A DNA stretch of 64,000 nt from a virus. Its lineage: Duplodnaviria; Caudoviricetes. Shown in pieces: positions 1 through 64,000 of this stretch. The notes under the pieces were generated by a model. The model worked only from the letters and a program-made list of their open reading frames with translations, did no database searches and was not told the origin of the DNA. How positions within the stretch are numbered: position 1 is the stretch's first letter; every line of letters begins with the position of its first letter. Where the stretch lies: IMG/VR virus record IMGVR_UViG_3300006805_000023. The stretch is one strand, 5' to 3'. Position numbers and translations under genes: made by a program.

Positions 1-7
1 AGAGTAC

Positions 8-36
8 TTGACAAGTGCTAGGAAGCGTGTTATCTT
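8..36 (+). promoter_or_regulatory. sigma70-type early promoter, leaderless
   Basis: TTGACA-N17-TATCTT, ATG 42 is 5 nt after -10. Confidence 0.85.
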
Positions 37-41
37 TCTGC

Positions 42-356
42 ATGCCCGCGAACGCCCTCCTGACCTCCTCCTCCCCGCACTGGGAACTCCTCAAAAACCG
101 TGGCCTTGCTTCCGTGAAGGAGCAGAGCTACGGTAAGCGCCACTGCGTCTACGACGGCCCTCCATCCGACTGGGCTAAGGAGCGCGAAGCTACTCACACC
201 CTTTATTGCGGCGACGGCCCCGGAGAAGGAACCCGCCCAGCCAAGCTGCTCAAGACCGTCCTTTACGTTGGTGTCGACGAGGTCGCCGACCAGATTGTCT
301 GGGAGAAGTGGGACCTGGTCCCAAGCGCCACCATCGAGTGGAGGATTGAACAATGA
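42..356 (+). CDS. hypothetical protein
   Basis: ORF 15..356 restarted at promoter-adjacent ATG 42. Confidence 0.7.
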   Translation: MPANALLTSSSPHWELLKNRGLASVKEQSYGKRHCVYDGPPSDWAKEREATHTLYCGDGPGEGTRPAKLLKTVLYVGVDEVADQIVWEKWDLVPSATIEWRIEQ

Positions 357-676
357 GAGCACCACGCCCAACCAAAGTCCGTTCTTACACAGCCGAGTTC
401 AACCGGTTCAGAGTGCTGGCCACCCTCAAGGGTGGTGAAGTCGTCATGTCCCTCTACGCAAACAACGAGGTGGACTTTAGCGGCCACTGCCTCGCTGGTG
501 GAGTCTTCCCACGGGACGAGTTAATTAAGGAGGCGAAGACACGCCTCCGGAGCTACCAGGCCTACCAGAAACACCTCCGCTGGGACCGCAAGGAACTGGT
601 GCGCGAGGTCTATTTGCTAGCCACCTCATGTAACTCCTTCGAGGAGTTCGTGTCCAGGTTCATCAGGCCCCAGTAA
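353..676 (+). CDS. hypothetical protein
   Basis: 107 aa, ATGA overlap with upstream gene. Confidence 0.7.
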   Translation: MRAPRPTKVRSYTAEFNRFRVLATLKGGEVVMSLYANNEVDFSGHCLAGGVFPRDELIKEAKTRLRSYQAYQKHLRWDRKELVREVYLLATSCNSFEEFVSRFIRPQ

Positions 677-690
677 GGGGCCTGGTTGGT

Positions 691-972
691 CTACCGCAGG
701 CGGTGCAATGCCACTGCGATGATGCGCGGTGGAAACGTCCCGACCTCGATGTGGGAGAGAAGCTCACCGATCTCACCTGAGCGCAGGAACAGGCGCACCA
801 GACGTTTCTGGATCTGGATGATTTTGTCCATCGCCTCCTCCATGACCGTCGAGTAGGCTTCCTGGTTTTCAGCCGCGTAAAGCGACTGCCGGTTAAGGTG
901 GGAGCACCATTTCTCCTCGTTCTCAAGAAGGACGAAGAGTGAGTTGATCGCGGCGTTGGTTTCTTGTGTCAT
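691..972 (-). CDS. hypothetical protein
   Basis: 93 aa, own promoter. Confidence 0.7.
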   Translation of the reverse strand: MTQETNAAINSLFVLLENEEKWCSHLNRQSLYAAENQEAYSTVMEEAMDKIIQIQKRLVRLFLRSGEIGELLSHIEVGTFPPRIIAVALHRLR

Positions 973-977
973 TCAGG

Positions 978-1006
978 AGTATAACACAGGTCTTATACTT
1001 TGTCAA
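978..1006 (-). promoter_or_regulatory. sigma70-type early promoter, leaderless
   Basis: TTGACA-N17-TATACT, ATG 972 after 5 nt. Confidence 0.9.
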
Positions 1007-1077
1007 GTAGGACGAGCTTGGATACGGCTGAGCCGCCGGTGTCACCGGCGGCTCGTTTGTAACAGGTGTGGTCTCGG

Positions 1078-2415
1078 TCATTTGCCCTCCATCTTGTCGA
1101 TGATGTCTGCCAGTTCCTTCTTCTGCTCCTCGGTCAGCTGCCACTTGGCTGCCTCCAGGAGGTCCTTGAGGCGTTCCACGGGCGTCTTGACAGAGGGGAC
1201 GAACCAGCTTTTGACGATCTTCAGGATCTCCTTGACCTTGTGTGGGACCATAACCCACTTGACCCCGGCTGCCTGGGCGCGCTGCACCTCCTCCTGAGTG
1301 GTCACTGGGACGGCTGCCACGCCGTGCTCCTCTTCAAAGTCAGCCACCACGGCGGCGACGATCGGTGAGCTGGCCTTCGCGTAGGCACTCAAGTAGGCAG
1401 TGTCAGGCTTGCCGGATTTGACGAGGGCAACCGCCTCGGCTGTGGCGATCTTACGGGAGGCCCAGAGTTCAGCAGTCAAGGACTGCAGCTCGTAGGTGCT
1501 CATCAGACCGCGATCACGGTCCAGGGACACCTGATCAGGCCGGAACGAGTAGCCGCACTCGAACTCGTCGAAGGTGCAGACATAAAGGTTGCCCACGTAA
1601 ACGCGCCCCTTATGCTTAGGGTCGTTCAGGATGCCGTGCGGGATGCTGTCGGACAAGATGTTGGCCTCGACGACCTCCCAGTCCTTCTCGGCGATCCCCT
1701 CGATCTTGAAGACGACCTTGCTGGAGGTGATCGAGCTGTTGGTCACGACCTTGAGGGTCAGGATCTCGGTCTCGAACGTTGCCGAGTGCTTGAAGCTCGG
1801 AGTCCAGACCTCATCCTGATTGTTGATTGTGATCCGGTAACCAGCACGCAGCAGGGCCAGGAGCGCCAGCTTGTAGCCCTCACCGAACTTGCCGCGCAGC
1901 TTGGGGTCGGCGGCCTTCGTGGAGTTGCCGAGCACCAGCGAGGCGAGCTTCAGGACGCCATAGGAGCTGATCTGCAGCGTGCCGTCGCGGTAGGACAGGC
2001 CAGACTGGATACCGGACGACTCCTGTTGATCCAGGGCGTTCTGCCAAATCTCGCGCACCGCCTCCCACAAGCCCCAGCCAGCCACGTAGTTGGCGGAGAT
2101 CGGCAGCTCAATCTCCATCAAAGGGCGTGGTGCGTCTGATTCCACGTTGTCTTCCCTGCCGTTTTCATAGGCAGCGCTCAGCTTGGTGTCGCTGTTCCGG
2201 AAAAAGTCGAAGCGCGGATCGGGCCAGTGCTGTGGGCAGTCGCGGTTCGTGCAGTTGGCGTCGCCGCACTCATACTGAGCCCGCCATTCGGTCTCATACA
2301 CTTCGCAGGCCGTCGCGAAGCCCGCGTCGTCTTCATACTCCTCGCGCTGAGGGGCACCGTCTGGATAGGACTTGGTCTCTTGCAACCAGTAACGTTTGAC
2401 TAGGGTCTTGCTCAT
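1078..2415 (-). CDS. GHKL (HATPase_c) family ATPase
   Basis: REIWQNALD (N-box) and GKFGEGYK (G-box) motifs; about 100 aa N-terminal extension. Confidence 0.8.
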   Translation of the reverse strand: MSKTLVKRYWLQETKSYPDGAPQREEYEDDAGFATACEVYETEWRAQYECGDANCTNRDCPQHWPDPRFDFFRNSDTKLSAAYENGREDNVESDAPRPLMEIELPISANYVAGWGLWEAVREIWQNALDQQESSGIQSGLSYRDGTLQISSYGVLKLASLVLGNSTKAADPKLRGKFGEGYKLALLALLRAGYRITINNQDEVWTPSFKHSATFETEILTLKVVTNSSITSSKVVFKIEGIAEKDWEVVEANILSDSIPHGILNDPKHKGRVYVGNLYVCTFDEFECGYSFRPDQVSLDRDRGLMSTYELQSLTAELWASRKIATAEAVALVKSGKPDTAYLSAYAKASSPIVAAVVADFEEEHGVAAVPVTTQEEVQRAQAAGVKWVMVPHKVKEILKIVKSWFVPSVKTPVERLKDLLEAAKWQLTEEQKKELADIIDKMEGK

Positions 2416-2445
2416 GTCGGGTGGTGTGGGTGTGTGGTGCTGAGG

Positions 2446-3078
2446 TTAAGGGACGATGCTCTCGCGGGTCTTTCGGGCCAGCCAGACAGCCTCGTGAGCG
2501 AGGGTGTTGTCGTATTCTTCGGTCTTCTTTCGTGAGCAGAGCCCGGTCAGGGCACCGGTAGCCAGCGTCACCAAGTCCAGGTGCTCCTGGGTCGCCACGC
2601 GGGTGGTCAGGCCCTTGACCTGCTGCTCCAGGGCGGCGATCCGCTGAATATCACCCGCAGGGTCGGAGCGCGTCTCCAGCTGATGGACGTAGGAACGGAT
2701 GTGGGGCGGGAGGGCCTCGATCTCGCCGGGTGCGACCTTGTAGCTGGTGTTGGCTGGCAGCGGAGTGGCACGGCTGGACAGCACGCTGTTTTCGGGGCAG
2801 AAGAAGGAGAACAGCGCTGGAAGGATGAGCGTCCGCATGTGGACCTCGTTGAGCTGGCACAGGACGTTGCTCTCGTGATAGTTGGCCGCACTCCGGTTCT
2901 CGAACTCCAGGGGGCCGCCTGGAACCCACTTCGCCATGATGTAGTCGCCGACCGTGATCACGAAGTATTGCTGGGTGGTGTGGCCGTCCTTTTGCTCCGA
3001 GACCATACGGGCGCAGGCCTCGCAGGAGACCCCGCAGAGAGTGAAGGAGACGGGAATGTGGGTAGTCATGGTGTTCAT
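2446..3078 (-). CDS. hypothetical protein, paralog of 3075..3380
   Basis: ITVGDYIMAKWVPGGPLEFENRSA matches neighbour. Confidence 0.7.
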   Translation of the reverse strand: MNTMTTHIPVSFTLCGVSCEACARMVSEQKDGHTTQQYFVITVGDYIMAKWVPGGPLEFENRSAANYHESNVLCQLNEVHMRTLILPALFSFFCPENSVLSSRATPLPANTSYKVAPGEIEALPPHIRSYVHQLETRSDPAGDIQRIAALEQQVKGLTTRVATQEHLDLVTLATGALTGLCSRKKTEEYDNTLAHEAVWLARKTRESIVP

Positions 3079-3380
3079 ATGGAAGAGACGTCGGGTTTGA
3101 GTTTCATGAGAACGGCTGGGATGATCTGCTTCGCCATGACCTCTGGAGTGACTTTGGCAAGCGGGTGGTCTGGATTGCCGTAGCCTTCGGCGCTATTGTT
3201 GGAGAACTCCATTGGCATGTCTGGTTTCCAGGTGACGAGCAAATAGTCCCCCATCGTGATCGTCAGTTCAGTAGCGACGGTCTCAAACAGAGCCCGCGAC
3301 AAAGTGAGGCGACCGTTGACGTCGTGGGAGACGCCGTCCATCACGAAGGTGGTGGGCAGGTAAGTGGTAAATTCAGTCAT
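3075..3380 (-). CDS. hypothetical protein, paralog of 2446..3078
   Basis: ITMGDYLLVTWKPDMPMEFSNNSA; own promoter. Confidence 0.75.
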   Translation of the reverse strand: MTEFTTYLPTTFVMDGVSHDVNGRLTLSRALFETVATELTITMGDYLLVTWKPDMPMEFSNNSAEGYGNPDHPLAKVTPEVMAKQIIPAVLMKLKPDVSSI

Positions 3381-3386
3381 GGTGGT

Positions 3387-3415
3387 AGTCTATAGGCTGA
3401 GGTTGCGTCGGTCAA
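3387..3415 (-). promoter_or_regulatory. sigma70-type early promoter, leaderless
   Basis: TTGACC-N17-TAGACT, ATG 3380 after 6 nt. Confidence 0.8.
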
Positions 3416-3420
3416 TCTGG

Positions 3421-3786
3421 TTATTCGGCGTTGGCTTCCAGTTCCGCCATGTCCACGATGTCCTGCACGGTGGTGTGAATGAAACGCCAGTAAGCGGTCA
3501 CATACTTGGCTGCTGCTTTGTGGCGTGACTCTTCGGTAGCGCAGCACGGCCAAAACATTCCAGCGAACAACTCAGCGCCCTCACGGACTGCACGACGAGC
3601 TGCCAGCCAGGTGCGTCTCTCGTTGCCGTTCTTGGAATCCTTCAGATGAACTCCCTCTTGCAGGTCCTTGATGGCGTGGTGGGTCCAGGCGGTGAGACCA
3701 AGCCCGTTTTCACTGGCGGTCTGCAGGATCTTGGCGGTTGCGGCGGAACGGAACTTGCTGGCGCGGAAGGTAGTGGGGTTGCTCAT
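3421..3786 (-). CDS. hypothetical protein
   Basis: start moved to promoter-adjacent ATG 3786. Confidence 0.7.
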   Translation of the reverse strand: MSNPTTFRASKFRSAATAKILQTASENGLGLTAWTHHAIKDLQEGVHLKDSKNGNERRTWLAARRAVREGAELFAGMFWPCCATEESRHKAAAKYVTAYWRFIHTTVQDIVDMAELEANAE

Positions 3787-3791
3787 CCATG

Positions 3792-3820
3792 AACCTAACA
3801 CAGACCTTGACGTTTGTCAA
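3792..3820 (-). promoter_or_regulatory. sigma70-type early promoter, leaderless
   Basis: TTGACA-N17-TAGGTT, ATG 3786 after 5 nt. Confidence 0.9.
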
Positions 3821-4449
3821 GTGGACCAGAAGCGAGGCTTGAAGGCATCGGGTAGCTCGACTTGGTACTGGTCGGTCGGAGGGTTGACCTTGACGGCCCT
3901 GGAGACGATATCCGGGTTGTACACCACCATGACGAGAGCGCCACCGTGGTAGCGGAACACTCCGTAGTCCACGCCCTGATCGACCAGCAGCTGGCGCAGG
4001 GCTGTGGTCCGGCTTGGGATCAGAGCGTCGCTGTTGATGCAGAGGTTGACCAAAGAATCGGCATCAATGGTGCTTTCACCAGGGCTGCGGCTGCGACCAT
4101 AGCGCTCGATGTCAGCCAGGAGCTTCTTGCGCAAGGCAACCTTGACGTAGGACTTCACGAAGTTGGCTGCGGTCTGAGAGTCGATCTCGACGTGGCTGAT
4201 GTCCATACCCTTGCGGACCGTCACCGCGTACACGCTGCCACCACCCTTTGAGTATTTCCGGGCCGTCGGGTAGTCGTTGGTCAGATAGAGGCCAGGACCG
4301 AACTCCCAGGAGCCGGTCTGACCGGGCTTGATGCCGCTCCTGATATCCAGGTTGCGCCCTCCGTGATACCACGTGACGGTGTCGTTGGTCGGGAGCGGCG
4401 TAGCGTCCTGCTCGTGGAGCTGAAGTAGGAGAGAAGTGATCGAGATCAT
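3817..4449 (-). CDS. ADP-ribosyltransferase-fold protein (PARP/DUF3990-like) with type-B N-terminal tag
   Basis: WYHG ... FGPGLYLTND...ARKY pattern; N-terminus MISITSLLLQLHE. Confidence 0.65.
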   Translation of the reverse strand: MISITSLLLQLHEQDATPLPTNDTVTWYHGGRNLDIRSGIKPGQTGSWEFGPGLYLTNDYPTARKYSKGGGSVYAVTVRKGMDISHVEIDSQTAANFVKSYVKVALRKKLLADIERYGRSRSPGESTIDADSLVNLCINSDALIPSRTTALRQLLVDQGVDYGVFRYHGGALVMVVYNPDIVSRAVKVNPPTDQYQVELPDAFKPRFWST

Positions 4450-4850
4450 GCGAGAGCGAGCTGACGTGATTTGCCTTTGGCCCGGAAGCGCTCAGGCTGG
4501 TCGCTGAGCCCATGCGAATAAGAGAAGGCAGCGCCACCGGCGACCTTGTCATGGTAAGTGACGTGCTTGAGGTCATCAAAACCACGCTTTGCCAGAAGGG
4601 CGTCCACGACTGCTTGATCCAGGGGAGTCGGCTGCTCCCACCAAAATACTGTGTTGGAGCCCTCTGGATAGCGCCACCGTTTACCACGCAGCAGGTTGAG
4701 GCTTTTATGCGACGGCACCGCCTCGTCCCCAGCTTCTGGGTCGTAGGTGGCACGCTGAGTCTGGACCTGTCCATCCTGGAGAACCGTCCCTATGACCAGG
4801 GCAAGAGCAGCTTCACAAAGGTACAACAGGGAGGAGGTAACGGAAAACAT
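4446..4850 (-). CDS. hypothetical protein with type-B tag
   Basis: MFSVTSSLLYLCE; late motif upstream. Confidence 0.7.
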   Translation of the reverse strand: MFSVTSSLLYLCEAALALVIGTVLQDGQVQTQRATYDPEAGDEAVPSHKSLNLLRGKRWRYPEGSNTVFWWEQPTPLDQAVVDALLAKRGFDDLKHVTYHDKVAGGAAFSYSHGLSDQPERFRAKGKSRQLALA

Positions 4851-4854
4851 CCGC

Positions 4855-4863
4855 GATACCTAG
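4855..4863 (-). promoter_or_regulatory. putative late promoter
   Basis: CTAGGTATC, 4 nt before ATG 4850. Confidence 0.7.
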
Positions 4864-5180
4864 AGCTTGGCAATAATCGGCTTAGCCGCTTCGTTGAAAT
4901 CGTGAAAGGTCTCCTGCGCCCCGCCAGCCTGCAAAGCTTGTCTGAGAGGGGCCTCCCAGTCAAGACAAAGCTCAGACCACTCTGGGAGCAGATCAAGCTG
5001 CCTGTTCTCCGTATAACGGTGTTTCCACGGGTTGAGAATAGCTGGCGCGTCGTCCTCACCCCAGCCCTCAATAAAGTGGCCGACAGCTTGTCTGGCGATC
5101 GGGTCCATTTGCTCAGCAGTGATGGCGGTGCCATGCTCCTCCTTAAGGAGGCTCTCAACCAGTTTGTCAGCGTTTTTCAT
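4860..5180 (-). CDS. hypothetical protein with type-A tag
   Basis: start at 5180 (MKNADKLVESLLKE), ATGA-coupled to upstream stop. Confidence 0.75.
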   Translation of the reverse strand: MKNADKLVESLLKEEHGTAITAEQMDPIARQAVGHFIEGWGEDDAPAILNPWKHRYTENRQLDLLPEWSELCLDWEAPLRQALQAGGAQETFHDFNEAAKPIIAKL

Positions 5181-5854
5181 AGTGCAACGATATTTAGGAC
5201 CTTCAGCATCCCGATCCCACAGGTCACCTTCAGGGTTTTGTCGATAAACTCCCAGGTCTTCTCGAACTGCGGCTTGACCCGGTTCCAGAATTTGTGGACC
5301 GTGGTCCGGCGACCCGGCAGCACAATATCGTGGAAGGACACCAGCTTGGAGTTGCGGCGAACGCGCTCGAAGTCGATCGTCACCCACTCGTCCTGATGAC
5401 GGGCGTCGATCAGTGTGAGGCCGTACTGCTCGTCCTTGAGGTCGATCAGCTCAGAGCTTTGCTGCCTGAACTCCACGTCCGGGAAGCGTGCTTTGTAGAG
5501 GTCCCAGTCAATCAGGTTGTTCGCGATGTCGTAGCCGACGCTCCCCTGGTAGAGAGGGTTGATGGCGCGCAGGTAGGAGTCGGTGATGAACCAGGAGCCA
5601 CCGGAGGCCACGCCGACCTCAAGGTAACGGTCAACCCGTCCGGACTCGAAGACGTTGCCGACCGTCACCAGATAACGGGCGAACTCGTCCGGCACTTGCA
5701 GGCAGCGCAGGTGGGAGCCCTTCAGACCGGCTGGCTTGAAATGGCAGTGCAGAGTCAGAAACTCGTGCATGAAGGCGTAGTTGGAGAGGCGCGCACGATT
5801 CTTGGCGAAATAATCGTACAGTTCGTGGCAGCGGAGTTGGGCAGGTTCGGTCAT
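5177..5854 (-). CDS. class I SAM-dependent methyltransferase (Methyltransf_24-like)
   Basis: YLEVGVASGGS, LIDARH, FHDI motifs. Confidence 0.8.
   Translation of the reverse strand: MTEPAQLRCHELYDYFAKNRARLSNYAFMHEFLTLHCHFKPAGLKGSHLRCLQVPDEFARYLVTVGNVFESGRVDRYLEVGVASGGSWFITDSYLRAINPLYQGSVGYDIANNLIDWDLYKARFPDVEFRQQSSELIDLKDEQYGLTLIDARHQDEWVTIDFERVRRNSKLVSFHDIVLPGRRTTVHKFWNRVKPQFEKTWEFIDKTLKVTCGIGMLKVLNIVAL
5189..5197 (-). promoter_or_regulatory. putative late promoter
   Basis: CTAAATATC, 8 nt before ATG 5180. Confidence 0.65.
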
Positions 5855-5874
5855 CGGGATAAGAACTCTTGGTT

Positions 5875-6246
5875 TTACTCGACCTCTCTCATGCTCTCGC
5901 CGTCGTTGTAGGCATTGAGCTCAACGATCCCGATCCCAGACACGCCGAGGTAGCGCCGACCGGTCCTCAGGTCGGTGATCTCGTAGGAGCAGCGCGTGTG
6001 CTCATAGGCAGTGTCGTCGTAGAAGACGCCGGTCTTCACGATCCTGACGTGTTCCGATTTGAGGATGAGGCTGGACTTCGGCCCCAGCTCCTGGACCGGT
6101 GACTTAGGCTCGATCGTCATGGCCTTGTCTATCGCCTTGACCGTCTCCACGACAGTGTCACGGTGCTTACCCCAGTCAGTCTGGGTGAGCGCCACAACGA
6201 GAGCTGTGCAAGAGAGGGTCAGTACAAAGGCAGAGGTTTTAGTCAT
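5875..6246 (-). CDS. hypothetical protein with N-terminal membrane anchor or signal
   Basis: FVLTLSCTALVVAL hydrophobic N-terminus. Confidence 0.65.
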   Translation of the reverse strand: MTKTSAFVLTLSCTALVVALTQTDWGKHRDTVVETVKAIDKAMTIEPKSPVQELGPKSSLILKSEHVRIVKTGVFYDDTAYEHTRCSYEITDLRTGRRYLGVSGIGIVELNAYNDGESMREVE

Positions 6247-6416
6247 GGTGGGGAGAGGATAATGCCGAACTTAACCAGTACGATGTCCAGGAGCATCAGA
6301 GCGCAGCCCAGCACGAACTTCCAAGCGTAGCGCCTGGATGGGTAAACAGTCTCGGCGACGGACAAGCCGAAAAAGGCGAAGAACAGCGCTATGGCGACTG
6401 GGAAGGGGAGGGTCAT
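6243..6416 (-). CDS. small two-TM membrane protein (57 aa)
   Basis: hand-translated MTLPFPVAIALFFAFFGLS...FVLGCALMLLDIVLVKFGIILSPP; ATGA overlaps at both ends. Confidence 0.7.
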   Translation of the reverse strand: MTLPFPVAIALFFAFFGLSVAETVYPSRRYAWKFVLGCALMLLDIVLVKFGIILSPP

Positions 6417-6913
6417 CGTTTTGTTGATGGGAACTGGAGCCCTGGGAGCGAGGGGCCGCCTGGCTTTTCCTTCTTGGAGCGGTCGAAGTCAGCTTCGGAC
6501 AGCTTCGGCACCATCTTGCCCTTCAGACGCCGGATGTCGAAGTTGCACGGGGAGAGCATCTCGCCCTTCTTGTCGGAGCCGACCGGCTGGACGTCCACGT
6601 GGACGCAGCCGCTGAGGTGGTAGATCAGGTTGATCGCCGTCCCCTTGAAGCCGGTTGGGACGTCCTCAACGTCGCTGCCGAGCATGCTGAGCGGGACGTC
6701 CAGCTCTTCATACTCGATAGGCGTCTTGCCAGCAATGAAACGCGCTGCTGGGTAGAAGATCGCTTTGAGCGGCTGCCCGTCTTCCTTGTTGAGGCCGTGG
6801 GGCTGGAACAGATAAGAGCAGGAGCGGTTGGTGTCAATGTAGAGGCCGGTGAGGGTCCCAACGTTCAGGGTGGCGCTGTCGATGACCTTCTGATTGAGTT
6901 TGATGGTTCGCAT
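6413..6913 (-). CDS. hypothetical phage protein
   Basis: 166 aa; FKGTAINLIYHLSGCVHVDVQP resembles a common phage family. Confidence 0.75.
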   Translation of the reverse strand: MRTIKLNQKVIDSATLNVGTLTGLYIDTNRSCSYLFQPHGLNKEDGQPLKAIFYPAARFIAGKTPIEYEELDVPLSMLGSDVEDVPTGFKGTAINLIYHLSGCVHVDVQPVGSDKKGEMLSPCNFDIRRLKGKMVPKLSEADFDRSKKEKPGGPSLPGLQFPSTKR

Positions 6914-6933
6914 AGGTGGTGTTGATGAAGAAA

Positions 6934-7010
6934 TGGTGCATCCGGCAGGGATCGAACCTGCGGCCTAGAGTTTAGGAAACCCTTGCTCTTATCCACTGAG
7001 CTACGGATGC
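6934..7010 (-). tRNA. trnR: tRNA-Arg(CCU)
   Basis: cloverleaf: GCATCCG/CGGATGC acceptor stem, anticodon loop TTCCTAA, T-loop TTCGATC, encoded CCA. Confidence 0.95.
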
Positions 7011-7019
7011 AAAAAGTGT

Positions 7020-7317
7020 TTAGGCTCCCGAGAAATCGAAGTTCTCGCGCAGCTCCTTGTAACCGGGAGCTGGTGTGCCGACTGGCACCACAAACTCGAC
7101 CATAGGGGGCTCCCTTACGGGTGCCAAAGTCGGTCAGGGCCACCGTAACGGTGATGTCGGCCCTCCGGAGGAAAGGGAAGTCGGCCTGGGCGATATCCAC
7201 CAAGCTCAGGTAGGCGTTGATGTGACGCGTCGTTTCAAGGTGGTGGACGATCCTGACCTTGGTGTTAAACCGTGTGTCAGTCGGGCGGAAGATGAGCTTG
7301 GTGGGGGAGTCTGACAT
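7020..7317 (-). pseudogene. hypothetical protein interrupted by apparent +1 frameshift at C5 run
   Basis: removing one base at 7105-7109 gives 98 aa ending 9 nt before the tRNA. Confidence 0.5.
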
Positions 7318-7397
7318 TGTGGTGCGGCTGGCGGATCTGATTAAGGACCTTGTCTCTTACCTCCCGGAACGGTCAAGCGGGCGGCCAGTTCGAAACC

Positions 7398-7652
7398 TTA
7401 GTCCAGGAAGAGCCCCGTAACAAGGGGAGGTTTCGGCTTCCTCCTGCCAGGTCCTGCATGGGTAGTGTTGACGCAGACCTCGCAACGGGTCGAGTCGGCT
7501 GCCTTCTCACGGCCACAACAAGGGCAGAGCCCCTCCTGCTTCCAGCGGGCTTTGGTGACTTGCAGGGAGAGCGCCTTTTGGCGGCGTGATGCTTCGCTTA
7601 ACATGGCCACACTAAAAGCTCGCTGGGAGCGTCTGGCAACCTGCCCATTCAC
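7398..7652 (-). CDS. small CxxC Zn-binding hypothetical protein
   Basis: CPCC and CEVC motifs; GTG start uncertain. Confidence 0.55.
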   Translation of the reverse strand: MNGQVARRSQRAFSVAMLSEASRRQKALSLQVTKARWKQEGLCPCCGREKAADSTRCEVCVNTTHAGPGRRKPKPPLVTGLFLD

Positions 7653-7666
7653 ACCGAACCCCCGGC

Positions 7667-7695
7667 TTGACCAGAACCAGGCCAGCGTTTAACCT
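7667..7695 (+). promoter_or_regulatory. sigma70-type promoter
   Basis: TTGACC-N17-TAACCT, ATG 7704 after 8 nt. Confidence 0.65.
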
Positions 7696-7703
7696 CCTCT
7701 CTT

Positions 7704-8963
7704 ATGAAGAAACGCATCCACATCTTCGGCGGTGGCACTCTCGTCCACCTTGCCAACCACTTCGCAATCGCCGCCCCGGCTTACGGGGGGACAGCCCGGA
7801 CCCTGCAGCGCCTCTGTGGTGAGATCTGGCCTCAGGCTGAGACCGTCATGGAGATGACTAAGATGACCGGATTCCGTGCTCCTCCGGCTTGGATGGAAAC
7901 CGTGCAGGACGTCGAGAACCGGGTGAAAGTTCTCATCCGAGACCCCAACACCAAGGTGATCTTCTTCAACTGTGCGATGGCTGACTGGTATGATCCGATG
8001 ACAGTGAATGGTCGTTACGGGCCACGCCCCTCAACTCACACCGGCAGCGGCCTGGACTTGCACCTGATGCCGACCCCGAAGGTCATCAACCTGATCCGCA
8101 AGGAGCGTAAGGACATCTTCCTGATCGGCTTCAAATCGGTCTCCCAGACGACGGGCCAGGAGGCTTATCTGGCTGGGCTCCGGCTGTGCAAGGAGGCGTC
8201 CTGCAACCTCGTGCTGGTCAACGACGCCGCGACCCGGCGCAACATGGTGGTGACGCCGGAGGAGGCCTCCTACCACGATGGGATTGAGAATCGCGACGAA
8301 GCCCTGCGCGGCCTCGTCGAAATGGCAAAGCTGCGCAGCCACCTGACCTTCACCCGTTCCACGGTCATCAAGGGAGAGCCGGTCCCGTGGGACAGCGCTG
8401 CGGTGCCGTCCAGCCTCCGGACCGTCGTCGATCACTGCCGGAAGGCCAAGGCCTATAAGCCCTTCAACGGTGGCGGGACGGTCGGCCATTTCGCGGTGAA
8501 GCTCGCCGAGACCAAGTTCTTGACCTCGATTCGCCGGTCCAACTTCAACGACCTCGACAAGGTCGGGCTGGTGCTGGTCGAGACGGACGGCCCCGACACC
8601 GTGCTGGCCTATGGTGCCAAGCCCTCGGTCGGGGGTCAGAGTCAGCGCAAGATCTTCCGCGATCACGTCGGCTTCGACTGCGTGGTGCACTTCCATTGCC
8701 CGATGAAACCGGACGCCCCCGACGCCATCCCGGTGCGCAGCCAGCGCGAAGTGGAGTGCGGCAGTTTTGAGTGCGGGTCTAACACGTCACAGGGGCTCGC
8801 CCAGTTCGGCAGCCTGAAGGCTGTGATGCTTGACCAGCACGGCCCCAACATCATCTTCCCAAAGTCGATCGACCCTCAAGAGGTAATCGACTTCATCGAA
8901 CGCAATTTCGACCTCGACAAAAAGACCGGTGGCTACCAACTCCCCCAAGCCCAAGAGTCGTAA
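7704..8963 (+). CDS. CoaB/DFP-like (phosphopantothenoylcysteine synthetase) domain fused to class II aldolase/adducin-like domain
   Basis: GGGT, FFNCAMADW, PKVI, LIGFKS, CNLVLVND (CoaB-like); C-terminal GHFAVK and VVHFH (HxH). Confidence 0.7.
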   Translation: MKKRIHIFGGGTLVHLANHFAIAAPAYGGTARTLQRLCGEIWPQAETVMEMTKMTGFRAPPAWMETVQDVENRVKVLIRDPNTKVIFFNCAMADWYDPMTVNGRYGPRPSTHTGSGLDLHLMPTPKVINLIRKERKDIFLIGFKSVSQTTGQEAYLAGLRLCKEASCNLVLVNDAATRRNMVVTPEEASYHDGIENRDEALRGLVEMAKLRSHLTFTRSTVIKGEPVPWDSAAVPSSLRTVVDHCRKAKAYKPFNGGGTVGHFAVKLAETKFLTSIRRSNFNDLDKVGLVLVETDGPDTVLAYGAKPSVGGQSQRKIFRDHVGFDCVVHFHCPMKPDAPDAIPVRSQREVECGSFECGSNTSQGLAQFGSLKAVMLDQHGPNIIFPKSIDPQEVIDFIERNFDLDKKTGGYQLPQAQES

Positions 8964-9510
8964 GTGCGCTGACTGCGGTGCTGACAGCGCCCGGTTTCGT
9001 TGCCCCGGCTGCTACAGCAAGAGAGCCAGGGTCCGGCCCTGCGCAGACTGCGGGAACCCAGCCCGGAAGACGCGCTGTTACACCTGCTACGGCAAGTTGG
9101 CGCGCAAAACTGAGGGGCATCAGACCAGCAGGGCTGCCAGTTATGCTACGAACCGTGATAAGATAATCGCGTCCAAGAGGGCCATCGCAACCTCTTGCTT
9201 CCGCAACTTCCTACTCAACCGAATTCGCAGGCCGATGGACGCCAAAAGAGGGCGGGAGAACGACCTCACCATCGAGTTTCTCATGAAGCTGCTTGAGAAG
9301 CAAGGCAAACGATGCGCGCTTTCTGGGCTCTTGATGACTCACACGCGTAACAGCCTGTTCGACGTCTCAATCGACCGTAAAGACTCCAAGCGCGGCCATA
9401 CTCAGGACAACGTTCAGCTGGTCTGCAAGTTCATCAACACCGGCAAAGCCCATCACACCGACGAGGAAGCACTCATTTTCATCAACCAACTCAGACAACC
9501 CTTATCATGA
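8929..9510 (+). CDS. HNH-like endonuclease with N-terminal CxxC repeats
   Basis: CALSG...SIDRKDSKRGHTQDNVQLVCKFIN; four CxxC pairs. Confidence 0.75.
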   Translation: MATNSPKPKSRKCADCGADSARFRCPGCYSKRARVRPCADCGNPARKTRCYTCYGKLARKTEGHQTSRAASYATNRDKIIASKRAIATSCFRNFLLNRIRRPMDAKRGRENDLTIEFLMKLLEKQGKRCALSGLLMTHTRNSLFDVSIDRKDSKRGHTQDNVQLVCKFINTGKAHHTDEEALIFINQLRQPLS

Positions 9511-10031
9511 AAGCCGTTACCCTTGCTTTGTTTATTCTGGCCGTCATCGCCGCGTTGCTGCACGAGAGTGGCTGGCCCTACGTCCGTGAGTCACTCTGGA
9601 CCTTGGAGACATTGTGGATTGTTTTCCTGCTGATCACCAACCGAGACGGCACGGGACGCCCTGTGCCGTTCCAGCTGAGCTTCAGGCTGCAGCTCCTCAA
9701 GGTCATGTGGTGGTGCTTCGTAAGCAGGAAGAAGATCGGCCAGACTCTGGACAGGTTCAGACTCATGGTCGTTCCGCCCAACCTGGACCGGCTCTACGGT
9801 TCCACCCCGCACGAGGAGGAACTCAAGCAGCTGCATGTGACACTTCCTCAGAAACAGTACTACGCCCTGCAGTATCCGGACGGCAGCTACGCCTGGGAGT
9901 CGAACTGCCAAGGCTGGGGCTCAACACCTAAGAAGCCGAAGATTGGCGACGACTGGTGTTTCGACACCCAGCACGCCATCTGGGCTCTCCGCGATCTCAG
10001 AAACTGCAAACTCATCCGCATCACCGAATAA
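9507..10031 (+). CDS. hypothetical membrane protein
   Basis: hydrophobic N-terminal segments; ATGA overlap. Confidence 0.65.
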   Translation: MKAVTLALFILAVIAALLHESGWPYVRESLWTLETLWIVFLLITNRDGTGRPVPFQLSFRLQLLKVMWWCFVSRKKIGQTLDRFRLMVVPPNLDRLYGSTPHEEELKQLHVTLPQKQYYALQYPDGSYAWESNCQGWGSTPKKPKIGDDWCFDTQHAIWALRDLRNCKLIRITE

Positions 10032-10038
10032 CTCACCC

Positions 10039-10452
10039 ATGAACCACAAAACTGAAATCACCCTCGGAGCCGTCCCCTTCTTCGTCGAAGTTAGCGGCTA
10101 CACCGTCACCTTCACGGAGTCACGCCCGGTCTCAATGGGCCAGCACGGCGTCACCCGGATCATGCTCTCGCGCACTCCTGGACTCAACAGCACTCCAGGC
10201 ATCTGGACCATTACCCATGTGGAGCTTGGTACTCCAGCATCCCAGGTGTCCGAAGCTCACCTCTACTGCATCAACCGCTTCGGTGCCAGCTTCGCCCCTT
10301 ACATAGAGGAGTGGATTCCGGGGAAGATGAGGGACGGCGTGTGGACGCCCGTCCAGCAAACTACTTGTTCGGATGAAACCACACCTGCTCCTCCTCCTGA
10401 TTCTCCCATCCTGCGCAGCCCTGAAACTGACCCCGGCGCAAGCGGGTCTTGA
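10039..10452 (+). CDS. hypothetical protein
   Basis: start moved to ATG 10039; C-terminus overlaps next gene. Confidence 0.6.
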   Translation: MNHKTEITLGAVPFFVEVSGYTVTFTESRPVSMGQHGVTRIMLSRTPGLNSTPGIWTITHVELGTPASQVSEAHLYCINRFGASFAPYIEEWIPGKMRDGVWTPVQQTTCSDETTPAPPPDSPILRSPETDPGASGS

Positions 10453-10600
10453 CGCTGGCAAGGTCACCCTGGCAGCAGTCCTGGGGTTCTTCGCCGGTGG
10501 ACCGGCTGGAGCCATCGTGGGCGCTGCTGGTGCCGAGGCCGAAAACATCAGACGCATCGAAAAAACACTAGGCAAAAACCCCCGAAAAGTCACCAAATGA
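10373..10600 (+). CDS. putative small lipoprotein
   Basis: MKPHLLLLLILPS-C signal-like N-terminus, Gly/Ala-rich hydrophobic segment. Confidence 0.55.
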   Translation: MKPHLLLLLILPSCAALKLTPAQAGLDAGKVTLAAVLGFFAGGPAGAIVGAAGAEAENIRRIEKTLGKNPRKVTK

Positions 10601-10968
10601 AGTTCCTCAGTCCAGCCATCGCAGCCATCCTCATAGCCATTGCGCTCTCCGCGTTCATCTACCTCATCGTCCTGTTTATCGAGGCGTGCCGAAGGTTCCG
10701 GCTGTGGTGGCTGACGTCAAACCTCCCAGAGGACGGATGCTGGATTCTGCAACTGCGCGACAACCGGTTCCTGTGCTACAGGCCGGACGGCACCGAGGAC
10801 TCTGATCACGAGATGGTGGCTGCCTGCCGACGCAACGGGATCTTGACCAAGAACCAGCTGCTAAAGGCGATGCGCGATCACCACTGGAGTCACCGGATCG
10901 ACATGCCATCCGACCCAGACCAGCAGGACCTCCTGGCCTACCAGTACGACCTGCAACGCCGGGTGTAA
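10597..10968 (+). CDS. hypothetical membrane protein
   Basis: N-terminal TM helix. Confidence 0.7.
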   Translation: MKFLSPAIAAILIAIALSAFIYLIVLFIEACRRFRLWWLTSNLPEDGCWILQLRDNRFLCYRPDGTEDSDHEMVAACRRNGILTKNQLLKAMRDHHWSHRIDMPSDPDQQDLLAYQYDLQRRV

Positions 10969-10969
10969 C

Positions 10970-10998
10970 TTGACAAACGCCAGAAGGCGTGATAGGTT
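10970..10998 (+). promoter_or_regulatory. sigma70-type promoter, leaderless
   Basis: TTGACA-N17-TAGGTT, ATG 11005 after 6 nt. Confidence 0.85.
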
Positions 10999-11004
10999 CT
11001 GTCT

Positions 11005-11340
11005 ATGAAACCCGCCGACGCCCTCGTTGAGTCCCTCCTGGAGAACCCAGACATCAAGATCGAGGTCAGTAAGACCTTCGCAACCGAATACACGGTAGTC
11101 GCCAAGTATCGCGGCAGGCAGGCCGCCAAGGCCTCCGTCAAACTCATCGGGAAGAATCGGCTGCGCATGGCCGGGATCACGGTCGATGAGGAGTTCCGGC
11201 GCAAGGGGATCGCGACGGCCATCTACCGCCACCTTGAAAAGATGACTGATCGCACCTTCCAGCGCGGCCTGAAGCCGACCCGCGATGGCTCGGCCTTTTG
11301 GAACTCTCCGAAACGCTCCTGGGGAGATCCAGTCAAGTAG
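11005..11340 (+). CDS. GNAT acetyltransferase with type-A tag
   Basis: ITVDEEFRRKGIATAIY acetyl-CoA motif A; MKPADALVESLLE. Confidence 0.8.
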   Translation: MKPADALVESLLENPDIKIEVSKTFATEYTVVAKYRGRQAAKASVKLIGKNRLRMAGITVDEEFRRKGIATAIYRHLEKMTDRTFQRGLKPTRDGSAFWNSPKRSWGDPVK

Positions 11341-11343
11341 GAC

Positions 11344-11372
11344 TTGACAGGGCTCAAACTGTATAATAAACT
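11344..11372 (+). promoter_or_regulatory. sigma70-type promoter, leaderless
   Basis: TTGACA-N17-TAAACT, ATG 11379 after 6 nt. Confidence 0.75.
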
Positions 11373-11378
11373 ACTCCC

Positions 11379-11828
11379 ATGAAACCGACTCCCCTGCTCT
11401 CTGTTAAAAAACGACCCGTTAAAATCACAAAACCACTCAATGACAATTGTGTTCTGGTTGGTCGGGGAGTGTTCTCCTGGTTTAGGTCGGAACGAACAAG
11501 CGACCGCTATGGCTCGTGTTACACCGAGGGCGAGATGTGGTTCCCGGAAGAGGGTCAACGCGGACAGCTGGTTGCCATCATCAACGAGGCTCGCAACTCA
11601 GGCCATATCGGAGACATAGGTCGCGGCATTTATCCCGTCAAACCCAAGGTCGGAGACGCCTATCTACTGGGCGAGGGCGCAGCCACTAAAGTGGAAGCCG
11701 AAGGAACCAGCATCGTGGCCTTCGGTCTCAAGCCTGACGATGGGCGTTCTCATGACTGGCTTAACCCTTACCACCTCTACCGCTGTCATGACTCCGTGGT
11801 CGAGCTGCGCTGGTATCCATCCAAATGA
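11379..11828 (+). CDS. hypothetical protein
   Basis: 149 aa, promoter-adjacent start. Confidence 0.7.
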   Translation: MKPTPLLSVKKRPVKITKPLNDNCVLVGRGVFSWFRSERTSDRYGSCYTEGEMWFPEEGQRGQLVAIINEARNSGHIGDIGRGIYPVKPKVGDAYLLGEGAATKVEAEGTSIVAFGLKPDDGRSHDWLNPYHLYRCHDSVVELRWYPSK

Positions 11829-12073
11829 GCACCCCCGAAACACCCCGCAAAGTCGTCTGGAAGCACTTCCCGACCGACCCGGCCCACAGCTATCCCTCCA
11901 TGGAGGGTCTCATCGGGCGCAAGACGTTCGCTTTCGTGGTGTTCTCATCCCCGATCAAGTGCACTGTCGGCCCTGAAGACAACCAGATTGAACTTCACAC
12001 CAACAACGCCGCCCAGGTCAAAGAGATCTGTCTAGCCCTCTACGACGTCATCACCAGTGGCGCGGGGACTTGA
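11825..12073 (+). CDS. hypothetical protein
   Basis: 82 aa, ATGA overlap. Confidence 0.65.
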   Translation: MSTPETPRKVVWKHFPTDPAHSYPSMEGLIGRKTFAFVVFSSPIKCTVGPEDNQIELHTNNAAQVKEICLALYDVITSGAGT

Positions 12074-12098
12074 CAAGCACCAGAACCTGTGTTATGCT
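12070..12098 (+). promoter_or_regulatory. sigma70-type promoter, leaderless
   Basis: TTGACA-N17-TATGCT, ATG 12105 after 6 nt. Confidence 0.9.
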
Positions 12099-12104
12099 TC
12101 TCGT

Positions 12105-12395
12105 ATGGAACCCATCTGGACACAAGACTCGCCGAAAGTGGCTGGCACTTACTGGAAGCGTGAAACCGGCTACCCGAACTGCACCCCGGTGGTCGTGACA
12201 ATCACAGAGACCGACCTCGACTCCTCCTACGGCAAGCTCGCCATGCACCGGACTCCGCAGGAGCGCAGGGAGAACACCCTAGCCATGCTTAGGCAACACA
12301 ACACCGCAGAGGTGGCGCTCAAGTTCATCGAAGGTCTCTCAGAGGAACACTGGCAGATCTGGTGGTGCGGCCCTCTCATTTACCCAGCTTTTTGA
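12105..12395 (+). CDS. hypothetical protein
   Basis: start moved to 12105. Confidence 0.7.
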   Translation: MEPIWTQDSPKVAGTYWKRETGYPNCTPVVVTITETDLDSSYGKLAMHRTPQERRENTLAMLRQHNTAEVALKFIEGLSEEHWQIWWCGPLIYPAF

Positions 12396-12398
12396 CTT

Positions 12399-12737
12399 AT
12401 GCTCAACGGAACCATCGACTTTCAGCAACGCGGCTTCACCTACAAGTTCACCTACGCCCAGACCGAGCAGGATGAGAACGGTGGCACGTTCACGCTCATC
12501 ACGACCCACGACGTCTATCCGGTCAACCGGTTCGATGGCACGCTCCACGACCTCATGCAGCTGTCCAACGAGCAACTCGCCCACCCCGATGTCAGCTTCT
12601 CGGAGTCACTCAGGGGGCTCAAGATGAAGTCCAGCTGGTGGAAGCCGACCGACCAGTTTTTCCTGGAAAACGAGCGCCAGTTCATCAAGATCCCGCTCGA
12701 ATTGTTCAACCTCATCCGCGAACGTCTCCTCTCCTAA
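12399..12737 (+). CDS. hypothetical protein
   Basis: 112 aa in operon. Confidence 0.7.
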   Translation: MLNGTIDFQQRGFTYKFTYAQTEQDENGGTFTLITTHDVYPVNRFDGTLHDLMQLSNEQLAHPDVSFSESLRGLKMKSSWWKPTDQFFLENERQFIKIPLELFNLIRERLLS

Positions 12738-12741
12738 CCCT

Positions 12742-13143
12742 ATGATCCACCGTGTAACCTGCCAGTCTGAAGGCTCCACCTTCGCCATCGAGTATGAAGC
12801 CGACAAGAGCGTGCGCGGTCGCACCTTCATGGTCACCCGTCACGACGCCGCCGGTACCATCAGGGACCGGTTCGAAGGAGTCGTGGGCGACCTGATCCGG
12901 CTTGCCATCGCGCACCGCTCCCGCTCCCTGGAGCGCATGGACCCGGAGATCGCCCTCACGGGAGGCCCGGTCGATCTGAGCAACTGCCCGTCCCCGTTCT
13001 CCTATGCGCACCACGGTGCCGAGATGGAGTCGCGCTGGTTCCACGGGCCACGCGAGTTCATCCTGAACCGCGACCGCTACACAGTCACTTTCCCCTTCAA
13101 GCTCCTTCAGGCCTTCGTCAACGACTACATCAAAAAGCCATGA
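12742..13143 (+). CDS. hypothetical protein
   Basis: C-terminal FPFKLLQAFVNDY shared with next gene. Confidence 0.7.
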   Translation: MIHRVTCQSEGSTFAIEYEADKSVRGRTFMVTRHDAAGTIRDRFEGVVGDLIRLAIAHRSRSLERMDPEIALTGGPVDLSNCPSPFSYAHHGAEMESRWFHGPREFILNRDRYTVTFPFKLLQAFVNDYIKKP

Positions 13144-13640
13144 TCCACCATCCAGCTCACCCAGGTTACCCCAACTACGTCAGCTGGGCCTACACAGACG
13201 AGGAGTCCGCAGGCCAGACCATCGACATCATGTGGAAGCAGCTGCCGCCGACCGAGCACGAGCTGATCCGTGGCTGGTTCAGGCTTACTAACAACGGCGA
13301 AACCGACTGGAACTTCCGAGGCGAGCTGGTTGACTTGGTCAGCACGGCGATTAATCACCGTGCTGCTTGTCTGTTCACCATGGAACCGCACAAGGCTCTG
13401 ATGGGTGGCATGCAAGACCTCAACGGCTGCCCGCCTCCGCCGAGCTACGGCTACCAAGGTCGTTCCATGAAAACGGTCTGGGCTGGACCTATGGGAGTGT
13501 TCATGCTCACCCGCGATGTCACCAAGGAGGTACCGGATTGCCCAATAGCTGAGTGGGAGACAGCCCTGGCCAAATTCGAGTTCCCGCCAGAGTTCCTCCA
13601 GGCCTTCGTGGATGACTATGTTAACTTCTGCCTGTCGTGA
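13140..13640 (+). CDS. hypothetical protein
   Basis: C-terminal FPPEFLQAFVDDY. Confidence 0.7.
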   Translation: MIHHPAHPGYPNYVSWAYTDEESAGQTIDIMWKQLPPTEHELIRGWFRLTNNGETDWNFRGELVDLVSTAINHRAACLFTMEPHKALMGGMQDLNGCPPPPSYGYQGRSMKTVWAGPMGVFMLTRDVTKEVPDCPIAEWETALAKFEFPPEFLQAFVDDYVNFCLS

Positions 13641-13652
13641 GTAACTGAGCAC

Positions 13653-13681
13653 TTGACAAACGCTAAAATCTGTGTTAGGTT
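13653..13681 (+). promoter_or_regulatory. sigma70-type promoter, leaderless
   Basis: TTGACA-N17-TAGGTT, ATG 13688 after 6 nt. Confidence 0.9.
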
Positions 13682-13687
13682 TCAAAC

Positions 13688-14140
13688 ATGGCCACCTCAA
13701 CACACTCCCTCTCCGGCATCTTCACCCACAATGGCAAGAACTTCCGGGTTCCGTCCACCATCAAGATCACGGTCAAGCCAGACCAGACCGTGGACGAAGC
13801 CGTCAAGGCGCTCATTCTAGCCAAGTATCCAGGGGCCGATTGCTCCGGCGTCCGGGCCACCGCGATCAAGCCAAAGGCCAAGAAGATCTCGGTCAACCCC
13901 CAACACGAGTACATCACACTGACGGCTCAATACGCTGACGGCACCATCCGCTTCACAGTTTCATGGAGGGGCTGCAAGCTCTCCGGCGACATCGGCGCTG
14001 ACACCGACGGCAAGGCGCTCCTGCAGCGGATCGACAAGCTCGGCAAGGACAAGGCACCGGTTGACCACATCGAGTCGCTGCGCGCTATGGCAGAGAAGTC
14101 CAACAACAAGGCTGAGTTCATCGCAGCCATCCACGCATAA
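13688..14140 (+). CDS. hypothetical basic protein
   Basis: 150 aa, Lys-rich. Confidence 0.75.
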   Translation: MATSTHSLSGIFTHNGKNFRVPSTIKITVKPDQTVDEAVKALILAKYPGADCSGVRATAIKPKAKKISVNPQHEYITLTAQYADGTIRFTVSWRGCKLSGDIGADTDGKALLQRIDKLGKDKAPVDHIESLRAMAEKSNNKAEFIAAIHA

Positions 14141-14147
14141 ACAAACC

Positions 14148-14453
14148 ATGATCGACATCGAAACCCTCACCAGCGACCAAAAGTCCCTGCTCCTCTACGT
14201 CGAGACCCGTGCTGTTGACCACTCCGGGAAGCTCAGGGATGACCAACTCAACGGCATCGACCGGGCCAACCTCAAGGCGTGGGACCGGGCCAACTTCGTG
14301 TCGTCCGACAAGATTCCGGCCAGTGGTCGTCAAAACGACGGCTGCTCGATGTGGGCATTCCTGTCGGACGAGGCATGGGAGGCCGCTGGCAAGCTGCGCC
14401 GTGCCAAGTCCAAGAGAATGTTCGAGAACCGCAACTGGCCTACCGGGAGATAG
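14148..14453 (+). CDS. hypothetical protein
   Basis: start moved to ATG 14148. Confidence 0.7.
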   Translation: MIDIETLTSDQKSLLLYVETRAVDHSGKLRDDQLNGIDRANLKAWDRANFVSSDKIPASGRQNDGCSMWAFLSDEAWEAAGKLRRAKSKRMFENRNWPTGR

Positions 14454-14456
14454 CCC

Positions 14457-14465
14457 CTAAGTATC
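14457..14465 (+). promoter_or_regulatory. putative late promoter
   Basis: CTAAGTATC, 5 nt before ATG 14471. Confidence 0.7.
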
Positions 14466-14470
14466 TGGGC

Positions 14471-15265
14471 ATGACGTCCGTTACCAACTCCCTTCTTTTC
14501 CTGACCGAGTCCTATTCACGGGAGAACGTAATGCTGTTCCAGTACCTGCAGAAAAAGCCACTCACCGTCGGCGACCTCTACTACGAGCTATCCGAGTGGC
14601 ACGGCTGGGACGACGCCCTGCAGGAGATCGGCCACAGTGCCGAGGAGCTGAGTGCTCTGGCTGCTGAAGACAACATGGACACCGTCTGGGAGATCTGTCA
14701 CAAGCTGGAGTCCTGGTTCGATCAGAACGAGTCGGCCAAAAACGACGCCGCGATGTTCCTGATGCGCGATTACCCGGACAACGCGCCGACCTGGGCTCAT
14801 CTGAGCCTCAACGGGAGCCGTCTGCTGCCATCTCAGACCTGGCTGGTGCACTGGACTGACGATGCTCTTGACATTTCCGCCGGAGGCTTCACGCACGGCA
14901 CCGACGACCCCACACGCCTGGGCCTCACACTCTACCGCAACAAGGAGTCCAAGAAGTTCGGTGGCTACAACTTCGCGTTCCGGGCCAACAGCCGCTACGC
15001 CTCCAACCCCGACCGGCGCTACGGCAGCGAGGTCGTGATCTTCCAGTCCAGCGGAGTTGACTGCTTCCACGGCGGCGATGACGAGGATCAGGTGATCTTC
15101 TGGGGTCAGTCGATCACCAGCAGGCCGATCGCCATCTCGCACCACACCGACGACGACAAGTGGGAGGTCCTCGGCAAGAAAGGCCGGGTCGTCGCCTTCG
15201 ACACCGTCGAGGAGTGCTTCAAGTGGGTGATCCAGCACTCCAGCAGCTACCGCAGTTCCTTATGA
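14471..15265 (+). CDS. possible ADP-ribosyltransferase-fold protein with type-B tag
   Basis: MTSVTNSLLFLTES; WLVHWT, GYNFAF, DDEDQVIFW resemble ART strand motifs. Confidence 0.5.
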   Translation: MTSVTNSLLFLTESYSRENVMLFQYLQKKPLTVGDLYYELSEWHGWDDALQEIGHSAEELSALAAEDNMDTVWEICHKLESWFDQNESAKNDAAMFLMRDYPDNAPTWAHLSLNGSRLLPSQTWLVHWTDDALDISAGGFTHGTDDPTRLGLTLYRNKESKKFGGYNFAFRANSRYASNPDRRYGSEVVIFQSSGVDCFHGGDDEDQVIFWGQSITSRPIAISHHTDDDKWEVLGKKGRVVAFDTVEECFKWVIQHSSSYRSSL

Positions 15266-15768
15266 CTTCAGTCACTCAAAACCTCAAGGCTCTCCTGGAG
15301 TCCCCCAACACGCTGGCGATCACGCCGGAGCAGCTCGCCAAGTTTTGGCTGCAGATGGACAAGAAGTACTTCGTCGAGGAGGACGGAATTTGGCATCGCC
15401 CTTACGGGACGTGCACCAACATCAACTCATCCCCGACTCTGATGCTCAGGAAAGCCGGTCATTCTGTCCGCGTGTTCGGAGGTGATGAGGACGTTCTGGC
15501 GAACTCAGGCTTCGCCAGAGACTTCGACCTCCTTGGCGGTCATGACTGGGCTGTCGTGGACGACCGTTGGATCATTGACCAGTGGGCCGTCGAGTACCTT
15601 GGAGTCCCCAAGGCGATTCACGATCTCCGTGACCCGGAAACCGTCAAGCTTTACCCGCCTCGTGACACCTGGGTGGAACTCGGTGCCGACGGCGAGCTTG
15701 AAGACTGGTTCAAACAAGCCGCTGATGACTGGGCCGAGTTCATGCAGCAGGAGTGCCAGCAAGCCTGA
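15262..15768 (+). CDS. papain/transglutaminase-like Cys-His-Asp protein with type-B tag
   Basis: MTSVTQNLKALLES; GTCTN, GHDWAVV, WIIDQW. Confidence 0.55.
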   Translation: MTSVTQNLKALLESPNTLAITPEQLAKFWLQMDKKYFVEEDGIWHRPYGTCTNINSSPTLMLRKAGHSVRVFGGDEDVLANSGFARDFDLLGGHDWAVVDDRWIIDQWAVEYLGVPKAIHDLRDPETVKLYPPRDTWVELGADGELEDWFKQAADDWAEFMQQECQQA

Positions 15769-16252
15769 CCATGCGTTTTGTCGTTGGGTCGAACGCGGCC
15801 ATTTCGACTCTGACCTTTGAGCGCCCAGCCAAGATCTGAACAGACACTCTCGTGTGTCCCGAGATGAGGATCGCGTTGCCAGCTTCGTTGACGACTACAA
15901 GCGGTAGCTCGGCCCATCTCTCTTCAGGGTCTCCGGTGGCAATTCCGGAGTTGTTGATGTAAGCCAGGAGTCCAGGAACAGCAACATCGTGCTGACTGTA
16001 ACAAAGGCTCCTTGGGTCCACTTCGGTCTGAATGAAGGCCTTCTTATCCCTCGCCGTCACGCCGTAAATCTGCAGGCTCCCAGCAGACCTTAACCCGACA
16101 TCCTTAAGCTCGACGAAGTCCCATTGGCTCCAGCTGTTCTTGTGGCGTGGCAGCCTCTCCAGGTTGGCTAAAGCCTGGGTGCGCTCGCTCTGAGTGAGTC
16201 CGAACGCTCCGGCTGTGATAGCCTCCAGTAGGGAACCGGTAACGTTGACCAT
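15740..16252 (-). CDS. ParB/Sulfiredoxin-like domain protein with type-B tag
   Basis: LPLVVV...ILISGHTR; MVNVTGSLLEA. Confidence 0.6.
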   Translation of the reverse strand: MVNVTGSLLEAITAGAFGLTQSERTQALANLERLPRHKNSWSQWDFVELKDVGLRSAGSLQIYGVTARDKKAFIQTEVDPRSLCYSQHDVAVPGLLAYINNSGIATGDPEERWAELPLVVVNEAGNAILISGHTRVSVQILAGRSKVRVEMAAFDPTTKRMVRLAGTPAA

Positions 16253-16630
16253 CTAGTAGGCTGATGGATGCGGGTTGGTGTCGTCCTCGACCCGCTTGTA
16301 CTCGCCTCCAATGTCAACGATGTAGCGAGGGTAGTTGAAGCCAGCGGTGTCGGCCAGCCAGCACAGGCCGGTGTTGAAGTCGTGCAGGATGCACTGCCTG
16401 AGTTCAGGTGGGAGATCGACGTGCTCCAGGTCCTCGCCATCCACGTCAAAGACGGGCAGGGTGTCCAGGTAAGTCTTCTCCTCTTGGTCCGGAGTCCTCC
16501 CCCGAGCTACCGTGGGTAGCACACTCGGCTTGCGCTCGGCAGGCCCATGGGTGAAACGGCGTGGGATGTCGGTGTTCTCGACCAGTTTGTGAGTGGTCAG
16601 AAGGACTGAGGTGACTGATTGGACTTGCAT
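16253..16630 (-). CDS. hypothetical protein with type-B tag
   Basis: MQVQSVTSVLLTTHKLVE. Confidence 0.7.
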   Translation of the reverse strand: MQVQSVTSVLLTTHKLVENTDIPRRFTHGPAERKPSVLPTVARGRTPDQEEKTYLDTLPVFDVDGEDLEHVDLPPELRQCILHDFNTGLCWLADTAGFNYPRYIVDIGGEYKRVEDDTNPHPSAY

Positions 16631-16634
16631 CTTG

Positions 16635-16643
16635 GATAGTTAC
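16635..16643 (-). promoter_or_regulatory. putative late promoter
   Basis: GTAACTATC, 4 nt before ATG 16630. Confidence 0.7.
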
Positions 16644-16672
16644 GGAGGTTGTTCACAGGATCGGTTCACCGC

Positions 16673-16918
16673 TTACGTGAGAAGCGTCTCCACGGGAACA
16701 GCCTCAGCAATGGTGTGGTCTTTGCGGCGACAGAAGGCAAGCTCACCCTGGAGAGTCCGCACGGCCTTGATGTCGTAGGCCCTCATGAGAGCGCGCAGGT
16801 CAGTCTGAAAGTTCGCCATGATCTCGTCAAGGCCACCAGCAATCCCGAAACCGCGCTCGGCGTGCACGGTGTCATTGAACGCGATGGTGGAAGTTGTGCT
16901 GTGAGTTGGATTGAGCAT
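16673..16918 (-). CDS. hypothetical protein
   Basis: start moved to 16918 by promoter geometry. Confidence 0.65.
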   Translation of the reverse strand: MLNPTHSTTSTIAFNDTVHAERGFGIAGGLDEIMANFQTDLRALMRAYDIKAVRTLQGELAFCRRKDHTIAEAVPVETLLT

Positions 16919-16923
16919 CCGCA

Positions 16924-16952
16924 AAAGTAACACCGTTCGTTTCCGCTGTCAA
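16924..16952 (-). promoter_or_regulatory. sigma70-type promoter, leaderless
   Basis: TTGACA-N17-TACTTT, ATG 16918 after 5 nt. Confidence 0.8.
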
Positions 16953-16969
16953 GTTGCTTTCTTCCCAAG

Positions 16970-17284
16970 ATGATCCTCCCCCACCTTGCCGTCGGCGACA
17001 AAATCTGGTTTGACACGATGCGCTACGCGTTCACGGTCCGCTGTTGCACGGACCGGTTTGCGGTCTGCACGCGCCCCTTCGCTCCACGCAAGACCGTCCT
17101 GTACTGCATCGTCGATAAGGTGGAAAAGGTGCGTGGCCCTGAGGACCTGATCCTCGGCTTCGGAGCTGAGACCGATCAGCAGTGCCAGGAGATGTTGGAG
17201 CGTGTGAGCAAGGGCGAATCGAAGGTGTCACGCCGACGTGCACTGCCGCTCGTGATCCAGAAGATCGTGCCTAAGCAGGGCTGA
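16970..17284 (+). CDS. hypothetical phage protein
   Basis: 104 aa. Confidence 0.7.
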   Translation: MILPHLAVGDKIWFDTMRYAFTVRCCTDRFAVCTRPFAPRKTVLYCIVDKVEKVRGPEDLILGFGAETDQQCQEMLERVSKGESKVSRRRALPLVIQKIVPKQG

Positions 17285-17296
17285 TTTCTTCGGAGG

Positions 17297-17545
17297 ATGG
17301 CCGAAAACCCACCCGTTGAAGAGATCACAGGCACGCAACGCCTCATCAAGACCCTGAAGACCCGGTACGACGCCGGTGAGCATGAGATCCGGCTTAGCCG
17401 TGAGTCTCTGCAACTGCTGACCGGCCTGCCAGCCTACGACGAGGCGACGTCACGCCTTTACTTCTTTCCTCGCGGTGAGGGAGCTGGCGACTTCATCCCA
17501 TCAGCGGTCGATACCACTCCGTTTGTTAAACTGCTCAGGGTCTGA
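17297..17545 (+). CDS. hypothetical protein
   Basis: 82 aa. Confidence 0.6.
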   Translation: MAENPPVEEITGTQRLIKTLKTRYDAGEHEIRLSRESLQLLTGLPAYDEATSRLYFFPRGEGAGDFIPSAVDTTPFVKLLRV

Positions 17546-17550
17546 GCCAG

Positions 17551-17559
17551 CTAGTTATT
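17551..17559 (+). promoter_or_regulatory. putative late promoter
   Basis: CTAGTTATT, 6 nt before ATG 17566. Confidence 0.7.
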
Positions 17560-17565
17560 TGCACT

Positions 17566-18228
17566 ATGACAAGTGCAAACGCCATCAAGTGGTTCAAGCA
17601 GTCCTTCAAAACCGAACTGGAGAACGCCACCAGAGGGACGCCGTTCAACGCCTCGATTCTCGCGGCCATCGCCTATCAGGAGACCGGCTACATCTGGGCG
17701 GGTCTCGTTCAAGCAGGAAAGCCCAAGGAAGACATTCTGAGGCTCTGTGTGGGTGATACCATCGACGCCGGTCGTAGTGCCTTTCCGCGCACCAAGGCGG
17801 CCCTCGTCGCCGCCAACCGTGGCAACGAGATGTTTGCCATCGCACGCCAGGCCCTGGTGGACATGGCGAAGTTCGTCCCCGGCTACTCCGGTGCCGTCAA
17901 AAACCCCGACAAGTTCTGCCACGGCTACGGGATCTTCCAGTACGACCTGCAGTTTTACGCGAACGACCCCGACTTCTTCCTCAAGAAGCAGTGGTGCGAC
18001 GCCAGTGCCTGCTTCACTCGGATCATCAAGGAGCTGTACGCGGCCAAGGACCGTAACGGCTGGAAGGCCAAAAACGTCCTGACCTCCAACGAGCTGGTTG
18101 CCACGGCCATCGCTTACAACCGAGGCAGGTATGACCCGGACAAGGGGCTCAAGCAGGGCTACAAAAACGACGAGGGTCAGTTCTACGGCGAGCTGGTGAA
18201 CCGGTTCTACAACGAAGCCAGGGCTTGA
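17566..18228 (+). CDS. lysozyme-fold muramidase / lytic transglycosylase (putative endolysin or virion lysin)
   Basis: AIAYQETG catalytic Glu, GYGIFQYD, IAYNRG motifs. Confidence 0.75.
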   Translation: MTSANAIKWFKQSFKTELENATRGTPFNASILAAIAYQETGYIWAGLVQAGKPKEDILRLCVGDTIDAGRSAFPRTKAALVAANRGNEMFAIARQALVDMAKFVPGYSGAVKNPDKFCHGYGIFQYDLQFYANDPDFFLKKQWCDASACFTRIIKELYAAKDRNGWKAKNVLTSNELVATAIAYNRGRYDPDKGLKQGYKNDEGQFYGELVNRFYNEARA

Positions 18229-18653
18229 TGGAAACTCCGGAACTAAAGCACGAGTGGAGAAAGAAGTCCGGCAGAACAAAGCCGTTTGCGTCTCTGACCA
18301 TCGGGCTGTGCGTGCCTGGCTACTGGTCGATCTACAACGCGATGCCGTGGCCGGACACCGTCGGACACCTCGAAGCGACGAGCATCGACATGGGACAACC
18401 GGAGGGTTATCTGGCAGTGTCCACCGTCAAGGTCGATTCGAAGTGGCGTCGCCAGGGGCTCGGGAAGCTGATGTATCGGGAAGCCACTCGTCTCGCCAGA
18501 GAGGCCGGTTATCTCGGCATAGCCAGCGACACTACAGGGAGAAGTAATGATGCCGCCAGGGTGTGGGGGAAGCTTGGTTCAAAACGCGTCGGCGAGTACG
18601 ATGTCTTAGAGAGCCAGTGCGTCGATGCCCTCGTAAAGACCCTACTTGGTTAG
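18225..18653 (+). CDS. GNAT acetyltransferase with C-terminal copy of type-A tag
   Basis: VKVDSKWRRQGLGKLMY, SNDAARVW; ends LESQCVDALVKTLLG. Confidence 0.8.
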   Translation: MMETPELKHEWRKKSGRTKPFASLTIGLCVPGYWSIYNAMPWPDTVGHLEATSIDMGQPEGYLAVSTVKVDSKWRRQGLGKLMYREATRLAREAGYLGIASDTTGRSNDAARVWGKLGSKRVGEYDVLESQCVDALVKTLLG

Positions 18654-18656
18654 GAC

Positions 18657-18685
18657 TTGACAAGCGGTAGGGAGCGTGCTAAGTT
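18657..18685 (+). promoter_or_regulatory. sigma70-type promoter, leaderless
   Basis: TTGACA-N17-TAAGTT, ATG 18691 after 5 nt. Confidence 0.9.
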
Positions 18686-18690
18686 CCCAG

Positions 18691-18918
18691 ATGACCGCAA
18701 CATCAAACTCCAACATCACCAAAGCCTTCTTCGCCCTCACCGACGTCAAAGTGAAAAACGACGTCCTCGGTAATATCGCTACGCACTACGGGATAACACG
18801 GGCTGAAGCTCTGGCCGAAGTCACCGGCGACGAGGCCGAAAGCCTCCTTGACTACCTGACTGGCTCGGTCCGCACTGCGACCCACGTGCTGATGAAGCGC
18901 CACCAACTCGTCGAGTAG
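18691..18918 (+). CDS. hypothetical protein
   Basis: start moved to 18691. Confidence 0.7.
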   Translation: MTATSNSNITKAFFALTDVKVKNDVLGNIATHYGITRAEALAEVTGDEAESLLDYLTGSVRTATHVLMKRHQLVE

Positions 18919-18923
18919 GTGTT
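18915..18923 (+). promoter_or_regulatory. putative late promoter (variant)
   Basis: GTAGGTGTT, 3 nt before ATG 18927. Confidence 0.45.
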
Positions 18924-18926
18924 AGC

Positions 18927-19598
18927 ATGGTCTCAATCACACGCACGCTCCTGGAGGTTATCAAAGACACCTCTGGGCTGTCTGTGGCTGGCCTAAAACT
19001 GGCTGGGGTAGAGCGCATAAAGAACTGCGCCATTAGGAGTTTGACTACCAACGAGATCATAGAAGGAACGTGGCATGGCGATTGTTACGACGCGGCGTTA
19101 GAGCAGGGCTGGTTTCCAGGGGACATGCCACAGTCTGATGACTTACCGCGCTATGTGGAAGCCGGTTTCACGACTAACTCTGGGAGGTTTCTAGGGAGAA
19201 AAGAGGCTTTGGCGTTGGCAAAATCGTCCAGGCAATACTCAGGTCCTAAGAAGCACGCCCCCGACTACGAGTTGGAAGCAACAGAGTTTACTGAGGCCGT
19301 CTCCCCTTACTTCCTGAAGCGATTGAACCAGCTGATCAGACGCGGTGACGCCCAGCCACTCAGAGAGGCTGGGCGGTCTGCTACCTGCGTGACGGCGTCG
19401 GCCCTGATCCACGGGGAGCCAGCTGTCTTTACGTTTTCACTCGACCACCGTGATCACATCGCGGTTGCTGTGACAGCACAGCGTGATGGATTGTCCGGTA
19501 AGAGCCTGGGTACCTTCGTGGAGATCGACGATGCTCTGAAGGTGGCCGTGGCGACCTGTAAGGATCTCGACCGGATGTGGTCAAAGAGCGTCTCCTAG
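18927..19598 (+). CDS. hypothetical protein with type-B tag
   Basis: MVSITRTLLE; GFTTNSGRFLGRKEALALA motif shared with 63344..63847. Confidence 0.7.
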   Translation: MVSITRTLLEVIKDTSGLSVAGLKLAGVERIKNCAIRSLTTNEIIEGTWHGDCYDAALEQGWFPGDMPQSDDLPRYVEAGFTTNSGRFLGRKEALALAKSSRQYSGPKKHAPDYELEATEFTEAVSPYFLKRLNQLIRRGDAQPLREAGRSATCVTASALIHGEPAVFTFSLDHRDHIAVAVTAQRDGLSGKSLGTFVEIDDALKVAVATCKDLDRMWSKSVS

Positions 19599-19882
19599 TC
19601 AGCAAGCATCACGTTGCTCTCGCTCTCCTCGCCCTCTTTCCCACTAGCATATTTCACGCGCAGCGGGTTAGTACCGACCACCTTCATGGCGTGGCGTGGG
19701 TGCCACAGGTTCGGGCTCTTGTACTTGAGCGAGTCGCCGACACGAAAAGAGCCCGATCGCGGGATCACCTTAGGCCTGCGACCCTGCTGCATGTCCTCGA
19801 TCTCGCTGAAGTCCTTGCCAAAGATCTTGCCGTCGTTTTCCAACAAGGCCTTCGCGAGTGTGTCCGGAGTGTGTTTCATCAT
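19595..19882 (-). CDS. hypothetical SH3/KOW-like protein with type-A tag
   Basis: MKHTPDTLAKALLE; FRVGDSLKY. Confidence 0.65.
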   Translation of the reverse strand: MMKHTPDTLAKALLENDGKIFGKDFSEIEDMQQGRRPKVIPRSGSFRVGDSLKYKSPNLWHPRHAMKVVGTNPLRVKYASGKEGEESESNVMLAD

Positions 19883-19891
19883 GATAGCTAC
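19883..19891 (-). promoter_or_regulatory. putative late promoter
   Basis: GTAGCTATC directly before ATG ATG (19882/19879). Confidence 0.65.
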
Positions 19892-19902
19892 TGGGCAGCT
19901 GC

Positions 19903-20244
19903 CTACGCCTTAGGGAGGATGAAGGTGTACCACCTGTTGACGGCCTTGCCGGTCTGCTGGAGTTGCGCGATGATCTGTCTCGCGTCCTCCCGAGAATCGC
20001 CGTCGTCCAGCTCATTCTCGCTGTAGTCGGCGTAAAGCTGATCGTCAAGCATCCGGAACAGCTCATCAAACGAGCCAGGAACCTTGTTCCAGTGATACTG
20101 AGACCCGGCGAACTCGTCCAGCTCGTCCGGAGTCGGGTTTTCAGGGTTGGCTGGAAGCTGGGCCACCTGCAGGGCAGCGAGCGGCGAGGAGGCGGGCTCT
20201 TCGCCTGCCAGGAGGGTTTCAACAAGTTTATCGGCGGTTCTCAT
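19903..20244 (-). CDS. acidic hypothetical protein with type-A tag
   Basis: MRTADKLVETLLAGEE; ATGA-coupled. Confidence 0.75.
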   Translation of the reverse strand: MRTADKLVETLLAGEEPASSPLAALQVAQLPANPENPTPDELDEFAGSQYHWNKVPGSFDELFRMLDDQLYADYSENELDDGDSREDARQIIAQLQQTGKAVNRWYTFILPKA

Positions 20245-20471
20245 GAGTCTTCTTCGTTCGCGGGGTTCTCTTCATCAGGGACGACGCGCACGCCGATGAC
20301 CTCGACGCCGTCGGTCTTCTCCGCCCAGGACTGCAGAGCCGCATGGTTCTTGAACTTCTTTTTCCACGGCGTATTCTTCTCGCCTTTGGTGCCATGAGCT
20401 TCGACGCTCTGGTCGTCGCATTCAAGGAGGGAGTTGGCAAAGGTCTCAACGGCTTTTTCGGAAAGTTTCAT
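20241..20471 (-). CDS. hypothetical protein with type-A-like tag
   Basis: MKLSEKAVETFANSLLE. Confidence 0.7.
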   Translation of the reverse strand: MKLSEKAVETFANSLLECDDQSVEAHGTKGEKNTPWKKKFKNHAALQSWAEKTDGVEVIGVRVVPDEENPANEEDS

Positions 20472-20475
20472 CCGT

Positions 20476-20484
20476 GATATTTAG
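20476..20484 (-). promoter_or_regulatory. putative late promoter
   Basis: CTAAATATC, 4 nt before ATG 20471. Confidence 0.7.
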
Positions 20485-21182
20485 CAGGGAAGGTGTTTGG
20501 CGTCCCAGATGCAAGAGATCGCGAACTTGCCGCCATCGTCGTGCTCCATTTGGTCAGAAGAATGGAGTGATGAGGCAGTCCACCGGACCTCATCCATGAC
20601 TGTGTCGAGTGCCTCTTTCAGCGTCGGGGCGGAGTGGGAGATCGACAGCTTGACCTGGACCACGTAACGGTTGCGAGTGGTGCCGAGATCGCTCCGGCGG
20701 AGCGGGGTGAGTGGCTCGATGTCAGTCGGGTCCACGTGCAGCTTCCAACGCACATCAACAAAATCGCTGCCGATATGCCCGACCTTCGCTTTGAGACCAT
20801 CCAGAGAGACGAAGTTGGCGATCGCGTAAAGCTCCCTGCCGATGAACTGGCGAGCTGCCCCGTAGTTAGGGCCGTCGGCCTGGACGAGCAGATCGAAGCC
20901 GATGACGTGCTCATCCTTGCTGAGGCTGCGCAACAGCTCGGCGTGGAGCTTCCTGTGCTCGTTGAAGCGGGTGTTGACCCAGAGGAGGCTATGAGACGCA
21001 GCCGCAATCAGCTGTTCATAGTGCTCATACTCGCCGGTTCGCGGCGGAGTGGTTCCGATCAGTTCGCTGTTGCCGAGGACCTTCAGATGGCCCAGCAGCT
21101 CGGTGGTTGCCTGTCTGGCTTTGAACAGGGTGTCGCTGGTGTGGTGGCGGAGTTCGGTTTCGGTGGGTGCTGTGGTGCTCAT
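20481..21182 (-). CDS. hypothetical protein
   Basis: 233 aa. Confidence 0.7.
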   Translation of the reverse strand: MSTTAPTETELRHHTSDTLFKARQATTELLGHLKVLGNSELIGTTPPRTGEYEHYEQLIAAASHSLLWVNTRFNEHRKLHAELLRSLSKDEHVIGFDLLVQADGPNYGAARQFIGRELYAIANFVSLDGLKAKVGHIGSDFVDVRWKLHVDPTDIEPLTPLRRSDLGTTRNRYVVQVKLSISHSAPTLKEALDTVMDEVRWTASSLHSSDQMEHDDGGKFAISCIWDAKHLPC

Positions 21183-21289
21183 GAGAAGTTTTCGGGAGGG
21201 TTTTCTTTGACCCAGTTCGACATCCAGACCGAGAAGGTGTCACAGGCTTCAATGGCAGCCTCGGCGGTCCGGTGCGGGTCGATGATCAT
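21179..21289 (-). CDS. 36-aa hypothetical peptide
   Basis: hand-translated MIIDPHRTAEAAIEACDTFSVWMSNWVKENPPENFS; ATGA overlaps at both ends. Confidence 0.6.
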   Translation of the reverse strand: MIIDPHRTAEAAIEACDTFSVWMSNWVKENPPENFS

Positions 21290-21717
21290 GCTCTCACGGT
21301 AGTGGCAGCTGTGGCCTCCGTGAACTCGCCTTGATAGACCATGTCGTAATCGCCTGTTTCATACTGGGAGGCTGTTTTTGCATAAAGTTCGAGTGTTGCG
21401 GGTTCAGGAGGGATGCGCCAGACCTCTGTTCTGGACTGGTGCCACAATGCAATTGCGCTGTTGGAGGCCAGGCGCTTGATGCAGGCTGTGATCCCAGCTT
21501 CGTCCTGCGCGAGAAACAGGCGGTCGTGGCAGTGCTCCTTAACCTGCCAGCCCCTGGTGTAGCCAGTCTTGAAGCACTCTCCCGAGACAGCAGTGACAAC
21601 GCCGGTCCAAAGGTCGAACGTTGGGCGCGAAACATCTGCGTAGGTCGGGTCAGAGCCGTAGCAGACACAAACGATTTTCTGTCCGGTCTGAAGCTCAAGG
21701 AGAGGCGGAGGAGTCAT
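21286..21717 (-). CDS. hypothetical protein
   Basis: start moved to 21717. Confidence 0.7.
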   Translation of the reverse strand: MTPPPLLELQTGQKIVCVCYGSDPTYADVSRPTFDLWTGVVTAVSGECFKTGYTRGWQVKEHCHDRLFLAQDEAGITACIKRLASNSAIALWHQSRTEVWRIPPEPATLELYAKTASQYETGDYDMVYQGEFTEATAATTVRA

Positions 21718-21722
21718 GACGG

Positions 21723-21751
21723 AAGATAACATAGGTGTTAACGTTTGTCAA
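21723..21751 (-). promoter_or_regulatory. sigma70-type promoter, leaderless
   Basis: TTGACA-N17-TATCTT, ATG 21717 after 5 nt. Confidence 0.85.
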
Positions 21752-21820
21752 GTTCCGTTCCAGGCTCCATGCCGAGGAGGCCGTTGCACAGCGTGGAATC
21801 GCGCTCCTCGATGGAGAGCT

Positions 21821-22492
21821 TCATGAGATCAGGGTGTGGGCGTCTTCGGCGGTGAGAGGAATGTCTTTGAGCGACACGCCGGACTCAGTCATCAGGGTGA
21901 GGCCGCGCTTGCTCCACATTGTCAGAATGGCTACGGCAACACGCAGACTCTGGAGCTGGTTGAGCTCAAAGGAGAACTTGAAACCCCTCAAATGGAAGCT
22001 CGACATGACCATCGAGCAACGTGATTTGGAGTCAGCAGTGAGCGTTACGCCCTGGATGGTACTCCACCGGAAGAACATCTCCCAGACCAGACTGTCGATC
22101 TCACGCCTGGAGTCCTCTTGGACGTTGCCGAAGCGAGTCTGGACCCGGCTGAAGACGTTCTGGCGGACGCTGCCCTGGTACTCTTCCTCCTGGAGCCCGC
22201 CGTAGCTGTGGTCGAAGCACAACAGATAGTACTCTGTGCAGCCGTTGCGACCACTGCCTTGATGCTGGTAGGAGAGGATCACGCTGGCGCTCAGGATACC
22301 CCGCGCCATCTCAACCGACGAGATCACGACGCGGATCGCGACCGTCTTGACGATGATAGCCCACTGGCCGCGTGCCGTAGCTTTGGCCTCGAATGTGGTG
22401 TTGAGGCCATCAACGATCCCTTCGGCGGCGAGCAGCTCTGGGAAGTCATAGGCGGAGGCGATTTCGCGGATGAATTGGGTGAGGTCTTTCAT
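21821..22492 (-). CDS. hypothetical protein
   Basis: start likely MKDLTQF at 22492. Confidence 0.65.
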   Translation of the reverse strand: MKDLTQFIREIASAYDFPELLAAEGIVDGLNTTFEAKATARGQWAIIVKTVAIRVVISSVEMARGILSASVILSYQHQGSGRNGCTEYYLLCFDHSYGGLQEEEYQGSVRQNVFSRVQTRFGNVQEDSRREIDSLVWEMFFRWSTIQGVTLTADSKSRCSMVMSSFHLRGFKFSFELNQLQSLRVAVAILTMWSKRGLTLMTESGVSLKDIPLTAEDAHTLIS

Positions 22493-22496
22493 AAGA

Positions 22497-22826
22497 TCAG
22501 GCTTTGTCGAGGATGAAACTGCCGGAGGGGTCAGCGGCGAGCTTGGCTGCAAACTCGCGGTCGGCCTCGACGGTGTTGAGGAGAGCGCCTTGAGCGAGGA
22601 CGTCGTTCAAGAGAGGGGAGGAGCCAGGATAGACTGCCATGAAGGCAGCACCATCGCCGCGCTCGCGGCACTCGGTGTAGTAGGAGGCGGCCTGGGTCGC
22701 GTCTGGGAACGGGCCAACGATGCCACCGGCAAGGTCTTCCATGTGGAGATAGAAGCCAGTGGCTTGGATGTCGGGGCGGACCTGGAAACGAGGAGGTGGG
22801 AGGCGGAAGGGCGAGGGAGGAGTCAT
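22497..22826 (-). CDS. hypothetical protein
   Basis: start moved to 22826. Confidence 0.65.
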   Translation of the reverse strand: MTPPSPFRLPPPRFQVRPDIQATGFYLHMEDLAGGIVGPFPDATQAASYYTECRERGDGAAFMAVYPGSSPLLNDVLAQGALLNTVEADREFAAKLAADPSGSFILDKA

Positions 22827-22833
22827 GGCAAAT

Positions 22834-22862
22834 AACCTAATGCAAGTCATGGCGCTTGTCAA
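22834..22862 (-). promoter_or_regulatory. sigma70-type promoter
   Basis: TTGACA-N17-TAGGTT, ATG 22826 after 7 nt. Confidence 0.8.
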
Positions 22863-23185
22863 GTCCTACTACGCGCCATGACCGCGACAACCTGTCGGGC
22901 TTCGTCGGCGTTCATTTCTGACATGTGAGGGTCTTTGGACCAGCCGAGCTGTTGCTTCAACCAGCGGTAGGCCGCCTTGCGGTCCATCGAGCCAGTCTTC
23001 CAGAGCGGGTCGAAGGCCTCGTGGGCTCTGATTCTAGCGACGTGCGTCTCGCGATCGACCAGTGGCTTGCCGTTCCACGACCACAGGTCACAGCACATCG
23101 ACTTGATGCCAAACTTGCCTGTGACCTGTAGGGCGAAGCTGCCGCACTTAGGGCAGACTGGCGCTAACTGGTCGAACGGGTTCAT
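22859..23185 (-). CDS. zinc-finger DUF3268-like protein
   Basis: CPKC, CCDLW, ARIRAHEAFDPLWK, AYRWL..QLG, HMSEM. Confidence 0.75.
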   Translation of the reverse strand: MNPFDQLAPVCPKCGSFALQVTGKFGIKSMCCDLWSWNGKPLVDRETHVARIRAHEAFDPLWKTGSMDRKAAYRWLKQQLGWSKDPHMSEMNADEARQVVAVMARSRT

Positions 23186-23441
23186 CCGGGACGATAGCGC
23201 GCCTCCCGACTTTGGACAATCCCCCACTTTGAGCCTGCTGGTTCTGCCGGTTCTTGAGGTTGCGCGCCTTCATCTCGTTGTAAAGGCCGACGACGTGGAG
23301 CTTTAGGGCTTCGCCTTCGAGTCCCTGGGCACCACGCATGTAGCGGGAGCCCTTCATTTTGAGACCGAGGAACCGGTTCATCTTGTCCAGGCGGTCGGTG
23401 CCTGGAACGTCCTCCCACGTGATCCCTCGAAATGATGTCAT
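23148..23441 (-). CDS. hypothetical protein (3' end uncertain)
   Basis: ATGA-coupled start; overlaps next gene. Confidence 0.5.
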   Translation of the reverse strand: MTSFRGITWEDVPGTDRLDKMNRFLGLKMKGSRYMRGAQGLEGEALKLHVVGLYNEMKARNLKNRQNQQAQSGGLSKVGRRAIVPDEPVRPVSASLP

Positions 23442-23935
23442 GCGAGACTAGAAAGCGGAGCCTCGTCCTCAGTGGCGATTTCCAACAAGTAAAGCTCCCA
23501 GCACTTGTTGGGATCGACCCCCTTCTGAGTGAGCGGACGGTCCAGGATGGCCAGCTCACGCCCTTCTCCGGACTTGATGATGTTGTTGATGAAAGCGGCT
23601 TCGGTCCCATAGGCGAGCTTGACCCGGTCGCCGACCTTCTTCTCTTGGGTGCGCTTCCTGAAACGCAGGGCGTCACCTTTGGCCTCGCGGTCGAGCAGGA
23701 ACTTGATGCGGGTCATCACCACCCCGACTCGCGTCAGGATCTCGGCGGCCTTGGGTTGGAAGTGCTCGGCAGCCTCTGCCACACTAGCCCATATGTTGGT
23801 CTGAAATGAATAAGCAGCCATCATGGCAGCGTATTTCAGGTCGCCGATCCCCAGGATGCGCAGGGCTAGCACCTCCAAGTGCCGGAGCCACTCCTTGCTG
23901 GCGTCCTCAGGGATCGACAGCAGAGCCGAGCTCAA
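23438..23935 (-). CDS. hypothetical protein with KOW-like segment
   Basis: KVGDRVKL; 165 aa. Confidence 0.65.
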   Translation of the reverse strand: MSSALLSIPEDASKEWLRHLEVLALRILGIGDLKYAAMMAAYSFQTNIWASVAEAAEHFQPKAAEILTRVGVVMTRIKFLLDREAKGDALRFRKRTQEKKVGDRVKLAYGTEAAFINNIIKSGEGRELAILDRPLTQKGVDPNKCWELYLLEIATEDEAPLSSLA

Positions 23936-24321
23936 TGAGTATCTGCCATCATAAGGCTCAAGGAGCAGCGGCGGGTGCTGGTTGACGAGTTCCTCCCAAC
24001 CGTTCTCAGTAAGGGCTGACTTATGGCGAAGGCGTCCGGCCTGAACTCCTCAAACACCAGATGACCGTTGTCCCACTTGAACTCCTTGGAGTAGAGGAGG
24101 TGCATGAAGACGTGGCAGCTGGACGGAAAGGTGGCCGGAGCCCAGCAGCGCAGCACCTTGAAGAGGATCTCCGGCTGGGTCAGATTGCGAGCATTGAGCT
24201 GGTTGTTTCCCATGACGACCTCGAAGCGGTTGCGCCATGCCATGTAAAGCGAGACCGGCGGTGGGGTTTCGTCGTTGGTAACGGTTTTGGTGCCGGGTGG
24301 GGGAGGGGTGTTCGGTTTCAT
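23932..24321 (-). CDS. hypothetical protein
   Basis: start likely MKPNTPPP. Confidence 0.55.
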   Translation of the reverse strand: MKPNTPPPPGTKTVTNDETPPPVSLYMAWRNRFEVVMGNNQLNARNLTQPEILFKVLRCWAPATFPSSCHVFMHLLYSKEFKWDNGHLVFEEFRPDAFAISQPLLRTVGRNSSTSTRRCSLSLMMADTH

Positions 24322-24350
24322 GTCGGCCAAGAAACCACAGCCTAGGGGAC

Positions 24351-24379
24351 TTGACAAGATCCAGGATTCATGCTAAGTT
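24351..24379 (+). promoter_or_regulatory. sigma70-type promoter, leaderless
   Basis: TTGACA-N17-TAAGTT, ATG 24385 after 5 nt. Confidence 0.9.
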
Positions 24380-24384
24380 CCCCA

Positions 24385-24747
24385 ATGACCACGACCTCAA
24401 TCCCTCGCATCGACATCGTTAGCGCCAGCATCGTCCCGACCAGAGTCTGGGCCGGTGCCAACTCCGAAATGGCCGACATGGACAACCCACGTGGTGACTT
24501 TTACGAGGAGCGCTTCACGATTGAGGTCCTCACGGCATCGGGCCGCCGGTTCAACCATCAAGACACTTTTGAGAATCGCCCTGAGGGCTTGCTGGGTCGC
24601 GTCCGGGCTGCGATGAGCATTGCCCTTGACCACTGGGTTGAGGGCTACGAAGTTTACGGATCAGCTGCTTGGCAGGACGGCGACCAGCAACGCGAAATGG
24701 CGTGGCAGGCCGACCCAGCAACCCGTGGCTCCATCCGCGACTTCTAA
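24385..24747 (+). CDS. hypothetical protein
   Basis: start moved to 24385. Confidence 0.7.
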   Translation: MTTTSIPRIDIVSASIVPTRVWAGANSEMADMDNPRGDFYEERFTIEVLTASGRRFNHQDTFENRPEGLLGRVRAAMSIALDHWVEGYEVYGSAAWQDGDQQREMAWQADPATRGSIRDF

Positions 24748-24750
24748 AAC

Positions 24751-24990
24751 ATGATCAAGATCACCAGAGCCTACAGTCAACGCGTCTTCCACCTCCCGGA
24801 CGAGTCACCCGACTCCAAGATGGTTGGGACGTGGGTGCTCAAGGCCACCAGTAAAGGAGGCCAGACGTATCAGTTCGTTAGCGCTCCAGGCGACAAGCTT
24901 TCGACCGTCCTAGCTGAGACCAGAGCGCTTGGCAAAATCGACCCAGACCGTTGGGTCAACCTTGACTTCACCCAAAACCTTGACTTATGA
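24751..24990 (+). CDS. hypothetical protein
   Basis: 79 aa. Confidence 0.65.
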   Translation: MIKITRAYSQRVFHLPDESPDSKMVGTWVLKATSKGGQTYQFVSAPGDKLSTVLAETRALGKIDPDRWVNLDFTQNLDL

Positions 24991-25481
24991 TGTACCAAAT
25001 CGGCAACAAACGCGTCGGCAAAATCTCTTGGGATGAGCTTGCCCCAAGAGACACCTTCTACGACCTTGGCTGGGGCTACGGGCTGGTCCGTGGCAACACC
25101 CTTCTAGTGATCGACACCACGGGAGCCAGGGAGTCAGTAGCAAACCACCTGAGGCGACACGCCATCATCACCTGTCAGGCTGACCTCGACGCCCGACTGG
25201 ATGACTTTGTCAAGGGCGAAGAACGGCCCGGACCACGGCACAACCACCCTAGCTCGATCACTCCAGACACCACTGTGCACGGACGCCTCGGATGGCGCAA
25301 CCTCAACACGCTGGTTCATGGCCGGGACTTCTACCCGAACTTCGCGATCGACTTCCAGGCGCTCCTCAAAGCCTACGGGCTCCGCGTAGCGGTCTCCCCC
25401 GACAACGAGGTCGGAGTGTGGCCGGAGAACGATTACTCAAACATGGGGCCACGCAGCCTCCTGAAGCTCGCTGTCAACTGA
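24987..25481 (+). CDS. hypothetical protein
   Basis: 164 aa; ATGA overlap. Confidence 0.7.
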   Translation: MMYQIGNKRVGKISWDELAPRDTFYDLGWGYGLVRGNTLLVIDTTGARESVANHLRRHAIITCQADLDARLDDFVKGEERPGPRHNHPSSITPDTTVHGRLGWRNLNTLVHGRDFYPNFAIDFQALLKAYGLRVAVSPDNEVGVWPENDYSNMGPRSLLKLAVN

Positions 25482-25502
25482 TGTGGCATTCCTTTAACCC
25501 AA

Positions 25503-25511
25503 GTATCTATC
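25503..25511 (+). promoter_or_regulatory. putative late promoter
   Basis: GTATCTATC, 4 nt before ATG 25516. Confidence 0.65.
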
Positions 25512-25515
25512 ACAA

Positions 25516-25851
25516 ATGAGAACAGCCGATCAACTCGTCGAATCCCTTTTGAACGAAAACAGCCAAGGACTAAACCACGGCGACATCGTGCAGCTGCAGG
25601 GCTACCTGCGCCGTCCCGGCTACTGGAAGGTGGACTGCGAAGACGCCGTTGGTGCTTCACCGCAGCGCCCGTGGGTCGAGAATCTGGACACCAACACCGG
25701 CTTCTACATCGACCCGTCTGACCTCGACTGCGCGGTCGTGATCCTCTCAGCCGATCAGTTTGACACTCGCGCACTGGACTCCTCAGCAGATGTGGAGGAA
25801 GCCCTGGAAGATGGCAACAACTTCGACGATGACGACCTCGGCGCTGAATAA
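25516..25851 (+). CDS. acidic hypothetical protein with type-A tag
   Basis: MRTADQLVESLLNE. Confidence 0.75.
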   Translation: MRTADQLVESLLNENSQGLNHGDIVQLQGYLRRPGYWKVDCEDAVGASPQRPWVENLDTNTGFYIDPSDLDCAVVILSADQFDTRALDSSADVEEALEDGNNFDDDDLGAE

Positions 25852-25854
25852 CCG

Positions 25855-26169
25855 ATGAAGCCCGGACCACTCAACACCCTCAAGCAGGCCATCGGCGACG
25901 CTTGGGCCTTTGCGCAGAGCCGCGACCGCGCCAGCAAGGACCGGACCGACGACAGGGCTTACATCGAGTACCGCAGCCTCTACCAGAGGAAGCTCAAGTT
26001 CGTCAAAAGCCGGGTTGAGCTCAATGGCCTGGATCAAGTCAAGGCAGCTCTTGGACCGGAATACGCGGCACGCCTTGATGCTCTTTTGCTGGCTGGACAA
26101 TATGGCACGCCGAATCTGGAGCCTAAGACTCCAGATCAGGTGGTCGAGTCCCTGCTCAGCCAGGGCTAA
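25855..26169 (+). CDS. hypothetical protein with C-terminal type-A tag
   Basis: ends NLEPKTPDQVVESLLSQG. Confidence 0.7.
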   Translation: MKPGPLNTLKQAIGDAWAFAQSRDRASKDRTDDRAYIEYRSLYQRKLKFVKSRVELNGLDQVKAALGPEYAARLDALLLAGQYGTPNLEPKTPDQVVESLLSQG

Positions 26170-26429
26170 AGGTGGTCGCGCTCCAGGACCTCGTAGTAAT
26201 CGAGGCGCTCGTCAATGTGCTGGCTCGCAATATTACGGGCCACAGCCGGGTCGGTCGTGTGTTCCTGCTCCACCTTCTGGCCCTTAGCCAGCTCGACCTC
26301 AATCTTCGCGACCGAGACCTTGTGCTTGGTGGCAAGCTGCCGAGCGGTGAACCCAGGCTTGAGGTGGCAGGCCTCGTCCGATTCACGGAGCTTGAGGACT
26401 CTTCGAAGCAAGGGAGTGACGGCGGTCAT
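26166..26429 (-). CDS. DUF5661-like phage protein with type-B tag
   Basis: ELAKGQKVEQEHT...ARNIASQHIDERLDYY; MTAVTPLLRRVLKLRE. Confidence 0.7.
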   Translation of the reverse strand: MTAVTPLLRRVLKLRESDEACHLKPGFTARQLATKHKVSVAKIEVELAKGQKVEQEHTTDPAVARNIASQHIDERLDYYEVLERDHL

Positions 26430-26432
26430 CCA

Positions 26433-26441
26433 AATACCTAG
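26433..26441 (-). promoter_or_regulatory. putative late promoter
   Basis: CTAGGTATT, 3 nt before ATG 26429. Confidence 0.7.
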
Positions 26442-26812
26442 GGGTCTGGAAACGTGAACCGCACCTCGATGTCGGGGTTTCCTTCTTGACGCGCTCGCAC
26501 CAGACGGTGGTTACCGTCGATCAGCTCGTACGAGCCACTACGCCAGAGCGCGATTTCAACAGGAGGTAGCGCCCGTGTCCTTCCCAAGTCCTTGAGACGA
26601 TCCTTGGAGATCGCGGTAGCTTTGACCCCCGAAAGCTCAGAAAGTGGCACCCTAACCGGCACCGTCCAGTAATCACCAACACGGTAGCGCTGCGTCGCCG
26701 GTACCGAGTGCTTCGGCGATGGTGAGTCGTCGTCTCTTGGCGTTGCCGAGTACTTGGCGAACAAGCTGGTAGCCTGCGCGGCCTCAGCCAGGGACTTGGT
26801 AACGCTGATCAT
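26438..26812 (-). CDS. ParB/Sulfiredoxin-like domain protein with type-B tag
   Basis: LPPVEI...YELIDGNHRL; MISVTKSLAE. Confidence 0.8.
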   Translation of the reverse strand: MISVTKSLAEAAQATSLFAKYSATPRDDDSPSPKHSVPATQRYRVGDYWTVPVRVPLSELSGVKATAISKDRLKDLGRTRALPPVEIALWRSGSYELIDGNHRLVRARQEGNPDIEVRFTFPDP

Positions 26813-27510
26813 CTTCCGCCTTCACCCTTTAGGGTGCCGCGCAGTTTCATGAGAGCGTCCTGCGGGCTGCTCCCGAAAGCGGTGGCAAGGCTGAGGGTGC
26901 CTTCAAACACCTCGATTTCGCATGGACCGGAAAATCCGGTCTTGAGCGCCTCTGCGGTAGCGCGGCTGGCAGCCATCTTGAGCTTGCTTTCGTCTGGCTG
27001 AGAACCGGTCGAGATCTGCTTCCCGGTGCGATCCTTCAGGACTGCCACAGCGTAACCAGCCGTCGGCCCGATCACCTTCTTGGTCTTCTTGGCGTCGCGC
27101 TCTGCGTCCCAGCGAGCCTTGTTGACGGCCTGCTTGGCGTCATAAGCGACCTGATCCACGAACTTCTTGGGCTTCTTCTTGTAAGTGACCCTGGACTGGC
27201 CGTACTTCATCGGGACCGGCTCGGTGTCGTCGTTGTAATATTCACCAAAGAACTGCTCAGCGTCCTCCTTCATCATCCGGATGAGGTCCGGGTTTTGCTC
27301 GACGTCACGGTGGTTGACGAACTCCACCTCACCTGCGTACTGGTCGAACGACGGGCTTTTACCGATCTCGTGGATGAACTGGGAGCTGGTGAGGTACCGG
27401 TCGAACAGCTCACGCGGGGTGTCCTGAGCGACCTGGAACCCAGGGAAATAAGTCTGTTGCGGCCCTGCCTCGCTGAGAGCTGCCCTGAGTGTTTTGGTGA
27501 TCGGTGTCAT
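26809..27510 (-). CDS. hypothetical protein with type-B tag
   Basis: start moved to 27510, MTPITKTLRAALSE. Confidence 0.7.
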   Translation of the reverse strand: MTPITKTLRAALSEAGPQQTYFPGFQVAQDTPRELFDRYLTSSQFIHEIGKSPSFDQYAGEVEFVNHRDVEQNPDLIRMMKEDAEQFFGEYYNDDTEPVPMKYGQSRVTYKKKPKKFVDQVAYDAKQAVNKARWDAERDAKKTKKVIGPTAGYAVAVLKDRTGKQISTGSQPDESKLKMAASRATAEALKTGFSGPCEIEVFEGTLSLATAFGSSPQDALMKLRGTLKGEGGR

Positions 27511-27518
27511 ATGCTGGC

Positions 27519-27527
27519 TATAACTAG
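27519..27527 (-). promoter_or_regulatory. putative late promoter
   Basis: CTAGTTATA, 8 nt before ATG 27510. Confidence 0.6.
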
Positions 27528-27763
27528 AGCTTAGTCCCACAAAACGGGCAGAACTCCATCCACACCCCGGCGGGGTCGGTGCGCTTCCTGCGCTTGCCGT
27601 CGAGCTTGGTGACCGGTAGCAACCAGCCGTGCGTGAGCGACTTCCCGGTCATCCGCAGAGCCTGGAGTCGGTCGTCGATCTTGAGGCCGTCGGGCTTAAG
27701 CTTGGCGTTGGTGTCAGCCAGGCAGGTGCACGGCTTAGGGGCTTCGGGTGTGTTGGTGTTCAT
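27524..27763 (-). CDS. small Cys-rich hypothetical protein
   Basis: CTC ... CPFCG; start 27763. Confidence 0.7.
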   Translation of the reverse strand: MNTNTPEAPKPCTCLADTNAKLKPDGLKIDDRLQALRMTGKSLTHGWLLPVTKLDGKRRKRTDPAGVWMEFCPFCGTKL

Positions 27764-28377
27764 GAGTTGAGAAGAACGCCGCGCCAATCGTCGTTGACAA
27801 GGTTATCAAAATCGGGACCTGCCATGATGTCCTCAGCGATGTAACGGGTGAACTCGTACTGGACCTGTTGGTTGAGAATGCGCTCGATCGCTCCACGGAT
27901 CACCAGCGGAGCAATTTGCTTGGGTGCGCAGGCGCGTGCTACTAGTGCATGACGCATGGCGGTCTCGTAGTCCTTTGCGAACAACCCGTCACGGGCCAGC
28001 TTCAGGTGCTTCGTGTAAAGATCCTCGAACGCCTTGAGCACTTCTTCTCTTGGCTTGTAGGCGATCTTGCCGTCGGGGTCAACCCACAGACAGTATCCGG
28101 GTTGCGCCGGGATAGGCTCAGGAAGCCGTGTGACCTGTTGCCGGGACTCAAACTCCTCGAACTCCTCCCAGTTGCCCTGGTGGTAGTCGAGGACCTGATC
28201 GGACTGAAGACTGTAGGGAGGAAAATAGACGTAGGACGGGCTCTCACGCCGTTGGAACACCGAGGCGAGCTTGCGTGGCAGCGTCGGTACCTCGATAGTG
28301 CTGGAGAAGCCAATAACGTTCAGCCCAGTGAGGCCGACGGCGGTCTTGTTCATCTTGCGGATTAAGTCGGTGATCAC
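27760..28377 (-). CDS. hypothetical protein, possible TPR-like helices
   Basis: GTG 28377 overlaps upstream TGA; helical C-terminus. Confidence 0.6.
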   Translation of the reverse strand: MITDLIRKMNKTAVGLTGLNVIGFSSTIEVPTLPRKLASVFQRRESPSYVYFPPYSLQSDQVLDYHQGNWEEFEEFESRQQVTRLPEPIPAQPGYCLWVDPDGKIAYKPREEVLKAFEDLYTKHLKLARDGLFAKDYETAMRHALVARACAPKQIAPLVIRGAIERILNQQVQYEFTRYIAEDIMAGPDFDNLVNDDWRGVLLNS

Positions 28378-29420
28378 TGGGCGTCTCCTCCCTTCAGGAA
28401 GCAGCACGACGTGCACCGGTTAATGACACTCACGTGACTATCGGCAAAAATGGCCTGCTGGCAGGCGTCCAAGAGAGCACGGGAAGCTGGCTTCAGATCG
28501 TCAGCTGTGTAGTCGGGGGCTCCTAAGTGAACCTGCACACGGGCAAGCTCGACGTCGTTCAGGCAGAACATGACGAGCTTGCCGGATTTGGCGTCATCCC
28601 AGGTCCGGTGAAAATCTTTGACGCTGCCTGGAGCCTTGAACCTGTTGGAGTAACCTTGGGCCTCCCAATGCAGGCGATCGCGCATTGTGTCGGCGGCCTC
28701 AGAGCCGCCTGTGATCTCCGACATCGGGCAGGCCTTGACCTTTGGTTTATCCTTGATCCAGAGGCACTCACTCGTTGAGCCTATAGTAGTCGCGTAGTCC
28801 CAGACAAACACCACACGGCTGGCCTGTTCCACGGTGTGCTGTGCGTACGGGGCGAACATGTGGGGAGCTGCGGTGCGCAAGCTGAGAGCCCGGTGCCTGA
28901 ACTGCGGCATGATATCATCGCGGCTGATCAGGATGACGTCATCACGGGTGAGCGCGTCGTTCACCACGTCATAATCGACCTGCTCACGGTCGCAGGTCAG
29001 ATAGCGGAGGCGTGCTTGCAGGACCTTAATCGCCAGTTCGTTGTCAGGAATCTCGTGGAGGCTGACAAACTTACCGGCCATGCTTTTCCGCTCCCGTGGC
29101 GGAGTGTCCACGACCACTTCGTCGAACGGTTTCAGGGACTTGTCGTAGTTGAAGGGGCTCTTTGTTTCTCCCACGACAGGGTCGGTCACCAGCGGAATGT
29201 AGTGCTCAAGTTCCGGGTCGAGGTGGGAGTCAGCCCCCGTGTAACCCCTGTTGAGCCGTTCCAGGATGTCACGGGCCGAGCTGTTGGGGGCAAACGGGAC
29301 GTCCTGAAAGTCCATGACCTCTCTGGTCTGTGGGTCGGTGAGAGTGAACGAGAACATTGCGAGCTTACCTGAGTAGAAGCAGGCCCCCTTGGAGAAGTTG
29401 GTGAGTTTGAATCCGGTCAT
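28374..29420 (-). CDS. hypothetical protein
   Basis: 348 aa uninterrupted. Confidence 0.7.
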   Translation of the reverse strand: MTGFKLTNFSKGACFYSGKLAMFSFTLTDPQTREVMDFQDVPFAPNSSARDILERLNRGYTGADSHLDPELEHYIPLVTDPVVGETKSPFNYDKSLKPFDEVVVDTPPRERKSMAGKFVSLHEIPDNELAIKVLQARLRYLTCDREQVDYDVVNDALTRDDVILISRDDIMPQFRHRALSLRTAAPHMFAPYAQHTVEQASRVVFVWDYATTIGSTSECLWIKDKPKVKACPMSEITGGSEAADTMRDRLHWEAQGYSNRFKAPGSVKDFHRTWDDAKSGKLVMFCLNDVELARVQVHLGAPDYTADDLKPASRALLDACQQAIFADSHVSVINRCTSCCFLKGGDAQ

Positions 29421-29424
29421 GGTC

Positions 29425-30021
29425 TTAGTCCTCTGGTTCGGTGGCGGGTTGGATGAGTCTGGCTTCTTCGACGTCCTTCTGGCGGATCACGCCGTATTCG
29501 CTGGTCGTCTTGAAGAGAAAGTCCAGGCTGGGCTTGTGCAGGCTGCAGGTGCCGACCTTGAACTGGATGCGCTCAGGAGCCCTGCGCAGGTCGAGGTGGG
29601 ACGTCCCGTTGAACCACTCGGCGACCTGCCTGCCGTCGGCCTCACTGTTCACGTAGGCCGCGATGTTGTGCAGGTAGTCGTTGACGGCCTGAGGGCTGCG
29701 CTGTCTGGCGTTGCAGACGAAGCAGTAGAGGTTGGCGTCAAGGCCGATCCCACGTGGCGCAAACCGGAGGTGGGGGCCGCGCTTCTCGTCGATACACTTG
29801 ATCTCGAACCTGGAGGCCTCCTGCATGATGTTGTAAAGGGTCGAGATCCCGCAGGTAAGCAGGCCACGGACGTTGTCGAGCTGCTCCTTGAAGACGCCAT
29901 GCTCGAAGATGGCCTCCTGGAGGAAGCGGCGGGAATCCGACAGCTGGGTGCGTGCCAGCTCGATGAGCTTGGACAGCGCGAGGCCATCGGGGTTGAGTTC
30001 GTTGGGGCGGTTCGATTTCAT
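29425..30021 (-). CDS. hypothetical protein with Cys/His motifs
   Basis: CFVC, CSLH; 198 aa. Confidence 0.7.
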   Translation of the reverse strand: MKSNRPNELNPDGLALSKLIELARTQLSDSRRFLQEAIFEHGVFKEQLDNVRGLLTCGISTLYNIMQEASRFEIKCIDEKRGPHLRFAPRGIGLDANLYCFVCNARQRSPQAVNDYLHNIAAYVNSEADGRQVAEWFNGTSHLDLRRAPERIQFKVGTCSLHKPSLDFLFKTTSEYGVIRQKDVEEARLIQPATEPED

Positions 30022-30332
30022 GGGTGGGTGAGCTTGTAGCGGAGGAAGAGAAAGGCGCAGGGGACGCCCACGACCAGCAGGAGGCCAAGGAGGCCGAGCA
30101 GCAGGACCTTAAGAGAGAGCCCTGGTTTGGGAGCTGGAACCAACGACCCTGATCCGAAGCCACCGGCGGGGCGGAGATCCTCGATCGGTGGGAGCGTCAC
30201 GTAAGCCAGCTCCCAGATGATCCGCGCCTTCTCCTCTGGATCAGTGGCGTATCTCATTCTGTTGTAGGCACAAGCCACTTCGTCTTCGTAGTGGCGGATC
30301 TGGCTGATGCGGGTCGAGGGGATCTTGCTCAT
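30018..30332 (-). CDS. hypothetical protein with C-terminal TM helix
   Basis: VLLLGLLGLLLVVGVPCAFLFL. Confidence 0.7.
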   Translation of the reverse strand: MSKIPSTRISQIRHYEDEVACAYNRMRYATDPEEKARIIWELAYVTLPPIEDLRPAGGFGSGSLVPAPKPGLSLKVLLLGLLGLLLVVGVPCAFLFLRYKLTHP

Positions 30333-30619
30333 GCGAGGACGGTGGTGAGGGTTGCAGCGAAGAGTTTGCGGGAGGCGTCCATCAGGTCGTAGTCAACGTC
30401 GCCTTGGATGTCACCCACATTATCGCTCACGATGATCATCCCCGCAAACTCCCCATTCAGGATCGTGGAGCGGTAGCAGTAGAGGTCACACTCAGGCGTA
30501 GGGCCGTCATAGACGACCGAGAACTCGACTTCACGCATTTCGAACGGCTTGTTGGAGCCGGTGTCTGCGATGATCTGGTGGGCGTAACGGGTTTTGCGGT
30601 TGCCGAGGTTTTTGGTCAT
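30329..30619 (-). CDS. hypothetical protein
   Basis: start moved to 30619. Confidence 0.7.
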   Translation of the reverse strand: MTKNLGNRKTRYAHQIIADTGSNKPFEMREVEFSVVYDGPTPECDLYCYRSTILNGEFAGMIIVSDNVGDIQGDVDYDLMDASRKLFAATLTTVLA

Positions 30620-30624
30620 GCGGG

Positions 30625-30653
30625 AACATAACACAGACCTTAGCGCCTGTCAA
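30625..30653 (-). promoter_or_regulatory. sigma70-type promoter, leaderless
   Basis: TTGACA-N17-TATGTT, ATG 30619 after 5 nt. Confidence 0.9.
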
Positions 30654-30656
30654 GTC

Positions 30657-30941
30657 CTACTGGGAGACCTGCGCTTGCAACTCATCACCGACCCGGCTGA
30701 TGATGTACTTCTTGCCACATTCCAGGGCAACGTCATCACCAAAGTAGGCACCGAGAGTGTCTTCGATCCGCTGAACAGCCTCGTCGTGGATGTTCGAGAC
30801 AGCCCCATCAGAGCCGTAAGCCTCTTTGGACTCCCCGTCGATCACGGCCAGACCTGAATAGACACCCCGCCTGCACCTCAGCTGGGACAGGTCGAGCGTA
30901 AGGGTCTGCGGAGATTCGGTGAGGATGTGAATGAGGCTCAT
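30657..30941 (-). CDS. hypothetical protein with short tag-like N-terminus
   Basis: MSLIHILTES; late motif upstream. Confidence 0.7.
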   Translation of the reverse strand: MSLIHILTESPQTLTLDLSQLRCRRGVYSGLAVIDGESKEAYGSDGAVSNIHDEAVQRIEDTLGAYFGDDVALECGKKYIISRVGDELQAQVSQ

Positions 30942-30949
30942 ATTGGTAA

Positions 30950-30958
30950 GATAACTAG
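30950..30958 (-). promoter_or_regulatory. putative late promoter
   Basis: CTAGTTATC, 8 nt before ATG 30941. Confidence 0.7.
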
Positions 30959-31707
30959 GCCTTGGCTTCCATTTCTGCTACCCAGGCGGCGAGCCCTGGC
31001 TGCTTGAGCTTCTCTTGACTGATCTCACGCACCGTGACGCTCTCGTGGACCTGGCTGGCAACCGCCGAGTACTGACCGGCTTGGACTGTGACGAACACCA
31101 CGCAGTCACGCAGTCTGGCGAGGTGTTCACGGCTTTCGAGCTTGATGCACTTGCGCTCGGGGAGCAGCTTGCGCAGCTGTGAGAACTCGTCTCCTGAGCA
31201 GACCACGTAAGCAGTCTTCGGAGGCCCGTAGGCCGACACGCTCATTATGACGCCCAGAGCATCACCCTCTTTTCGGTGAGCTGCCAAGCTGTCTTCGTGG
31301 TCCTTGATGATCCTGGGATCGGTGGAGAGGCGCTTGAAGGATCTGGAGATGCGACCGAGCCAGACCGTGCCTATGCCGCTCACCGTCACATGAGTCGCGA
31401 CCTCGCGGTCACAATGCTGGACGCGGACCCGCTTGGTCATCTTCCTGACCGCGCAATCGGATAGAATCGCCCTGGCTTCGAGGGCGCTCTTGGTGAGATG
31501 ATCTCGGTATTTCCGGTCGATCTTGCCGGTGTATTTGGTGATCAGGTCGGCGTCCGGGAGGGCGCGAAGCCAACCGTAACAGTAGCCGGAGATCGCCTTG
31601 CCGTCGGGATCGGCCACACTGACCTCCTCCAGCAACGCCGGGGCTTTGGGCTGCTTCTTTCTGGTTTCGAGCAGGTAGAGACGGAATTCGGCGAGGTCTT
31701 GGAACAT
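30955..31707 (-). CDS. paralog family member 3 (with C-terminal extension)
   Basis: MFQDLAEF..YCYGW..RVRVQHCDREVATH. Confidence 0.75.
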   Translation of the reverse strand: MFQDLAEFRLYLLETRKKQPKAPALLEEVSVADPDGKAISGYCYGWLRALPDADLITKYTGKIDRKYRDHLTKSALEARAILSDCAVRKMTKRVRVQHCDREVATHVTVSGIGTVWLGRISRSFKRLSTDPRIIKDHEDSLAAHRKEGDALGVIMSVSAYGPPKTAYVVCSGDEFSQLRKLLPERKCIKLESREHLARLRDCVVFVTVQAGQYSAVASQVHESVTVREISQEKLKQPGLAAWVAEMEAKA

Positions 31708-31711
31708 AAGG

Positions 31712-32161
31712 CTAGCGGGCTCGTGCGGTTACTTGATCGAGGTGGGCGTCTCTGAGGAAACGGGCGTGCTGGGCTTCGTCCTGCTCGATCCGGTCGGGGC
31801 TGACGCCGTTTTTGGTCTTGCCGGAGCCGGTGACCCGCCCCAGCCAGACGATGCCTGACCCCATCAGCTCGATGTGGGTGGCCTCCCAGCGAGTGCAGGG
31901 CTGGACGCGCACTTGGCTCTGACCCAAACGTCGGGCGCAGTCGGTCTTGACAAGGTTGGCGATGGCTCCAGGCCGGTTTTCGTAACGGGCGAGCAGTTCA
32001 TAGTCAGGGATGACCCTGAGCCAACCACGGCAGCAGGTCTGGACGTCGGGGCGTCCGTCATACATCTTGACGGTGATTTCCTCCCACATCGCCGGAGCCG
32101 TGGGGCATTGTTTGCTGGTCCAGTCCAGGTAGTCTTGGAATTCGGGCTTGGTTTGAAACAT
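31712..32161 (-). CDS. paralog family member 2
   Basis: MFQTKPEF..CCRGW..QVRVQPCTRWEATH. Confidence 0.75.
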   Translation of the reverse strand: MFQTKPEFQDYLDWTSKQCPTAPAMWEEITVKMYDGRPDVQTCCRGWLRVIPDYELLARYENRPGAIANLVKTDCARRLGQSQVRVQPCTRWEATHIELMGSGIVWLGRVTGSGKTKNGVSPDRIEQDEAQHARFLRDAHLDQVTARAR

Positions 32162-32184
32162 GGCGAGTTAGGCGGCGAGTGTGG

Positions 32185-32631
32185 TTAAGAGGCGTAAGCG
32201 AGGCAACGGTCGAGGTGGGCATCTTCAATGAAGGAGAGGGCGTTTGCAGTATCGTTCTCGATCCGGTCGAGGCTGACGCTGGCAATCGTATGCTTGCGGG
32301 TGATCCGGGTCAAGGGGACGATTCCACCGCCGTTGAGCTCAATGTGGGTGGCTTCCTCGCGGGTGCAGAACTGGACGCGGACCTGACGCTTTTCGAAGCG
32401 CTCGGCGTAGGTTGCGATGATGCCGCGTGAAAGGGCGTTGTCCCGTCCGAAGTGCTTCTCAAACAACGGGGCGTCGGACACCGCTTTGAACCAGCCACGG
32501 CAGTAGGTGGGCTCGTCGCGCTTGCTGTGCGGGTTGGCATACGTGATGCACTCCCACATCGCAGGAATCTCCGGCATGTGAGCTTTGATGCGGGCCAGAT
32601 AAGCCTGGAATTCGGTTTCGTGTTTAAACAT
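32185..32631 (-). CDS. paralog family member 1
   Basis: MFKHETEF..YCRGW..QVRVQFCTREEATH; start 32631. Confidence 0.75.
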   Translation of the reverse strand: MFKHETEFQAYLARIKAHMPEIPAMWECITYANPHSKRDEPTYCRGWFKAVSDAPLFEKHFGRDNALSRGIIATYAERFEKRQVRVQFCTREEATHIELNGGGIVPLTRITRKHTIASVSLDRIENDTANALSFIEDAHLDRCLAYAS

Positions 32632-32812
32632 GAGCGGGTTGTTGGTTGAGGCGGGATGCAGCACTGCGGATCAGCACCATGGCCAGCTCGGCGATGGCGT
32701 TTTCCTTGGTGCCAAACTCGGCGATCGCCGTGACGCGTTTGTCTTCCGGCATTGCGTTCCAGATGCGGATTGCGTGAGGGGTGGCGGCAGCGGCGATTTC
32801 GGTGGGAGTCAT
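32624..32812 (-). CDS. hypothetical protein
   Basis: 62 aa, promoter-adjacent start. Confidence 0.7.
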   Translation of the reverse strand: MTPTEIAAAATPHAIRIWNAMPEDKRVTAIAEFGTKENAIAELAMVLIRSAASRLNQQPAHV

Positions 32813-32818
32813 GTTGGG

Positions 32819-32847
32819 AACCTAACACAGGTTTTAGCGCTTGTCAA
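32819..32847 (-). promoter_or_regulatory. sigma70-type promoter, leaderless
   Basis: TTGACA-N17-TAGGTT, ATG 32812 after 6 nt. Confidence 0.9.
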
Positions 32848-32853
32848 GTCCCC

Positions 32854-33237
32854 TCAGCTTTCCCAAATCAGGACTGGCTTGGGCTCGATCTTTGCCAGTT
32901 GCTCGAAAGCAACCTCCAGGGCTGAGAGCTTGGTGAGTCGCTCAGGAGAGTACCACGTGCAGCCTTTGGCAAGGTCCTCACCGTCAACCTCCACACCGAC
33001 CTCCCCAACGTTCGTGATGTACCCGACCTTGCCACGCTTGCCTGGGTGGCGGCGGTCGCGGTCGCTGATTTTCACACGGTCATCGACCGCGAGGGGTTCA
33101 CGCTGCTTGGGTTGCGAGGAGGGGACAAGTTCATACTCGGTGAGGTAGATGGTTGTGATTTCGAGGTCGATGGTGGAAGCATAACCTTGTGCTCCCTTAT
33201 AAGATGCCACCAGAAGATCCTCCTTATAAGACGCCAC
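32854..33237 (-). CDS. hypothetical KOW/SH3-like protein (start uncertain)
   Basis: VDDRVKI...GKVGYITNVGEVGVEV. Confidence 0.55.
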   Translation of the reverse strand: MASYKEDLLVASYKGAQGYASTIDLEITTIYLTEYELVPSSQPKQREPLAVDDRVKISDRDRRHPGKRGKVGYITNVGEVGVEVDGEDLAKGCTWYSPERLTKLSALEVAFEQLAKIEPKPVLIWES

Positions 33238-33572
33238 CCTTTGATCCAGGCACCTACGCAGCTAAGACCTTTGCTTGGTGGTCTTGGCATCCGGCCAACC
33301 TGCAGCATCTGGCGAGTGGCTGGCGCAGGACTTGTTGGGAAGCTCCCACTGAAGAGCGCGCCATGGACTTGATCCCGAACCTTCAGGGGAACGAGCACTG
33401 CAAGCTGATCGCCGAGGGCTTTGGTGATCTGGTCGAGGTTTACGACCTCCCACCGCGTAACCCAGGGCAATGGCTCGAATACCGTGACACTCTGGCAGCC
33501 ACCAAGAAGGCCGCACTCGCCAGAGCCGAACTCGGAATCAAGGAACTTGACAAACGCCAAGTCCTACCATAA
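33189..33572 (+). CDS. hypothetical protein (start uncertain)
   Basis: 127 aa ending in next promoter. Confidence 0.55.
   Translation: MLPYKMPPEDPPYKTPPFDPGTYAAKTFAWWSWHPANLQHLASGWRRTCWEAPTEERAMDLIPNLQGNEHCKLIAEGFGDLVEVYDLPPRNPGQWLEYRDTLAATKKAALARAELGIKELDKRQVLP
33195..33238. repeat. 17-bp direct repeat x2 containing palindrome CTTATAAG
   Basis: CCTTATAAGATGCCACC (33195) and CCTTATAAGACGCCACC (33222). Confidence 0.85.
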
Positions 33573-33575
33573 GTT
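33547..33575 (+). promoter_or_regulatory. sigma70-type promoter, leaderless
   Basis: TTGACA-N17-TAAGTT, ATG 33581 after 5 nt. Confidence 0.85.
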
Positions 33576-33580
33576 TCCAG

Positions 33581-34468
33581 ATGAACCCGCCCACTGACCC
33601 CGCTGTTGTCCAGGAACTTATCCTGGCTTGTGCCAACCTGCTTGATTACGCCGAAATGCGAGTCGCCCACGATGGTTCGATGACGGTCGATGACATCATG
33701 TGGCGTCTGAAAAACGTCATCCCGAAGACCGGCAAAATCATGAAGGCCCACCACATCGGCTGCAACCAGACGACCCGCGAGGTAGACCTCTACCGGATTC
33801 GCGCCCTGCTGGCACGCATCGCCCCACCTGAGACGACCAAGATTGAGTTCCGGGGCAAAGCCAAGGACATTGGGGCCTGGGCTGAAATCATGCGGGAGGA
33901 GCTTGGAGTGCACCATGAGACAGTCGTTGTCACCGGCCCTGATGAAGAGACTATCACCTACAACATCGCCTTCGACCAGTGGGGGAAGGTGCACGCCAAG
34001 CACTGGAATCGCCCGTATGCTACTGGGCTGTCTGGAATCCGCTGTTGGAAAGACATCTTGTCGTTTACCTTCCCGAACGGCAACGGGGTCGGCCAATACA
34101 TCAAACCTGACTACCGGACCTGGAGTGACATCATGCAGGGAGGCCCAAAGCTGGCCGACATCCCGTGCACCATTGAGATCGTGATTTGGGATAAACCACG
34201 GTCGCTCATGTGGTGGTCGGACTTCCTGCGCGCTAAGAAGCTGACCCTTGAGATCATCGCGAAGGACGGCAAGCCCAGCTCAGTCATCAAGTGCCAGCTC
34301 ACTTATCGGAAGTGGAAGGAGATCTACGACGAGATCTGGGACAAACCCTTCCCAGAGACGGAGTACACGTGGGGCCAGTGCACCAACGGCTTCTCATTCC
34401 CGGACTTCCCACGCGGCATCCACCCAGCCGGTGGAGGCTCCATCAAGGCTCCGCTACTTGACAAGTGA
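33581..34468 (+). CDS. hypothetical protein, Trp-rich
   Basis: 295 aa. Confidence 0.75.
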   Translation: MNPPTDPAVVQELILACANLLDYAEMRVAHDGSMTVDDIMWRLKNVIPKTGKIMKAHHIGCNQTTREVDLYRIRALLARIAPPETTKIEFRGKAKDIGAWAEIMREELGVHHETVVVTGPDEETITYNIAFDQWGKVHAKHWNRPYATGLSGIRCWKDILSFTFPNGNGVGQYIKPDYRTWSDIMQGGPKLADIPCTIEIVIWDKPRSLMWWSDFLRAKKLTLEIIAKDGKPSSVIKCQLTYRKWKEIYDEIWDKPFPETEYTWGQCTNGFSFPDFPRGIHPAGGGSIKAPLLDK

Positions 34469-34486
34469 CAAGAGCTGTGCTAAGTT
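34458..34486 (+). promoter_or_regulatory. sigma70-type promoter, leaderless
   Basis: TTGACA-N17-TAAGTT, ATG 34492 after 5 nt. Confidence 0.9.
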
Positions 34487-34491
34487 CCCCA

Positions 34492-35076
34492 ATGAGCAAC
34501 ATCATCCCCTTCGTCCTCCCCGTCGTCGCAACCGCCCCTAAGACCGTCGTCACCCTCGCCGGACCAAAGCGGTTCCACACGCCCCAAGAGATCCGCGACA
34601 TCCTGAAGGCCGCCGGAGCCAACGCCTCCAAGGTCTCGGTCAAGGTCAACAGCTCTGCCAACTACATCACCGTGACAGTGCGCGATCACAAGGTCCTCCC
34701 TTTGGTCGAGAAGATCGCAGCTGACCTGGACTCCTGGAAGTCTGATATGGGCGACTGCGCATCGGGTCAGGCGGTCAACGTTGAGCTCTCCCACGCAGCC
34801 AAGGAGGCAATGGCCGCCCCGTTCATGGACGTCATCAACTACGTGGCGTCCCATGCGATCCCAGTGATGGGCCAGGGCCAGGAGATCGCGCCTGATATCC
34901 TGATCTGGCACAACACTCAGGGCCTTTGGCTCGAAACCCGCTCCGGCGTGCGTCGTTCTTACATCTGGACCAGAAACGTCGTAGCACAGGAGCCGTCGGC
35001 CCTCGCCAAGCTGGCGCTCGATCTGGCCAGCCTCACCAACGTCGTCGAAACCGAAAAAGCCACTAAAGCAGCATGA
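34492..35076 (+). CDS. hypothetical protein
   Basis: start moved to 34492. Confidence 0.75.
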   Translation: MSNIIPFVLPVVATAPKTVVTLAGPKRFHTPQEIRDILKAAGANASKVSVKVNSSANYITVTVRDHKVLPLVEKIAADLDSWKSDMGDCASGQAVNVELSHAAKEAMAAPFMDVINYVASHAIPVMGQGQEIAPDILIWHNTQGLWLETRSGVRRSYIWTRNVVAQEPSALAKLALDLASLTNVVETEKATKAA

Positions 35077-35270
35077 GACAAGAAAAACAGATCACCGCAG
35101 AAACCCGGCTGATCCGCCTTAGCTGGTGGCTCAGAAGGCAACCGCTCGACCCGCAGTTCAACGTAAAGATGGAGGCAGCCGAGGCCTTCAAAAAGCGCCT
35201 TGCCGCCTGGGTTTCGAGTGAAAACGCTGGTGAGGTAGCCCCAACGTTCCACCAAGCCACAACCGTATGA
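35073..35270 (+). CDS. hypothetical protein
   Basis: 65 aa, ATGA overlaps. Confidence 0.65.
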   Translation: MRQEKQITAETRLIRLSWWLRRQPLDPQFNVKMEAAEAFKKRLAAWVSSENAGEVAPTFHQATTV

Positions 35271-35695
35271 TGCCACGCACCCAAGTCAAACTAGGAACCG
35301 TCAAACCGGGATGCCGCGTCTTTGTCTCCGAGGACAACGAGACGGCTGCCTTTATCCGCTCCACCACGCCACTGGAGGACACTATGTGGGACGAGGATGA
35401 TGAGGTCTGGATCGAGACCGCGACCGACCCTCGCCTGCTGATCACCGTTTACTGCAAGCACGTCGATCCCTCAGTGCGCTTCAACGGGGACGCCATCAAC
35501 ATCGTCAACCCGACGTCCATGCTGTTCAAGATCTTCAAGATGACGCCGTATCCGGAGCCCAAGAAGAAGGTCGATAACCTGTTGATCTACGGGACGGTCT
35601 GGCTGCAGAACCTGGAAGAGAAACGGTTCCTGATCCTCGACGCTGGTGCAGCCCGTGACGTCTATTTGTCCGATTTGATGCCTTACACTCAGTGA
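35267..35695 (+). CDS. hypothetical protein
   Basis: 142 aa. Confidence 0.7.
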   Translation: MMPRTQVKLGTVKPGCRVFVSEDNETAAFIRSTTPLEDTMWDEDDEVWIETATDPRLLITVYCKHVDPSVRFNGDAINIVNPTSMLFKIFKMTPYPEPKKKVDNLLIYGTVWLQNLEEKRFLILDAGAARDVYLSDLMPYTQ

Positions 35696-35701
35696 GTTCT
35701 T

Positions 35702-35989
35702 ATGGAAATGAGAGTACGATCCAGGTCCAAGATAGTTTACGACGCCATCACGTTTGACGAACTGGTCGAACACGGCAGAAAATCCGGTGCCTCGCTGACA
35801 CGTGGGATGCCGTGGTCGTTCACTTACAAGGGGGCCAGCGTGACCCACGAGACCGACACCTGCTACATCGTAGCCGGGGTGAAGTTCCATCAGGGCGACG
35901 TTCTGGTCAGCGACCTGGGTGACGTTGATATGACCCCAGCGGTGTTCAGCCGTAGTGATTTTGAAGCCAGCTACGAGCCCTGCCTATGA
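35702..35989 (+). CDS. hypothetical phage protein
   Basis: 95 aa. Confidence 0.7.
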   Translation: MEMRVRSRSKIVYDAITFDELVEHGRKSGASLTRGMPWSFTYKGASVTHETDTCYIVAGVKFHQGDVLVSDLGDVDMTPAVFSRSDFEASYEPCL

Positions 35990-36261
35990 AAGACCGCCCC
36001 TTCTACTACGTTAACCGAGATGTTACCTTAGCCTCGACAGCCGAGTCGATCCTGGAGGATGCGCCCTCTGACGGGCTCGTGATCCGCAAGGACGAAAAGA
36101 TCAACATCCTCGACAGGAAGGAGCTGGAGGACGGCTTGGTCGCCAGGAAGGTCAGGGCCGAGAACCCGCCACGCCTAGGCTGGATGACCGCTGACCACAT
36201 CGACATCGGCGACCAGTGGCGTGACAGCCGCTACGACGGTCGTTACAACTCAGCCCTTTGA
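35986..36261 (+). CDS. hypothetical SH3-like protein
   Basis: 91 aa; KINILD..KVR..GWM. Confidence 0.6.
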   Translation: MKDRPFYYVNRDVTLASTAESILEDAPSDGLVIRKDEKINILDRKELEDGLVARKVRAENPPRLGWMTADHIDIGDQWRDSRYDGRYNSAL

Positions 36262-36501
36262 GGGGCCGAACATCGGCGGAAGCGGTTGCTCAGGCGCGAT
36301 CTTGTACCACCTTTCAAGGTCCAACTGAGCCCCTTCGCTCCAACGGACCTTGAGCTTACGAGCGTTGGCAACGACCGGCGTGGACACGATCTCAAGATCA
36401 ACGCTGGTGCTAGGATACCAGATAGCGTGTGTCTCTGGCTTGACGACTTTGGGAGCGAAGATGGCTCCGAACATGGTGGCGAGGAATCCGCGTCGTTTCA
36501 T
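36250..36501 (-). CDS. twin-arginine-like leader fused to gp23-type major capsid protein fragment
   Basis: MKRRGFLATMFGAIFAP + VDLEIVSTPVVANARKLKVRWSEGAQLDL. Confidence 0.7.
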   Translation of the reverse strand: MKRRGFLATMFGAIFAPKVVKPETHAIWYPSTSVDLEIVSTPVVANARKLKVRWSEGAQLDLERWYKIAPEQPLPPMFGPSKG

Positions 36502-36614
36502 TTGTCTTTGATGGTGTCCAGGATTGCGTTGATCTCGCAGATGCAGGTCGTGGCTCCACAGCGGCAGCGTGCTGGTGGGAGGAGCCAGTCGAAGAGGCGC
36601 TTTAGCAGTTTCAT
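36498..36614 (-). CDS. 38-aa Cys-rich peptide
   Basis: hand-translated MKLLKRLFDWLLPPARCRCGATTCICEINAILDTIKDK; ATGA overlaps at both ends. Confidence 0.6.
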   Translation of the reverse strand: MKLLKRLFDWLLPPARCRCGATTCICEINAILDTIKDK

Positions 36615-36913
36615 AAAGTGATCTTCCAGCGTGATGGTGTGCTGGCTGTGCAGAAAGGGATCTCGACGCGCCTCCTAGGTGAGGACGTGCTGACGAAGTT
36701 CATGTGGAAGATCAGACCAGTCGGACCGTCCATCGGCTGGACCTTAACGAGTTCACTGGCGAGCAGGTCTGGGTGAATCCGTCGGATCAGCGCGATCGGG
36801 AACTCCAGGAGCTTTGGCTTCGGGGTGGACAGCCGGACGACTGCCGGAGCCAGGACGGCACCGAGCAGCGTAGTAAGGAAACCGCGTCTTCTCATCCCTG
36901 GAAGAAAGCTCAA
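36611..36913 (-). CDS. twin-arginine-like leader fused to gp23-type major capsid protein fragment
   Basis: MRRRGFLTTLLGAVLAP + IALIRRIHPDLLASELVKVQPMDGPTGLIF. Confidence 0.75.
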   Translation of the reverse strand: MSFLPGMRRRGFLTTLLGAVLAPAVVRLSTPKPKLLEFPIALIRRIHPDLLASELVKVQPMDGPTGLIFHMNFVSTSSPRRRVEIPFCTASTPSRWKITL

Positions 36914-37245
36914 CCGAAGTTGTCTTCCAGGTAGGTTGAAAGACCAGCCCTAGCCTCGATGGCGTCCTCGTCCTGGGAGGCGATCGAGGCCGCTCCGTCG
37001 GCCCCGTAGCCCTTGCGCCGTGCGGTCCTGGAGGCAAAGCCCCACATCACGTCGCGCAGGTCCTGGGGAGTTGGGGCTAGGGCCAGCTTGCGGATGTCTC
37101 TTTGTGGCCACTGGCCCTCCTTGAAGTACTCGATAGCAGCCTTGCGCATCTTCTCGAAATCGGACTTCGTGTCCGTGGGCTGAGGAGCCGGGTCTTCTCC
37201 AGCCAGGAGGGTTTCAACGAGGGCGTCGGGTGTCTGTGGTCTCAT
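36910..37245 (-). CDS. hypothetical protein with type-A tag
   Basis: MRPQTPDALVETLLAGED. Confidence 0.75.
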   Translation of the reverse strand: MRPQTPDALVETLLAGEDPAPQPTDTKSDFEKMRKAAIEYFKEGQWPQRDIRKLALAPTPQDLRDVMWGFASRTARRKGYGADGAASIASQDEDAIEARAGLSTYLEDNFG

Positions 37246-37253
37246 GAGTGTTC

Positions 37254-37262
37254 AATAATTAA
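37254..37262 (-). promoter_or_regulatory. putative late promoter (variant)
   Basis: TTAATTATT, 8 nt before ATG 37245. Confidence 0.5.
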
Positions 37263-37531
37263 CGGTAAGCTCTGCGGTGGGCTTCGGCCATCCTGCCTCC
37301 GGCGTGGATCGCGGCAAGGTGAGGCGGGAGAGGGTAGGCGGGGACGTAGCTGGGGCACTCTGACCCGGCCATAGGCTCTTGACCGGGGCGCATCGAGGTG
37401 CCGCACTGGAAGAACATAAACGACCACACCAAATCCCGACCGCACCAATCAGGAACCAGTCTGGACTCGCGCTTCACGCCAGCCTTGCAGTAAGGGCAGC
37501 GCTTCGGTGTGGCTGGCTTGCGTGGGGTCAT
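37259..37531 (-). CDS. small Cys-rich hypothetical protein
   Basis: CPYC, FQCG, SECP. Confidence 0.65.
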   Translation of the reverse strand: MTPRKPATPKRCPYCKAGVKRESRLVPDWCGRDLVWSFMFFQCGTSMRPGQEPMAGSECPSYVPAYPLPPHLAAIHAGGRMAEAHRRAYR

Positions 37532-37842
37532 CCTTCGTCGTCCTCCACTTCTGGGTCGAGCCAGCTGCCAAAGCGCATGTAAAAGGCAGCCCTGCCTTGG
37601 GCGGTCAGCTTCCCGAAGGCCTCTTTGATGGCTTTGCGATAACCGGCGTTCCAGACGGACGGGCTGTGGTCCACGTCGGCCCGGTTGACCCGGACGTCGG
37701 CACCCTGCTCGTTGAGCCAGCGTAGCATGTCGGGCAGCTCGTCGGTGGCGCGAGCCCAGGAGGAGGTGTCGAGCGGGAAGCGTGCCAGGAAGGCATCAAC
37801 GAGGTCGGAGATCTGTTGTTCGGTGAGGGAGTCGGTCTTCAT
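37528..37842 (-). CDS. hypothetical protein
   Basis: 104 aa. Confidence 0.7.
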   Translation of the reverse strand: MKTDSLTEQQISDLVDAFLARFPLDTSSWARATDELPDMLRWLNEQGADVRVNRADVDHSPSVWNAGYRKAIKEAFGKLTAQGRAAFYMRFGSWLDPEVEDDEG

Positions 37843-37845
37843 GGC

Positions 37846-38136
37846 TTAGAGGGAGAAGGTTTGTGGGGCGAGGGTGGTGCGGGTCTGGGTCTCAGAGTCC
37901 CAAGTCGTGAGGGTGACGACCAGCTTGACTGCGCCACGGAAGTAATCACGGCGGATCATGCCCTGCGCCTTGCGGGCGTAGCCGTCGAGGTTGGATTTGA
38001 CGGTCTGGCCGTAGCTGGCTGCTCCGCCGGTGAGGCCGAGACTTTTGCCGGAGGCGTCCTGACAATCGACCTTGCAGTCGGAGCAGCGGACCTTGGAGTT
38101 GAGAACGGCAGGGGCTAGAGTGTAGGAGGTGGTCAT
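37846..38136 (-). CDS. hypothetical protein
   Basis: start moved to 38136. Confidence 0.7.
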   Translation of the reverse strand: MTTSYTLAPAVLNSKVRCSDCKVDCQDASGKSLGLTGGAASYGQTVKSNLDGYARKAQGMIRRDYFRGAVKLVVTLTTWDSETQTRTTLAPQTFSL

Positions 38137-38141
38137 ATAGG

Positions 38142-38170
38142 AACGTAACACAGATCCTGACGTTTGTCAA
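38142..38170 (-). promoter_or_regulatory. sigma70-type promoter, leaderless
   Basis: TTGACA-N17-TACGTT, ATG 38136 after 5 nt. Confidence 0.9.
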
Positions 38171-38185
38171 GTCCTCCTAGCTTCA

Positions 38186-38194
38186 GTAGTTATC
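38186..38194 (+). promoter_or_regulatory. putative late promoter
   Basis: GTAGTTATC, 3 nt before GTG 38198. Confidence 0.7.
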
Positions 38195-38197
38195 GAC

Positions 38198-38536
38198 GTG
38201 ATCTCAGTCAAAAACGCTCTCTCATCCGCTCTGTTGGAAGCTTCCGGAAAACCCACACGGGACGAGGTCAAGGACTTCATCCTTAAGCAGACCGGCGTGT
38301 CCCTGGAGGCGTGCGACCAGCTTAAGCCATCAAGGAGGTACTACAACTTCAAGCTGAAGGACAGGGCTTCAGAGAGCGGAGAGCTTGATGTGATCCTCAG
38401 GTTTCTGCCGAGGCAGACTCTGATCAAGAAGGTTGAGCCCAACGTTACGGACGACCGCCCAGTCTTTGGTAGCGCTCGTCCTCCCTGGAACCAGAGCCAT
38501 AAAGCCAATCTGCTTCTTGGTCTCGTCCTCCCATAG
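38198..38536 (+). CDS. hypothetical protein with type-B tag
   Basis: MISVKNALSSALLE. Confidence 0.65.
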   Translation: MISVKNALSSALLEASGKPTRDEVKDFILKQTGVSLEACDQLKPSRRYYNFKLKDRASESGELDVILRFLPRQTLIKKVEPNVTDDRPVFGSARPPWNQSHKANLLLGLVLP

Positions 38537-38809
38537 GTGAAGAGCCGTCAGGCGCTCCGGGTCGTTCACCGAGATCGAGAATCCGCCCTGGCTCCACGCG
38601 ATGTTGCGTCCGGCCTCGTCTTTTTGAGGAGCCCGTTCACCCAGGAACGACCGGAACCGAGCCATCAAGGCGTCGTATACAGGATTCCGCAAGGGGCCTT
38701 TAGCAGTGTTCGGATGAACGCTATTCGCCCGAACGGTGTTCGCCTGCGTGTCTCCCCCTCCCCCTATTTCGGTTAAGGTCCGGCTTAGTGCCTGGGTTAC
38801 GCTGGTCAT
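38369..38809 (-). CDS. hypothetical protein with type-B tag
   Basis: MTSVTQALSRTLTE. Confidence 0.65.
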   Translation of the reverse strand: MTSVTQALSRTLTEIGGGGDTQANTVRANSVHPNTAKGPLRNPVYDALMARFRSFLGERAPQKDEAGRNIAWSQGGFSISVNDPERLTALHLWEDETKKQIGFMALVPGRTSATKDWAVVRNVGLNLLDQSLPRQKPEDHIKLSAL

Positions 38810-38812
38810 CTC

Positions 38813-38821
38813 TACACCTAC
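38813..38821 (-). promoter_or_regulatory. putative late promoter (variant)
   Basis: GTAGGTGTA, 3 nt before ATG 38809. Confidence 0.45.
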
Positions 38822-38890
38822 TCGGTCGAATGAGAGCCCGCAAGTCCAGGGCTTTGATGAGGTGGCGCTGTCCGAGCCATGAGGGAGGAA

Positions 38891-38988
38891 TTGACGAGCA
38901 ATAACGGCAGTTGACTCAGAGGGGCGGGTGTGTTGACTCAGAGGCTTTTAGGGTGTGGATTGACGGGGCGTCCTGTTGGCCCTACCGT
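38891..38988 (+). promoter_or_regulatory. array of four TTGAC boxes; last one forms TTGACG-N17-TACCGT
   Basis: TTGAC at 38891, 38911, 38933, 38960; GTTGACTCAGAGG duplicated. Confidence 0.55.
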
Positions 38989-38997
38989 AGAGCCCTT

Positions 38998-39558
38998 ATG
39001 GAAAACTCTGCATCTAACGCTTCGTCCTTAGCCGCTCGGCTTGATCTCTCCCCTAAGTCTGTGGCCCAGACGACTCTCGACATCCGTAACGCTGTCTTGC
39101 CTAAGAAGGAGCCACGTGTTCCCTCTGAGTCTGAAATGCGGGCGGCCTATGATGCTCTGCAGTGGTTGGAGGGGCGGGGGAAGCAGGCGTCGGCCTTGAA
39201 GTTTAACGAGGACACTGGTGAGCTGCTCTTGGTGGTGGACGGGATCGGGTGGCATTGTGGTGCTGAGGACGGTGGGGTGGCGGAGGCGGTCAGGCTGGCG
39301 TCGCAGTGGTGGGGCCAGCGTAAGGCCAAGCTGAGCCACTACTCCAAGCTCTCTTCAATCCGGCGTGCTTTGGAGGCTGCTGACCCGGTCGCTGGGCTCA
39401 AGCGTTTCGAGGAGTATGAGGCGGCTTGGCAGGCGGTCCTTGGGGCGGCGACGAATGATGAGCTGTATGGTATTCTGCAGGAGCAGATCGCCTTGGTGGA
39501 ACAGGAGGCCGCCGAGAAGCTGGGCGCGGTCCCCGTGCAGACTCTCCCCACCGCTTAA
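38998..39558 (+). CDS. hypothetical helical protein
   Basis: start at first ATG 38998. Confidence 0.65.
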   Translation: MENSASNASSLAARLDLSPKSVAQTTLDIRNAVLPKKEPRVPSESEMRAAYDALQWLEGRGKQASALKFNEDTGELLLVVDGIGWHCGAEDGGVAEAVRLASQWWGQRKAKLSHYSKLSSIRRALEAADPVAGLKRFEEYEAAWQAVLGAATNDELYGILQEQIALVEQEAAEKLGAVPVQTLPTA

Positions 39559-39581
39559 CCTTTTAAGTTCTCTTTCACCTT

Positions 39582-41396
39582 ATGGACTCACTCTCCCCAC
39601 TCGCCTTTCCGTCCTTTCCACCCTCTGACCCTAATGAGCCCGTCCGTCAGGTTGGGGTTCGTGTCAATGATCAGGGAGTCACCGAGGCCTTCCAGACCGT
39701 GACGCCACCAAAGCCGTTTAACTACGAGGATCTTACGCCGGATCAACGGGACGCTCTGCAGGGCGCGGTTTACGCAGCTAACTTTGGCACCCAGCAGGAC
39801 ATCGAGGCACATCGGGAGGTGGTGCTTGGGTTTGGAGCCAGTCTGCCGGATGTCTTGGATGAGCGGGATGCCGAAGCGGCTGCTCTGTTTACTCTTGGGC
39901 TCGATCTGGCAGCGCCGGGGTCGTCGGCTCAGACCAAGAAGGTCACGATGGTCAGGCAGCTGAATCAGACGGGCCTTGAGTATCAGGAGGAGTTCAAGCG
40001 GCGGTATGAGGACCACGGGTGCTCGTGTCACGTTTCGCCACCGTGTGGCTTCTGCGTTGATCCTGGGAACCCGACCAACTTGGCGGAGGACGACTCGATG
40101 TGGGAAACGGTTCCTGTGCAGGCCGTCACTGCTGAGGAGGCTGTTCAGGCGGTGGGCGAACTGAGAGCGGCGGTGGCTAAGAAGCCGGACAAGGTTGACT
40201 ACACTCCAGGAGTCTTGGCGCAACTGGACAAGATGGGTCTGGTGATCGGCGGTGACGAAGGGCTGGGTGGTGTTCCGCAGGAAACTCTGAACGAGATCAT
40301 GGAGCGCAACCCGTTGGGCTTCAAGGGCGAGAAGTATCAAATGACAGAGACCCAGCGGACCGGACCAGCTTCGAACACCATTGACTGGTCGAAATTCAAG
40401 GCCCCTTCGCACTATAACGTTGTGGACGACCTCAAGGCGGCGACTATGAAACGCTTTGGAGCTCCCGCTGAGGCCTTGCCGGATCTGAGCGGCAACGGGA
40501 ATGATGCAGTTCTCAGCAAGACGTGGTGTCCGATCGACCGGGTAGTCGGCCAGGATACCGTCATGGGGATGCACGTCGTGGAGAACTCCGCGATGCCGCA
40601 TGACACTGTTCTTCTGAACATGGAGCAGCCGACCCCAGAGCAGACCCAGGACATCGTGCAACGTCTCCAGGCTCGACTCAACAAGCGGTTTGGAAGGACT
40701 CATGTGGCGATGGTGGGCGGCCCAAGCAACCCTCAAAGCCTCTTCCCACGCGTCAGCCAGTCGGGGAAGCGCGGCGGTGAGGAGCCGATGGCGTGGACCA
40801 ACCTTTCCGGGCAGGCTCTTCTGCTGGGGCGCATCACGGAGCTGGAGGCTCAGAACGCGGAACTTATGCTGGCTCTCCAAAAGGCGCAGCGGACTTTCTT
40901 GTTGCTTGAGAAGGAGAAATGCCTGCGGTCACGGGACGCCGACGGCACGGAATCCACGAGCCCTCCGAAGTGCGTAATCAGCGCCGTGGTTGCCATCGTG
41001 AGAGCTTTGCACGACAAGGTGCCGACCCGGACCATGAAGGCTCTGCAGGCCATCGAGTGGCTGGAGCGGGAAGGCAAGCGCTACCCGAACATCACGCTGG
41101 ACTGGTCACTGGATGATGAGGCCTGGGTGATCACGATGGGAGGCCGGTCGTGGACCTGCGACGAGGAAATGGGCGGGATCATCGGGGCGGTCGAGTCGAT
41201 CAAGAACCGCAGCGTTGACCCGTCGGCAAAAAGCTGGCCGTTCGAGGAGTTCAAGCGCGAGTTCGACGAGACGATCGGCAAGATGACCGCAGAGGAGCTG
41301 GAAGCCGCTATGGACGAGATCCGATCCAAAGAGGGCGCGACCGGCGAGGCTCCGGAAATGATCGAAAAGCACTGGGAGGAAGCTGGTGAAGCTTAA
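39582..41396 (+). CDS. mosaic multidomain hypothetical protein
   Basis: 604 aa; CSCHVSPPCGFC, DLSGNGNDA, MGMHVVENSAMP segments. Confidence 0.7.
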   Translation: MDSLSPLAFPSFPPSDPNEPVRQVGVRVNDQGVTEAFQTVTPPKPFNYEDLTPDQRDALQGAVYAANFGTQQDIEAHREVVLGFGASLPDVLDERDAEAAALFTLGLDLAAPGSSAQTKKVTMVRQLNQTGLEYQEEFKRRYEDHGCSCHVSPPCGFCVDPGNPTNLAEDDSMWETVPVQAVTAEEAVQAVGELRAAVAKKPDKVDYTPGVLAQLDKMGLVIGGDEGLGGVPQETLNEIMERNPLGFKGEKYQMTETQRTGPASNTIDWSKFKAPSHYNVVDDLKAATMKRFGAPAEALPDLSGNGNDAVLSKTWCPIDRVVGQDTVMGMHVVENSAMPHDTVLLNMEQPTPEQTQDIVQRLQARLNKRFGRTHVAMVGGPSNPQSLFPRVSQSGKRGGEEPMAWTNLSGQALLLGRITELEAQNAELMLALQKAQRTFLLLEKEKCLRSRDADGTESTSPPKCVISAVVAIVRALHDKVPTRTMKALQAIEWLEREGKRYPNITLDWSLDDEAWVITMGGRSWTCDEEMGGIIGAVESIKNRSVDPSAKSWPFEEFKREFDETIGKMTAEELEAAMDEIRSKEGATGEAPEMIEKHWEEAGEA

Positions 41397-41577
41397 CCGG
41401 AAGACCCTAGACTTCGAGGTCGATCCTCAGCAGGGCTTCGTGGCGTTCGCAACCAGCATCACCCTGCCAGGCCACCGGGTCGTCTCGGTGGACCGGCGTG
41501 GCACCAAGGCAACCGTTACTTTCGAAGAACTCCCAACCGAACAACCAAGCAATCATGATCAAAATCGTTCACTGTGA
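41386..41577 (+). CDS. hypothetical protein
   Basis: 63 aa. Confidence 0.5.
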   Translation: MKLNRKTLDFEVDPQQGFVAFATSITLPGHRVVSVDRRGTKATVTFEELPTEQPSNHDQNRSL

Positions 41578-41908
41578 ATCGTGCGGACGCCGTCTCTTTA
41601 TGACCGCTACCAACTGTCTGGCCTGCGGCTTCCAGCACGGCTCCGACAACGTAGATGAGCACCGCCGTCTCTGGATTGAGGGCGGCATGCCATGGTGCGG
41701 GGCCGAAGCTCCAACCGGCTGGCATCCGCTCCAGATCCTCGCTGCTATGGCCCTCAGGAAGTCCCTGGAGCGCGTGCAAGGCCGCCCACCCAAGGAGTCA
41801 CCGTTATACTCGGAGGTTGAGATCCCGAGGAGCAGTTTTGTGCCGCGTGGCGACCGGGACTCCCAGCAGGATGCGGACCACCAGTCAGAGGAGGCCGCAG
41901 CGGTATGA
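41555..41908 (+). CDS. Zn-ribbon hypothetical protein
   Basis: CESC ... CLACG; start 41555. Confidence 0.6.
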   Translation: MIKIVHCESCGRRLFMTATNCLACGFQHGSDNVDEHRRLWIEGGMPWCGAEAPTGWHPLQILAAMALRKSLERVQGRPPKESPLYSEVEIPRSSFVPRGDRDSQQDADHQSEEAAAV

Positions 41909-42099
41909 TGGCTTTTGCGTTCATGAAACTCCTGGCTGAGAAGATCAAGGAGAAGGGCGGCGACTTCGAGCTGAAGGCGCACGATGGCATGGGCGACCTA
42001 CGACCGGTGACCGGCCTGGGTGTCTCAATGGTCTCGCGTGGCTCCTTGTTCCTTGAAGAGGTTTACGTGGACACCAGAGAGTTTGGACAGGCGGGTTGA
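41905..42099 (+). CDS. hypothetical protein
   Basis: 64 aa; ATGA overlap. Confidence 0.6.
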   Translation: MMAFAFMKLLAEKIKEKGGDFELKAHDGMGDLRPVTGLGVSMVSRGSLFLEEVYVDTREFGQAG

Positions 42100-42124
42100 C
42101 TTTCTCGAAGTCCTGGATTAGCTT
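42096..42124 (+). promoter_or_regulatory. sigma70-type promoter, leaderless
   Basis: TTGACT-N17-TAGCTT, ATG 42131 after 6 nt. Confidence 0.8.
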
Positions 42125-42130
42125 CTCGCC

Positions 42131-43288
42131 ATGGACCAAAAACCACTACCAACGCCGGAGCCAGGCGTCTTCCCTATTCCAGGGCCTTGTTACTACCTGA
42201 CCGGCCCCGACGCCTTCGTCCAGCTCAAGGAAACCCTGAGCAAGGCTCCGACGGACGAGGAGGCCAAGAAGGCTCTGGACGAATTTGTGATCAAGTTCCC
42301 TGACGTGGCCCGGTGGATGAAATGGCAAACTGGAGATGTCGAGAAGGCCCTCAGCCAAATCGAGCCAGCCCCTGAGCAACGCACCGCGTGGAATGGTAGG
42401 ATGCAGGCCCTTAGCATCAAGCATCAGAAGAGCATCGAGCGGGCTACCAACGTTGTTATGCAGCGCAATGCTCTCAACTTCAACATCCAAGGCACGTTGA
42501 CTGGCCGTGTGAGCGGCAGCGCCTCGAACGTGACCGAGGAGCCTAGAATCCGAGGCTGCACAAGAGCTGAGCTGGCTGAGAGGTACGATGTGTTTCTGCG
42601 CGAAGTCCGGCTGGTTCAACGCGACCTCGGTTTATTCAAGAAGAAGCCTACGAAGCCCACGGTGTGCTGGCCGATCCGAATGTGGCGCAAGCTCACTGGG
42701 TGGAAGCGTCCAGCCAAGCCGGGGCGCAAGATCCTGGACAACGAGGAACTGCACCGCTGGGCTGACCGCATCTTCAAGCGGTATCTGACAGACGCTCCCT
42801 ATATCATCCGGACCTTCTGGGGCGGATCGGTCGCTTTCATCACCAAGGACGTAGGCGGCATGCAGATGTGGTATTGCTCGTCCTTCGGGACCTGTTCCAA
42901 CAAGTCGCTCCAGTATGGGCTGCGCGTCGGCACGCTCACGAACTCCCCTGAGGCTTCGTTAGCAATGTTCAGATTGAGCTATCCTGGACTGTTCGACGGA
43001 ACAGTGGTCCCCCGAACATTTGACGAGGGGCTGTGGTGGTGGAACAAACGCTGTAGCCTGACCCCTCAGGGAGACCAGAAGCTAATGTTCAACAAGAAGG
43101 GCGAATCGTGGTGGTGGCAGGTTGTTGAGGGCAATTATTGGGCGGTCTTCAAGGGCAACCGCAGGATTTGGCCGATCAGCCGCGACGTCCAGCCGCTCAC
43201 CCCGAGGGACGCCATGATCGGGCTGCGGCTCCACGACCCAAGGATGTTGCCGATCGAAACCTTCAAAGGCTTCAAAGGAAAACTCTGA
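42131..43288 (+). CDS. hypothetical protein with embedded PolA-like motif fragment
   Basis: 385 aa; FNIQGTLTGRVSGSASN. Confidence 0.7.
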   Translation: MDQKPLPTPEPGVFPIPGPCYYLTGPDAFVQLKETLSKAPTDEEAKKALDEFVIKFPDVARWMKWQTGDVEKALSQIEPAPEQRTAWNGRMQALSIKHQKSIERATNVVMQRNALNFNIQGTLTGRVSGSASNVTEEPRIRGCTRAELAERYDVFLREVRLVQRDLGLFKKKPTKPTVCWPIRMWRKLTGWKRPAKPGRKILDNEELHRWADRIFKRYLTDAPYIIRTFWGGSVAFITKDVGGMQMWYCSSFGTCSNKSLQYGLRVGTLTNSPEASLAMFRLSYPGLFDGTVVPRTFDEGLWWWNKRCSLTPQGDQKLMFNKKGESWWWQVVEGNYWAVFKGNRRIWPISRDVQPLTPRDAMIGLRLHDPRMLPIETFKGFKGKL

Positions 43289-43289
43289 C

Positions 43290-44594
43290 ATGGACCTCTT
43301 GCCGAACCTCCCGCCCAACCTCCCACCGCCGGAACTCTCAACCCCAGAGCAGAGAAAGGCAGCCTTCATGCGTGCCATGGGGGAGCTGCACAAGCACCAG
43401 AAGGCCATTGTGGGTCTGACCAACCACGTCCGGCTCCTGCAGACCCTCGCCAAGGGCACCATGAAGGAGCGCATGCTGGTGGCTCTCCAAAACGCTGGCC
43501 CTCTTTATCAAACGCTTTGCCCACGCAAGTACCGCGACATCCCGACGCACGCTTCGCCGCGCAACCTGCTCATTATGTGCGTCCTTGCAGCTCTCGTGTT
43601 CAGGGACTATGGGGCCGTCAACGGCTTTGACCTGAAGAACATGCGGCCCGAGCAATACGCGGACCTCATGAAGCGGTCGGATTCGATGTCGCATGGTTAC
43701 GCGAAGGAGAACAGCCTGAGGCTGTGGCGTGTGATGGGCGACATGATCGAGAATGACTCGCCAACCTACTACCTCGACCAGGAGGCTTCCGAGGAAATGC
43801 TGGAGACCCAGTGTGACGACCTCAAGATGACGTGGGACGACTTCGACTGGCCTCACCCGGTCTTCATGTTGATGCCTCCGATTGGCTTGTACAAGAACAG
43901 CCCGCTGCTCATTCTGGCACACCGTGACGACCAGTACGTGACCTTCACAGGTCTGACAGAGGAGATGGTGGACTACAACCAGAAGCTGTTCGCCACCGAG
44001 TTTCCGATCAAGAGCGAGATCGGAGCTTCGGTCAAGAGCTTGATGGACGCCAAATACCACAGGCTCATAGGAGGAGACAAGATCCGGGACATGGAGGACG
44101 GCCTCAGGGATTTCATCAACAAGACCATGCAGGTGTGCGTCAACGCCCTGCTGGCCATGGTGGCGGAGCCCAAGTTTGAGGAGCTGGAGAAGTCAGGCGC
44201 GCAACCACGCCCAGCCAGTCAAGAGCGCCGTGCGCGTGACCCGTCTGCCCTCTGGAATCCGACCTTCTTCAAGATGGAACGGACCAGACAGGCGTCGGAG
44301 GGGAGTAGCGATGGTAAGGGCGGTCACCGACGCCCCCACCCACGGCGAGCGCACTGGAAGAGCGTCTGGCTGGACGGCAGCGAGGACACCCAACTGGAAC
44401 CGGGGAAACGTGCCAGGCACACCCAAGACCAGCGGGTCGCCCATTGGGTCACGAGCATTGAAGGTGACGTCGTGACCCTCAAAAACGCCGCTGGTGAGGA
44501 GAAGTCCGTGCACCGCTCCGAGGTGAAGCCGTCCAAGGTCAAGTTCCGGTGGATCAAACGCCGGATCGTCGGGCTCAAGAACCACCTAGCTTGA
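43290..44594 (+). CDS. hypothetical phage protein
   Basis: 434 aa; C-terminal HPRRAHW ... RWIKRRIVG motif. Confidence 0.75.
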   Translation: MDLLPNLPPNLPPPELSTPEQRKAAFMRAMGELHKHQKAIVGLTNHVRLLQTLAKGTMKERMLVALQNAGPLYQTLCPRKYRDIPTHASPRNLLIMCVLAALVFRDYGAVNGFDLKNMRPEQYADLMKRSDSMSHGYAKENSLRLWRVMGDMIENDSPTYYLDQEASEEMLETQCDDLKMTWDDFDWPHPVFMLMPPIGLYKNSPLLILAHRDDQYVTFTGLTEEMVDYNQKLFATEFPIKSEIGASVKSLMDAKYHRLIGGDKIRDMEDGLRDFINKTMQVCVNALLAMVAEPKFEELEKSGAQPRPASQERRARDPSALWNPTFFKMERTRQASEGSSDGKGGHRRPHPRRAHWKSVWLDGSEDTQLEPGKRARHTQDQRVAHWVTSIEGDVVTLKNAAGEEKSVHRSEVKPSKVKFRWIKRRIVGLKNHLA

Positions 44595-44619
44595 CAAGCG
44601 TCGGCTTGTGTGATAGAGT
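44591..44619 (+). promoter_or_regulatory. sigma70-type promoter (leadered)
   Basis: TTGACA-N17-TAGAGT; next in-frame ATG 44654. Confidence 0.75.
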
Positions 44620-44653
44620 TCCAGTCAAGTTACGAAACCCAGCACCTGTCAAC

Positions 44654-44989
44654 ATGGACGACTTACTCTTACTGCAGCACACCCTCGGCCAAGACCACTT
44701 CACCGTCAAAGAAGTCGTCCTCGATGGCGTTTTCATGGTCGCCATCAAGACCAACGGAAGAGCAATCCCGAAGGCCTTCGTCGCCAAGTGGGAAAAGGCT
44801 CTGGGTCAGGCCGGAGCAAAACTCGATGAGGCCTGTGGTTCGGATAATGGCGAGACCACGACCCGTCGTTACGAGGTCCCGGTGCTGCGCGACACCATCT
44901 TCCTGATCACCACGGCCAAGAAGCTCTGGAAAACCGATTACCTCTCCGCCAAAATCACAGTCAGCACCACCTACGAAGTCACCCAATGA
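44654..44989 (+). CDS. hypothetical protein
   Basis: start at 44654. Confidence 0.6.
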   Translation: MDDLLLLQHTLGQDHFTVKEVVLDGVFMVAIKTNGRAIPKAFVAKWEKALGQAGAKLDEACGSDNGETTTRRYEVPVLRDTIFLITTAKKLWKTDYLSAKITVSTTYEVTQ

Positions 44990-45420
44990 ACCCAGCCCTC
45001 CACCAAAACGATGCCAGGAGCATCGCCACCGCCATCGTCGAAGACCTCCTCAAGGATATGGTGCCGAAGGACAAAACCTTCGACCATGTTCAGATCCACA
45101 ACCGAAGCCTTGCAGATGGCTTCATCGGCCAGGGTCCGTTCCTGTCACGACCCGCTCTTGAGAGCAAGCTGCAGTCCATCCTGAAGAAGCACCTCGGTAC
45201 TGCCCTGGAGCGCGACGGGCGCGACATCGGGACGGCTGCCCCGCAGGAGAAGGCCGACTTTTTCGCGGAGGATCTGGCTGCCCTTGAAAAGGCCTACGAC
45301 GCCAGTGTTTCTACCGGCGTCAACGTCGCTGGCGGCGGTGGCCTCTGGCTCAACCTGATGATTGGGGACAAGCACGGCAACGTGTTCCTCGGCAGCGCAA
45401 AGGATCGCGGAACCTACTAA
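44986..45420 (+). CDS. hypothetical protein
   Basis: 144 aa; ATGA overlap. Confidence 0.65.
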   Translation: MNPALHQNDARSIATAIVEDLLKDMVPKDKTFDHVQIHNRSLADGFIGQGPFLSRPALESKLQSILKKHLGTALERDGRDIGTAAPQEKADFFAEDLAALEKAYDASVSTGVNVAGGGGLWLNLMIGDKHGNVFLGSAKDRGTY

Positions 45421-45424
45421 AGCC

Positions 45425-45937
45425 ATGGCACATCCAAACAACGAGCAAGGGTCTCACACCAAGCTGGTCGCCACTAAAGTCCCCGAGGGATTCGTGCTCT
45501 ACGAGCGTGCTGGCGTCGGCGATAATCAGAACGTGCTCCTGTCGCGTGCCAGAATGCTTGAACACCGCAACGACTTGGTAGCCAAACACGGGGAGGACGT
45601 CGGGCTCGCCTATCAGATGGAAGGCCGGTCGGGTCTGCAGAAAGCACCGTCCCGTTACTTCTGCGTCTTGGCCCCCATCACGGAGCCCGTGCTGGTCCCG
45701 TCGGGTCATCGCTACATCGACGCCGTGGATGTGCTCTACCGGACGATCTGGCAGAAACAAGAGGAGCTGAACGACCACGTCCGGGCGGTCCTTGAGAGAT
45801 CTCCGCCCGAGAATGAGGTGCAACGCATGATCGGCTTCGTCCAAGGGGTCAACTCGATCCGTGGCTGGCCCGTTTGCCTTGGCCTCACCAGCGACATCAT
45901 CGAATATCAGCAGCGGCAGCGACGCGCTCAGCGCTGA
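45425..45937 (+). CDS. hypothetical protein
   Basis: start at ATG 45425. Confidence 0.7.
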   Translation: MAHPNNEQGSHTKLVATKVPEGFVLYERAGVGDNQNVLLSRARMLEHRNDLVAKHGEDVGLAYQMEGRSGLQKAPSRYFCVLAPITEPVLVPSGHRYIDAVDVLYRTIWQKQEELNDHVRAVLERSPPENEVQRMIGFVQGVNSIRGWPVCLGLTSDIIEYQQRQRRAQR

Positions 45938-45944
45938 GGAGGAC

Positions 45945-45973
45945 TTGACAGGCGCTAAGAAGCGTGTTATACT
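45945..45973 (+). promoter_or_regulatory. sigma70-type promoter, leaderless
   Basis: TTGACA-N17-TATACT, ATG 45979 after 5 nt. Confidence 0.9.
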
Positions 45974-45978
45974 TCGCA

Positions 45979-46704
45979 ATGAACCCAATGCCGTATAAGA
46001 TCAGAGCACGCAATCAAGCACTGGATGATGATGGTAAGCCGATCATGCCGGTCTGTAGGGAGTGTGGAGTTCCGGTCATCGTGTGCATTGAGTTCAAAAT
46101 ACACCCGTCGAACACTACCCTGTATAAGTCCAATGATGCTCGGTTTCGCTGCTGGAAAAGGCGCATAGCGAAGTGGGAGTCTGGCTTCAAATTCATGTCC
46201 CACTCCAAAGGCCGTAAGCTCTCTCAAGCCAACAAGGACAAGCTTAGGGCTGCGAACCTTGGTCGTAAGCTCTCTCAAGAAGCCAAAGACAAAATAGGTG
46301 CTGCAAATCGTGGACGCAAGCACTCTCAGGAGGTTAGAAATAAACAGAGCGCGATGAGGACAGGCCGCAAGCTCTCTCAGGAACACAGGGACAAACTGAG
46401 AGCCGCCAGTTCAGGCAAGACGCACACTCAGGAGACCAGAAACAAAATGAGTGCAGCACTCAGCGGTCGCGAGTTCTCCCAGGAACACAGGGACAAACTG
46501 AGAGCCGCGAGTCTTGGTCGTAAGCACTCCCAAGAAGCTAAGGACAAAGTGAGTGCCGCTGTTCTAGGACGTAGGCATTCCCAGGAGACTAGAGAGAAAC
46601 TTAGTGCTATCCACAGAGTCTCTGGCAACATCGAAAAGTTGCTTCAGCGTCGTCGTGACCGTTCCGCTCTCAAGCGCCTAGCAGCCCTAACAAAGATCTC
46701 ATGA
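45979..46704 (+). CDS. NUMOD3-repeat DNA-binding protein
   Basis: eight 17-aa GRKLSQEx(K/R)xKxxAA repeats. Confidence 0.85.
   Translation: MNPMPYKIRARNQALDDDGKPIMPVCRECGVPVIVCIEFKIHPSNTTLYKSNDARFRCWKRRIAKWESGFKFMSHSKGRKLSQANKDKLRAANLGRKLSQEAKDKIGAANRGRKHSQEVRNKQSAMRTGRKLSQEHRDKLRAASSGKTHTQETRNKMSAALSGREFSQEHRDKLRAASLGRKHSQEAKDKVSAAVLGRRHSQETREKLSAIHRVSGNIEKLLQRRRDRSALKRLAALTKIS
46210..46617 (+). repeat. 8 x 51-bp degenerate coding tandem repeat (NUMOD3)
   Basis: period 17 aa within 45979..46704. Confidence 0.85.
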
Positions 46705-47381
46705 AGACCACACCCACCACACTAGAAATGTCAACCGCTGATCAAGCTCAGCTCTTCGGCATCCAGTTCGACGAGAGAGTCATCGTCGAAACCGACCTTC
46801 AAAAAGAAGCCCGGATCAAGGCGATGCTCAAGCAGATCGGGCCGCTGATCACCAGCGCCCTCCAGCAAATCCACCAAGCTGGCCTCATCATCGTCCGCCT
46901 GCTGGACGAAGATCGTGTCCCAATGACCGAGATCGTCGAGGCGTCTGCGATTCCGAGATCTATTCTCAAGAGGCTGGAGCAGGTGGGGCGTCAGAAGATG
47001 CACCCGTCCCTCTACTTGGGTGAAAAGGGCTACAGCGAGGCCGTTGCTCGACTCCCCTATTCAACCCAGGTCCACTTGCTCGACGAAGACGGGTCGGTTG
47101 ATGTGCTGGTCGGCGGTGGTGATGTCTTGCAGGTCAAGCTCGACGCGCTCCAGCCCATCCAAATCAAGCAGGTGTTCGGCGACGACAAGATCCGGACGGT
47201 AGCTGAGCAGCGTGCCTGGGTTGAGGGTCAGAAGACCCTCGCCCGGATCAACCAAACGGACGCCAGCAAGACTAACGCCCCATATGAGGTGGCCGGTAAG
47301 AAGCTGACGGTGCACACCCCGATGAGCTTCTCGCTCAAGCAGCTCGAACGAATCGTCGCCCAGATGAAGTCCTCCTCGTAG
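46701..47381 (+). CDS. hypothetical protein
   Basis: 226 aa; ATGA overlap. Confidence 0.75.
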   Translation: MKTTPTTLEMSTADQAQLFGIQFDERVIVETDLQKEARIKAMLKQIGPLITSALQQIHQAGLIIVRLLDEDRVPMTEIVEASAIPRSILKRLEQVGRQKMHPSLYLGEKGYSEAVARLPYSTQVHLLDEDGSVDVLVGGGDVLQVKLDALQPIQIKQVFGDDKIRTVAEQRAWVEGQKTLARINQTDASKTNAPYEVAGKKLTVHTPMSFSLKQLERIVAQMKSSS

Positions 47382-47386
47382 AGGAC

Positions 47387-47415
47387 TTGACAGGTGATAA
47401 GGGCTGTGTTATCTT
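47387..47415 (+). promoter_or_regulatory. sigma70-type promoter, leaderless
   Basis: TTGACA-N17-TATCTT, ATG 47421 after 5 nt. Confidence 0.9.
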
Positions 47416-47420
47416 TCCAC

Positions 47421-47897
47421 ATGGCCACCTCCCCTAATTCCCCCTCCCAGTTGTCCGTTGCTAAACTCCGTGCTTGGATGAAAACGAATGGCGCTGAGGT
47501 TGCCAAACTGATCAAGCTGCGCGAGTTCGCCGAATCAGAAAAGAAGCGCGTCACGGCCTACACAACCCCGGTTCTGGCCGAATACGGCTTCGTTAACTCA
47601 GACACCGGTGCCGTCATCACAACGGACGAAAGCCTGTTCATGTGCGAGGGTGACGAGGCCAGGATCAACGAGTACTACCAGCGCACCTATGAACTGCACG
47701 CTGCGAACGGATGGACTGGAAACCACGAGTCTTGCCCAGCACTGGTGGCCGATTATGCTGCCATCAACCAAGAGAACGTGCTGCTTCCCCTGCTCGCCCA
47801 GCTCATGGGGGTGACGCTGGAGCAGCTGCAATTCAAGTATCTCACTGCTAAGAAGGCTGTCGAACTCGTCGTTGACTTCTACAAATCACGCAACTAG
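47421..47897 (+). CDS. hypothetical protein
   Basis: start moved to 47421. Confidence 0.75.
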   Translation: MATSPNSPSQLSVAKLRAWMKTNGAEVAKLIKLREFAESEKKRVTAYTTPVLAEYGFVNSDTGAVITTDESLFMCEGDEARINEYYQRTYELHAANGWTGNHESCPALVADYAAINQENVLLPLLAQLMGVTLEQLQFKYLTAKKAVELVVDFYKSRN

Positions 47898-48406
47898 GAC
47901 TGGACCGGGCGACCCGGACCCTGCAGCCTCTTGTAACGTAGAAACGTCAGAGGTCCCTCCTGCCTGATCACTTCAGGCTGCTCGAACAGATGCTCAAACG
48001 GCGGCATGACGACATCACCTTCTGGGATCTCGTCCACCATCGTGAGCAACAGCTCCTGACAACTCGGCAGGAGCTGCTCGTACATCCTGGCCCCGCCGAT
48101 CACGAAGATTTTGTCGCGATCATAGGTGACCTCTCCGAGCTTGCTCAAGCTGCTGATCAGGATGACCTCGCCTGGCAGCGGATCGAGGGTACCGGACACC
48201 ACGATGTTGACCCGGTTGGGGAGGCCGAGGGGCCGATCGAGTGACTCGTAGGTGCGGCTCCCCATCAGGACCGTGTGGCCGGTGGTCACTTCTTTGAAGT
48301 ACTTCATGTCGGCTGAGTGCTTCCAAGGGATCGTGAGACCGTTACCGATCACGCGGTTACGAGCCATGGCTGCGATGGCAACAAGGTGTAGGGGTTGGGT
48401 ATTCAT
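47894..48406 (-). CDS. folA: dihydrofolate reductase
   Basis: AAMARNRVIG...IPW..ADMKYFKEVTTGHTVLMGSRTYES, FVIGGA. Confidence 0.95.
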   Translation of the reverse strand: MNTQPLHLVAIAAMARNRVIGNGLTIPWKHSADMKYFKEVTTGHTVLMGSRTYESLDRPLGLPNRVNIVVSGTLDPLPGEVILISSLSKLGEVTYDRDKIFVIGGARMYEQLLPSCQELLLTMVDEIPEGDVVMPPFEHLFEQPEVIRQEGPLTFLRYKRLQGPGRPVQS

Positions 48407-48633
48407 GGGCGAAAGGCTTCGAGAAGAGCGATGATGTCGCTGACAAGGTGAGGCCCCTGCGGTATCCCAGCTTTTATAGCAGCGTCCAGGATGTCCTTCA
48501 GGTCCTGGTTGCGCCTGTCCTCGTGCGACTTGAGGCAACGCCCGTTCTGGTGCTGGCGTGACATGCCATAGCCGATCGGCTTCTTGCAGTGCTCACAGAT
48601 GGGGCGATCCCAGGACTCGTCTTCTACGCTCAT
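48403..48633 (-). CDS. small Zn-binding hypothetical protein
   Basis: CEHC ... H ... C. Confidence 0.6.
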   Translation of the reverse strand: MSVEDESWDRPICEHCKKPIGYGMSRQHQNGRCLKSHEDRRNQDLKDILDAAIKAGIPQGPHLVSDIIALLEAFRP

Positions 48634-48651
48634 TCTGGGAAGAAAGCCCGG

Positions 48652-49053
48652 TCAGTCGGGGAACTTGACCCCCAGTTTGTCAGCCTTGAGGGCTTCAGCC
48701 TCGATCTCGGCGACCCACTCAGTCAGGTCATCCAGCTGGGCCTGGTTCTCCTGCCGCAACCGGTCCGCCCTTTCGCCGTCCACACCAGCCAGGGCTGCCA
48801 GATTGTCTTGGCAGATGAGAATCCGCGACCGCACTGCGTTGGCGTACCCCTCCAGGCCACGAGCCGTGAACTTGTCCTTGTACTTCATGACGAAGAACTG
48901 CTCACCGGGCTCTTCGTTGCCGTAGGTCAGGACTCCGGCCTCCTTGAGGAAGTCGAGCATACCCTGCAGGCGCGGGTCCTGTTTGAGAAGATCGAGATTG
49001 ACCAGAGCGTACTTGCCGCGTCCGTCGGCGTTGGTGTTGCGATGCAGTTTCAT
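48652..49053 (-). CDS. hypothetical phage protein
   Basis: FFVMKYKDKFTARGLEGYA resembles a common phage family. Confidence 0.75.
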   Translation of the reverse strand: MKLHRNTNADGRGKYALVNLDLLKQDPRLQGMLDFLKEAGVLTYGNEEPGEQFFVMKYKDKFTARGLEGYANAVRSRILICQDNLAALAGVDGERADRLRQENQAQLDDLTEWVAEIEAEALKADKLGVKFPD

Positions 49054-49101
49054 GTGGGGAATGTGGGTTGCCCTACATAAGAAAACTGCTTTCTCATCGG
49101 G

Positions 49102-49572
49102 ATGGAACTACACAACCCGACAGGACTCTCTGGACCCCGTACCAGCCACTACGTTTGCGAAACCTGCGTCAAGGTCATCGCCTGCGTCGAGGTCAGCCCT
49201 GGCATCATCCCAGCGAGGATCGGGTGTGTGTTCGGATGTGGCAAGCGGATGTTCTCGACCTTCTACATCCCACTCCCGGACGACGCACCGCCGGTGCCGG
49301 TGACTCACGAGTTTTACCGGCCTGAGGGTAGCGAACTGGTCCAGATCAAGGGTCACAACCACAAAATGCTGATGTACGTCTGGCGTAGCGGCGAGCTGTG
49401 GCTGCGCAAACGCACCGAGGCCGACACGATCCACCACATCACGCAGGTCACCAAGGCCAGGGTGCTGGCCGACATGCGCAAGAAGCTCGATGAGGTCGAG
49501 CTGTTCTTCACCTGCACCGGGCTTCCCAGGGCGAAGGCCCTGAGCACCAAGAAGCTGACACTGGGCGGCTAA
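49102..49572 (+). CDS. Zn-ribbon hypothetical protein
   Basis: CETC ... CVFGC, HEFYRP. Confidence 0.7.
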   Translation: MELHNPTGLSGPRTSHYVCETCVKVIACVEVSPGIIPARIGCVFGCGKRMFSTFYIPLPDDAPPVPVTHEFYRPEGSELVQIKGHNHKMLMYVWRSGELWLRKRTEADTIHHITQVTKARVLADMRKKLDEVELFFTCTGLPRAKALSTKKLTLGG

Positions 49573-49601
49573 GTAATGGGATTGACCGTGCACTCAACAG
49601 T

Positions 49602-49610
49602 GTTTTTATT
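49602..49610 (+). promoter_or_regulatory. possible late promoter (one mismatch)
   Basis: GTTTTTATT, 5 nt before ATG 49616. Confidence 0.35.
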
Positions 49611-49615
49611 TTCGT

Positions 49616-50278
49616 ATGAAAGTAAACGACCTCGTGGAGTCATTGTTGAACGAAAGCGCTGCCTGGACCTTCGACTACGGCGGGGAGTTTCCCCAAGCCT
49701 GGCGTGTCAATGTTGAGGGAGGTCTCGACGTCGTGTACACTGACTCAGGTGGACGTGACATCTCAGCGGTTGCTGACACCTGGCCCAAGGGAACCACCTT
49801 CGAGTCCTTGCCGGATCACGACCCTAGATCCAGAGCAGTGATCCGAGCAGATTCGGGCGAGGGTGCTGAGTACGACCTTGTCAACAGAGTCTCCGAGCTG
49901 ATAGATGGGGAAAACGCTCAGGAGGCGTGGGATCTAGTGATGAAAAACGGCAAAAGGGTGCGCGTCGGGAAGCCACCTACGCCCAGTAAAAAGGCCGCCA
50001 AAGATGCATTCCTCCAGGGAACCTGGGAGGCTATGATGGATGTGTGGGAAAACGCGCCTACCACGCCAGAAGGAAAGGCTGAGGCCATGGCCAGGGGGAA
50101 CAAAATGTACCAAAAAGCCAATAATCTCATGGTTGGTGACGAGAGGACTAGACTACAGAATGTGGCAACGTCCCTGAGAAGCGTCGGTGGTGGCTACGGG
50201 CCGAGCGATGACATGCGGAAGGCTCTGGAAGCACGAGCAAGAGGCGAGGCATCAAGACATCCGTGGGATGTGTATTAG
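49616..50278 (+). CDS. hypothetical protein with type-A tag
   Basis: MKVNDLVESLLNES. Confidence 0.75.
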   Translation: MKVNDLVESLLNESAAWTFDYGGEFPQAWRVNVEGGLDVVYTDSGGRDISAVADTWPKGTTFESLPDHDPRSRAVIRADSGEGAEYDLVNRVSELIDGENAQEAWDLVMKNGKRVRVGKPPTPSKKAAKDAFLQGTWEAMMDVWENAPTTPEGKAEAMARGNKMYQKANNLMVGDERTRLQNVATSLRSVGGGYGPSDDMRKALEARARGEASRHPWDVY

Positions 50279-50592
50279 TGCGGGACGCGCTGCAGACCAA
50301 GCGCCGTCAGGTCGATCACCCAGTCGTTCATGACTGCGCCTTCTTGGCGCTTGTGACCCTCGATCTCCAGCAAGTTGAAGCCGGAATCATAGGCCTCGTC
50401 CTCGTCGCTGGCTTCAACCAGCATCTTTGCAAACGAGATCCCGCCTGGATCAGTGTGGGGAATGACATCGGGCTGCGGCTGGCCGCTGGTCTTTTCGACC
50501 AGCCCGTTTAACAGGGAGACACTTTCTGGGTTTGCTGGAAGCACCTGGCACTGGACGTAGAGGTAGAGGCGGAGTGGGTCGTTTGGGATCAT
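50275..50592 (-). CDS. hypothetical protein
   Basis: 105 aa. Confidence 0.65.
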   Translation of the reverse strand: MIPNDPLRLYLYVQCQVLPANPESVSLLNGLVEKTSGQPQPDVIPHTDPGGISFAKMLVEASDEDEAYDSGFNLLEIEGHKRQEGAVMNDWVIDLTALGLQRVPH

Positions 50593-50950
50593 CCGCCACC
50601 CTACCCTTGCCCTCCTTAGCTGTCAATTCCGTTTTCAAGCCTCCGAGCAACGCCCCAAGGGTCCCAAGACGTTGTTCCATGTCGGCCAGCTTCTCCTCGT
50701 TGGCGGGGGTCCCCTGGCTCCAGTATCCGTACTGGCCGTCCACGCAGCTTACCTCCCTCCAGAGCGGGGTTGCCGTGCCGTTCCCTCCTAGTATGGCGCG
50801 TGCCAGGTCCCAGCACTTCTTCGTGGTCTGGCCCTCGACCACGCTCGTCGTGCTGCCGTAGCGGAGAATGGCAACCGGGTTGACGTAGCGGACGCCGTTT
50901 ACGGTGCGTCCGCCCTTGACCCTTGATACTTCAATGCTTGCAAACTTCAT
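50450..50950 (-). CDS. hypothetical protein (3' end uncertain)
   Basis: start MKFASIEV at 50950; long overlap with next gene. Confidence 0.5.
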   Translation of the reverse strand: MKFASIEVSRVKGGRTVNGVRYVNPVAILRYGSTTSVVEGQTTKKCWDLARAILGGNGTATPLWREVSCVDGQYGYWSQGTPANEEKLADMEQRLGTLGALLGGLKTELTAKEGKGRVADDPKRPTPPLPLRPVPGASSKPRKCLPVKRAGRKDQRPAAARCHSPH

Positions 50951-50951
50951 G

Positions 50952-50963
50952 CTAGATATAAAC
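50952..50963. promoter_or_regulatory. overlapping divergent late-type motifs
   Basis: CTAGATATA (+) 9 nt before ATG 50970; GTTTATATC (-) 4 nt before ATG 50950. Confidence 0.5.
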
Positions 50964-50969
50964 AACACC

Positions 50970-51236
50970 ATGCTCCAGCTCATCGAGACCCTCACCGAAG
51001 CCAAACCGAAGTGCCATTGCTCAGATGAGGGCATTCGCAAGATCATCAAAAGCGTGGGTGGCAACGTGGCCGAAATGCAGGAGACGCAGGCCCAGTTCGT
51101 CGTCACGGTCGAGCTTAGCAAAAACAACTTCGAGAAGCTCGAAAAGGCCATCAACGATAAGTTTCCGGACCACCTTCGCACTATCACGAAGTGTGGTCCG
51201 GCTCATGCCTCAGTGGCGATCTGGAAGAAGGACTAG
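50970..51236 (+). CDS. hypothetical protein with type-A-like tag
   Basis: MLQLIETLTEA. Confidence 0.65.
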   Translation: MLQLIETLTEAKPKCHCSDEGIRKIIKSVGGNVAEMQETQAQFVVTVELSKNNFEKLEKAINDKFPDHLRTITKCGPAHASVAIWKKD

Positions 51237-51556
51237 GCGGTGCGCGTCACGTAGTCCGTGATGAATTCGACTTCACCACCGATGTAAGCTTCGCGCTGGG
51301 TGCGGTTCGAGAAAGCGAACTCCCAGTCACCCATCGACGCTGTCAAGACGCCCTTGCCCAGTCCGATGGAGTCGTCACCAGTGACCTTAACCCAGGAGTC
51401 GGCGTGCTGCTGCACCATCTTAAGGACGCCGACGCGGCTCTTGCGGGAGGTGTAGCCTGCCAGGATCTTGGTGCCGTCAGGCCCGGTGGCGATAATCTCG
51501 TAGCGGGTCTTGAAGTTCTGGATGCGGGTCAGCTTGGCGGTAAGTTCGGGGCTCAT
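51233..51556 (-). CDS. hypothetical protein
   Basis: 107 aa, promoter-adjacent start. Confidence 0.75.
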   Translation of the reverse strand: MSPELTAKLTRIQNFKTRYEIIATGPDGTKILAGYTSRKSRVGVLKMVQQHADSWVKVTGDDSIGLGKGVLTASMGDWEFAFSNRTQREAYIGGEVEFITDYVTRTA

Positions 51557-51561
51557 TCAGG

Positions 51562-51590
51562 AACTTAACACAGGTTCTAGCACTTGTCAA
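51562..51590 (-). promoter_or_regulatory. sigma70-type promoter, leaderless
   Basis: TTGACA-N17-TAAGTT, ATG 51556 after 5 nt. Confidence 0.9.
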
Positions 51591-51594
51591 GTCC

Positions 51595-53259
51595 TCAGCG
51601 CTTGTGGTAAATGAAGCAAAGCTTCTCAGAGCCCCAGACTTTCCGGAGCAGATTCGTCTCCGCGTAGGCCGCCTCAGTGGTTGACATCTTTTGAGCCCTG
51701 CCCCAGACGGTGCGCTTGTGAACGACCCAGCCGAGCTGATCCACGTAGTAGTAGTCGGGAGCGACCGTGTGACTGAACCGGAAGTTGCTGGCCCGGTAGA
51801 GGCCGCCTGAGTGGCCCATCGTGGTGTCCGCGTAGGTCACAACGTCCTGACCGCTAAGCTTGAGACAACGCGACAAAAACCACGATCCAAGGTTCTTGAC
51901 CTGGTAGGCCGGGTCAAGCCAGAACCGCGTCAGCTCCACGGCGTCCTTGTATTTGAGGGTCTGCTCGTTGCGCTGGAACGGCCCAAACGAACACGCCCCG
52001 ATGACGGTTTCACCCGAGAACAGCCCAAGATGTTGTTTGCCACGGCTTGACCCCAGGTAATGACGCGAGTAAACGACCTGCGACTCCCGGAACGTGATCT
52101 CGCGAATCGCCAGAGCCTTGAAGTCAACTTCGTGCAACGCTGGCTTGTCAGCCAGGCCTAGCATCTCTTTGATCCGGTGCAGCACGCGCCCCTCGGTGTG
52201 GAACTCAAGCTCCCAGATCACTGCCAGCCTGACACCGGGGCAATAGCGCTCCACGTAGGTCGCCTTAGCCTTGTCACGCGGACCGGCGGCTGGCTTGCCA
52301 TGCCAGTACTCCCCGTGGCACTCGATCAAAAGGTTGTGGTCTGGAACCCAGACGTCGAAGTTCCAGGGTCCGATCGGATGCTCGGACGCCCACTTGATGC
52401 CAAGCGAATCCAGGATAGCAAACACTGCCTTGTTGAGAGATGACACCACTGGTTGGTTAGCGCGGGCCACAGCCATCTTGGCCTTGACAACCTCGCTCTG
52501 CATGGCGTCCCTGACGCTCTGCTTAAACTCTCCAGTAGCGCCAAGCTCGCGTGACTTCGCACAAAAACGCTCCACCCAGACAGGGTCGTCCCAGTAGGAC
52601 TGCAGCCGGTGCTGCAGCTCAGGATCGGCCATCGCTTCCAGGTGCCTGCGCCGAACCTCCGGGTTGTCCCAGTTGGCCTTCACAATGCCTGTCAGGCGCT
52701 CCCGGTACTCTGGGTTGGCCCAGCACTGCTGCGACATTGTGGACATAGCAGCCGCGTAGTCCGGGTCCTGCCAGCGCACCAGGGTGGCGGTGCGCAGCCG
52801 CTCGCGCAGGCTGATCGACCGCATCGCTAGCAAATGCCGGTCGCGCACCTCTGGGTTCGAGTACGACTCCTTGAGAGTCATAGCCATGTTGGCGCGGTAT
52901 ACCGGGTCTGCAGCACGCCTGCGGATCATGGTCAGCCAGCCCTCATCCTGTGACCGCTTTCTGATGGCGGCCCGCATCCGACCAGAAGTTTCTGGATCAG
53001 TCCAGGCCGCCTTGCTCTGCTGCGACAGGCGCTGGCGCTCTTCGGAAGTGGCTGGCACGCCCTTGTTATGTGGGACCACCCGTCCTTCAGCCTGTGCCTC
53101 CTTGAAACCGGCCTGCTGTTTCTCCCGATAGTCGGGTGACTTTATGACGCACTTAAAACAACGGGTCTCGCCCTTGCGCTTGCGGCGGGACACGGTCATG
53201 CGGTTCACGATCTCTATCGTTCCGCACGCCGAACATGTCACTGTGTAAACCTTAGCCAC
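51595..53259 (-). CDS. Zn-ribbon + helical repeats + DUF559/Vsr-like nuclease + Mom-like GNAT fusion
   Basis: CSAC/CFKC; W.(D/N)P.YR repeats; FDVW..IECHGEYWHG; VELTRFW..GSWFLSRCLK..TYAD..GHSGGLYRASNF. Confidence 0.75.
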   Translation of the reverse strand: MAKVYTVTCSACGTIEIVNRMTVSRRKRKGETRCFKCVIKSPDYREKQQAGFKEAQAEGRVVPHNKGVPATSEERQRLSQQSKAAWTDPETSGRMRAAIRKRSQDEGWLTMIRRRAADPVYRANMAMTLKESYSNPEVRDRHLLAMRSISLRERLRTATLVRWQDPDYAAAMSTMSQQCWANPEYRERLTGIVKANWDNPEVRRRHLEAMADPELQHRLQSYWDDPVWVERFCAKSRELGATGEFKQSVRDAMQSEVVKAKMAVARANQPVVSSLNKAVFAILDSLGIKWASEHPIGPWNFDVWVPDHNLLIECHGEYWHGKPAAGPRDKAKATYVERYCPGVRLAVIWELEFHTEGRVLHRIKEMLGLADKPALHEVDFKALAIREITFRESQVVYSRHYLGSSRGKQHLGLFSGETVIGACSFGPFQRNEQTLKYKDAVELTRFWLDPAYQVKNLGSWFLSRCLKLSGQDVVTYADTTMGHSGGLYRASNFRFSHTVAPDYYYVDQLGWVVHKRTVWGRAQKMSTTEAAYAETNLLRKVWGSEKLCFIYHKR

Positions 53260-53264
53260 TGTTC

Positions 53265-53293
53265 ACCCTACACCCGAGGAGCCGCTCGGTCAA
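53265..53293 (-). promoter_or_regulatory. sigma70-type promoter, leaderless
   Basis: TTGACC-N17-TAGGGT, GTG 53259 after 5 nt. Confidence 0.75.
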
Positions 53294-53298
53294 CCCAG

Positions 53299-55791
53299 TT
53301 ACTTCTGTTTCTTGGCTTTCCTGATGTCGCGAGCCATCTCCTCGACTCCCTCGTCGTCATCCTGGCGCTTGCGCTTGCGTGGATTCTCTTCCTCGTCCTC
53401 TTCCTCCGGCATTGGCTCAGAACCAATTGACGAAAGGTACATGTAAGCTGGGTCGCAGCGGCAGATGATGCGGTTGTTGCCACCTTCATTACGGGAAGCG
53501 ATCGGGATGAGGTGCAGAGTGCCCTCTTTCTTGTACCTACGCAATGCGTAACAATAGTCACAAATCCCAACCCACTCGAAGCTCGCCGCCATGTGTTTCA
53601 TACCTGGACGGTTGGATGACTGCTCCTCACGGTTAGAACGGGCTGCCGTCCAGAGTGGGAACTTCCATTTCTGAGCTACTGAGCGCAGGTCGGTCGCGAT
53701 GATGACCTTCTCCAAGTAGTCCTTCTCCTTCTTCTGGTCGGACCCCACAAGGTTCAGGTAGTCGATGACTACCATGCCGAACACGATGCCGTGCTCGCGC
53801 TGCATCATTTCGAGGTAGTCATCCAGCACCTTGGGTGTGAACTTGTAGGCGTCAAAGTACTTGATGACGATGTTCTTGCCTGGCTGATAGATGTTCTTGA
53901 CGCGGATCTTCCAGTAGTCGATGAACCCCTCTGGGTTGCGCATCATGTCGTGCTTGGTCCGCATCGTGGTGCGCACTCCAAACCGCAGGAGCTGAAGATG
54001 CTCCGACAGCTCCAGGGTGATGTAAAGAGTGTTGACCCCCACGCCGCGCTTCACGGCGTTAAAGGCGAAGTTGAGCATCGTCCCACTGTTGTGTGTGACC
54101 GTAAAGTCGCCGAGGAGGTAGCGATGGTTGCCATCAGTCCTCCAGCCGCACCAGTCGCCCTCCCCAACTGGCTCCACTTTGATCGGTGTCCGGTCTGTCA
54201 CCTTCACGGAGTCGGTGCCGCGCTTGCGTGCCAGCTTGGTTGGGATCTCGCTGACCTTGCCCTGGATGAGGGTCCGGAACGCGGTGTGATAGGTCTTGGT
54301 GCCGTCTGGGTGAACACAGGACGACCTGAACTCGACAACATGTGCTCTGAACCCAAGGCTGCGGGCCAGCCAACAGGCGTCGTCGCAGAGAGTCCGGTTG
54401 GTGTTGTTGAACGTGAACCCATTCACGCGCAGGAAATGACCATCGCTGTCGATCATCCCAGCCAGCACCTGGAGCCTGACCTCGCGACTGTTAAACTTGT
54501 AGAGGTCGGGCACGTGCTTCAGGCTGCCAGCCCCACCCAAACCAACCGAGCGTAGAGCTTGTTTCAGCGGGTTAAAACCGGGGGAGTCAGTAACCAAGTT
54601 GACGTTTGAACATTTCGCTCTCACCCTAGCACCGGTCTTATCCACTCTGAACTTCTGCTGCTCACTAATTCTGAGCCCCCACTGAGAAGCCAGGCCGCTT
54701 AGATAATCCTTTACCTCGTGATCGTCATCTGCACTACAAATCCCAGTGTTCCGTATCACTCCGTCGCCAAGCCAAAGCCCAATGTAGTAGGGGCAGACCA
54801 GAGTGGCCTGAGACGGAAACTCGACGCCAGCCTTGAAGCCCTGCCAGGTCCGCTTGAACCACGGCTTCTGTTTGGCGTATTCCTCAGCAGTCATCTCCAG
54901 GGTCTGTTCAGTGTGATACCTGGCTTGCTGCGGGACCTCTGTATCAGGGCGTTTCAAGACGAGCTTGTGCTCAGCAGTGACTGTGTAGGAGTCGCCGTTG
55001 GCCTGAGTCACCTTAAACATCTGTCCTCGCCCGGTGCCAAGCTCCAACACCCGACGAGGAGTTGAGTCATCCCCCATCAGCAAGTCACCGAGCTTCACTT
55101 CTTTGGCGAGCTTGATACTCCCGTCGAACATCATAACCGGCTGATTTGGTTCCGAGCACTTGAAGCCCTTAGGCGGTGCCATGAGCATGCAAAGGTCGCC
55201 CTGTCTTGGTCCCCCGCCCAGCTCGGCGTCAAAGTGGACCAACCCGGTTGGGATCGCGGGTCGCCACTTAGGGTCGGTCTCGTTCCTCACCATGGTCTCT
55301 GTAGCGCCGATCACCAGACTTCCCGGATCGGTCTTCTTGGTGCCAGCCATCAGAGCCACCCGGAAGCGGTCAACCAGTGCTGCGTCGATCTTACCGGCCT
55401 GCAGGTCATCCAGGGTCTCGACCACCGCTGACTGAAGGGCCTTTCCTTGCAAGAACTGGGCCAGTCGTGCTGCCACGTAGGCCGGTGAAGCACTAGGGGG
55501 CTTACAGATCTCCTCGACGTGGTCCAGAAGCGTCTGGCGCTGTCTCTTTTCGCGCTCATTGCCAGCGGCGAAGGCCACCAGAATGTGGTCACGCAGGACG
55601 GACCGTGACGGGATCGCCCGATAGGTCCTGTAGTAGTCCTGGGCCATCCCCCACAACATCTGGGACGAAGCGTCCAGCAGATACTCCGGTTTGAGCGAGG
55701 ACTCGCATCCTAGGAACAGTCCCTGATCGGCCAGCACGGTGCGGACTACCTCAAGCTCAAAATCAGGATCTTCGGTCAGTAGGGTTGCCAT
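53299..55791 (-). CDS. dnaB: replicative DnaB/gp41-like helicase with intein
   Basis: PTG...DAELGGG, Walker A APPKGFK|S, YITLE, VVIDY, WTAARSNR. Confidence 0.9.
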   Translation of the reverse strand: MATLLTEDPDFELEVVRTVLADQGLFLGCESSLKPEYLLDASSQMLWGMAQDYYRTYRAIPSRSVLRDHILVAFAAGNEREKRQRQTLLDHVEEICKPPSASPAYVAARLAQFLQGKALQSAVVETLDDLQAGKIDAALVDRFRVALMAGTKKTDPGSLVIGATETMVRNETDPKWRPAIPTGLVHFDAELGGGPRQGDLCMLMAPPKGFKCSEPNQPVMMFDGSIKLAKEVKLGDLLMGDDSTPRRVLELGTGRGQMFKVTQANGDSYTVTAEHKLVLKRPDTEVPQQARYHTEQTLEMTAEEYAKQKPWFKRTWQGFKAGVEFPSQATLVCPYYIGLWLGDGVIRNTGICSADDDHEVKDYLSGLASQWGLRISEQQKFRVDKTGARVRAKCSNVNLVTDSPGFNPLKQALRSVGLGGAGSLKHVPDLYKFNSREVRLQVLAGMIDSDGHFLRVNGFTFNNTNRTLCDDACWLARSLGFRAHVVEFRSSCVHPDGTKTYHTAFRTLIQGKVSEIPTKLARKRGTDSVKVTDRTPIKVEPVGEGDWCGWRTDGNHRYLLGDFTVTHNSGTMLNFAFNAVKRGVGVNTLYITLELSEHLQLLRFGVRTTMRTKHDMMRNPEGFIDYWKIRVKNIYQPGKNIVIKYFDAYKFTPKVLDDYLEMMQREHGIVFGMVVIDYLNLVGSDQKKEKDYLEKVIIATDLRSVAQKWKFPLWTAARSNREEQSSNRPGMKHMAASFEWVGICDYCYALRRYKKEGTLHLIPIASRNEGGNNRIICRCDPAYMYLSSIGSEPMPEEEDEEENPRKRKRQDDDEGVEEMARDIRKAKKQK
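54088..55158 (-). mobile_element. intein with LAGLIDADG homing endonuclease (357 aa)
   Basis: N-terminal Cys (CSEPNQ), C-terminal THN followed by Ser; IGLWLGDG and LAGMIDSDG motifs. Confidence 0.92.
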
Positions 55792-55848
55792 TCGGGAGTG
55801 TTACGGGGTGTGGGGGAAGGAGACTGTTAGAAAGCCCGCCCAGAATGC

Positions 55849-55857
55849 GTAGCTATC
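55849..55857 (+). promoter_or_regulatory. putative late promoter
   Basis: GTAGCTATC, 3 nt before ATG 55861. Confidence 0.7.
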
Positions 55858-55860
55858 AGC

Positions 55861-56115
55861 ATGGCAAAGAGCACTCTTACCCCTACCGACCAGACCGCTG
55901 ATTCAACTCCAGGGCAGTCTGGTGCGCCTACACGCAAGTATCGTCTGGTAAACCGGATGGGGCAGAAGGTGGTCGTCAACATCGTGGTCAACGGTGTTCA
56001 GGAGTCAATCGAGCTTGGCATCCAGGAGAAGAGCCGCCCGTACTCGACCGCAGACTTCGGGCCTCATGCTGAGACCCTCAGAAGGTCACGCCATCTGATG
56101 ATCGAGGCTTGCTAA
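55861..56115 (+). CDS. hypothetical late protein
   Basis: 84 aa. Confidence 0.7.
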   Translation: MAKSTLTPTDQTADSTPGQSGAPTRKYRLVNRMGQKVVVNIVVNGVQESIELGIQEKSRPYSTADFGPHAETLRRSRHLMIEAC

Positions 56116-56388
56116 GCCTTCAGTCCTTCGCCACGCCAGCGTTCCATGTTTGCCTGAATGAACTCCTTCAGGTTCTTCGGCTGGTACTTCGCTTTAGCCC
56201 ATTCCAGGAAGGCGAATGATTTGAGTCCAATCGACGGAACCGAGCCAACCCCCCTTCTCCTGCCAGATCTGATAACCGAGTGGGGTGAAAGAGGCGTCCC
56301 AGCGACGCGCTTCCACTTGAAGGGACGCAGTCTTGTATGGGTCGTTGGACTCGGCCAGAGCCTTGAGGCTCGAAGTAACGTTGGTCAT
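56112..56388 (-). pseudogene. type-B-tagged protein with apparent +1 frameshift at G6 run
   Basis: MTNVTSSLKALAES; removing one base at 56249-56254 gives 91 aa ending at TAG 56112. Confidence 0.55.
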
Positions 56389-56780
56389 ACCCGCTTAGAA
56401 AGAAGCTTGCCAACAAAACGCTCAACGGATTCGTTCTGTGGGATGTTTGGGTCGTCACGCTCCTCGCGCTCGGCCTTGAGCTGCATCAGGACGCGCTTGC
56501 CGGAGGCCCTGGCAGAGAATGAGTTAAGGCGTTGCGTCAGGATGGCCTTCATTTCATCCGGGTTAGCTGCCCCCTCGATCATATTAGCAGTATGACGCCC
56601 CCAAGAGCTATCCATCAGAGCCACGACGTCCTCATCGTGCTGAATCTTGTAGGCCTCTTTGACGATCTGACAGGCAGCTGCGAAGATCTTGTCGGCCATG
56701 CTGGTGATCATCTTGCTGCTCAGAGAAGCAAAATAGAAGCCGTGGCCGGTGTTGTTGCTGATGAAGGTCGTTTCGTTCAT
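56385..56780 (-). CDS. hypothetical late protein
   Basis: 131 aa. Confidence 0.7.
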   Translation of the reverse strand: MNETTFISNNTGHGFYFASLSSKMITSMADKIFAAACQIVKEAYKIQHDEDVVALMDSSWGRHTANMIEGAANPDEMKAILTQRLNSFSARASGKRVLMQLKAEREERDDPNIPQNESVERFVGKLLSKRV

Positions 56781-56784
56781 GTAG

Positions 56785-56793
56785 GATAGTTAC
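56785..56793 (-). promoter_or_regulatory. putative late promoter
   Basis: GTAACTATC, 4 nt before ATG 56780. Confidence 0.7.
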
Positions 56794-58085
56794 TTGGGCT
56801 GGGAGACGATTTCATATTCTAGGGTGTGGTTGATCACCATGGCAGCGCGCAGGAGCTTGGTCTGCTGGACGCCGTCGCGCTCGCTGTGCTCCTTGACGGT
56901 GGCCTTGAAGGTAACACGGTCTCCCTCTTCGGCGCAACGGTGGGTTTCGCTGTTCCAGTTCTTGTAAGAGAATGAGCCCCCGACCAGCACATTGCCGGAG
57001 TCGTCCACCATGATCGTGAGGGTCTTAGGCCCGTAGAGTTCGCTCTCAAGGATGATGATGCGCTCGATGGTGGCCGTGAAGTTCTGGCGCTTGCCAGCTT
57101 CGCCGACATGCTTGGAGGTCTGACGGCGCAGCTCCTGAGTGGCTGCGCGGGCGACCTTGTCCTGACGCACCTTGTAGGCGACTGGCAGAGCACAGGCCAG
57201 ACCGAACGAGGTCTTGGAGGCGTAGCCAGCGCTGCAGATCACCTTGAGGTTGCGGTTGAAGTCGGATTCGGCGGACTCCTCAGCGTTCAGGGCTGCGAAG
57301 GTCTCAATGTAGAGGTCGGCGTCCTCCAGCATCTTCTCGGTGACTTCCAGCTCCATCATGGCCTGATGATTCTTGTAGGTCTCAAGGACGCGCTCGGCGG
57401 TCGGGATGGCTGTGCCGCCCTGCTCGCGTGCTCTGGTCTTGGAGAGCCAGCCGTGCTTGGCCTGGACGGCGAGGCTGCGTGCCACGATTTCGCGCAGCTC
57501 GTAGGCGGCGGCGGTTCCCTCGAATCCGAAGGATTGGGCCTGATCGAAGTCAACCAGAGCCTGGGTGATCTCGCCGAAGAATTCGAACTGGCGAGCCAGA
57601 GCCTCGGCGGAAGCGCCACCCACGAAGTCCTGCAGGCAGGTGCTGCCGACCTGCTTCCACTCGTCTGTCTCGACGTTACGGACCAGAAACAGGCCCTTGC
57701 GGAAGCGGCTGAGGTTGCAATGTTCGCACGAACAGTTGGCATCGGAAAACCGAGCCGGGATCTGCAGGCCTGGGACCGGGAAGACCAAGTTGCCCTTCGG
57801 GGTGTGCTCAACCGAGGCGGCGAACGACCAGCCGTCCAGAGTAACTGGGTGGGTGCCGTTGATCTCGATGGTGGAAACCATGAGCTTGACCGTGTCGATC
57901 TTGGTGGGGTTGCCCATCTCGTTGATCTGGAAGATGTCGCAATCCTCCATGGCCTCGCCGGTTTTCACGTAGGTCGGTTCGACCAGATGCAGGCGGCGTG
58001 CCTTGCGGCACAGGCGCTTGAACATGGCATCAAAAGCTTCGATGCGACGAACCCGGATCACGAGAGGAGTGTTTGTGTCTTCCAT
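56790..58085 (-). CDS. conserved phage protein with Zn-binding segment and C-terminal OB-fold-like domain
   Basis: CEHC...QVGSTC; GDRVTFKATVKEH..DGVQQTKL. Confidence 0.7.
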   Translation of the reverse strand: MEDTNTPLVIRVRRIEAFDAMFKRLCRKARRLHLVEPTYVKTGEAMEDCDIFQINEMGNPTKIDTVKLMVSTIEINGTHPVTLDGWSFAASVEHTPKGNLVFPVPGLQIPARFSDANCSCEHCNLSRFRKGLFLVRNVETDEWKQVGSTCLQDFVGGASAEALARQFEFFGEITQALVDFDQAQSFGFEGTAAAYELREIVARSLAVQAKHGWLSKTRAREQGGTAIPTAERVLETYKNHQAMMELEVTEKMLEDADLYIETFAALNAEESAESDFNRNLKVICSAGYASKTSFGLACALPVAYKVRQDKVARAATQELRRQTSKHVGEAGKRQNFTATIERIIILESELYGPKTLTIMVDDSGNVLVGGSFSYKNWNSETHRCAEEGDRVTFKATVKEHSERDGVQQTKLLRAAMVINHTLEYEIVSQPK

Positions 58086-58090
58086 CCCAG

Positions 58091-58119
58091 AAGATAACAC
58101 AAACTTTAGTGCTTGTCAA
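58091..58119 (-). promoter_or_regulatory. sigma70-type promoter, leaderless
   Basis: TTGACA-N17-TATCTT, ATG 58085 after 5 nt. Confidence 0.9.
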
Positions 58120-58123
58120 GTTC

Positions 58124-59641
58124 CTACGACAGCACCCGGCTCCAGGAGCGCCTGAAGGTGAAGGTCAACGAGAACCCAGAGTCCTTGCGCTGAGGCTCGT
58201 TGAAGTCAACCAGAAGACCCGTGTATGAGTTACCTGCCGAAATGGAACCGGTGGCGTTGAAGAACAGACTCCTAATCGTGCTGATGTTCAGGGAGCCGCT
58301 GGCGAACACCATCACGTAGTCGCGATAAAAGGTCCCGTTGGTGTAAGAAGACGCGGTTCCAGTAGCGCCAGTGCCCGTTGTCGGACTGTAGAACGAAGCA
58401 AAGGAAGCGGGAGGGGTGACGCGTGCGTTGCTGACGAACGCCCCGATAACTGTCGGCGACAGGTCAACGTTAGCACTCGCACTGTTGCACCAGGCCCCAT
58501 CCCAGATTCCGGCAGTTCCGCCGGTGTTCCCATACCACGTGGGAGCGCCACCGGTGGTCGGGTATGTTCCCCCGGTGATGTTAGTACTGTTGACCACTCC
58601 CTGGAACCCACCGCCGCAGGTGTAGAGGTCCGCCTTAGTGTTGTTGTAGCAGGTCCCCTGTGCAGAGGCCGTTCCTGGGTTGAGGGCCGATGTGACCGTG
58701 AAGGTGGTGGAGGTGACGGAGGCGATGGTCCACTCGGCGTTGTAAGCAGAGATGCTGGCACCAGCAATGTTCACCTTGCCGCCGGTCAGGAAGTGGTGGC
58801 TGGCTGAGGTGGTGACCGTGAAGTTGCTGCCGGTTGAGGTGATCCCGCTGATGTTGTAAGTGTAGGGCCAGCCAGTGATGGAGATCGTTGTGTTGGTCGG
58901 CCTGTTGGCTGTGATCGAGTATGGGACCGTAACGTACAGGTTGTACTGGACACGCAGTTTTTCGGTGTTGTTGACAGTGACCGGCGTGTCAAGCACGATG
59001 CGTGAGAACAGGTTGCCAGGAGTGGAGCTGGTGTTCGAAATCCCGACTTCGGTGTACACGACCGTGCCAGTCTCTGCCGTGTGGTCCCAGGTGCGACGGA
59101 GCATCATCTTACCAGTGGCGGAGTCAAAGAACATGCCCTGACTCCAGTTGCCGTCGGTGTCGGTGTAGGCGGGCCAGATAGACGTCGAGGTGCTGAGACC
59201 TCCGGTCCTTTTTAGCTCGGTGTCAAGAGCGGTCTGGCCGCACCTGAACAGGGCGAGGATGCCTCCGCTCGCAACGGTCTGCGAGGGTGATACTGTGACG
59301 GTGGTAGAATTCGTAAAAGCAGTGATCTTTGCCTCCTCCCCAGAGTTCCATTTCAGCCAGGACCCAACGTCACCAGAGACGAACGAGTATGAACTGCCGG
59401 ACAGGGTCACCGTGGTGCCCGATTGCGAGGCGGTACCGCTCACAGCAACTCTGGTAGGGGTGGTGCCAGTTCCTGCAGCGCAGTACAGGATCGAACCTAG
59501 CCACGACTTAGTAGCCAGGTAGTCCAGACCCCGATCCAGGATCAGATTGTTCTGTGCTGGGTAAGAGCGCACCACTTCACCCTGTGAATTGATGACGCTT
59601 ACGGTTATCTTGCCGTTAACGGATGTGTGGAAGTCAATCAT
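58124..59641 (-). CDS. tail/tail-fibre-associated structural protein
   Basis: Thr/Ser/Gly-rich beta protein; NNLILDRGLD, GTGTTP, EVGI, FSRIVL motifs; start MIDFH 59641. Confidence 0.65.
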   Translation of the reverse strand: MIDFHTSVNGKITVSVINSQGEVVRSYPAQNNLILDRGLDYLATKSWLGSILYCAAGTGTTPTRVAVSGTASQSGTTVTLSGSSYSFVSGDVGSWLKWNSGEEAKITAFTNSTTVTVSPSQTVASGGILALFRCGQTALDTELKRTGGLSTSTSIWPAYTDTDGNWSQGMFFDSATGKMMLRRTWDHTAETGTVVYTEVGISNTSSTPGNLFSRIVLDTPVTVNNTEKLRVQYNLYVTVPYSITANRPTNTTISITGWPYTYNISGITSTGSNFTVTTSASHHFLTGGKVNIAGASISAYNAEWTIASVTSTTFTVTSALNPGTASAQGTCYNNTKADLYTCGGGFQGVVNSTNITGGTYPTTGGAPTWYGNTGGTAGIWDGAWCNSASANVDLSPTVIGAFVSNARVTPPASFASFYSPTTGTGATGTASSYTNGTFYRDYVMVFASGSLNISTIRSLFFNATGSISAGNSYTGLLVDFNEPQRKDSGFSLTFTFRRSWSRVLS

Positions 59642-59645
59642 TGGG

Positions 59646-62546
59646 TTAGGCGTAGGTTCCGGTAACACTGGCTGCTAGGGCGGCGTTGTCAACAACAGAG
59701 GTAGATTTGATGTCTGCAATGTAGGTCCCTGAAACAGCGGCGGACATTGTCGTGTTCTCTCTCAGAGTGTTAGGTGGAAGGACAGAACTGCTAGAGGAGC
59801 TGGAGTTGGACGAGGCAGACGACGGGCTGGAGGATGAGCTACTGGAGGAGTCGATGCTCGATGAGCTTGAATTGGAGGAGGATGAACTGGAGTTGGAGCT
59901 TGAGCTTGAGGAGCTTGAGTTAGAGGAAGGTGAACTGGAGCTGGAAGAACTGAAGTCAGGAGCTGTCATCCCCCACTTTGCAGACAGGTAAGTCTCAATC
60001 TGCTCGACCTCAACGTCAGTGAGAACTCGTGTGAAGATCAGAACCTCGCACAGTTCGCCTTTAAGACCGCGATCTGCTGCTGGGCGTTGCCCAATCAGAA
60101 TGGACGTGTTAGCATCAGACGTTACAGTAGCAGAGCCGGTCGTTGCCCCGTTGTCCGGGTTACCCTGCAGCCTGAGCGTCAGATTGGCTCCCGTGGAACC
60201 ACCGTCCCACTTAGCAGTGGTAAGGTAAGTCGTGTTGAGGGCAATGGTGTTGGAGCTGCTGCGCGCTATGTTGTTGGCGTTCAACGCCGCTCGCATCTGC
60301 TGCAATGCCCCATACTCAGCGTAGTGGTTGCGGACGTTATTGCGGCTCCAGAACTGGTGGAAGGTGCTGGTGGTGGTGCCAGTCAGCTTAACGACCACGA
60401 AACTGGTGAAAACAGTGGTCGCTGACGCTATTGAAGCAGTGGACATCTTCATAGTGCCGTCAAACGCCGCCCCACCGCCAGAAAGGCGAGTAGGAGGAAC
60501 GGTGGCTTCAGTAACGTGATTGCCGGACCCGGACTTGTCCTGCCACCTAAGGATGGGACTACCGACAGACGGCGTGGAGCCTCCTGACGTAGCGTTAAAC
60601 ATCGTAGCCGTGTCCTTACCATCGAGCCACAGCATCAGGTTAGGAACCGTGGCAGCATCAAAGCCAGATGAGCTAGAGGAGGAGTTAGAGGAGGCGGAGC
60701 TGGCGGAGGATGGCGTGCTCGAAGAACTACTGGAATTCGAGGAGGCGGAGCTGGCTGAGGATGGGGAGGAATCCGAGAGAGGGCTGGAACTGCTTGAACT
60801 GGAGTTCGAGGAGGCGGAGGATGGCGTGCTCGAAGAACTGCTGGAGTTCGAGGAAGCGGAGCTGGCGGAGGAGGCAGACGAGAGAGTGCTCGAAGAGCTG
60901 CTGGAGTTAGAGCTATCTGACGAGATGGAGGACGGCGTCGAGCTGGACGAGCTAGATGAGCCAGCCGAGGACAGGCTCGACGCAGAAGACGGAGATGAGC
61001 TGGATGAGCTACTAGACGAGCCAAGCGAGGAGCTGCTCGAACTGGACCCGCTGGAAAGCGAACTCGGCGTAGAAGACGAGCTGGAGTTAGAGGACGGACT
61101 GCTCGAACTGGAGGACTGAGACGAGTTGCTGGACGGCGTGCTCGAAGAGCTGGAGCTGCTGGAGCTGAACCCACATGACGACCTAGACGAGTCAGACGAC
61201 TGAGACGACTGGCTGCTGCTTGAAGATCCGAACGATGACTCACTAGAGGGAGAAGAAAGAGTCGAGCTGGAGCTGTTGCTGCTAGAGGTTGAGCCAAGAG
61301 AGCTGCTACTGGAGTTAGAGGACGCGGAAGACGGCGTCGAGCTAGAGGACGAGCTGGAGCTGGAGAAGCCGACCGATGATTTGCTGGACGGAGAGGACGA
61401 GCTGGAGCTGGAGAAGCCGACCGATGATTTGCTGGACGGAGAGGACGAGCTGGAGCTGGAGCTGTTGCTCGACGATGTGGAGCCAAATGAGCTGCTACTG
61501 GAGTTAGAAGACGCGGAGGACGGCGTCGAGCTGGAAGAGCTGGAAAAGCCGACTGAGGATCTGCTGGAACTGGAAGAATCAGATGACTGACTCGACTTAG
61601 AACTAGCGGAAGACGGCGAACTGGAGCTCTCGGAGCTGTGGCTAGATGGCGTCGAGCTGGAGGAACTGGAGTTCGAGGAGGCGGAGCTGGCGGAGGATGT
61701 GGAGGATGGCGTCGAGCTGGAGGAACTGGAGTTCGAGGACGCGGAGGATGTGGAGGATGGCGTCGAGCTGGAGGAACTGGAGTTCGAGGACGCGGAGCTG
61801 GCGGAGGATGGCGTCGAGCTGGAGGAGCTGGAGTTCGAGGACGCGGAGCTGGCGGAGGACGGCGTCGAGCTGGAGGAACTGGAGTTCGAGGAGGCGGAGC
61901 TGGCGGAGGATGTGGAGCTGGACGACGAGGTGTTGGCGTCAGACAGAACCTCAAGCGCTTTGTCAACCTGGGTTGAGCATCCAAACGAGTCGGTAACCAG
62001 GACTGTGAAGGAATAACCCCCGACCGGGGACATCGACATCGGGTCTGCCGTGGGAGTGCCGGACAAAATGCCAGCAGTGCTCAGGGACAAGCCGTGTGGG
62101 AGAGAACCAGACGACACTGAGAACGTGTAGGGTGACACACCGTTCGAGGCTGACAGAGTCACAAAGTAGGGGGAGCTCTCTATGGCGCTCGACAGCAACT
62201 CGGGGCTAATCGTCAAAACCCCGCAGTCGGCCACCACCCCGGTGAAAACCCGAATGTTGAAGCAGCCGGTTTCCTGATCGACTACTCTGACGGAAAAGGC
62301 AAACGACCCTTGTGTGGTCGGAGTTCCCGACAGCATCCCGGTGGTGCTCATTTCTACACCAGTTGGGAGTTGCCCAGCCAAGAGATCGAAGTAGTAAGAC
62401 CCAGACCCCCCGGTAATGGTCAGCTGCGCGGAGAACGGCTTCCCGGTACGCAGCGGAAAGGCCGCCTGCGGAGAGGTAACGGCCAGTTCGGGGCAAGGGT
62501 TGATGCTAAGGGGGCCGTGAATCAGGCCCCTCGCCATGGGAAGCAT
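59646..62546 (-). CDS. Ser-rich surface/tail protein: two putative Ig (He_PIG-like) domains, Ser-repeat stalk, LamG-like domain
   Basis: LPTGVEMSTTGMLSGTPT and LPHGLSLSTAGILSGTPT; LWLDGKD, WQDKSGSGNH, GELCEVLIFTRVL; poly-Ser. Confidence 0.75.
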   Translation of the reverse strand: MLPMARGLIHGPLSINPCPELAVTSPQAAFPLRTGKPFSAQLTITGGSGSYYFDLLAGQLPTGVEMSTTGMLSGTPTTQGSFAFSVRVVDQETGCFNIRVFTGVVADCGVLTISPELLSSAIESSPYFVTLSASNGVSPYTFSVSSGSLPHGLSLSTAGILSGTPTADPMSMSPVGGYSFTVLVTDSFGCSTQVDKALEVLSDANTSSSSSTSSASSASSNSSSSSSTPSSASSASSNSSSSSSTPSSASSASSNSSSSSSTPSSTSSASSNSSSSSSTPSSTSSASSASSNSSSSSSTPSSHSSESSSSPSSASSKSSQSSDSSSSSRSSVGFSSSSSSTPSSASSNSSSSSFGSTSSSNSSSSSSSSPSSKSSVGFSSSSSSSPSSKSSVGFSSSSSSSSSTPSSASSNSSSSSLGSTSSSNSSSSTLSSPSSESSFGSSSSSQSSQSSDSSRSSCGFSSSSSSSSSTPSSNSSQSSSSSSPSSNSSSSSTPSSLSSGSSSSSSSLGSSSSSSSSSPSSASSLSSAGSSSSSSSTPSSISSDSSNSSSSSSTLSSASSASSASSNSSSSSSTPSSASSNSSSSSSSPLSDSSPSSASSASSNSSSSSSTPSSASSASSNSSSSSSGFDAATVPNLMLWLDGKDTATMFNATSGGSTPSVGSPILRWQDKSGSGNHVTEATVPPTRLSGGGAAFDGTMKMSTASIASATTVFTSFVVVKLTGTTTSTFHQFWSRNNVRNHYAEYGALQQMRAALNANNIARSSSNTIALNTTYLTTAKWDGGSTGANLTLRLQGNPDNGATTGSATVTSDANTSILIGQRPAADRGLKGELCEVLIFTRVLTDVEVEQIETYLSAKWGMTAPDFSSSSSSSPSSNSSSSSSSSNSSSSSSNSSSSSIDSSSSSSSSPSSASSNSSSSSSSVLPPNTLRENTTMSAAVSGTYIADIKSTSVVDNAALAASVTGTYA
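60666..61930 (-). repeat. Ser-rich coding repeat block including 51-bp (ASSNSSSSSSTPSSASS) and 45-bp units
   Basis: tandem units visible, e.g. at 61801-61902. Confidence 0.9.
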
Positions 62547-62549
62547 GTC

Positions 62550-62563
62550 GATACCTAGTTATC
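62550..62563. promoter_or_regulatory. bidirectional late promoter GATACCTAGTTATC
   Basis: CTAGGTATC (-) 3 nt before ATG 62546; CTAGTTATC (+) 5 nt before ATG 62569. Confidence 0.75.
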
Positions 62564-62568
62564 CGGGA

Positions 62569-63312
62569 ATGAACATCAACTACACCAGGGCTGAGCTAGC
62601 CAAGTACATCAAGTCGAAGCTTGGTGGTGCGGTGTGGAGGATCGAAGGCTTCGAAAACACCGACGCTGTAGAGATCTGCATCGACGAGGCCGTCATGAAG
62701 TACAGCGCGCAGGTCCCAATGCTCGGATGGGAGACTATCAAGCCATTTTCCAAGTCGTACACGCTCACCAGTCCCGACGTCATCGGAGTCCTGCAGGTGT
62801 CGTTTTTGGAGGCGGTCAACCGCTTCAGCTCTGCCAACCTGATGATTGGCCTGACTCAGAATCTCACCGGTGTCGTCCCGATCAACGTGGCTGGCACGAC
62901 CCCCAACATTTCCGGCGACATCATGGGGTTCCTCCAGTGGCGTAAGTCGTTCCAGCGCGTCACCTCGACGATGGCTCAGTGGTTCTACGACGATTCCACG
63001 AAGACCATCATGCTGTACAACCCAGCCGGTTATCTTGCCTGCGCCCTGCTGAGTCGCGCCCGTCGCTTCGATGACAAGATCGACACGATCAAGGTCAACC
63101 ACAAGGACTGGCTCCGTGGCTACGCGCTAGCTCTTGCCAAGGATCAGCTCGGCACTCACCGGCGCAAGTTCCAGAGCTCAATTCAGGGTCCAGGCGGCAC
63201 CAAGCTGGACCTGGATGCTGGCAACCTCAAGGATGAGGCGGCCAAGGAGATCGAGTCCCACCTCTCAAAACTGATGGCTATAAGGCCTCTGGCTTGGCCC
63301 ATGTTTGATTGA
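62569..63312 (+). CDS. gp13: T4 gp13-like neck protein
   Basis: KLGG, CIDEAV, WLRGYALALAKDQLGTHRRKFQ..GPGG..LDAGNL. Confidence 0.75.
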   Translation: MNINYTRAELAKYIKSKLGGAVWRIEGFENTDAVEICIDEAVMKYSAQVPMLGWETIKPFSKSYTLTSPDVIGVLQVSFLEAVNRFSSANLMIGLTQNLTGVVPINVAGTTPNISGDIMGFLQWRKSFQRVTSTMAQWFYDDSTKTIMLYNPAGYLACALLSRARRFDDKIDTIKVNHKDWLRGYALALAKDQLGTHRRKFQSSIQGPGGTKLDLDAGNLKDEAAKEIESHLSKLMAIRPLAWPMFD

Positions 63313-63343
63313 TAGTGTTCGTTCGAACATTACCTCTAGGGCA

Positions 63344-63847
63344 TTAGTAAAGGTCCTCGCTGTAAAGCTCGCCCACACCTTTGGAGCCAGTTACCCGGCG
63401 GATCTGCCCAGCGGCCTCTGCTACTTTCCAGGCCTCCTCGCGGGTCAGGAACACGCCCTTCTGGTCCACGAAGCCCTGGTCTGCGACCTTGAGGTGATAT
63501 CCCTCTGCCCCGTAAGCCAGTCGCATGATGGCGCGCATTTCAGGTGAGAAGTGCCGGATGCCGGTCACGATGCTGCCGTCCTTCATCAGCATGGCGGCGC
63601 ACACGATCAGACGCGGCAGCTCGATGCGCTTCTTCGCTGCTCTTGAGGCACGGTCCGTGTTACCGCGATACTGGACGCCACTGCAGAAGCGCGTCCCGTA
63701 GTGGGCAGGAATGATCGGAGACCAGTAAGGGACGGCCGTGCTGGTCCCGCTGTCAGGCGGGGGATAAGTCAGGCACTCATCACCGGCCTGTTTGGTCCAG
63801 TTCATTTTTTCGGCCTCCTCGCCGGAGAAGTAAACGGGATCGTTCAT
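63344..63847 (-). CDS. conserved hypothetical phage protein
   Basis: IVCAA, GIRH, QGFVDQKGVFLTREEAW, LYSEDLY. Confidence 0.75.
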   Translation of the reverse strand: MNDPVYFSGEEAEKMNWTKQAGDECLTYPPPDSGTSTAVPYWSPIIPAHYGTRFCSGVQYRGNTDRASRAAKKRIELPRLIVCAAMLMKDGSIVTGIRHFSPEMRAIMRLAYGAEGYHLKVADQGFVDQKGVFLTREEAWKVAEAAGQIRRVTGSKGVGELYSEDLY

Positions 63848-63999
63848 GTCAAAGAAGCGAGGAGGTTACCCGAACCGACCAGACGGCCATAGCGATCATA
63901 AGTGCGGTTGGTGGAGGGATCGTAGCGACCGACCCGGACGCCCCAGCGATCAGTCGCCGTGACGATACCGGAGCCGGAGGTTTGCTGACGCTGGGTGAC
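63844..63999 (-). CDS. partial hypothetical protein (5' end beyond window)
   Basis: hand-translated ...GRYDPSTNRTYDRYGRLVGSGNLLASLT; ATGA overlap. Confidence 0.6.
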   Translation of the reverse strand, partial: VTQRQQTSGSGIVTATDRWGVRVGRYDPSTNRTYDRYGRLVGSGNLLASLT

Positions 64000-64000
64000 G

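Follow-up and report, generated by a model that had tools for sequence, protein, structure and literature searches.

At least 23 open reading frames (ORFs) scattered over 52 kb begin with one of a small set of short leader peptides, and they make up ~20% of the genes in the window, by which we mean the whole 64-kb stretch of phage DNA analysed here. From their sequences and by analogy with phage T4, we consider it likely that these leaders are T4-type capsid-targeting propeptides, lineage-specific and greatly expanded, through which the attached proteins would be packaged in the head, cleaved and injected. The T4 capsid-targeting sequence (CTS) is the textbook route by which a phage pre-loads proteins for injection, with a handful of such proteins known. 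In the present uncultured T4-like phage, known only from metagenome contigs, its logic seems to have been expanded to cover about one fifth of the window's genes.

Leader peptides recur at the N-termini of unrelated proteins

A first-pass annotation of this DNA had listed 22 ORFs as carrying one of two related N-terminal tags, most of them ending in LxE or LLE. Translation confirmed all 22 peptides exactly in position and strand, with ATG as the start codon in every case except the GTG at 38198, and every tag has one or more [LI]xE between residues 5 and 18. The core motifs are confined to gene starts. LVE[ST]LL occurs six times in ~128,000 six-frame codons, each time 4-9 residues after the first Met of an ORF, and all eight six-frame occurrences of M-x(1-4)-[ST][VI]T-x2-L sit at ORF starts. 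Leave-one-out HMM profiles recovered 17 of the 22 tags at 11-29 bits, with weaker scores for 19879 (3.9 bits), 20471 (4.1), 50970 (4.4), 16630 (8.3) and 38198 (8.4). The best real untagged N-terminus stays below 4 bits, and a single one of 2260 shuffled N-termini reaches 11 bits with either HMM. A motif-independent count gives the same picture: of the 113 called genes, 34 show an [LI]xE that ends between residues 8 and 20, compared with 8.9% of internal windows (excess p=1.4e-10), and the end positions peak at residues 8-10 and 13-14. N-terminal enrichment, also over shuffled N-termini, had been set as a test of the tags and is borne out.

By sequence, the leaders fall into two main classes (A and B), as first proposed, together with a small third class (C) that the proposal did not include. 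Class C has the pattern MxLIxxLTE and comprises the leader at 50970, which had been assigned to type A and fits the third class better, and that of an ORF at 30941 absent from the earlier list. No families are shared among the tagged cargo in Pfam or PHROGs, so that the leaders head otherwise unrelated proteins.

Tagged genes of the three classes

The tagged genes are given below with strand, protein length, leader (slashes mark predicted cuts after Glu) and leave-one-out score where not stated above. The type B ORF at 3817..4449 (-, 210 aa, MISITSLLLQLHE/Q) encodes an H-Y-E-type ADP-ribosyltransferase (ART)-like cargo, retains its tag in orthologs and is translationally coupled, through an ATGA overlap, to the type B gene at 4446..4850 (-, 134 aa, MFSVTSSLLYLCE/A, 15.8 bits). 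The latter follows a late motif, CTAGGTAT, that ends 5 nt 5' of its ATG, and has tagged orthologs in the related phage contigs L004 and L007. In its product the tag is followed closely by a hydrophobic, membrane-like stretch, a feature also present in the SPN3US ejection protein gp47 (PMC5694885). On the plus strand, the type B gene at 14471..15265 (264 aa, MTSVTNSLLFLTE/S, late motif CTAAGTAT, 18.6 bits) is ATGA-coupled to that at 15262..15768 (168 aa, MTSVTQNLKALLE/S, 19.2 bits). For the 14471..15265 product there is only a weak atlas lead to Arr/DarT-like ARTs. The type B ORF at 15740..16252 (-, 170 aa, MVNVTGSLLE/A, 15.4 bits) starts directly after the stop of a weaker type B variant at 16253..16630 (-, 125 aa, MQVQSVTSVLLTTHKLVE/N, late motif GTAACTAT). 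Further along lies the type B ORF at 18927..19598 (+, 223 aa, MVSITRTLLE/V, variant motif GTAGGTGT, 13.3 bits), whose 358-aa homolog in contig L006 begins MQPVTKALGAALILLE.

The remaining type B leaders include that of a DUF5661 protein at 26166..26429 (-, 87 aa, MTAVTPLLRRVLKLRE/S, late motif CTAGGTAT, 11.0 bits; Pfam PF18905, E=2e-7). Close to it, the gene at 26438..26812 (-, 124 aa, MISVTKSLAE/A, 17.2 bits) is ATGA-coupled to that at 26809..27510 (-, 233 aa, MTPITKTLRAALSE/A, late motif CTAGTTAT, 13.7 bits). The GTG-started gene at 38198..38536 (+, 112 aa, (M)ISVKNALSSALLE/A) carries a weaker type B variant and follows a late motif, GTAGTTAT, ending 4 nt 5' of the start. It is overlapped convergently over 168 nt by the type B ORF at 38369..38809 (-, 146 aa, MTSVTQALSRTLTE/I, variant motif GTAGGTGT, 20.9 bits), which has a low coding score of 12.4. 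The type B ORF at 56194..56388 (-, 64 aa, MTNVTSSLKALAE/S, 21.1 bits) is ATGA-coupled to an untagged late gene at 56385..56780.

Type A leaders begin with the ORF at 4860..5180 (-, 106 aa, MKNADKLVE/SLLKE/E, late motif CTAAATAT, 22.9 bits), the start of which overlaps the stop of the upstream gene (ATGA). The ORF at 11005..11340 (+, 111 aa, MKPADALVE/SLLE/N, 22.7 bits) encodes a GNAT acetyltransferase (Pfam PF00583, E=5e-7) whose orthologs in L006 and L007 also have LVETLL leaders; it lies behind an early-type TTGACA promoter and is therefore an exception among the tagged genes. A diverged type A leader at 19595..19879 (-, 94 aa, MKHTPDTLAKALLE/N, late motif GTAGCTAT) resembles the tag at 37245 (TPDxL..LL). 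The neighbouring gene at 19903..20244 (-, 113 aa, MRTADKLVE/TLLAGEE, 27.7 bits) is ATGA-coupled to another diverged type A gene at 20241..20471 (-, 76 aa, MKLSEKAVETFANSLLE/C, late motif CTAAATAT); despite the weak score of the window copy, the ortholog of the latter in L006 has the canonical MKEADKLVETLLEGKE. Type A leaders also head the ORFs at 25516..25851 (+, 111 aa, MRTADQLVE/SLLNE/N, late motif TATCTAT, 29.1 bits) and 36910..37245 (-, 111 aa, MRPQTPDALVE/TLLAGE, late motif TAATTAT, 22.4 bits), as well as an ORFan at 49616..50278 (+, 220 aa, MKVNDLVE/SLLNE/S, 13.3 bits) that lacks the late motif and for which no homologs were found beyond its own genome.

Of the class C genes, that at 50970..51236 (+, 88 aa, MLQLIE/TLTE/A) follows a late motif, CTAGATAT, ending 10 nt 5' of the start, which supports the internal ATG as the true start. 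The second, at 30657..30941 (-, 94 aa, MSLIHILTE/S, late motif CTAGTTAT), is a candidate whose leader pattern is that of 50970 and of a 275-aa core-like protein (MRLLRCLLSE) described below.

Inspection of the cargo upheld three of the functional labels first given to it, namely ART-like (by fold), GNAT and DUF5661 (both by Pfam). Neither Pfam nor PHROGs gave support for the labels 'ParB/Srx' and 'Cys-protease-like'.

Tags are associated with a TAnnTAT element

The element TAnnTAT occurs 18 times in the window, 17 times directly before gene starts and 13 times before tagged ORFs, in agreement with the proposed association between tag and late-type promoter (Fisher p=5e-7). It also precedes the protease-scaffold gene, the core-like protein gene and the neck gene gp13, and its presumed late character derives from the genes downstream of it. 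The late motif had been assigned to all tagged genes but 11005, each carrying it or being coupled downstream of it. This holds for most of them, counting 18927 and 38809, where the motif is present only as a TAGGTGT variant, but not for 49616; it and 11005 lie behind early-type or unclassified promoters. Those late-motif genes that lack a tag do not encode head-internal proteins, gp13 being one example.

An ART-like cargo protein and its distant family

The AlphaFold2 model of the 3817..4449 protein places a helix at residues 4-14, within a segment of low confidence (pLDDT <50 for residues 1-20), and a folded domain from residue 24, with a linker joining the two. Tag and cargo fold are thus structurally separate in this model. 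The domain matches ARTs of the ExoA/diphtheria type, and its best PDB match is a chain of the cyanophage A4 pre-ejectosome.

Distant homologs of this domain also bear on the nature of the leaders. Of 70 whose leader is 12 residues or longer, 49 have an [LI]xE within it (11.5 expected, p=4e-23), with the Glu mostly at residues 8-11, as in the 10-residue CTS of T4; other distant homologs have no leader at all. A shared [LI]xE ending on leaders that are otherwise unrelated is more in keeping with a protease rule than with a single docking partner. The family comprises 535 cluster representatives and has no Pfam model, and its members often carry a leader ending in [LI]xE or are embedded in very large proteins. 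Judged from these sequences, it looks like a widespread, unannotated group of head-packaged enzymes.

Protease, scaffold and capsid of the same phage

One locus of ENA contig k141_133944 (L002) is 99.98-100% identical to window positions 53185-64000, and another part of the same contig (L008) encodes the gp21-like protease that the first-pass annotation had suggested seeking elsewhere in the genome. This 636-aa protein matches Peptidase_S77 (PF03420, 42.6 bits, cut-off 27) and the PHROG 'head maturation protease' (phrog_207, 1.7e-29), and its alignment with T4 gp21 shows the equivalents of His85 and Ser140 to be kept. The gp21-type protease is fused to a scaffold-like C-terminal part that holds 26 [LI]xE sites, compared with about 5-6 expected. 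Just downstream, a Gp23-type capsid gene (PF07068, 1.2e-41) adjoins the protease gene. Its product begins MTHVDNSK-LVE-TLVRGIK-LAE-..-IME, such that LVE11, LAE21 and IME35 all precede the Gp23 domain, and this N-terminus echoes the type A core LVE[ST]L. The 275-aa class C core-like protein encoded beside the protease contains several internal [LI]xE sites. The capsid propeptide and scaffold use the same [LI]xE signature as the tags. The window itself contains further T4-like genes (PF26809, T4_gp13; PF26092, T4_Y16D), and by these sequence matches the phage is T4-like, with a Straboviridae-like head and neck module of Gp23, gp21 protease and gp13.

Tags persist across related phages while cargo changes

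Another 18 tagged ORFs come from three related phage contigs, L004, L006 and L007, at 56-81% amino-acid identity. Nine of these have homologs in the window when the tags are masked, and all nine homologs are tagged there too; the other nine have no homolog in the window. At the sequence level, the tags are conserved across the phage clade while the cargo changes.

Comparison with known head-packaging systems

In T4, the prohead protease gp21 processes the internal proteins IPI, IPII and IPIII as well as the Alt propeptide. IPII and IPIII begin MKTYQEFIAE/A, cleavage follows an L/I-x-E rule and a 10-residue CTS is all that diverse cargo proteins have in common (PMC9026906, PMC3012670), so that the first-pass account of the T4 system was correct. 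The present system resembles it in several respects. In both, unrelated small proteins start with a short leader that ends in L/I-x-E and measures 10 residues in T4 and 9-18 here, accompanied by a gp21-family protease, a scaffold rich in such sites, a gp23-type capsid protein with a cleavable N-terminus and an ART-like enzyme among the cargo, Alt in the case of T4. There are also differences. Types A and B do not align with MKTYQEFIAE; type A, and the leader of an additional ORF at 22492, share with it only a loose M-[KR]-x4-hydrophobic-x-E form, and type B has no T4 counterpart. Two main leader classes and a third are present here, in contrast to one in T4, and at least 23 tagged ORFs contrast with the three IPs and Alt of T4. 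Protease and scaffold form one fusion protein here, and the ART is of the H-Y-E (diphtheria/ExoA-like) type, whereas T4 Alt is of the R-S-E type. Leader position, leader length and terminal site, the protease and the sites in its known substrates all agree with the T4 CTS, whereas leader sequence does not; by these features the system is T4-CTS-like and its leaders lie outside the T-even CTS sequence family.

Giant phages offer a second comparison. In phiKZ, 201phi2-1 and SPN3US, a diverged homolog of gp21 cleaves ~8-19 different head-internal proteins following a Glu; their N-terminal propeptides are inferred to direct them into the prohead, and paralogs can have identical N-termini (PMC9026906, PMC5694885). 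The many tagged proteins found here would be comparable to these. The giant-phage motif is S/A-x-E, however, their propeptides mostly exceed 100 residues and they have no family of short interchangeable leaders. The phage studied here is T4-like by its Gp23, gp13 and Y16D Pfam matches, not phiKZ-like. In phage P1, an N-terminal signal of at most 30 residues suffices to load the anti-restriction protein DarB, or a reporter, into the head (PMC9024508). That signal differs in being shown for DarB alone, which is loaded stepwise with other Dar components, and in having neither a shared leader family nor an [LI]xE processing rule.

Proposed mechanism and rival explanations

Under the capsid-targeting reading, tagged genes would be transcribed late from TAnnTAT promoters, which end 4-10 nt before the ATG, so the mRNAs are probably leaderless. 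In each product, residues 1 to 9-18 would fold into a short amphipathic helix, with a flexible linker between it and the cargo. This helix may bind the scaffolding core of the assembling prohead, which would include the protease-scaffold fusion and [LI]xE-rich core proteins. The gp21-family serine protease would then cut after [LI]xE, such that mature cargo is released inside the head while the leader is lost. At the next infection the cargo would enter the host together with the DNA and could act before any phage gene expression. Among this cargo would be at least one enzyme of the ART-like kind, a GNAT and a DUF5661 protein, along with many ORFans 50-250 residues long. Several observations weigh against this reading: the lack of homology between the tags and the T4 CTS, the early-type or unclassified promoters of 11005 and 49616, the five weak leave-one-out scores, the hydrophobic stretch behind the 4446..4850 tag, and the extension of type A conservation discussed below.

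That the leaders are conserved as DNA or RNA, either as the translation-initiation region of leaderless mRNAs or as a recombination junction for cassette exchange with the peptide as a by-product, is highly improbable. The tags do begin a few nucleotides past a promoter-like element and so would form the 5' end of the mRNA, and the conserved 5' ends of the T-even IP locus have been proposed as shuffling sites. Same-codon pairs in the tag columns nevertheless occur as genome codon usage predicts (72 observed vs 71.6 expected for type B, 57 vs 50.0 for type A) and Ser switches between TCN and AGC, which indicates selection at the peptide level. Leaderless early genes and several late genes are untagged, and downstream-coupled genes lacking a promoter of their own are tagged all the same. 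Together these observations largely refute conservation at the nucleic-acid level. A function at the peptide level could instead be that of a docking helix for some other partner (a chaperone, a membrane site, a phage compartment, or a host protease for which the leader would be a degron), and [LI]xE would then belong to the helix without being a cleavage site. The predicted amphipathic helices would suit such a role, as would two tagged genes behind early-type or unclassified promoters, and cleavage in this phage is itself a prediction. Type A conservation also runs on from the first LVE into [ST]LL, residues that P3-P1 recognition alone would not require, and this counts against a pure protease site. 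We nonetheless regard a docking role as quite unlikely, given that this [LI]xE signature also clusters in the phage's own scaffold and capsid propeptide, that tags track the promoter element of head genes, that the unrelated leaders of the distant ART homologs end in [LI]xE at residues 8-11, and that the tags contain neither a signal-peptide-like hydrophobic core nor a twin-arginine motif.

It is also unlikely, if somewhat less so, that the leaders are prohead-protease propeptides on cargo consisting mostly of internal head, core or DNA-condensing parts, comparable to T4 IPII/IPIII, gp67 and gp68, rather than injected effectors with a host target. Most of the cargo does consist of small ORFans with no enzyme signature in Pfam or PHROGs, and the 275-aa class C protein beside the protease resembles a core protein in its internal [LI]xE sites. 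In T4, moreover, neither IPII nor IPIII has yet been assigned a function, although IPIII may contribute to head morphogenesis (PMC9026906). At least three cargo proteins are enzyme-like, however (the ART fold, the GNAT and a second, weak ART-like lead), and cargo turns over quickly between related phages, a pattern usual for arms-race genes but not for structural components. A set of more than 20 distinct structural fillers would, in addition, have no precedent. The evidence taken together supports the original reading of the tags as capsid-targeting signals, from which packaging, cleavage and injection would follow.

A bolder extension of the capsid-targeting reading, which we think doubtful, is that the leader classes form a sorting code for different docking sites, copy numbers or ejection orders, serving at least 30 effectors or about one tenth of the phage's genes. 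Type A would then copy the capsid N-terminal LVETL, the binding sites of types B and C would lie on other components of the core, and most of the loaded effectors would be anti-defence or host-takeover proteins of no known kind. With such a code, the injected proteome could be read from the leader sequences for an entire clade of uncultured phages.

Compared by sequence, the leaders are new and conserved across the clade. If they are capsid-targeting propeptides, they allow candidates for injected effectors to be listed from sequence alone in metagenomic phages, and such proteins, acting before phage gene expression, would be prime anti-defence candidates. The resulting list consists mostly of ORFans. 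The leaders could also serve as new orthogonal packaging tags for phage-based protein delivery.

One further ORF, at 21821..22492 (-, 223 aa, MKDLTQFIRE/I), is a tentative addition to the tagged set. It lacks the late motif, its product has no match in Pfam or PHROGs, and its start is uncertain owing to a TTG upstream at 22552. Its leader has M1, K2, F7, I8 and E10 in common with the T4 sequence MKTYQEFIAE (5/10 positions).

Leader peptides mark unrelated proteins and are conserved as peptides

The first-pass annotation had proposed that unrelated ORFs across the window begin with related short peptides, most ending in LxE or LLE, and had listed 22 of them. Inspection of the sequence reveals that all 22 are real and lie at the ORF starts claimed for them. 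Six copies of the type A core, LVE[ST]LL, are present in the entire six-frame translation of the window, all of them 4-9 residues past an initiator Met, and a strict pattern for type B (the class of MVSITRTLLE) occurs eight times in that translation, 8/8 at ORF starts. Profile HMMs built from the tags were run on 3,706 start-anchored peptides, drawn from the window and from related loci, and a clear score gap sets the tags apart. In a leave-one-out test, 17 of 22 tags scored 11-29 bits, where no untagged real N-terminus exceeded 4 bits; the weak tags are those of the ORFs starting at 19879, 20471, 50970, 16630 and 38198, and the ortholog of 20471 in a related phage bears a canonical type A leader. 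Enrichment over shuffled N-termini, which the annotation had set as a check, is borne out, with only one of 2,260 shuffled peptides reaching 11 bits. A count made without the tag lists finds [LI]xE, the cleavage rule of the T4 prohead protease gp21, ending at residues 8-20 in 34 of 113 genes, versus 8.9% of internal windows (p=1.4e-10). A chance origin of the tags is thus rejected, given the shuffle, leave-one-out and internal-window controls. Conservation at the level of DNA is likewise rejected, given the codon statistics. Same-codon pairs at conserved residues number 72 for type B and 57 for type A, where genome codon usage predicts 71.6 and 50.0, respectively, and Ser codons in the tags switch between TCN and AGC. 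That is to say, identical codons are no commoner than genome usage predicts, so what is conserved is the peptide rather than a DNA or RNA element.

Most tagged genes follow a late-type motif

To describe the promoter context, we distinguish two gene sets, neither preceded by Shine-Dalgarno sequences, which are absent from window genes. About 20 early-type promoters (TTGACA-N17-TGTGTTAnnT) end 7-9 nt before an ATG, for example upstream of 3786, 13688, 30619, 38136, 51556 and 58085, and the genes behind them are probably leaderless. In the second set, a (C/G)TAnnTAT element ends 4-10 nt before the ATG. Both classes look leaderless at the transcript level, which suggests a host proficient in translating leaderless mRNA.

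The window holds just 18 copies of TAnnTAT on both strands, of which 17 directly precede gene starts and 13 precede tagged ORFs (counting that at 30941). Another six tagged ORFs show translational coupling to TAnnTAT-led genes through an ATGA overlap or an adjacent stop and start. The claim that every tagged ORF except 11005 carries the late motif or is coupled to it holds for most, with 49616 as a second exception. TAnnTAT also lies upstream of the gp13-type neck gene and of the protease-scaffold and core-like genes described below, which makes a presumptive late or structural label reasonable. Late-motif genes without a tag exist as well (gp13, 17566, 55861 and 56780), so the tag is not a general property of late genes.

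A gp21-like protease and a capsid N-terminus with [LI]xE sites lie on the same contig

The gp21-like protease sought elsewhere in the genome was located on the ENA contig that overlaps the window, in a locus (L008) reached through the paralog there of the window's Mom-like endonuclease. The 636-aa protein (L008:12899-14809, minus strand) matches Peptidase_S77 above the Pfam cut-off and the PHROG 'head maturation protease', and keeps equivalents of T4 gp21 His85 and Ser140; a phmmer search of PDB sequences gave no matches. Its long C-terminal region is scaffold-like, Pro/Ala-rich and contains 26 [LI]xE sites. In contrast to T4, where gp21 and gp22 are separate genes, the protease is here fused to this scaffold-like region. 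The adjoining gene encodes a Gp23-type major capsid protein whose N-terminus, MTHVDNSK-LVE-TLVRGIK-LAE-...-IME, precedes the Gp23 domain. The first of these sites, LVE, echoes the type A core, and the type A HMM gives the capsid N-terminus 9.5 bits, which is at the upper end of background. Complex prediction for the protease domain with a 64-aa type B protein scored 0.00, which gives no verdict either way.

Near these genes lies a 318-aa protein (L008:9022-9978, minus strand) that begins with a type B leader, MTSIRRTLLE; a type-A-like segment, ..ADILAESLLTE.., separates its two halves. Two tagged cargo proteins may have fused to give this arrangement, or the protein may be cut in two. The C-terminal half carries a GPGWYLT motif resembling the ADP-ribosyltransferase (ART)-like family and gives a weak profile match; since the hhalign match to the ART alignment is limited to the GPGxYLT motif (probability 7.7%), the ART assignment is tentative and rests on a shared weak PHROG.

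Comparison with T4 and other phages

In T4, IPII and IPIII start with the capsid targeting sequence (CTS) MKTYQEFIAE, followed by Ala. T4 gp21 cleaves after L/I-x-E; for packaging, the 10 N-terminal residues of IPIII are enough, and reviews have suggested that the CTS allows T4-like phages to package a variety of proteins (PMC9026906, PMC3012670). In giant phages, processing after Glu extends to 8-19 head proteins, whose propeptides are long (PMC5694885), and P1 DarB has an N-terminal signal of its own (PMC9024508). We consider it fairly likely that the leaders described here are capsid-targeting propeptides, where core binding, cleavage, packaging and ejection are each presumed steps. The mechanism proposed is that of the T4 CTS; the present system has other leader sequences, in several classes, and far more cargo. 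Full-text literature searching turned up no description of an environmental T4-like phage with a large repertoire of leaders in more than one class.

The leader is an add-on module on varied cargo

The cargo labels of the first-pass annotation fared unevenly. Pfam confirms GNAT for 11005 and DUF5661 for 26429, "ParB/Srx" and "Cys-protease-like" are unsupported in Pfam or PHROGs, and the remaining cargo are ORFans. No homolog of the type A cargo 49616 was found beyond its own genome, and an atlas look-up of the 26809-27510 protein gave no usable result. The ART-like label is upheld by structure prediction for the type B-tagged protein at 3817-4449 (minus strand). In the AF2 model of this protein (pTM 0.71) the tag forms a low-confidence helix over residues 4-14, followed by a linker and by a globular domain from residue 24, whose predicted fold matches ADP-ribosyltransferases of the H-Y-E type, namely exotoxin A and diphtheria-type catalytic domains. 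Among solved structures, this domain matches best a chain in the pre-ejectosome of cyanophage A4.

No Pfam model exists for the ART-like family (WHGGR...GPGLYLT...Y). A family profile retrieves, at E<=0.001, 535 cluster representatives, some of them 1,000-2,700 residues long with the domain in an internal position. In 49 of the 70 distant members whose WHGG motif is preceded by 12 residues or more, that leader contains [LI]xE (11.5 expected, p=4e-23), with the Glu mostly at residues 8-11, as in MRLNEIVE, MSILHKIIE and MVQTFQQFLAE. Judged from these sequences, the leader varies by lineage and its end follows the gp21 rule. Other family members have no leader at all, which argues that the leader is an add-on module.

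Contigs from three other samples encode an ART-like protein 56-81% identical to that of the window, and the related contigs add 18 ORFs led by a type A or B peptide, all outside the training set. With the tag masked, nine of these still have homologs in the window, and those homologs are all tagged too; the other nine have no homolog there. This division of tagged ORFs into shared and unshared indicates a conserved tag system whose cargo turns over.

Further leader candidates and unusual cases

A third leader class, M-x-L-I/L-x-x-L-[TS]-E, comprises three ORFs, each with TAnnTAT upstream. MSLIHILTE begins the late-motif ORF at 30657-30941 (minus strand), which groups with MLQLIETLTE at 50970-51236 (plus strand). 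MRLLRCLLSE begins a 275-aa protein near the protease (L008:15911-16738, minus strand), which is core-protein-like with several internal [LI]xE sites. A 223-aa ORFan at 21821-22492 (minus strand) starts MKDLTQFIRE, followed by Ile, matches the T4 CTS MKTYQEFIAE at 5 of 10 positions and lacks the late motif; its start is uncertain because of a TTG upstream at 22552.

Convergent ORFs at 38198-38536 (plus strand) and 38369-38809 (minus strand) overlap by 168 nt, and both have a good type B leader and a late-type motif. Coding score is lower for the minus-strand ORF, and the pair represents either two genuine overlapping genes or one that is spurious despite its tag. The tagged protein at 4446-4850 (minus strand) contains a hydrophobic, membrane-like stretch, AALALVIGTVL, immediately past the predicted cleavage site, and this feature is kept in its orthologs on two related phage contigs (L004 and L007).

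Genomic context of the window

The window is phage DNA of 59% G+C with many ORFans. It has no close cultured relative: megablast against cultured phages gave no match, and protein matches there are at most 34% identical; scans of a viral contig collection by exact DNA or single proteins, and a scan of a genome contig collection, found no relatives. Window proteins are also found on a 218,247-bp contig. On ENA contig k141_133944 (185,594 bp), locus L002 is 99.98-100% identical to window 53185-64000, except for a repeat-length difference near 61400-61750. T4-type genes include the gp13-type neck gene (62536-63312) and a Y16D-type gene (63344-63847). A DnaB-type helicase gene (53299-55791, minus strand) is split by an intein that carries Hint and LAGLIDADG homing-endonuclease domains. 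Beside it lies the Mom-like GNAT / Vsr-type endonuclease gene (51595-53259, minus strand); its paralog (L008:10001-11317, plus strand) sits directly beside the capsid gene, and the two are 57% identical across half their length. Both look like mobile homing-type elements. A 966-aa ORF (59646-62546, minus strand) has a low coding score, with Glu/Leu-rich antisense ORFs over it, and its internal repeats (about 61400-61750) differ in length between the window and the assemblies of this phage at ENA and JGI.

Follow-up and report, generated by a model that had tools for sequence, protein, structure and literature searches.

The gene considered here lies in a 64,000-nucleotide stretch of DNA from a large uncultured phage, the whole of which is referred to below as the window. 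It encodes a protein of two joined domains, and its 3' end runs into a second, smaller open reading frame. The features of the locus are as follows.

7704..8963, plus strand: CoaB-like::class II aldolase-like fusion gene, from the list of open reading frames (419 amino acids plus stop, ATG start).
7704..8348, plus strand: CoaB-fold N domain, residues 1–215 (structure Z of 22.1 to 2gk4; profile E of 2e-17).
8349..8390, plus strand: conserved linker, residues 216–229, FTRSTVxxGxPVxW, between the two structurally matched ranges.
8391..8921, plus strand: class II aldolase-fold C domain, residues 230–406 (structure Z of 13.5–10.3; AraD alignment).
8929..9510, plus strand: 193-residue CxxC-rich ORF with an HNH-like C-terminal motif, from its translation (35-nt overlap with the 3' end of the fusion gene).

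The start codon of the fusion gene is sound, because its homologues share the onset MKK.IHIFGGGT. An earlier note, made from the sequence alone, had described the product as a phage-encoded CoaB-like ligase joined to an aldolase-like domain, and every CoaB/DFP motif that it quoted was found in the 419-residue protein: GGGT at residues 9–12, FNCAMAD at 88–94, PKVI at 125–128, IGFKS at 141–145 and LVLVND at 169–174. The HxH motif that it had placed in the C-terminal part is also present, as VVHFH at 327–331. Bacterial CoaB is normally fused to the CoaC flavoprotein; Pfam detected no flavoprotein domain in the present protein, which is thus a fusion lacking the CoaC part, as had been proposed.

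Single-sequence searches with Pfam gave marginal matches for both domains, at 25.3 bits for DFP (cut-off of 22; residues 64–180) and 22.4 bits for Aldolase_II (gathering cut-off of 22.2; residues 257–333). Scores against the NCBIfam CoaB and CoaBC equivalogs were 20–25 bits, far below the cut-offs of 217–265. A family profile of 60 members matched Streptococcus pneumoniae CoaB (2gk4) with an E value of 2e-17 over residues 3–204, and it matched the class II enzymes AraD (1k0w, 6.6e-5), aq_1979 (2irp, 5e-4) and FucA (0.02). Given that these profile matches replace the marginal single-sequence scores, both domain assignments are firm.

A structure model obtained with AlphaFold2 from the family alignment had a mean pLDDT of 95 and a pTM of 0.92, and it was aligned to about 48,000 solved chains. 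Residues 1–213 of the model matched CoaB 2gk4 with a Z score of 22.1 (rmsd of 2.1 Å over 191 residues), and other CoaB structures followed at 19.8 (4qji and 5int) and 17.0 (human enzyme, 1p9o); Foldseek returned CoaB for the N domain with an E value of 1e-10. Residues 230–406 matched class II enzymes with Z scores of 13.5 (1pvt), 13.0 (2fk5), 12.0 (1gt7), 10.9 (1jdi) and 10.3 (4m6r). By enzyme, these and related matches correspond to about 13 for FucA, 12.0 for RhaD, 11.9 for pyruvic oxime dioxygenase, 10.9 for AraD and 10.3 for APIP/MtnB; HMPDdc and YgbL were matched as well, and the top match, 1pvt, is a sugar-phosphate aldolase. Pfam, NCBIfam and structure searches yielded CoaB and class II aldolase matches only. 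The profile and structure matches thus divide the protein where the earlier note had expected a division, into a CoaB fold at residues 1–215 and a class II aldolase fold at 230–406: the N-terminus is CoaB-like, and the C domain is an aldolase fold rather than an extension of CoaB. Profiles and predicted structure together confirm that the phage protein is a real, highly conserved two-domain enzyme, modelled as a rebuilt CoA ligase followed by a putative metal-binding aldolase-type domain.

Conserved positions in the N domain include G10-G11-T12, H19, G28, D94, R108, K126, R135-K136-D137, F143-K144, N173-D174, E186 and R197. Alignment to genuine CoaB sequences showed that the GGT turn, the GFK strand and the (A/V)ND strand are retained. 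The invariant D94 falls on the Asp of the AVSDY/AAVADY segment; in CoaB, the Asp of AAVAD (D281 of the Mycobacterium smegmatis, or Msm, CoaBC) coordinates a cation together with the triphosphate of CTP (PMC7794376). The K-x-K-K loop of CoaB contacts the triphosphate from the opposing protomer (PMC7794376), this basic loop being supplied by the partner subunit. All that remains of the loop here is Lys or Arg at position 104 (Arg in this protein, Lys in most homologues) and R108, which aligns to one Lys of the KMKKK of 5int. The RxIxNxSSGK segment, which contains R207 and N211 of the Msm enzyme and the loop for the nucleotide phosphates (PMC7794376), has been lost: its Arg is replaced by F20, its Asn by A24 and SSGK by A26-Y27-G28-G29, within a family signature, HVxxHLALxAPAYGxTA, whose His19 is invariant. 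The retained D94 and basic-loop residues make it very probable that a nucleotide triphosphate is still bound by the N domain; the loss of RxIxNxSSGK in the alignment and the low equivalog scores lead us to judge that the domain does not act as a phosphopantothenate-cysteine ligase. The same replacements bear out the earlier description of the ligase as repurposed.

In the linker, S219, T220, G224 and W229 are invariant among close homologues. The C domain conserves T259-x-G261-H262, S275-x-R277, K306-P307-S308-x-G310, H329-x-H331, E351-C352-G353-S354-x-x-C357-G358 and H379-G380-P381-N382. H329 and H331 align on H95 and H97 of AraD, and the KPS phosphate-loop motif (K306-P307-S308) is kept. H379-G380, invariant in 60 sequences, lies at the position of the NHG motif, so that a complete HxH...H metal site can be assigned in a class II aldolase fold, the third His by motif and conservation. 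The carboxylate that serves as ligand or base after KPS(S) in this class (Glu73 of FucA, Asp76 of AraD) is replaced by Gly310, which is nearly invariant. Class II enzymes carry a second acid/base about 20 residues after HxH (Asp120 of AraD, Glu139 of APIP, Tyr113 of FucA). Nearly invariant Glu351 lies 20 residues past H331, its equivalence to that residue resting on spacing alone, and it falls within a family-specific motif, ECGSxxCG, that includes two conserved Cys residues. Judged by these residues, the C domain looks catalytically competent but rewired. The type of reaction cannot be read from the fold, since no subfamily stands out among matches whose Z values lie within 3 units of each other.

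The window contains a DnaB-like helicase gene with a Hint/homing-endonuclease intein, a tail-fibre PHROG and a Mom-like gene, and in a maximum-likelihood tree of 123 sequences the protein falls within an all-viral clade of 8; it is therefore phage-encoded, as the earlier note had stated. Genes upstream of the ORF at 7704–8963 are divergent and small, and its neighbours gave no Pfam matches. The overlapping ORF at 8929..9510 contains four CxxC pairs and likewise has no Pfam match. Its C-terminal part recurs near the family gene in two other loci (L029 and L071), true HNH genes abut the family gene in a further two (L005 and L053), and it is probably a homing endonuclease rather than a functional partner. 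Two nearby ORFs that had been called ART-like (3817–4449 and 14279–15265) have no Pfam match. An ORF at 5177–5854 is methyltransferase-like at the motif level; it has no family match and does not recur near relatives. A dedicated methyltransferase partner was considered and rejected, no methyltransferase cluster recurring within 6–8 kb of the gene in the subfamily. Searches of the 64-kb window with HMMs for NadV, ADPRGH, Macro, NADAR, PARP, Thg1, His-phosphatase, CoaD-CoaE and others found no partner. The window is a clean phage example whose neighbours are uninformative, and the relatives of the gene supply the genomic context.

A word-indexed search returned 3400 database matches; the best 120 of these were all full-length, with identities of 55–79%, and none bore a functional name. 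An exhaustive search gave 539 clusters at 50% identity. The cluster to which the present protein belongs comes from a contig of 218,247 bases. The family is represented by at least 208 loci in IMG/VR, many of them on contigs of 200–570 kb, and by at least 235 loci in GTDB, mostly from Saccharibacteria and other CPR bacteria, Bdellovibrionales, Micavibrio, Polyangiaceae and alphaproteobacterial MAGs. Within Saccharimonadia, 4 of 301 sampled genomes carry the gene. The tree requires at least 5–6 switches between virus and bacterium on well-supported branches. The family is sporadic and has moved among predatory bacteria, CPR bacteria and jumbo phages. Identity across phages, CPR bacteria and predators is 55–60%, with the putative catalytic residues invariant, which argues for an active enzyme acting on a universal metabolite. 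No longer fused forms of the protein were found, which is weak evidence, and a 350-residue extension of one member (P0224) has no relatives. The N domain also occurs alone, as a protein of 200–260 residues, in cultured Pseudomonas (Otagovirus) and Caulobacter (Bertelyvirus) phages, and no homologue of the C domain was found elsewhere in the genomes of these phages. Protein atlas entries for the family are automatically named viral clusters only, and literature searches found no published description of a CoaB-like/aldolase-like fusion. The enzyme family is genuine and, in the papers searched, undescribed, and it is made from two known folds. Among enzyme families without a known reaction in giant phages and ultra-small bacteria, it ranks with the larger and better conserved.

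For a survey of neighbouring genes, ORFs were called in 160 loci, which were de-duplicated to 61 viral and 64 bacterial loci. Clustering of neighbours by BLAST and HMM revealed no universal partner gene among these 125 loci. A gene for Macro, ADPRGH, NADAR or PARP lies within 8 kb in 22 of the 61 phage loci. Among 28 large carrier records, 20 contain a NadV-type gene and 10 an ADPRGH gene. The published figures for jumbo phages, 33% and about 5%, respectively (PMC9503650), give binomial P values of 4e-5 and 6e-7, with the caveat that this background is a different set, of cultured phages. Where a record has an ADPRGH gene, that gene is located within 5 kb of the family gene in 6 of the 10 cases, in genomes of 270–480 kb (positional P of about 4e-7, or 1.4e-5 when two sister records count as one). 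A CobC-like His-phosphatase gene directly adjoins the family gene in three separate clades, one represented by L004, one by L008, L016 and L029, and one, of Saccharibacteria, by L115 and L140.

In bacterial loci the gene is usually single, and its commonest neighbour, present in 26 of 64, is a divergent gene for a TrmB-type regulator. With this regulator alongside, the gene looks like a self-contained, inducible and mobile cassette in bacteria. In Saccharimonadales (L137 and L115), gene and regulator are embedded in an NAD cluster, with NadD-NadE-NrtR-ADPRGH on one side and PncA-PncB(-PnuC) on the other; this context is confined to one bacterial lineage and to 4 of the 64 loci. The possibility that the gene substitutes for NadD in the Saccharibacteria cluster was rejected, because these bacteria do encode NadD, and do so even within that cluster. 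The strongest genomic link of the family is therefore to ADP-ribose/NAD+ genes, the link to CoaD-CoaE being weaker. The neighbourhood survey that the earlier note had suggested was in this respect informative, in that it brought out a recurrent ADP-ribose/NAD+ context absent from the functions offered there, although it yielded no universal partner. One of those functions, a base or glycan modifier, receives no support from any of the evidence gathered. The interpretation offered in the earlier note is supported in part, the amide-ligase activity that it proposed being at most a candidate.

We tentatively favour the reading that the protein is an active, autonomous bifunctional enzyme that acts on ADP-ribose or a phosphorylated derivative and serves ADP-ribose/NAD+ recycling rather than CoA biosynthesis. 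Substrates would be free ADP-ribose or a phosphorylated derivative released by the ADP-ribosylglycohydrolase, Macro or His-phosphatase partners, and the role would be ADP-ribose/NAD+ recycling during phage infection and salvage in CPR and predatory bacteria. We propose, with low confidence, a two-step enzyme whose substrate is ADP-ribose or some related cofactor fragment that carries a phosphate. In the first step, the CoaB-fold domain would bind a nucleoside triphosphate and a divalent cation through Asp94, Arg104 and Arg108 and transfer the NMP moiety to an acidic oxygen, of a carboxylate or phosphate, on a phosphorylated small molecule, with release of pyrophosphate. The acceptor would differ from that of CoaB, because the Arg, Asn and SSGK that serve the nucleotide and the cysteine step are lost. 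In the second step, His329, His331 and His379 of the aldolase-fold domain would hold a divalent metal, and Glu351 may act as the base; an enediolate would form on an alpha-hydroxy-carbonyl moiety, similar to that of a sugar phosphate, in the intermediate of the first step or in the one that follows it. Since the usual Glu or Asp is Gly310, the site would suit a reaction of the isomerase, epimerase, dehydratase or decarboxylase type better than classical aldol cleavage.

Our reserve about the ADP-ribose/NAD+ reading has several grounds. ADP-ribose has no carboxylate, so that CoaB-type chemistry would need a new acceptor; the context is found in a minority of loci, no more than roughly one phage locus in three having such genes near the family gene; the background rates come from another set of phages; and there is a real CoA signal. 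Large phages, moreover, cluster many accessory genes anyway, the NAD cluster comes from one lineage, and the window itself is without partners. A strict coupling of the two steps is countered by the occurrence of the N domain without the C domain in cultured phages. A narrower version, in which a single polypeptide would use a nucleoside triphosphate to re-activate ADP-ribose or ADP-ribose-1''-phosphate and turn it back towards NAD+ or another usable cofactor, we consider improbable. If true, it would represent a fourth, unrelated strategy for restoring NAD+, one that jumbo phages share with CPR epibionts and predatory bacteria and that combines a recycled CoA ligase with an aldolase-fold metal enzyme.

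A side branch of CoA metabolism is a less favoured but substantive alternative, and on balance a doubtful one. The CoaB-like domain would here activate a pantoate- or pantothenate-like phospho-acid, the C domain would act on a four-carbon acid 4-phosphate in the manner of 3-oxo-tetronate-4-phosphate decarboxylase, which belongs to the same family, and the product would feed the CoaD-CoaE of the phage or its host. A genuine CoaD-CoaE fusion gene is located immediately upstream of the family gene in one locus of the window's own clade (L003), with scores of 160 bits for TIGR01510 and 89 bits for TIGR00152, both of which exceed the cut-off, and a second such fusion lies 20 kb from the gene in the record of another locus (L024). 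CoaE is present in 5 of the 28 carrier records, although among 50,697 catalogued phage records no more than 67 have CoaD/E-like genes, and a MaoC hot-dog gene is directly downstream in 5 CPR loci. The nearest relative of the N domain is, moreover, genuine CoaB, and the protein shows a weak match to NCBIfam OxoTetrPhDc (E of 0.09). A candidate CoaD in CcrBL9 was discarded, having only a 21-bit cytidylyltransferase-like match. Set against this evidence are the loss of the residues specific to phosphopantothenate-cysteine ligase and the lack of CoA genes in 23 of the 28 carrier records, in the window and in the vicinity of most loci. The manipulation of CoA suggested in the earlier note thus finds support in a minority of carriers and none in the window. 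If the link holds, it would point to an unrecognised branch of CoA metabolism.

The gene is sporadic in distribution (4 of 301 Saccharimonadia genomes) and has moved horizontally between phages, epibionts and predators (at least 5–6 switches), a pattern that would also suit a small molecule of biological conflict: the enzyme might make or break an inhibitor or analogue of an NAD+/ADP-ribose signal, detoxify an antiviral nucleotide of the host, or confer resistance. Its travel as a cassette with its own regulator in bacteria and its location in accessory regions of jumbo phages, beside ADP-ribosyltransferase and hydrolase genes, are consistent with such a function. We nevertheless regard it as unlikely, given that proteins in an arms race do not usually keep 55–60% identity across very different hosts, a degree of conservation more in line with a housekeeping-type substrate, and that the papers searched tie no defence or anti-defence family to the fusion.

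Membership in a set for RNA or tRNA repair is improbable. The substrate of the enzyme would then be either the end of an RNA or the ADP-ribose cyclic phosphate that 2'-phosphotransferase repair leaves as a by-product. Thg1-like genes lie within 8 kb in 9 of the 61 phage loci, genes for RNA ligase, DNA ligase, HD, Metallophos and CYTH phosphoesterases recur near the gene in some phages, and Macro and NADAR genes have been tied to this repair route (PMC9503650). No such gene, however, recurs consistently or lies next to the family gene from clade to clade, bacterial loci are without them, and both folds are those of small-molecule enzymes. That the protein is an ordinary, merely divergent phosphopantothenate-cysteine ligase with an extra domain is hardly credible: the Pfam DFP score exceeds its cut-off and the CoaB fold is matched with a Z of 22, but about 25 bits against equivalog cut-offs of 217–265, the replacement of Arg, Asn and SSGK and the missing CoaC partner speak against it.

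The ADP-ribose/NAD+ reading, tentative as it is, would add a cofactor-salvage step in organisms that live off other cells. The function of the enzyme can be tested directly with purified protein, because both domains belong to well-understood enzyme classes and the remaining catalytic residues are clear.

Compared with known systems, the N domain resembles CoaB/PPCS (PF04127, EC 6.3.2.5), in particular the monofunctional streptococcal type (2gk4), across its entire fold and in GGT, GFK, (A/V)ND, the AxxD Asp for cation and triphosphate and, in part, the K-x-K-K loop, of which one basic position is kept. It differs from CoaB in its identity of only 16–18%, in carrying HLALxAPAYGxT with the invariant His19 in place of RxIxNxSSGK, and in having an aldolase-fold domain for a partner instead of CoaC. 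The C domain was compared with FucA, RhaD, the epimerase AraD, the dehydratase MtnB/APIP, the decarboxylases OtnC/HMPDdc and pyruvic oxime dioxygenase. It shares with the class II aldolase/adducin family (PF00596) the fold at residues 230–406, the KPS loop and HxH with a third His, and its near-invariant Glu resembles Asp120 of AraD and Glu139 of APIP in spacing. It departs from class II aldolases in having Gly310 at the carboxylate position and in the family-specific ECGSxxCG motif with its two conserved Cys residues.

According to the papers searched on NARP and aRES, ADP-ribose/NAD+ recycling is recognised as contested ground between phages and the defences that deplete NAD+. NARP1, as described there, consists of Adps and Namat and NARP3 of PnuC and an NadR-like protein, and NARP2 is also a system for NAD+ reconstitution by phages. 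Those papers contain no mention of the CoaB-like/aldolase-like family, with NARP3 and aRES concerning other proteins, and the NARP enzymes described in them (PRPP-synthetase-like, Nampt-like, NMNAT and kinase) have no relation to it in sequence or fold. The family resembles the NARP systems in its genomic company, namely NadV-type genes and Adpp-like Macro phosphatases (10.64898/2026.01.28.702374), and it may resemble NARP1, NARP2 and NARP3 in purpose, the restoring of NAD+ or handling of ADP-ribose during infection.

The 3' end of the CoaB-like/aldolase-like gene overlaps by 35 nt with a small ORF on the same strand:

Window 8929-9510, +, 193-aa ORF with CxxC pairs and an HNH-like motif

Four CxxC pairs precede the HNH-like motif (DNVQLVCKFINTGK) in this ORF, for which no match was obtained in Pfam. 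Its C-terminal part was seen again close to the CoaB-like/aldolase-like gene in two related loci, L029 and L071. Given that true HNH genes directly adjoin that gene in two other loci, L005 and L053, it seems to be a recurrent landing site for homing endonucleases.

The window also contains the following ORFs:

Window 4512-5396, +, spurious 294-aa ORF, overlapping the next
Window 5177-5854, -, 225-aa ORF, class I SAM-methyltransferase-like at motif level
Window 51595-53259, -, 554-aa HNH/REase-like and Mom-like protein (Pfam Mom, 8e-20; phrog_1384)
Window 53299-55791, -, DnaB-like replicative helicase with an intein

The methyltransferase-like motifs of the 225-aa ORF (LEVGVASGGSW ... LIDARH) were accompanied by no match in Pfam or NCBIfam, and the ORF did not recur near relatives of the CoaB-like/aldolase-like gene. 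The 554-aa protein consists of an HNH/REase-like NH2-terminal part fused to a Mom-like DNA-modification domain, and the helicase intein comprises Hint and homing-endonuclease domains.

Features of related loci and of the protein itself were as follows:

L003 (phage, IMGVR_UViG_3300017766_004476) 6783-7949, +, bifunctional CoaD-CoaE (NCBIfam)
L137 (Saccharimonadales MAG) 671-10285, compact NAD salvage island
L115 (Saccharimonadales MAG) 3195-11908, compact NAD salvage island
Protein residues 15-31 (window 7746-7796), family-specific motif HVxxHLALxAPAYGxTA

In both islands, the CoaB-like/aldolase-like gene and its own TrmB-type regulator are inserted amid genes for NadD, NadE, NrtR, ADP-ribosylglycohydrolase, PncA, PncB, and Nudix or PnuC. 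The phage-encoded protein of L003 joins pantetheine-phosphate adenylyltransferase to dephospho-CoA kinase, with each half exceeding its NCBIfam cut-off, and a 380-aa ORF in the record behind L024 resembles it; CoaD/E-like genes are rare among catalogued phages (67 of 50,697 records). The family-specific motif is similar to THVALTARAFGA of archaeal tRNA Cm56 methyltransferase (PDB 8x6k), a sequence likeness that is probably due to chance, given its E-value of merely 0.2-0.35.

Follow-up and report, generated by a model that had tools for sequence, protein, structure and literature searches.

The DNA that we studied comes from a large uncultured T4-like phage, represented by a contig of 218 kb; the GC content is ~59%. 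We analyzed a 64-kb stretch of it, referred to hereafter as the window. Among the products of the window are a DnaB-type helicase with an intein, a Mom-like fusion protein, and a protein whose closest cultured relatives, at 26–29% identity, come from giant T4-like phages, including those of Aeromonas and Vibrio. Three tightly packed ORFs close a minus-strand run of small genes in the window (Table 1). The outer two encode the small proteins that we call fragA and fragB, and the middle one encodes a Cys-rich peptide. The first-pass annotation had described two ORFs at this locus, each consisting of a leader followed by a capsid-like stretch, with a 38-aa Cys-rich peptide in between, and all of these elements are present on the minus strand where it had placed them. 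The one boundary that needs revision is the start of fragA. The TTG codon originally chosen, at position 36913, would add six residues and is less likely than the ATG at 36895, which is also the start seen in the ortholog and in the family described below.

Table 1. Features of the locus in the window
Feature	Position	Strand	Description
fragA gene (P0005), 94 aa	36611..36895	-	Tat-type leader, conserved N-terminal block of gp23 (Gol region), and beginning of insertion-domain linker 1
fragA leader, residues 1-21	36833..36895	-	MRRR, GFL, 16-residue uncharged stretch, Arg; read directly
gp23-derived part of fragA, residues ~31-88	36632..36805	-	BLASTP to full-length capsid proteins
Cys-rich peptide gene, 38 aa, four Cys, CxC-x4-CxC	36498..36614	-	ATGA overlap with each neighbor
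fragB gene (P0002), 83 aa	36250..36501	-	Tat-type leader, gp23 P-domain strand, and start of spine helix
fragB leader, residues 1-19	36445..36501	-	MKRR, GFL, 13-residue uncharged stretch, Lys; read directly
gp23-derived part of fragB, residues ~34-74	36280..36402	-	BLASTP and HMM matches to capsid proteins
Upstream 111-aa gene, same minus-strand run	36910..37245	-	Context only; N-terminus MRPQTPDALVETLLAGE common to other genes

Coupling through ATGA overlaps, which had been proposed for the whole run, holds between fragA and the Cys-rich gene and between the latter and fragB. It does not extend to the upstream 111-aa gene, which stops 14 nt before the ATG of fragA and would overlap it, by a TTGA, only with the TTG start. 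An N-terminus resembling that of this upstream protein is found in P0010 of L001. The Cys-rich peptide matches no family in Pfam, PHROG, or NCBIfam, and no relative of it was found in IMG/VR. Its neighbors in the atlas, like those of fragB, score below 0.9 and are leads only. Accessory genes surround these mini-genes, and an AcrVA2-like protein and GNATs are encoded nearby.

The two outer proteins start in much the same way. fragA begins MRRRGFLTTLLGAVLAPAVV and fragB begins MKRRGFLATMFGAIFAPKVV, and the two leaders are identical at 14 of 24 positions (BLASTP E-value of 1e-8). No other RRGFL-type leader occurs in the 64-kb window. The twin-arginine core RRxFL, which the first reading of the sequence had picked out in both, is indeed present, as MRRRGFLT in fragA and MKRRGFLA in fragB, and the wider family has the consensus RRxF[LF]K. 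Ahead of the motif there is only the Met and one additional residue. Behind it comes an uncharged run of 16 residues in fragA (mean Kyte–Doolittle hydropathy of 2.0) and of 13 residues in fragB (1.6), followed by Arg and Lys, respectively. fragB has a possible signal-peptidase site, T-H-A at residues 24–26, with A-P-A at the same place in its ortholog. No recognizable AxA-type site is present in fragA or its ortholog, and in fragA three basic residues directly follow the hydrophobic stretch. Neither the two proteins of the window nor their orthologs match the Tat models TAT_signal (Pfam PF10518) or TIGR01409, even at E ≤ 10. We infer Tat targeting of these leaders from their motif, from the composition of their hydrophobic region, and from the consensus of the family. 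The missed Tat models, the minimal region ahead of the motif, and the end of the fragA leader, with its basic residues and no AxA-type site, would also suit a different reading, in which the leader is a short membrane anchor unrelated to Tat, or a hydrophobic interaction helix, and the peptides stay on the cytoplasmic side.

As for the remainder of fragA, its origin in a major capsid protein is clear. It matches the Gp23 family of Pfam (PF07068) with an E-value of 5.9e-9 and 36.2 bits, against a cut-off of 24.4, over profile positions 9–47, as well as the PHROG 138 major head protein (E-value of 1.1e-8), and in tblastn it matches the capsid genes of ~2,200 T4-like phages. When a profile made of the two orthologous sequences was compared with solved structures, residues 34–68 of fragA aligned to residues 96–130 of T4 gp23. 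With closer full-length capsid proteins, the BLASTP similarity runs from residue 31 to ~88 (corresponding to 81–134 of P0139 and 76–134 of P0149), and nearly the whole mature part of fragA is therefore capsid-derived. We also considered whether the leader itself stems from the part of gp23 just upstream of this block. This was ruled out, as BLASTP to the capsid proteins of C48C1 and S-H9-2 aligns residues 34–65 only.

The case of fragB requires more steps. On its own, it matches Pfam Gp23 only weakly (E-value of 0.05 and 13.4 bits, below the cut-off of 24.4, profile positions 132–165), it has no tblastn match among phage records, and a PDB sequence search with fragB or its ortholog returned chance-level matches only. 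The ortholog (P0007) scores higher against the same Pfam model, over positions 133–176, with an E-value of 3.1e-5 and 24.0 bits, just short of the 24.4 cut-off. Moreover, comparisons with fragB, its ortholog, and a joint HMM found one colinear place in every one of the 14 full-length gp23-type capsid proteins that were tested. This place corresponds to residues ~240–285 in proteins of 467–514 aa and lies ~160 residues downstream of the block equivalent to fragA. For example, in P0122 the fragA block occupies residues 82–119 and the fragB block residues 241–281. When the mature sequences were shuffled, none of the 300 shuffles of each equaled the observed score against capsid proteins. Because the ortholog matches, the place is consistent in 14/14 capsid proteins, and the shuffles give nothing comparable, both pieces are, on sequence evidence, genuine and colinear segments of gp23. 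The original proposal that the two are gp23 pieces in native order is thereby upheld, by Pfam, PHROG, BLASTP, and tblastn for fragA, and by the ortholog, colinearity, and shuffles for fragB.

The two proteins are nevertheless not members of the capsid protein family but fragments derived from it, since they cover only positions 9–47 and 132–165 of the 376-position Gp23 profile with proteins of 94 and 83 aa. In T4, two linkers join the insertion domain to the fold; functionally they correspond to the HK97 E-loop, and their contacts are formed both inside a capsomer and from one capsomer to another (PMC9546572). The pieces in fragA and fragB flank this domain: fragA runs into linker 1, and fragB comprises the return strand plus the initial turns of the spine helix.

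We then turned to related genomes. A word-indexed search of 5.8 billion proteins returned one short relative of fragA, P0006, with 95 aa and 68% identity, encoded on a 138-kb contig from a metagenome assembly at NCBI. This contig has intact copies of all three genes, and its Cys-rich peptide (P0008) is 84% and its fragB (P0007) 40% identical to the counterpart in the window. For the Cys-rich peptide and fragB, too, word-indexed searching gave no ortholog other than this one. Synteny is kept on both sides with a different gene order, as a block of about five opposite-strand genes, located after fragB in the window, sits in the relative between fragA and the pair formed by the Cys-rich gene and fragB. 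The members of that pair are adjacent in both genomes. Among the 11 genes that we compared using the Nei–Gojobori method, fragA has the lowest dN/dS (0.17); the value is 0.25 for the Cys-rich peptide and 0.45 for fragB, with neighboring genes at 0.31–0.45. These figures are rough, coming from a single pair of genomes whose dS is close to 1 or higher. The leader is conserved between the two genomes at the protein level and not at the DNA level.

These findings bear on the alternative of simple decaying remnants, which the first-pass annotation had named. In this interpretation, the pieces would be functionless leftovers of a broken second capsid gene (a gp24-like paralogue). It is true that the pieces are short and colinear and that they lack the middle of the capsid fold as well as its C-terminal two thirds. 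However, each piece has its own start and a paralogous leader, all of the ORFs are intact in the relative at 40–84% identity with dN/dS below 0.5, and the same build recurs elsewhere in at least 53 clusters, as described below. Intact frames and a leader kept at the protein but not the DNA level disfavor decay, and we consider this interpretation largely refuted and very improbable. Judging from their sequences, fragA and fragB are intact genes under purifying selection. The earlier suggestion to look for the same fusions of leader and capsid fragment in related genomes has thus been answered, with such fusions found and with the selection values given above.

The fusion is not confined to this pair of genomes. 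We searched 1.84 billion cluster representatives with a profile of the two fragA orthologs and obtained 152 matches at E ≤ 1e-3, mostly 60–125 aa long, many of them aligned from profile position 1 (i.e., from the leader). We defined the family as proteins of 60–125 aa that have an N-terminal RRxF[LF] and, starting 43–70 residues after the RR, the gp23 N-terminal block ..RR..P.L.A..L..VQPM.GP.G..F. At least 53 cluster representatives have this build, with a median length of 90 aa, and fragA, which shares it, is the top match of its own profile. fragB is a member with a different cargo and has counterparts in L001, L008, and L009. In L008, a second leader gene lies directly behind the first. L009, a T4-like contig with homologs of gp59, gp32, gp51, gp53, and gp2, has a second mini-gene that overlaps the first. 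The product of this second gene matches TAT_signal with an E-value of 0.0024, below the cut-off, and the Gp23 profile at positions 161–196, which correspond to the spine helix.

Both halves of the family build are recognizable in single proteins. Pfam Gp23 is matched by all of the 52 members scanned singly (best E-value of 7.5e-19), and the VQPM-GPTG core is nearly invariant across them. TAT_signal is matched by 12/52 at E ≤ 0.1 (best E-value of 4.9e-5). Anchored on the arginines, the leader consensus reads M-N-R(96%)-R(100%)-x-F(89%)-[L/F/I](100%)-K(49%)-T-L-[L/F]-G-A, which is, at the level of sequence, the Tat core known from textbooks, (S/T)RRxFLK. Behind the motif, the median length of the uncharged stretch is 15.5 residues (interquartile range of 13–18) and its mean hydropathy is 1.86, and Lys or Arg comes next in 40 of 54 cases. 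The stretch reaches 20 residues or more, enough for a typical membrane span, in only 9/54. Against a leader that merely anchors or binds, then, there is a RRxF[LF]K motif near invariant in 53 clusters, a Tat model matched by 12 of 52 members, and a hydrophobic stretch that in the median is too short for most membrane spans. We regard such a non-Tat leader as quite improbable, although it would be compatible with the other readings.

The same kind of leader also occurs without a capsid block, on unrelated small phage proteins (L003, L015, and L016/L019), and the search for relatives with fragB found only one of these unrelated leader proteins, L003. Leaders of this sort, together with the fact that no other part of the family proteins is as well conserved and as canonical as the leader, favor a scenario in which export of the peptides is real and their place of action is the periplasm or envelope, for instance in superinfection exclusion or the timing of lysis, in the way of small T4 envelope proteins. 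Small unstructured peptides are tolerated as Tat cargo, which also fits. In this scenario, the capsid gene would have provided mere raw sequence, and mimicry would be irrelevant. The strong constraint on the capsid block, manifest in the dN/dS of fragA and in the near invariance of its core, speaks against this, as does the recurrence of capsid pieces in tandem partners, which argues that capsid identity matters. We consider an envelope role of this kind unlikely.

Among cultured T4-like phages, a tblastn search of 50,697 phage records with five family members found no copy of the mini-gene; the members matched capsid genes only. Matches in RsoM2USA and B23, considered as possible cultured mini-genes, were ruled out because they lie inside capsid-type genes of 411 and 465 aa. 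On L021, the one IMG/VR contig in which a family member turned up (108.8 kb, ~51% complete), no full-length Gp23 match was found. The combination of leader and gp23 block is absent as a family from Pfam, PHROGs, and NCBIfam, and we found no description of such a gene class in the open-access full-text literature. The family is widespread and apparently undescribed, while its parts (Tat signals, gp23, and the Gol region) are already known.

When the mini-genes might be expressed was explored by looking for promoters. The late-type motif that had been reported for the gene upstream of fragA could not be confirmed, since the T4-type late sequence TATAAATA is not found upstream of any copy examined, in the window or in relatives. 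A candidate promoter motif upstream of that tagged gene, GTTAATTATTGAA, is not repeated above chance, and no sigma-70-like site passed the scan of positions 35900–38400. In L006, a relative, the mini-gene follows a near-consensus sigma-70 promoter and is embedded in an array of 25 tRNA genes, and in L009 a sigma-70-like site matching at 10 of 12 positions lies ~230 nt upstream of the mini-gene. These sequence features hint at early expression in relatives. Late coexpression of the mini-genes with the capsid is not supported. Read mapping yielded just low-depth, DNA-like contigs, with none of the reads from two raw RNA runs, which counts neither for nor against expression.

Another possible target of the peptides is gp23 itself. 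A piece might take the place that belongs to the E-loop-equivalent linker or N-terminal block of a neighboring subunit, and in doing so modulate assembly of the phage's own head at the membrane or poison co-infecting relatives. Such binding would make sense of pieces that flank the insertion domain, the linkers of which contact other subunits, and of the different tandem capsid pieces in different phages. In addition, over the block some family members share ~79% identity with genuine gp23 of cyanophages, a level that suggests that they were recently copied from a capsid gene. However, the genes are accessory and have no copy in the cultured T4-like phages searched by tblastn, their context in relatives looks early rather than late, a role in cytoplasmic assembly leaves the Tat leader unexplained, and the phage would run the risk of poisoning itself. 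On balance, gp23 appears to be an unlikely target.

Next, we predicted the structure of fragA using AlphaFold2 with a 52-row alignment. The leader forms a helix spanning residues 3–21 (pLDDT of 86–89), and short helices at residues 34–40 and 42–52 cover the IRR..P.L.A block. The chain beyond is coil, and the pTM is 0.23. fragA is thus predicted to be a peptide without a fold of its own, and the model is consistent with a segment that becomes ordered only on a partner. Prediction of a complex between mature fragA and mature fragB gave no support for such an assembly, a result that we count neither for nor against it.

The interpretation that we find best, to which we assign a probability of about 0.5, is that these genes form a selected family of mini-proteins, each combining a Tat-type leader with a copy of 40–60 residues of gp23, which serve as host-directed mimics (i.e., as a decoy or sink). 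The leader would take a small peptide, most of it unstructured, to the Tat translocon at the host's inner membrane, leaving it exported or membrane-associated. The capsid segment would then act as a mimic epitope, occupying a partner that recognizes this part of unassembled gp23. We lean toward a host factor or capsid sensor as that partner, making the peptide a counter-defense decoy or sink, over the phage's own assembly line. The lean toward the host rests on the lack of a copy in cultured T4-like phages, the accessory gene surroundings, and the early-looking relatives.

For the block carried by fragA, the best-known binder is EF-Tu, and the best-known reader of the resulting complex is the Lit protease (PMC3014915). 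The Gol region, a stretch of 29 residues that binds EF-Tu and triggers Lit, is the most conserved region of gp23, and in E. coli the effect of the Gol peptide in free form is to activate Lit, not to block it (PMC3014915). For this reason, a decoy in the cytoplasm could backfire. A separate point against a decoy is that export would remove it from cytoplasmic sensors. A more specific version of the host-directed reading would be that the Tat-tagged capsid segments bind a sensor or factor and bring it to the membrane or remove it from the cytoplasm, or that they present the epitope to a membrane-bound Lit-like protease in a form devoid of EF-Tu, with the effect that capsid-sensing abortive infection is blunted. 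We offer this version as a speculation with the odds against it. If true, exported decoy epitopes would represent a general and previously unrecognized principle of counter-defense in many phages.

Should capsid mimicry prove to be the function, it would define a class of phage accessory genes that recycle pieces of the phage's own coat protein behind a host export signal. fragA isolates the very gp23 block that is known for its binding to EF-Tu and for setting off the suicide protease Lit. The family could consequently serve as a handle on why the Gol-type block is so conserved and what binds it in hosts other than E. coli, as a handle on how phages evade capsid-sensing immunity, and as a source of naturally occurring, minimal capsid epitopes with which binding can be studied. 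Many small metagenomic ORFs that are annotated as "Gp23" and usually dismissed as fragments may also be explained by this family.

How these mini-proteins compare with known systems can be considered from both of their halves. The leaders resemble bacterial Tat signal peptides, such as those of TorA, NapA, and SufI, in having an RRxFL core at the N-terminus, followed by a moderately hydrophobic stretch of 13–16 residues, rich in Gly, Ala, and Thr, that ends in Pro and a basic residue. They differ in belonging to phage-encoded proteins of 60–125 aa with a cargo taken from a cytoplasmic structural protein, and in their minimal pre-motif region; in addition, the copies in the window miss the Tat HMMs and fragA has no clear cleavage site. 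In their capsid half, the proteins are homologous to gp23/gp24 (PF07068) over two blocks in native order. In contrast to these capsid proteins, which have 400–520 residues and an HK97 fold, they retain only ~58 and ~41 residues, and they possess neither the A domain nor the insertion domain nor a complete P domain.

A further parallel is the pair formed by the Gol peptide of T4 gp23 and the Lit protease of prophage e14. The segment of T4 gp23 to which fragA aligns, residues 96–130, contains a block equated in the literature with the Gol region, which we take to span residues ~94–122. Lit itself has been described as a membrane protein, and a Gol-type trigger is one that binds domains II–III of EF-Tu and activates a Lit-type protease. 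However, Gol is internal to a 521-aa capsid protein and acts as a trigger of immunity, whereas fragA is a stand-alone product that has an export-type leader. A broader likeness exists with CpmB, Ccm, and Tab, small accessory proteins that are thought or known to act on a phage structural protein by mimicry or competition: CpmB of SaPIs competes at a scaffold site, Ccm of PICIs is a whole capsid-like fold, and Tab is a tail assembly blocker. To our knowledge, none of the three is a short linear copy of a capsid protein or carries a Tat-type leader. Their genes reside in satellites or prophages, whereas the mini-proteins described here come from a large, lytic-type T4-like phage.

The order of the cassette, in which a 38-aa Cys-rich peptide gene lies between two genes that each join a Tat-type leader to a piece of the gp23 capsid protein (fragA and fragB), varies among relatives. 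A block of about five opposite-strand genes follows fragB in the window, whereas in L001, a related 138-kb phage contig, it sits between fragA and the pair formed by the Cys-peptide and fragB genes. This shift is a local rearrangement adjoining two paralogous leaders. Another arrangement is seen in a near relative, represented by a 143-nt contig from a wastewater run with a depth of only 2x, in which window position 36501 is joined to 36618, with 9 differing letters between them. There, the Cys-peptide gene is missing and fragB comes almost directly after fragA.

As for the genes upstream of the cassette, one N-terminal tag is found on differing bodies, since MRPQTPDALVETLLAGE begins the 111-aa protein of the window, while MKPQTADTLVETLLAGG begins P0010 of L001, which is otherwise a homolog of the product of the window's 104-aa gene. 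Leaders of the type seen in fragA and fragB also occur on small proteins encoded by unrelated IMG/VR phage contigs, L003, L015 and L016/L019 (MKRRGFLATLVG, MNRRRFLSFLGL and MNRRGFFSWLGL, respectively), and the gp23 block is absent from all of these proteins. In L003, the gene is flanked by those encoding the terminase subunits.

At the other end of fragB, the C-terminal residues read P-M-F-G-P-S-x-G, and P-V-F-D-P-T-A-G in the L001 ortholog, with P, F, P and G unchanged between the two. Both are similar to the core of the block in fragA, P-M-D-G-P-T-G, and this likeness could be due to chance or could reflect a second small capsid motif.

Mini-genes of this family, fusing a Tat-type leader to the gp23 Gol-region block, are found in other contigs that also carry RNA genes. 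In L006, a freshwater phage contig whose tRNA array is interspersed with HNH endonuclease genes, tRNA-Glu and tRNA-Gln are directly followed by the mini-gene. The T4-like contig L009 carries both a tandem mini-gene pair and a tmRNA-like gene.

Elsewhere in the window, an intein composed of a Hint domain (E 7e-15) and a LAGLIDADG homing endonuclease splits the sequence of the DnaB-type replicative helicase. The 554-aa fusion protein matches the Mom family (E 8e-20) as well as homing-endonuclease PHROGs. About 6.5 kb from the cassette lies the gene for a 434-aa protein, a possible anti-CRISPR-type candidate, whose precomputed AcrVA2-like match is shared by L001 (1550-2935).

Coordinates of the features in the window and in other phage contigs
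Feature	Location	Strand	Remarks
fragB C-terminus	window 36250-36285		ortholog counterpart L001:12490-12520
Opposite-strand block	window 33581-36261	+	counterpart L001:10285-11882
Upstream 111-aa gene	window 37245-36910	-	
104-aa gene	window 37842-37528	-	
P0010	L001:9577-9915		
DnaB-type helicase	window 53299-55791	-	830 aa
Vsr/MTES_1575-like nuclease region fused to Mom-like GNAT domain	window 51595-53259	-	554 aa
AcrVA2-like protein	window 43290-44594	+	Pfam PF26125
Small leader proteins	L003:6001-6213; L015:5280-5550; L016:2914-3330; L019:5420-5840		
tRNA array	L006:3881-15148		25 tRNA genes in about 11 kb
tmRNA-like gene	L009:201-587		tag ANDNALIEDFALAA; ARAGORN call
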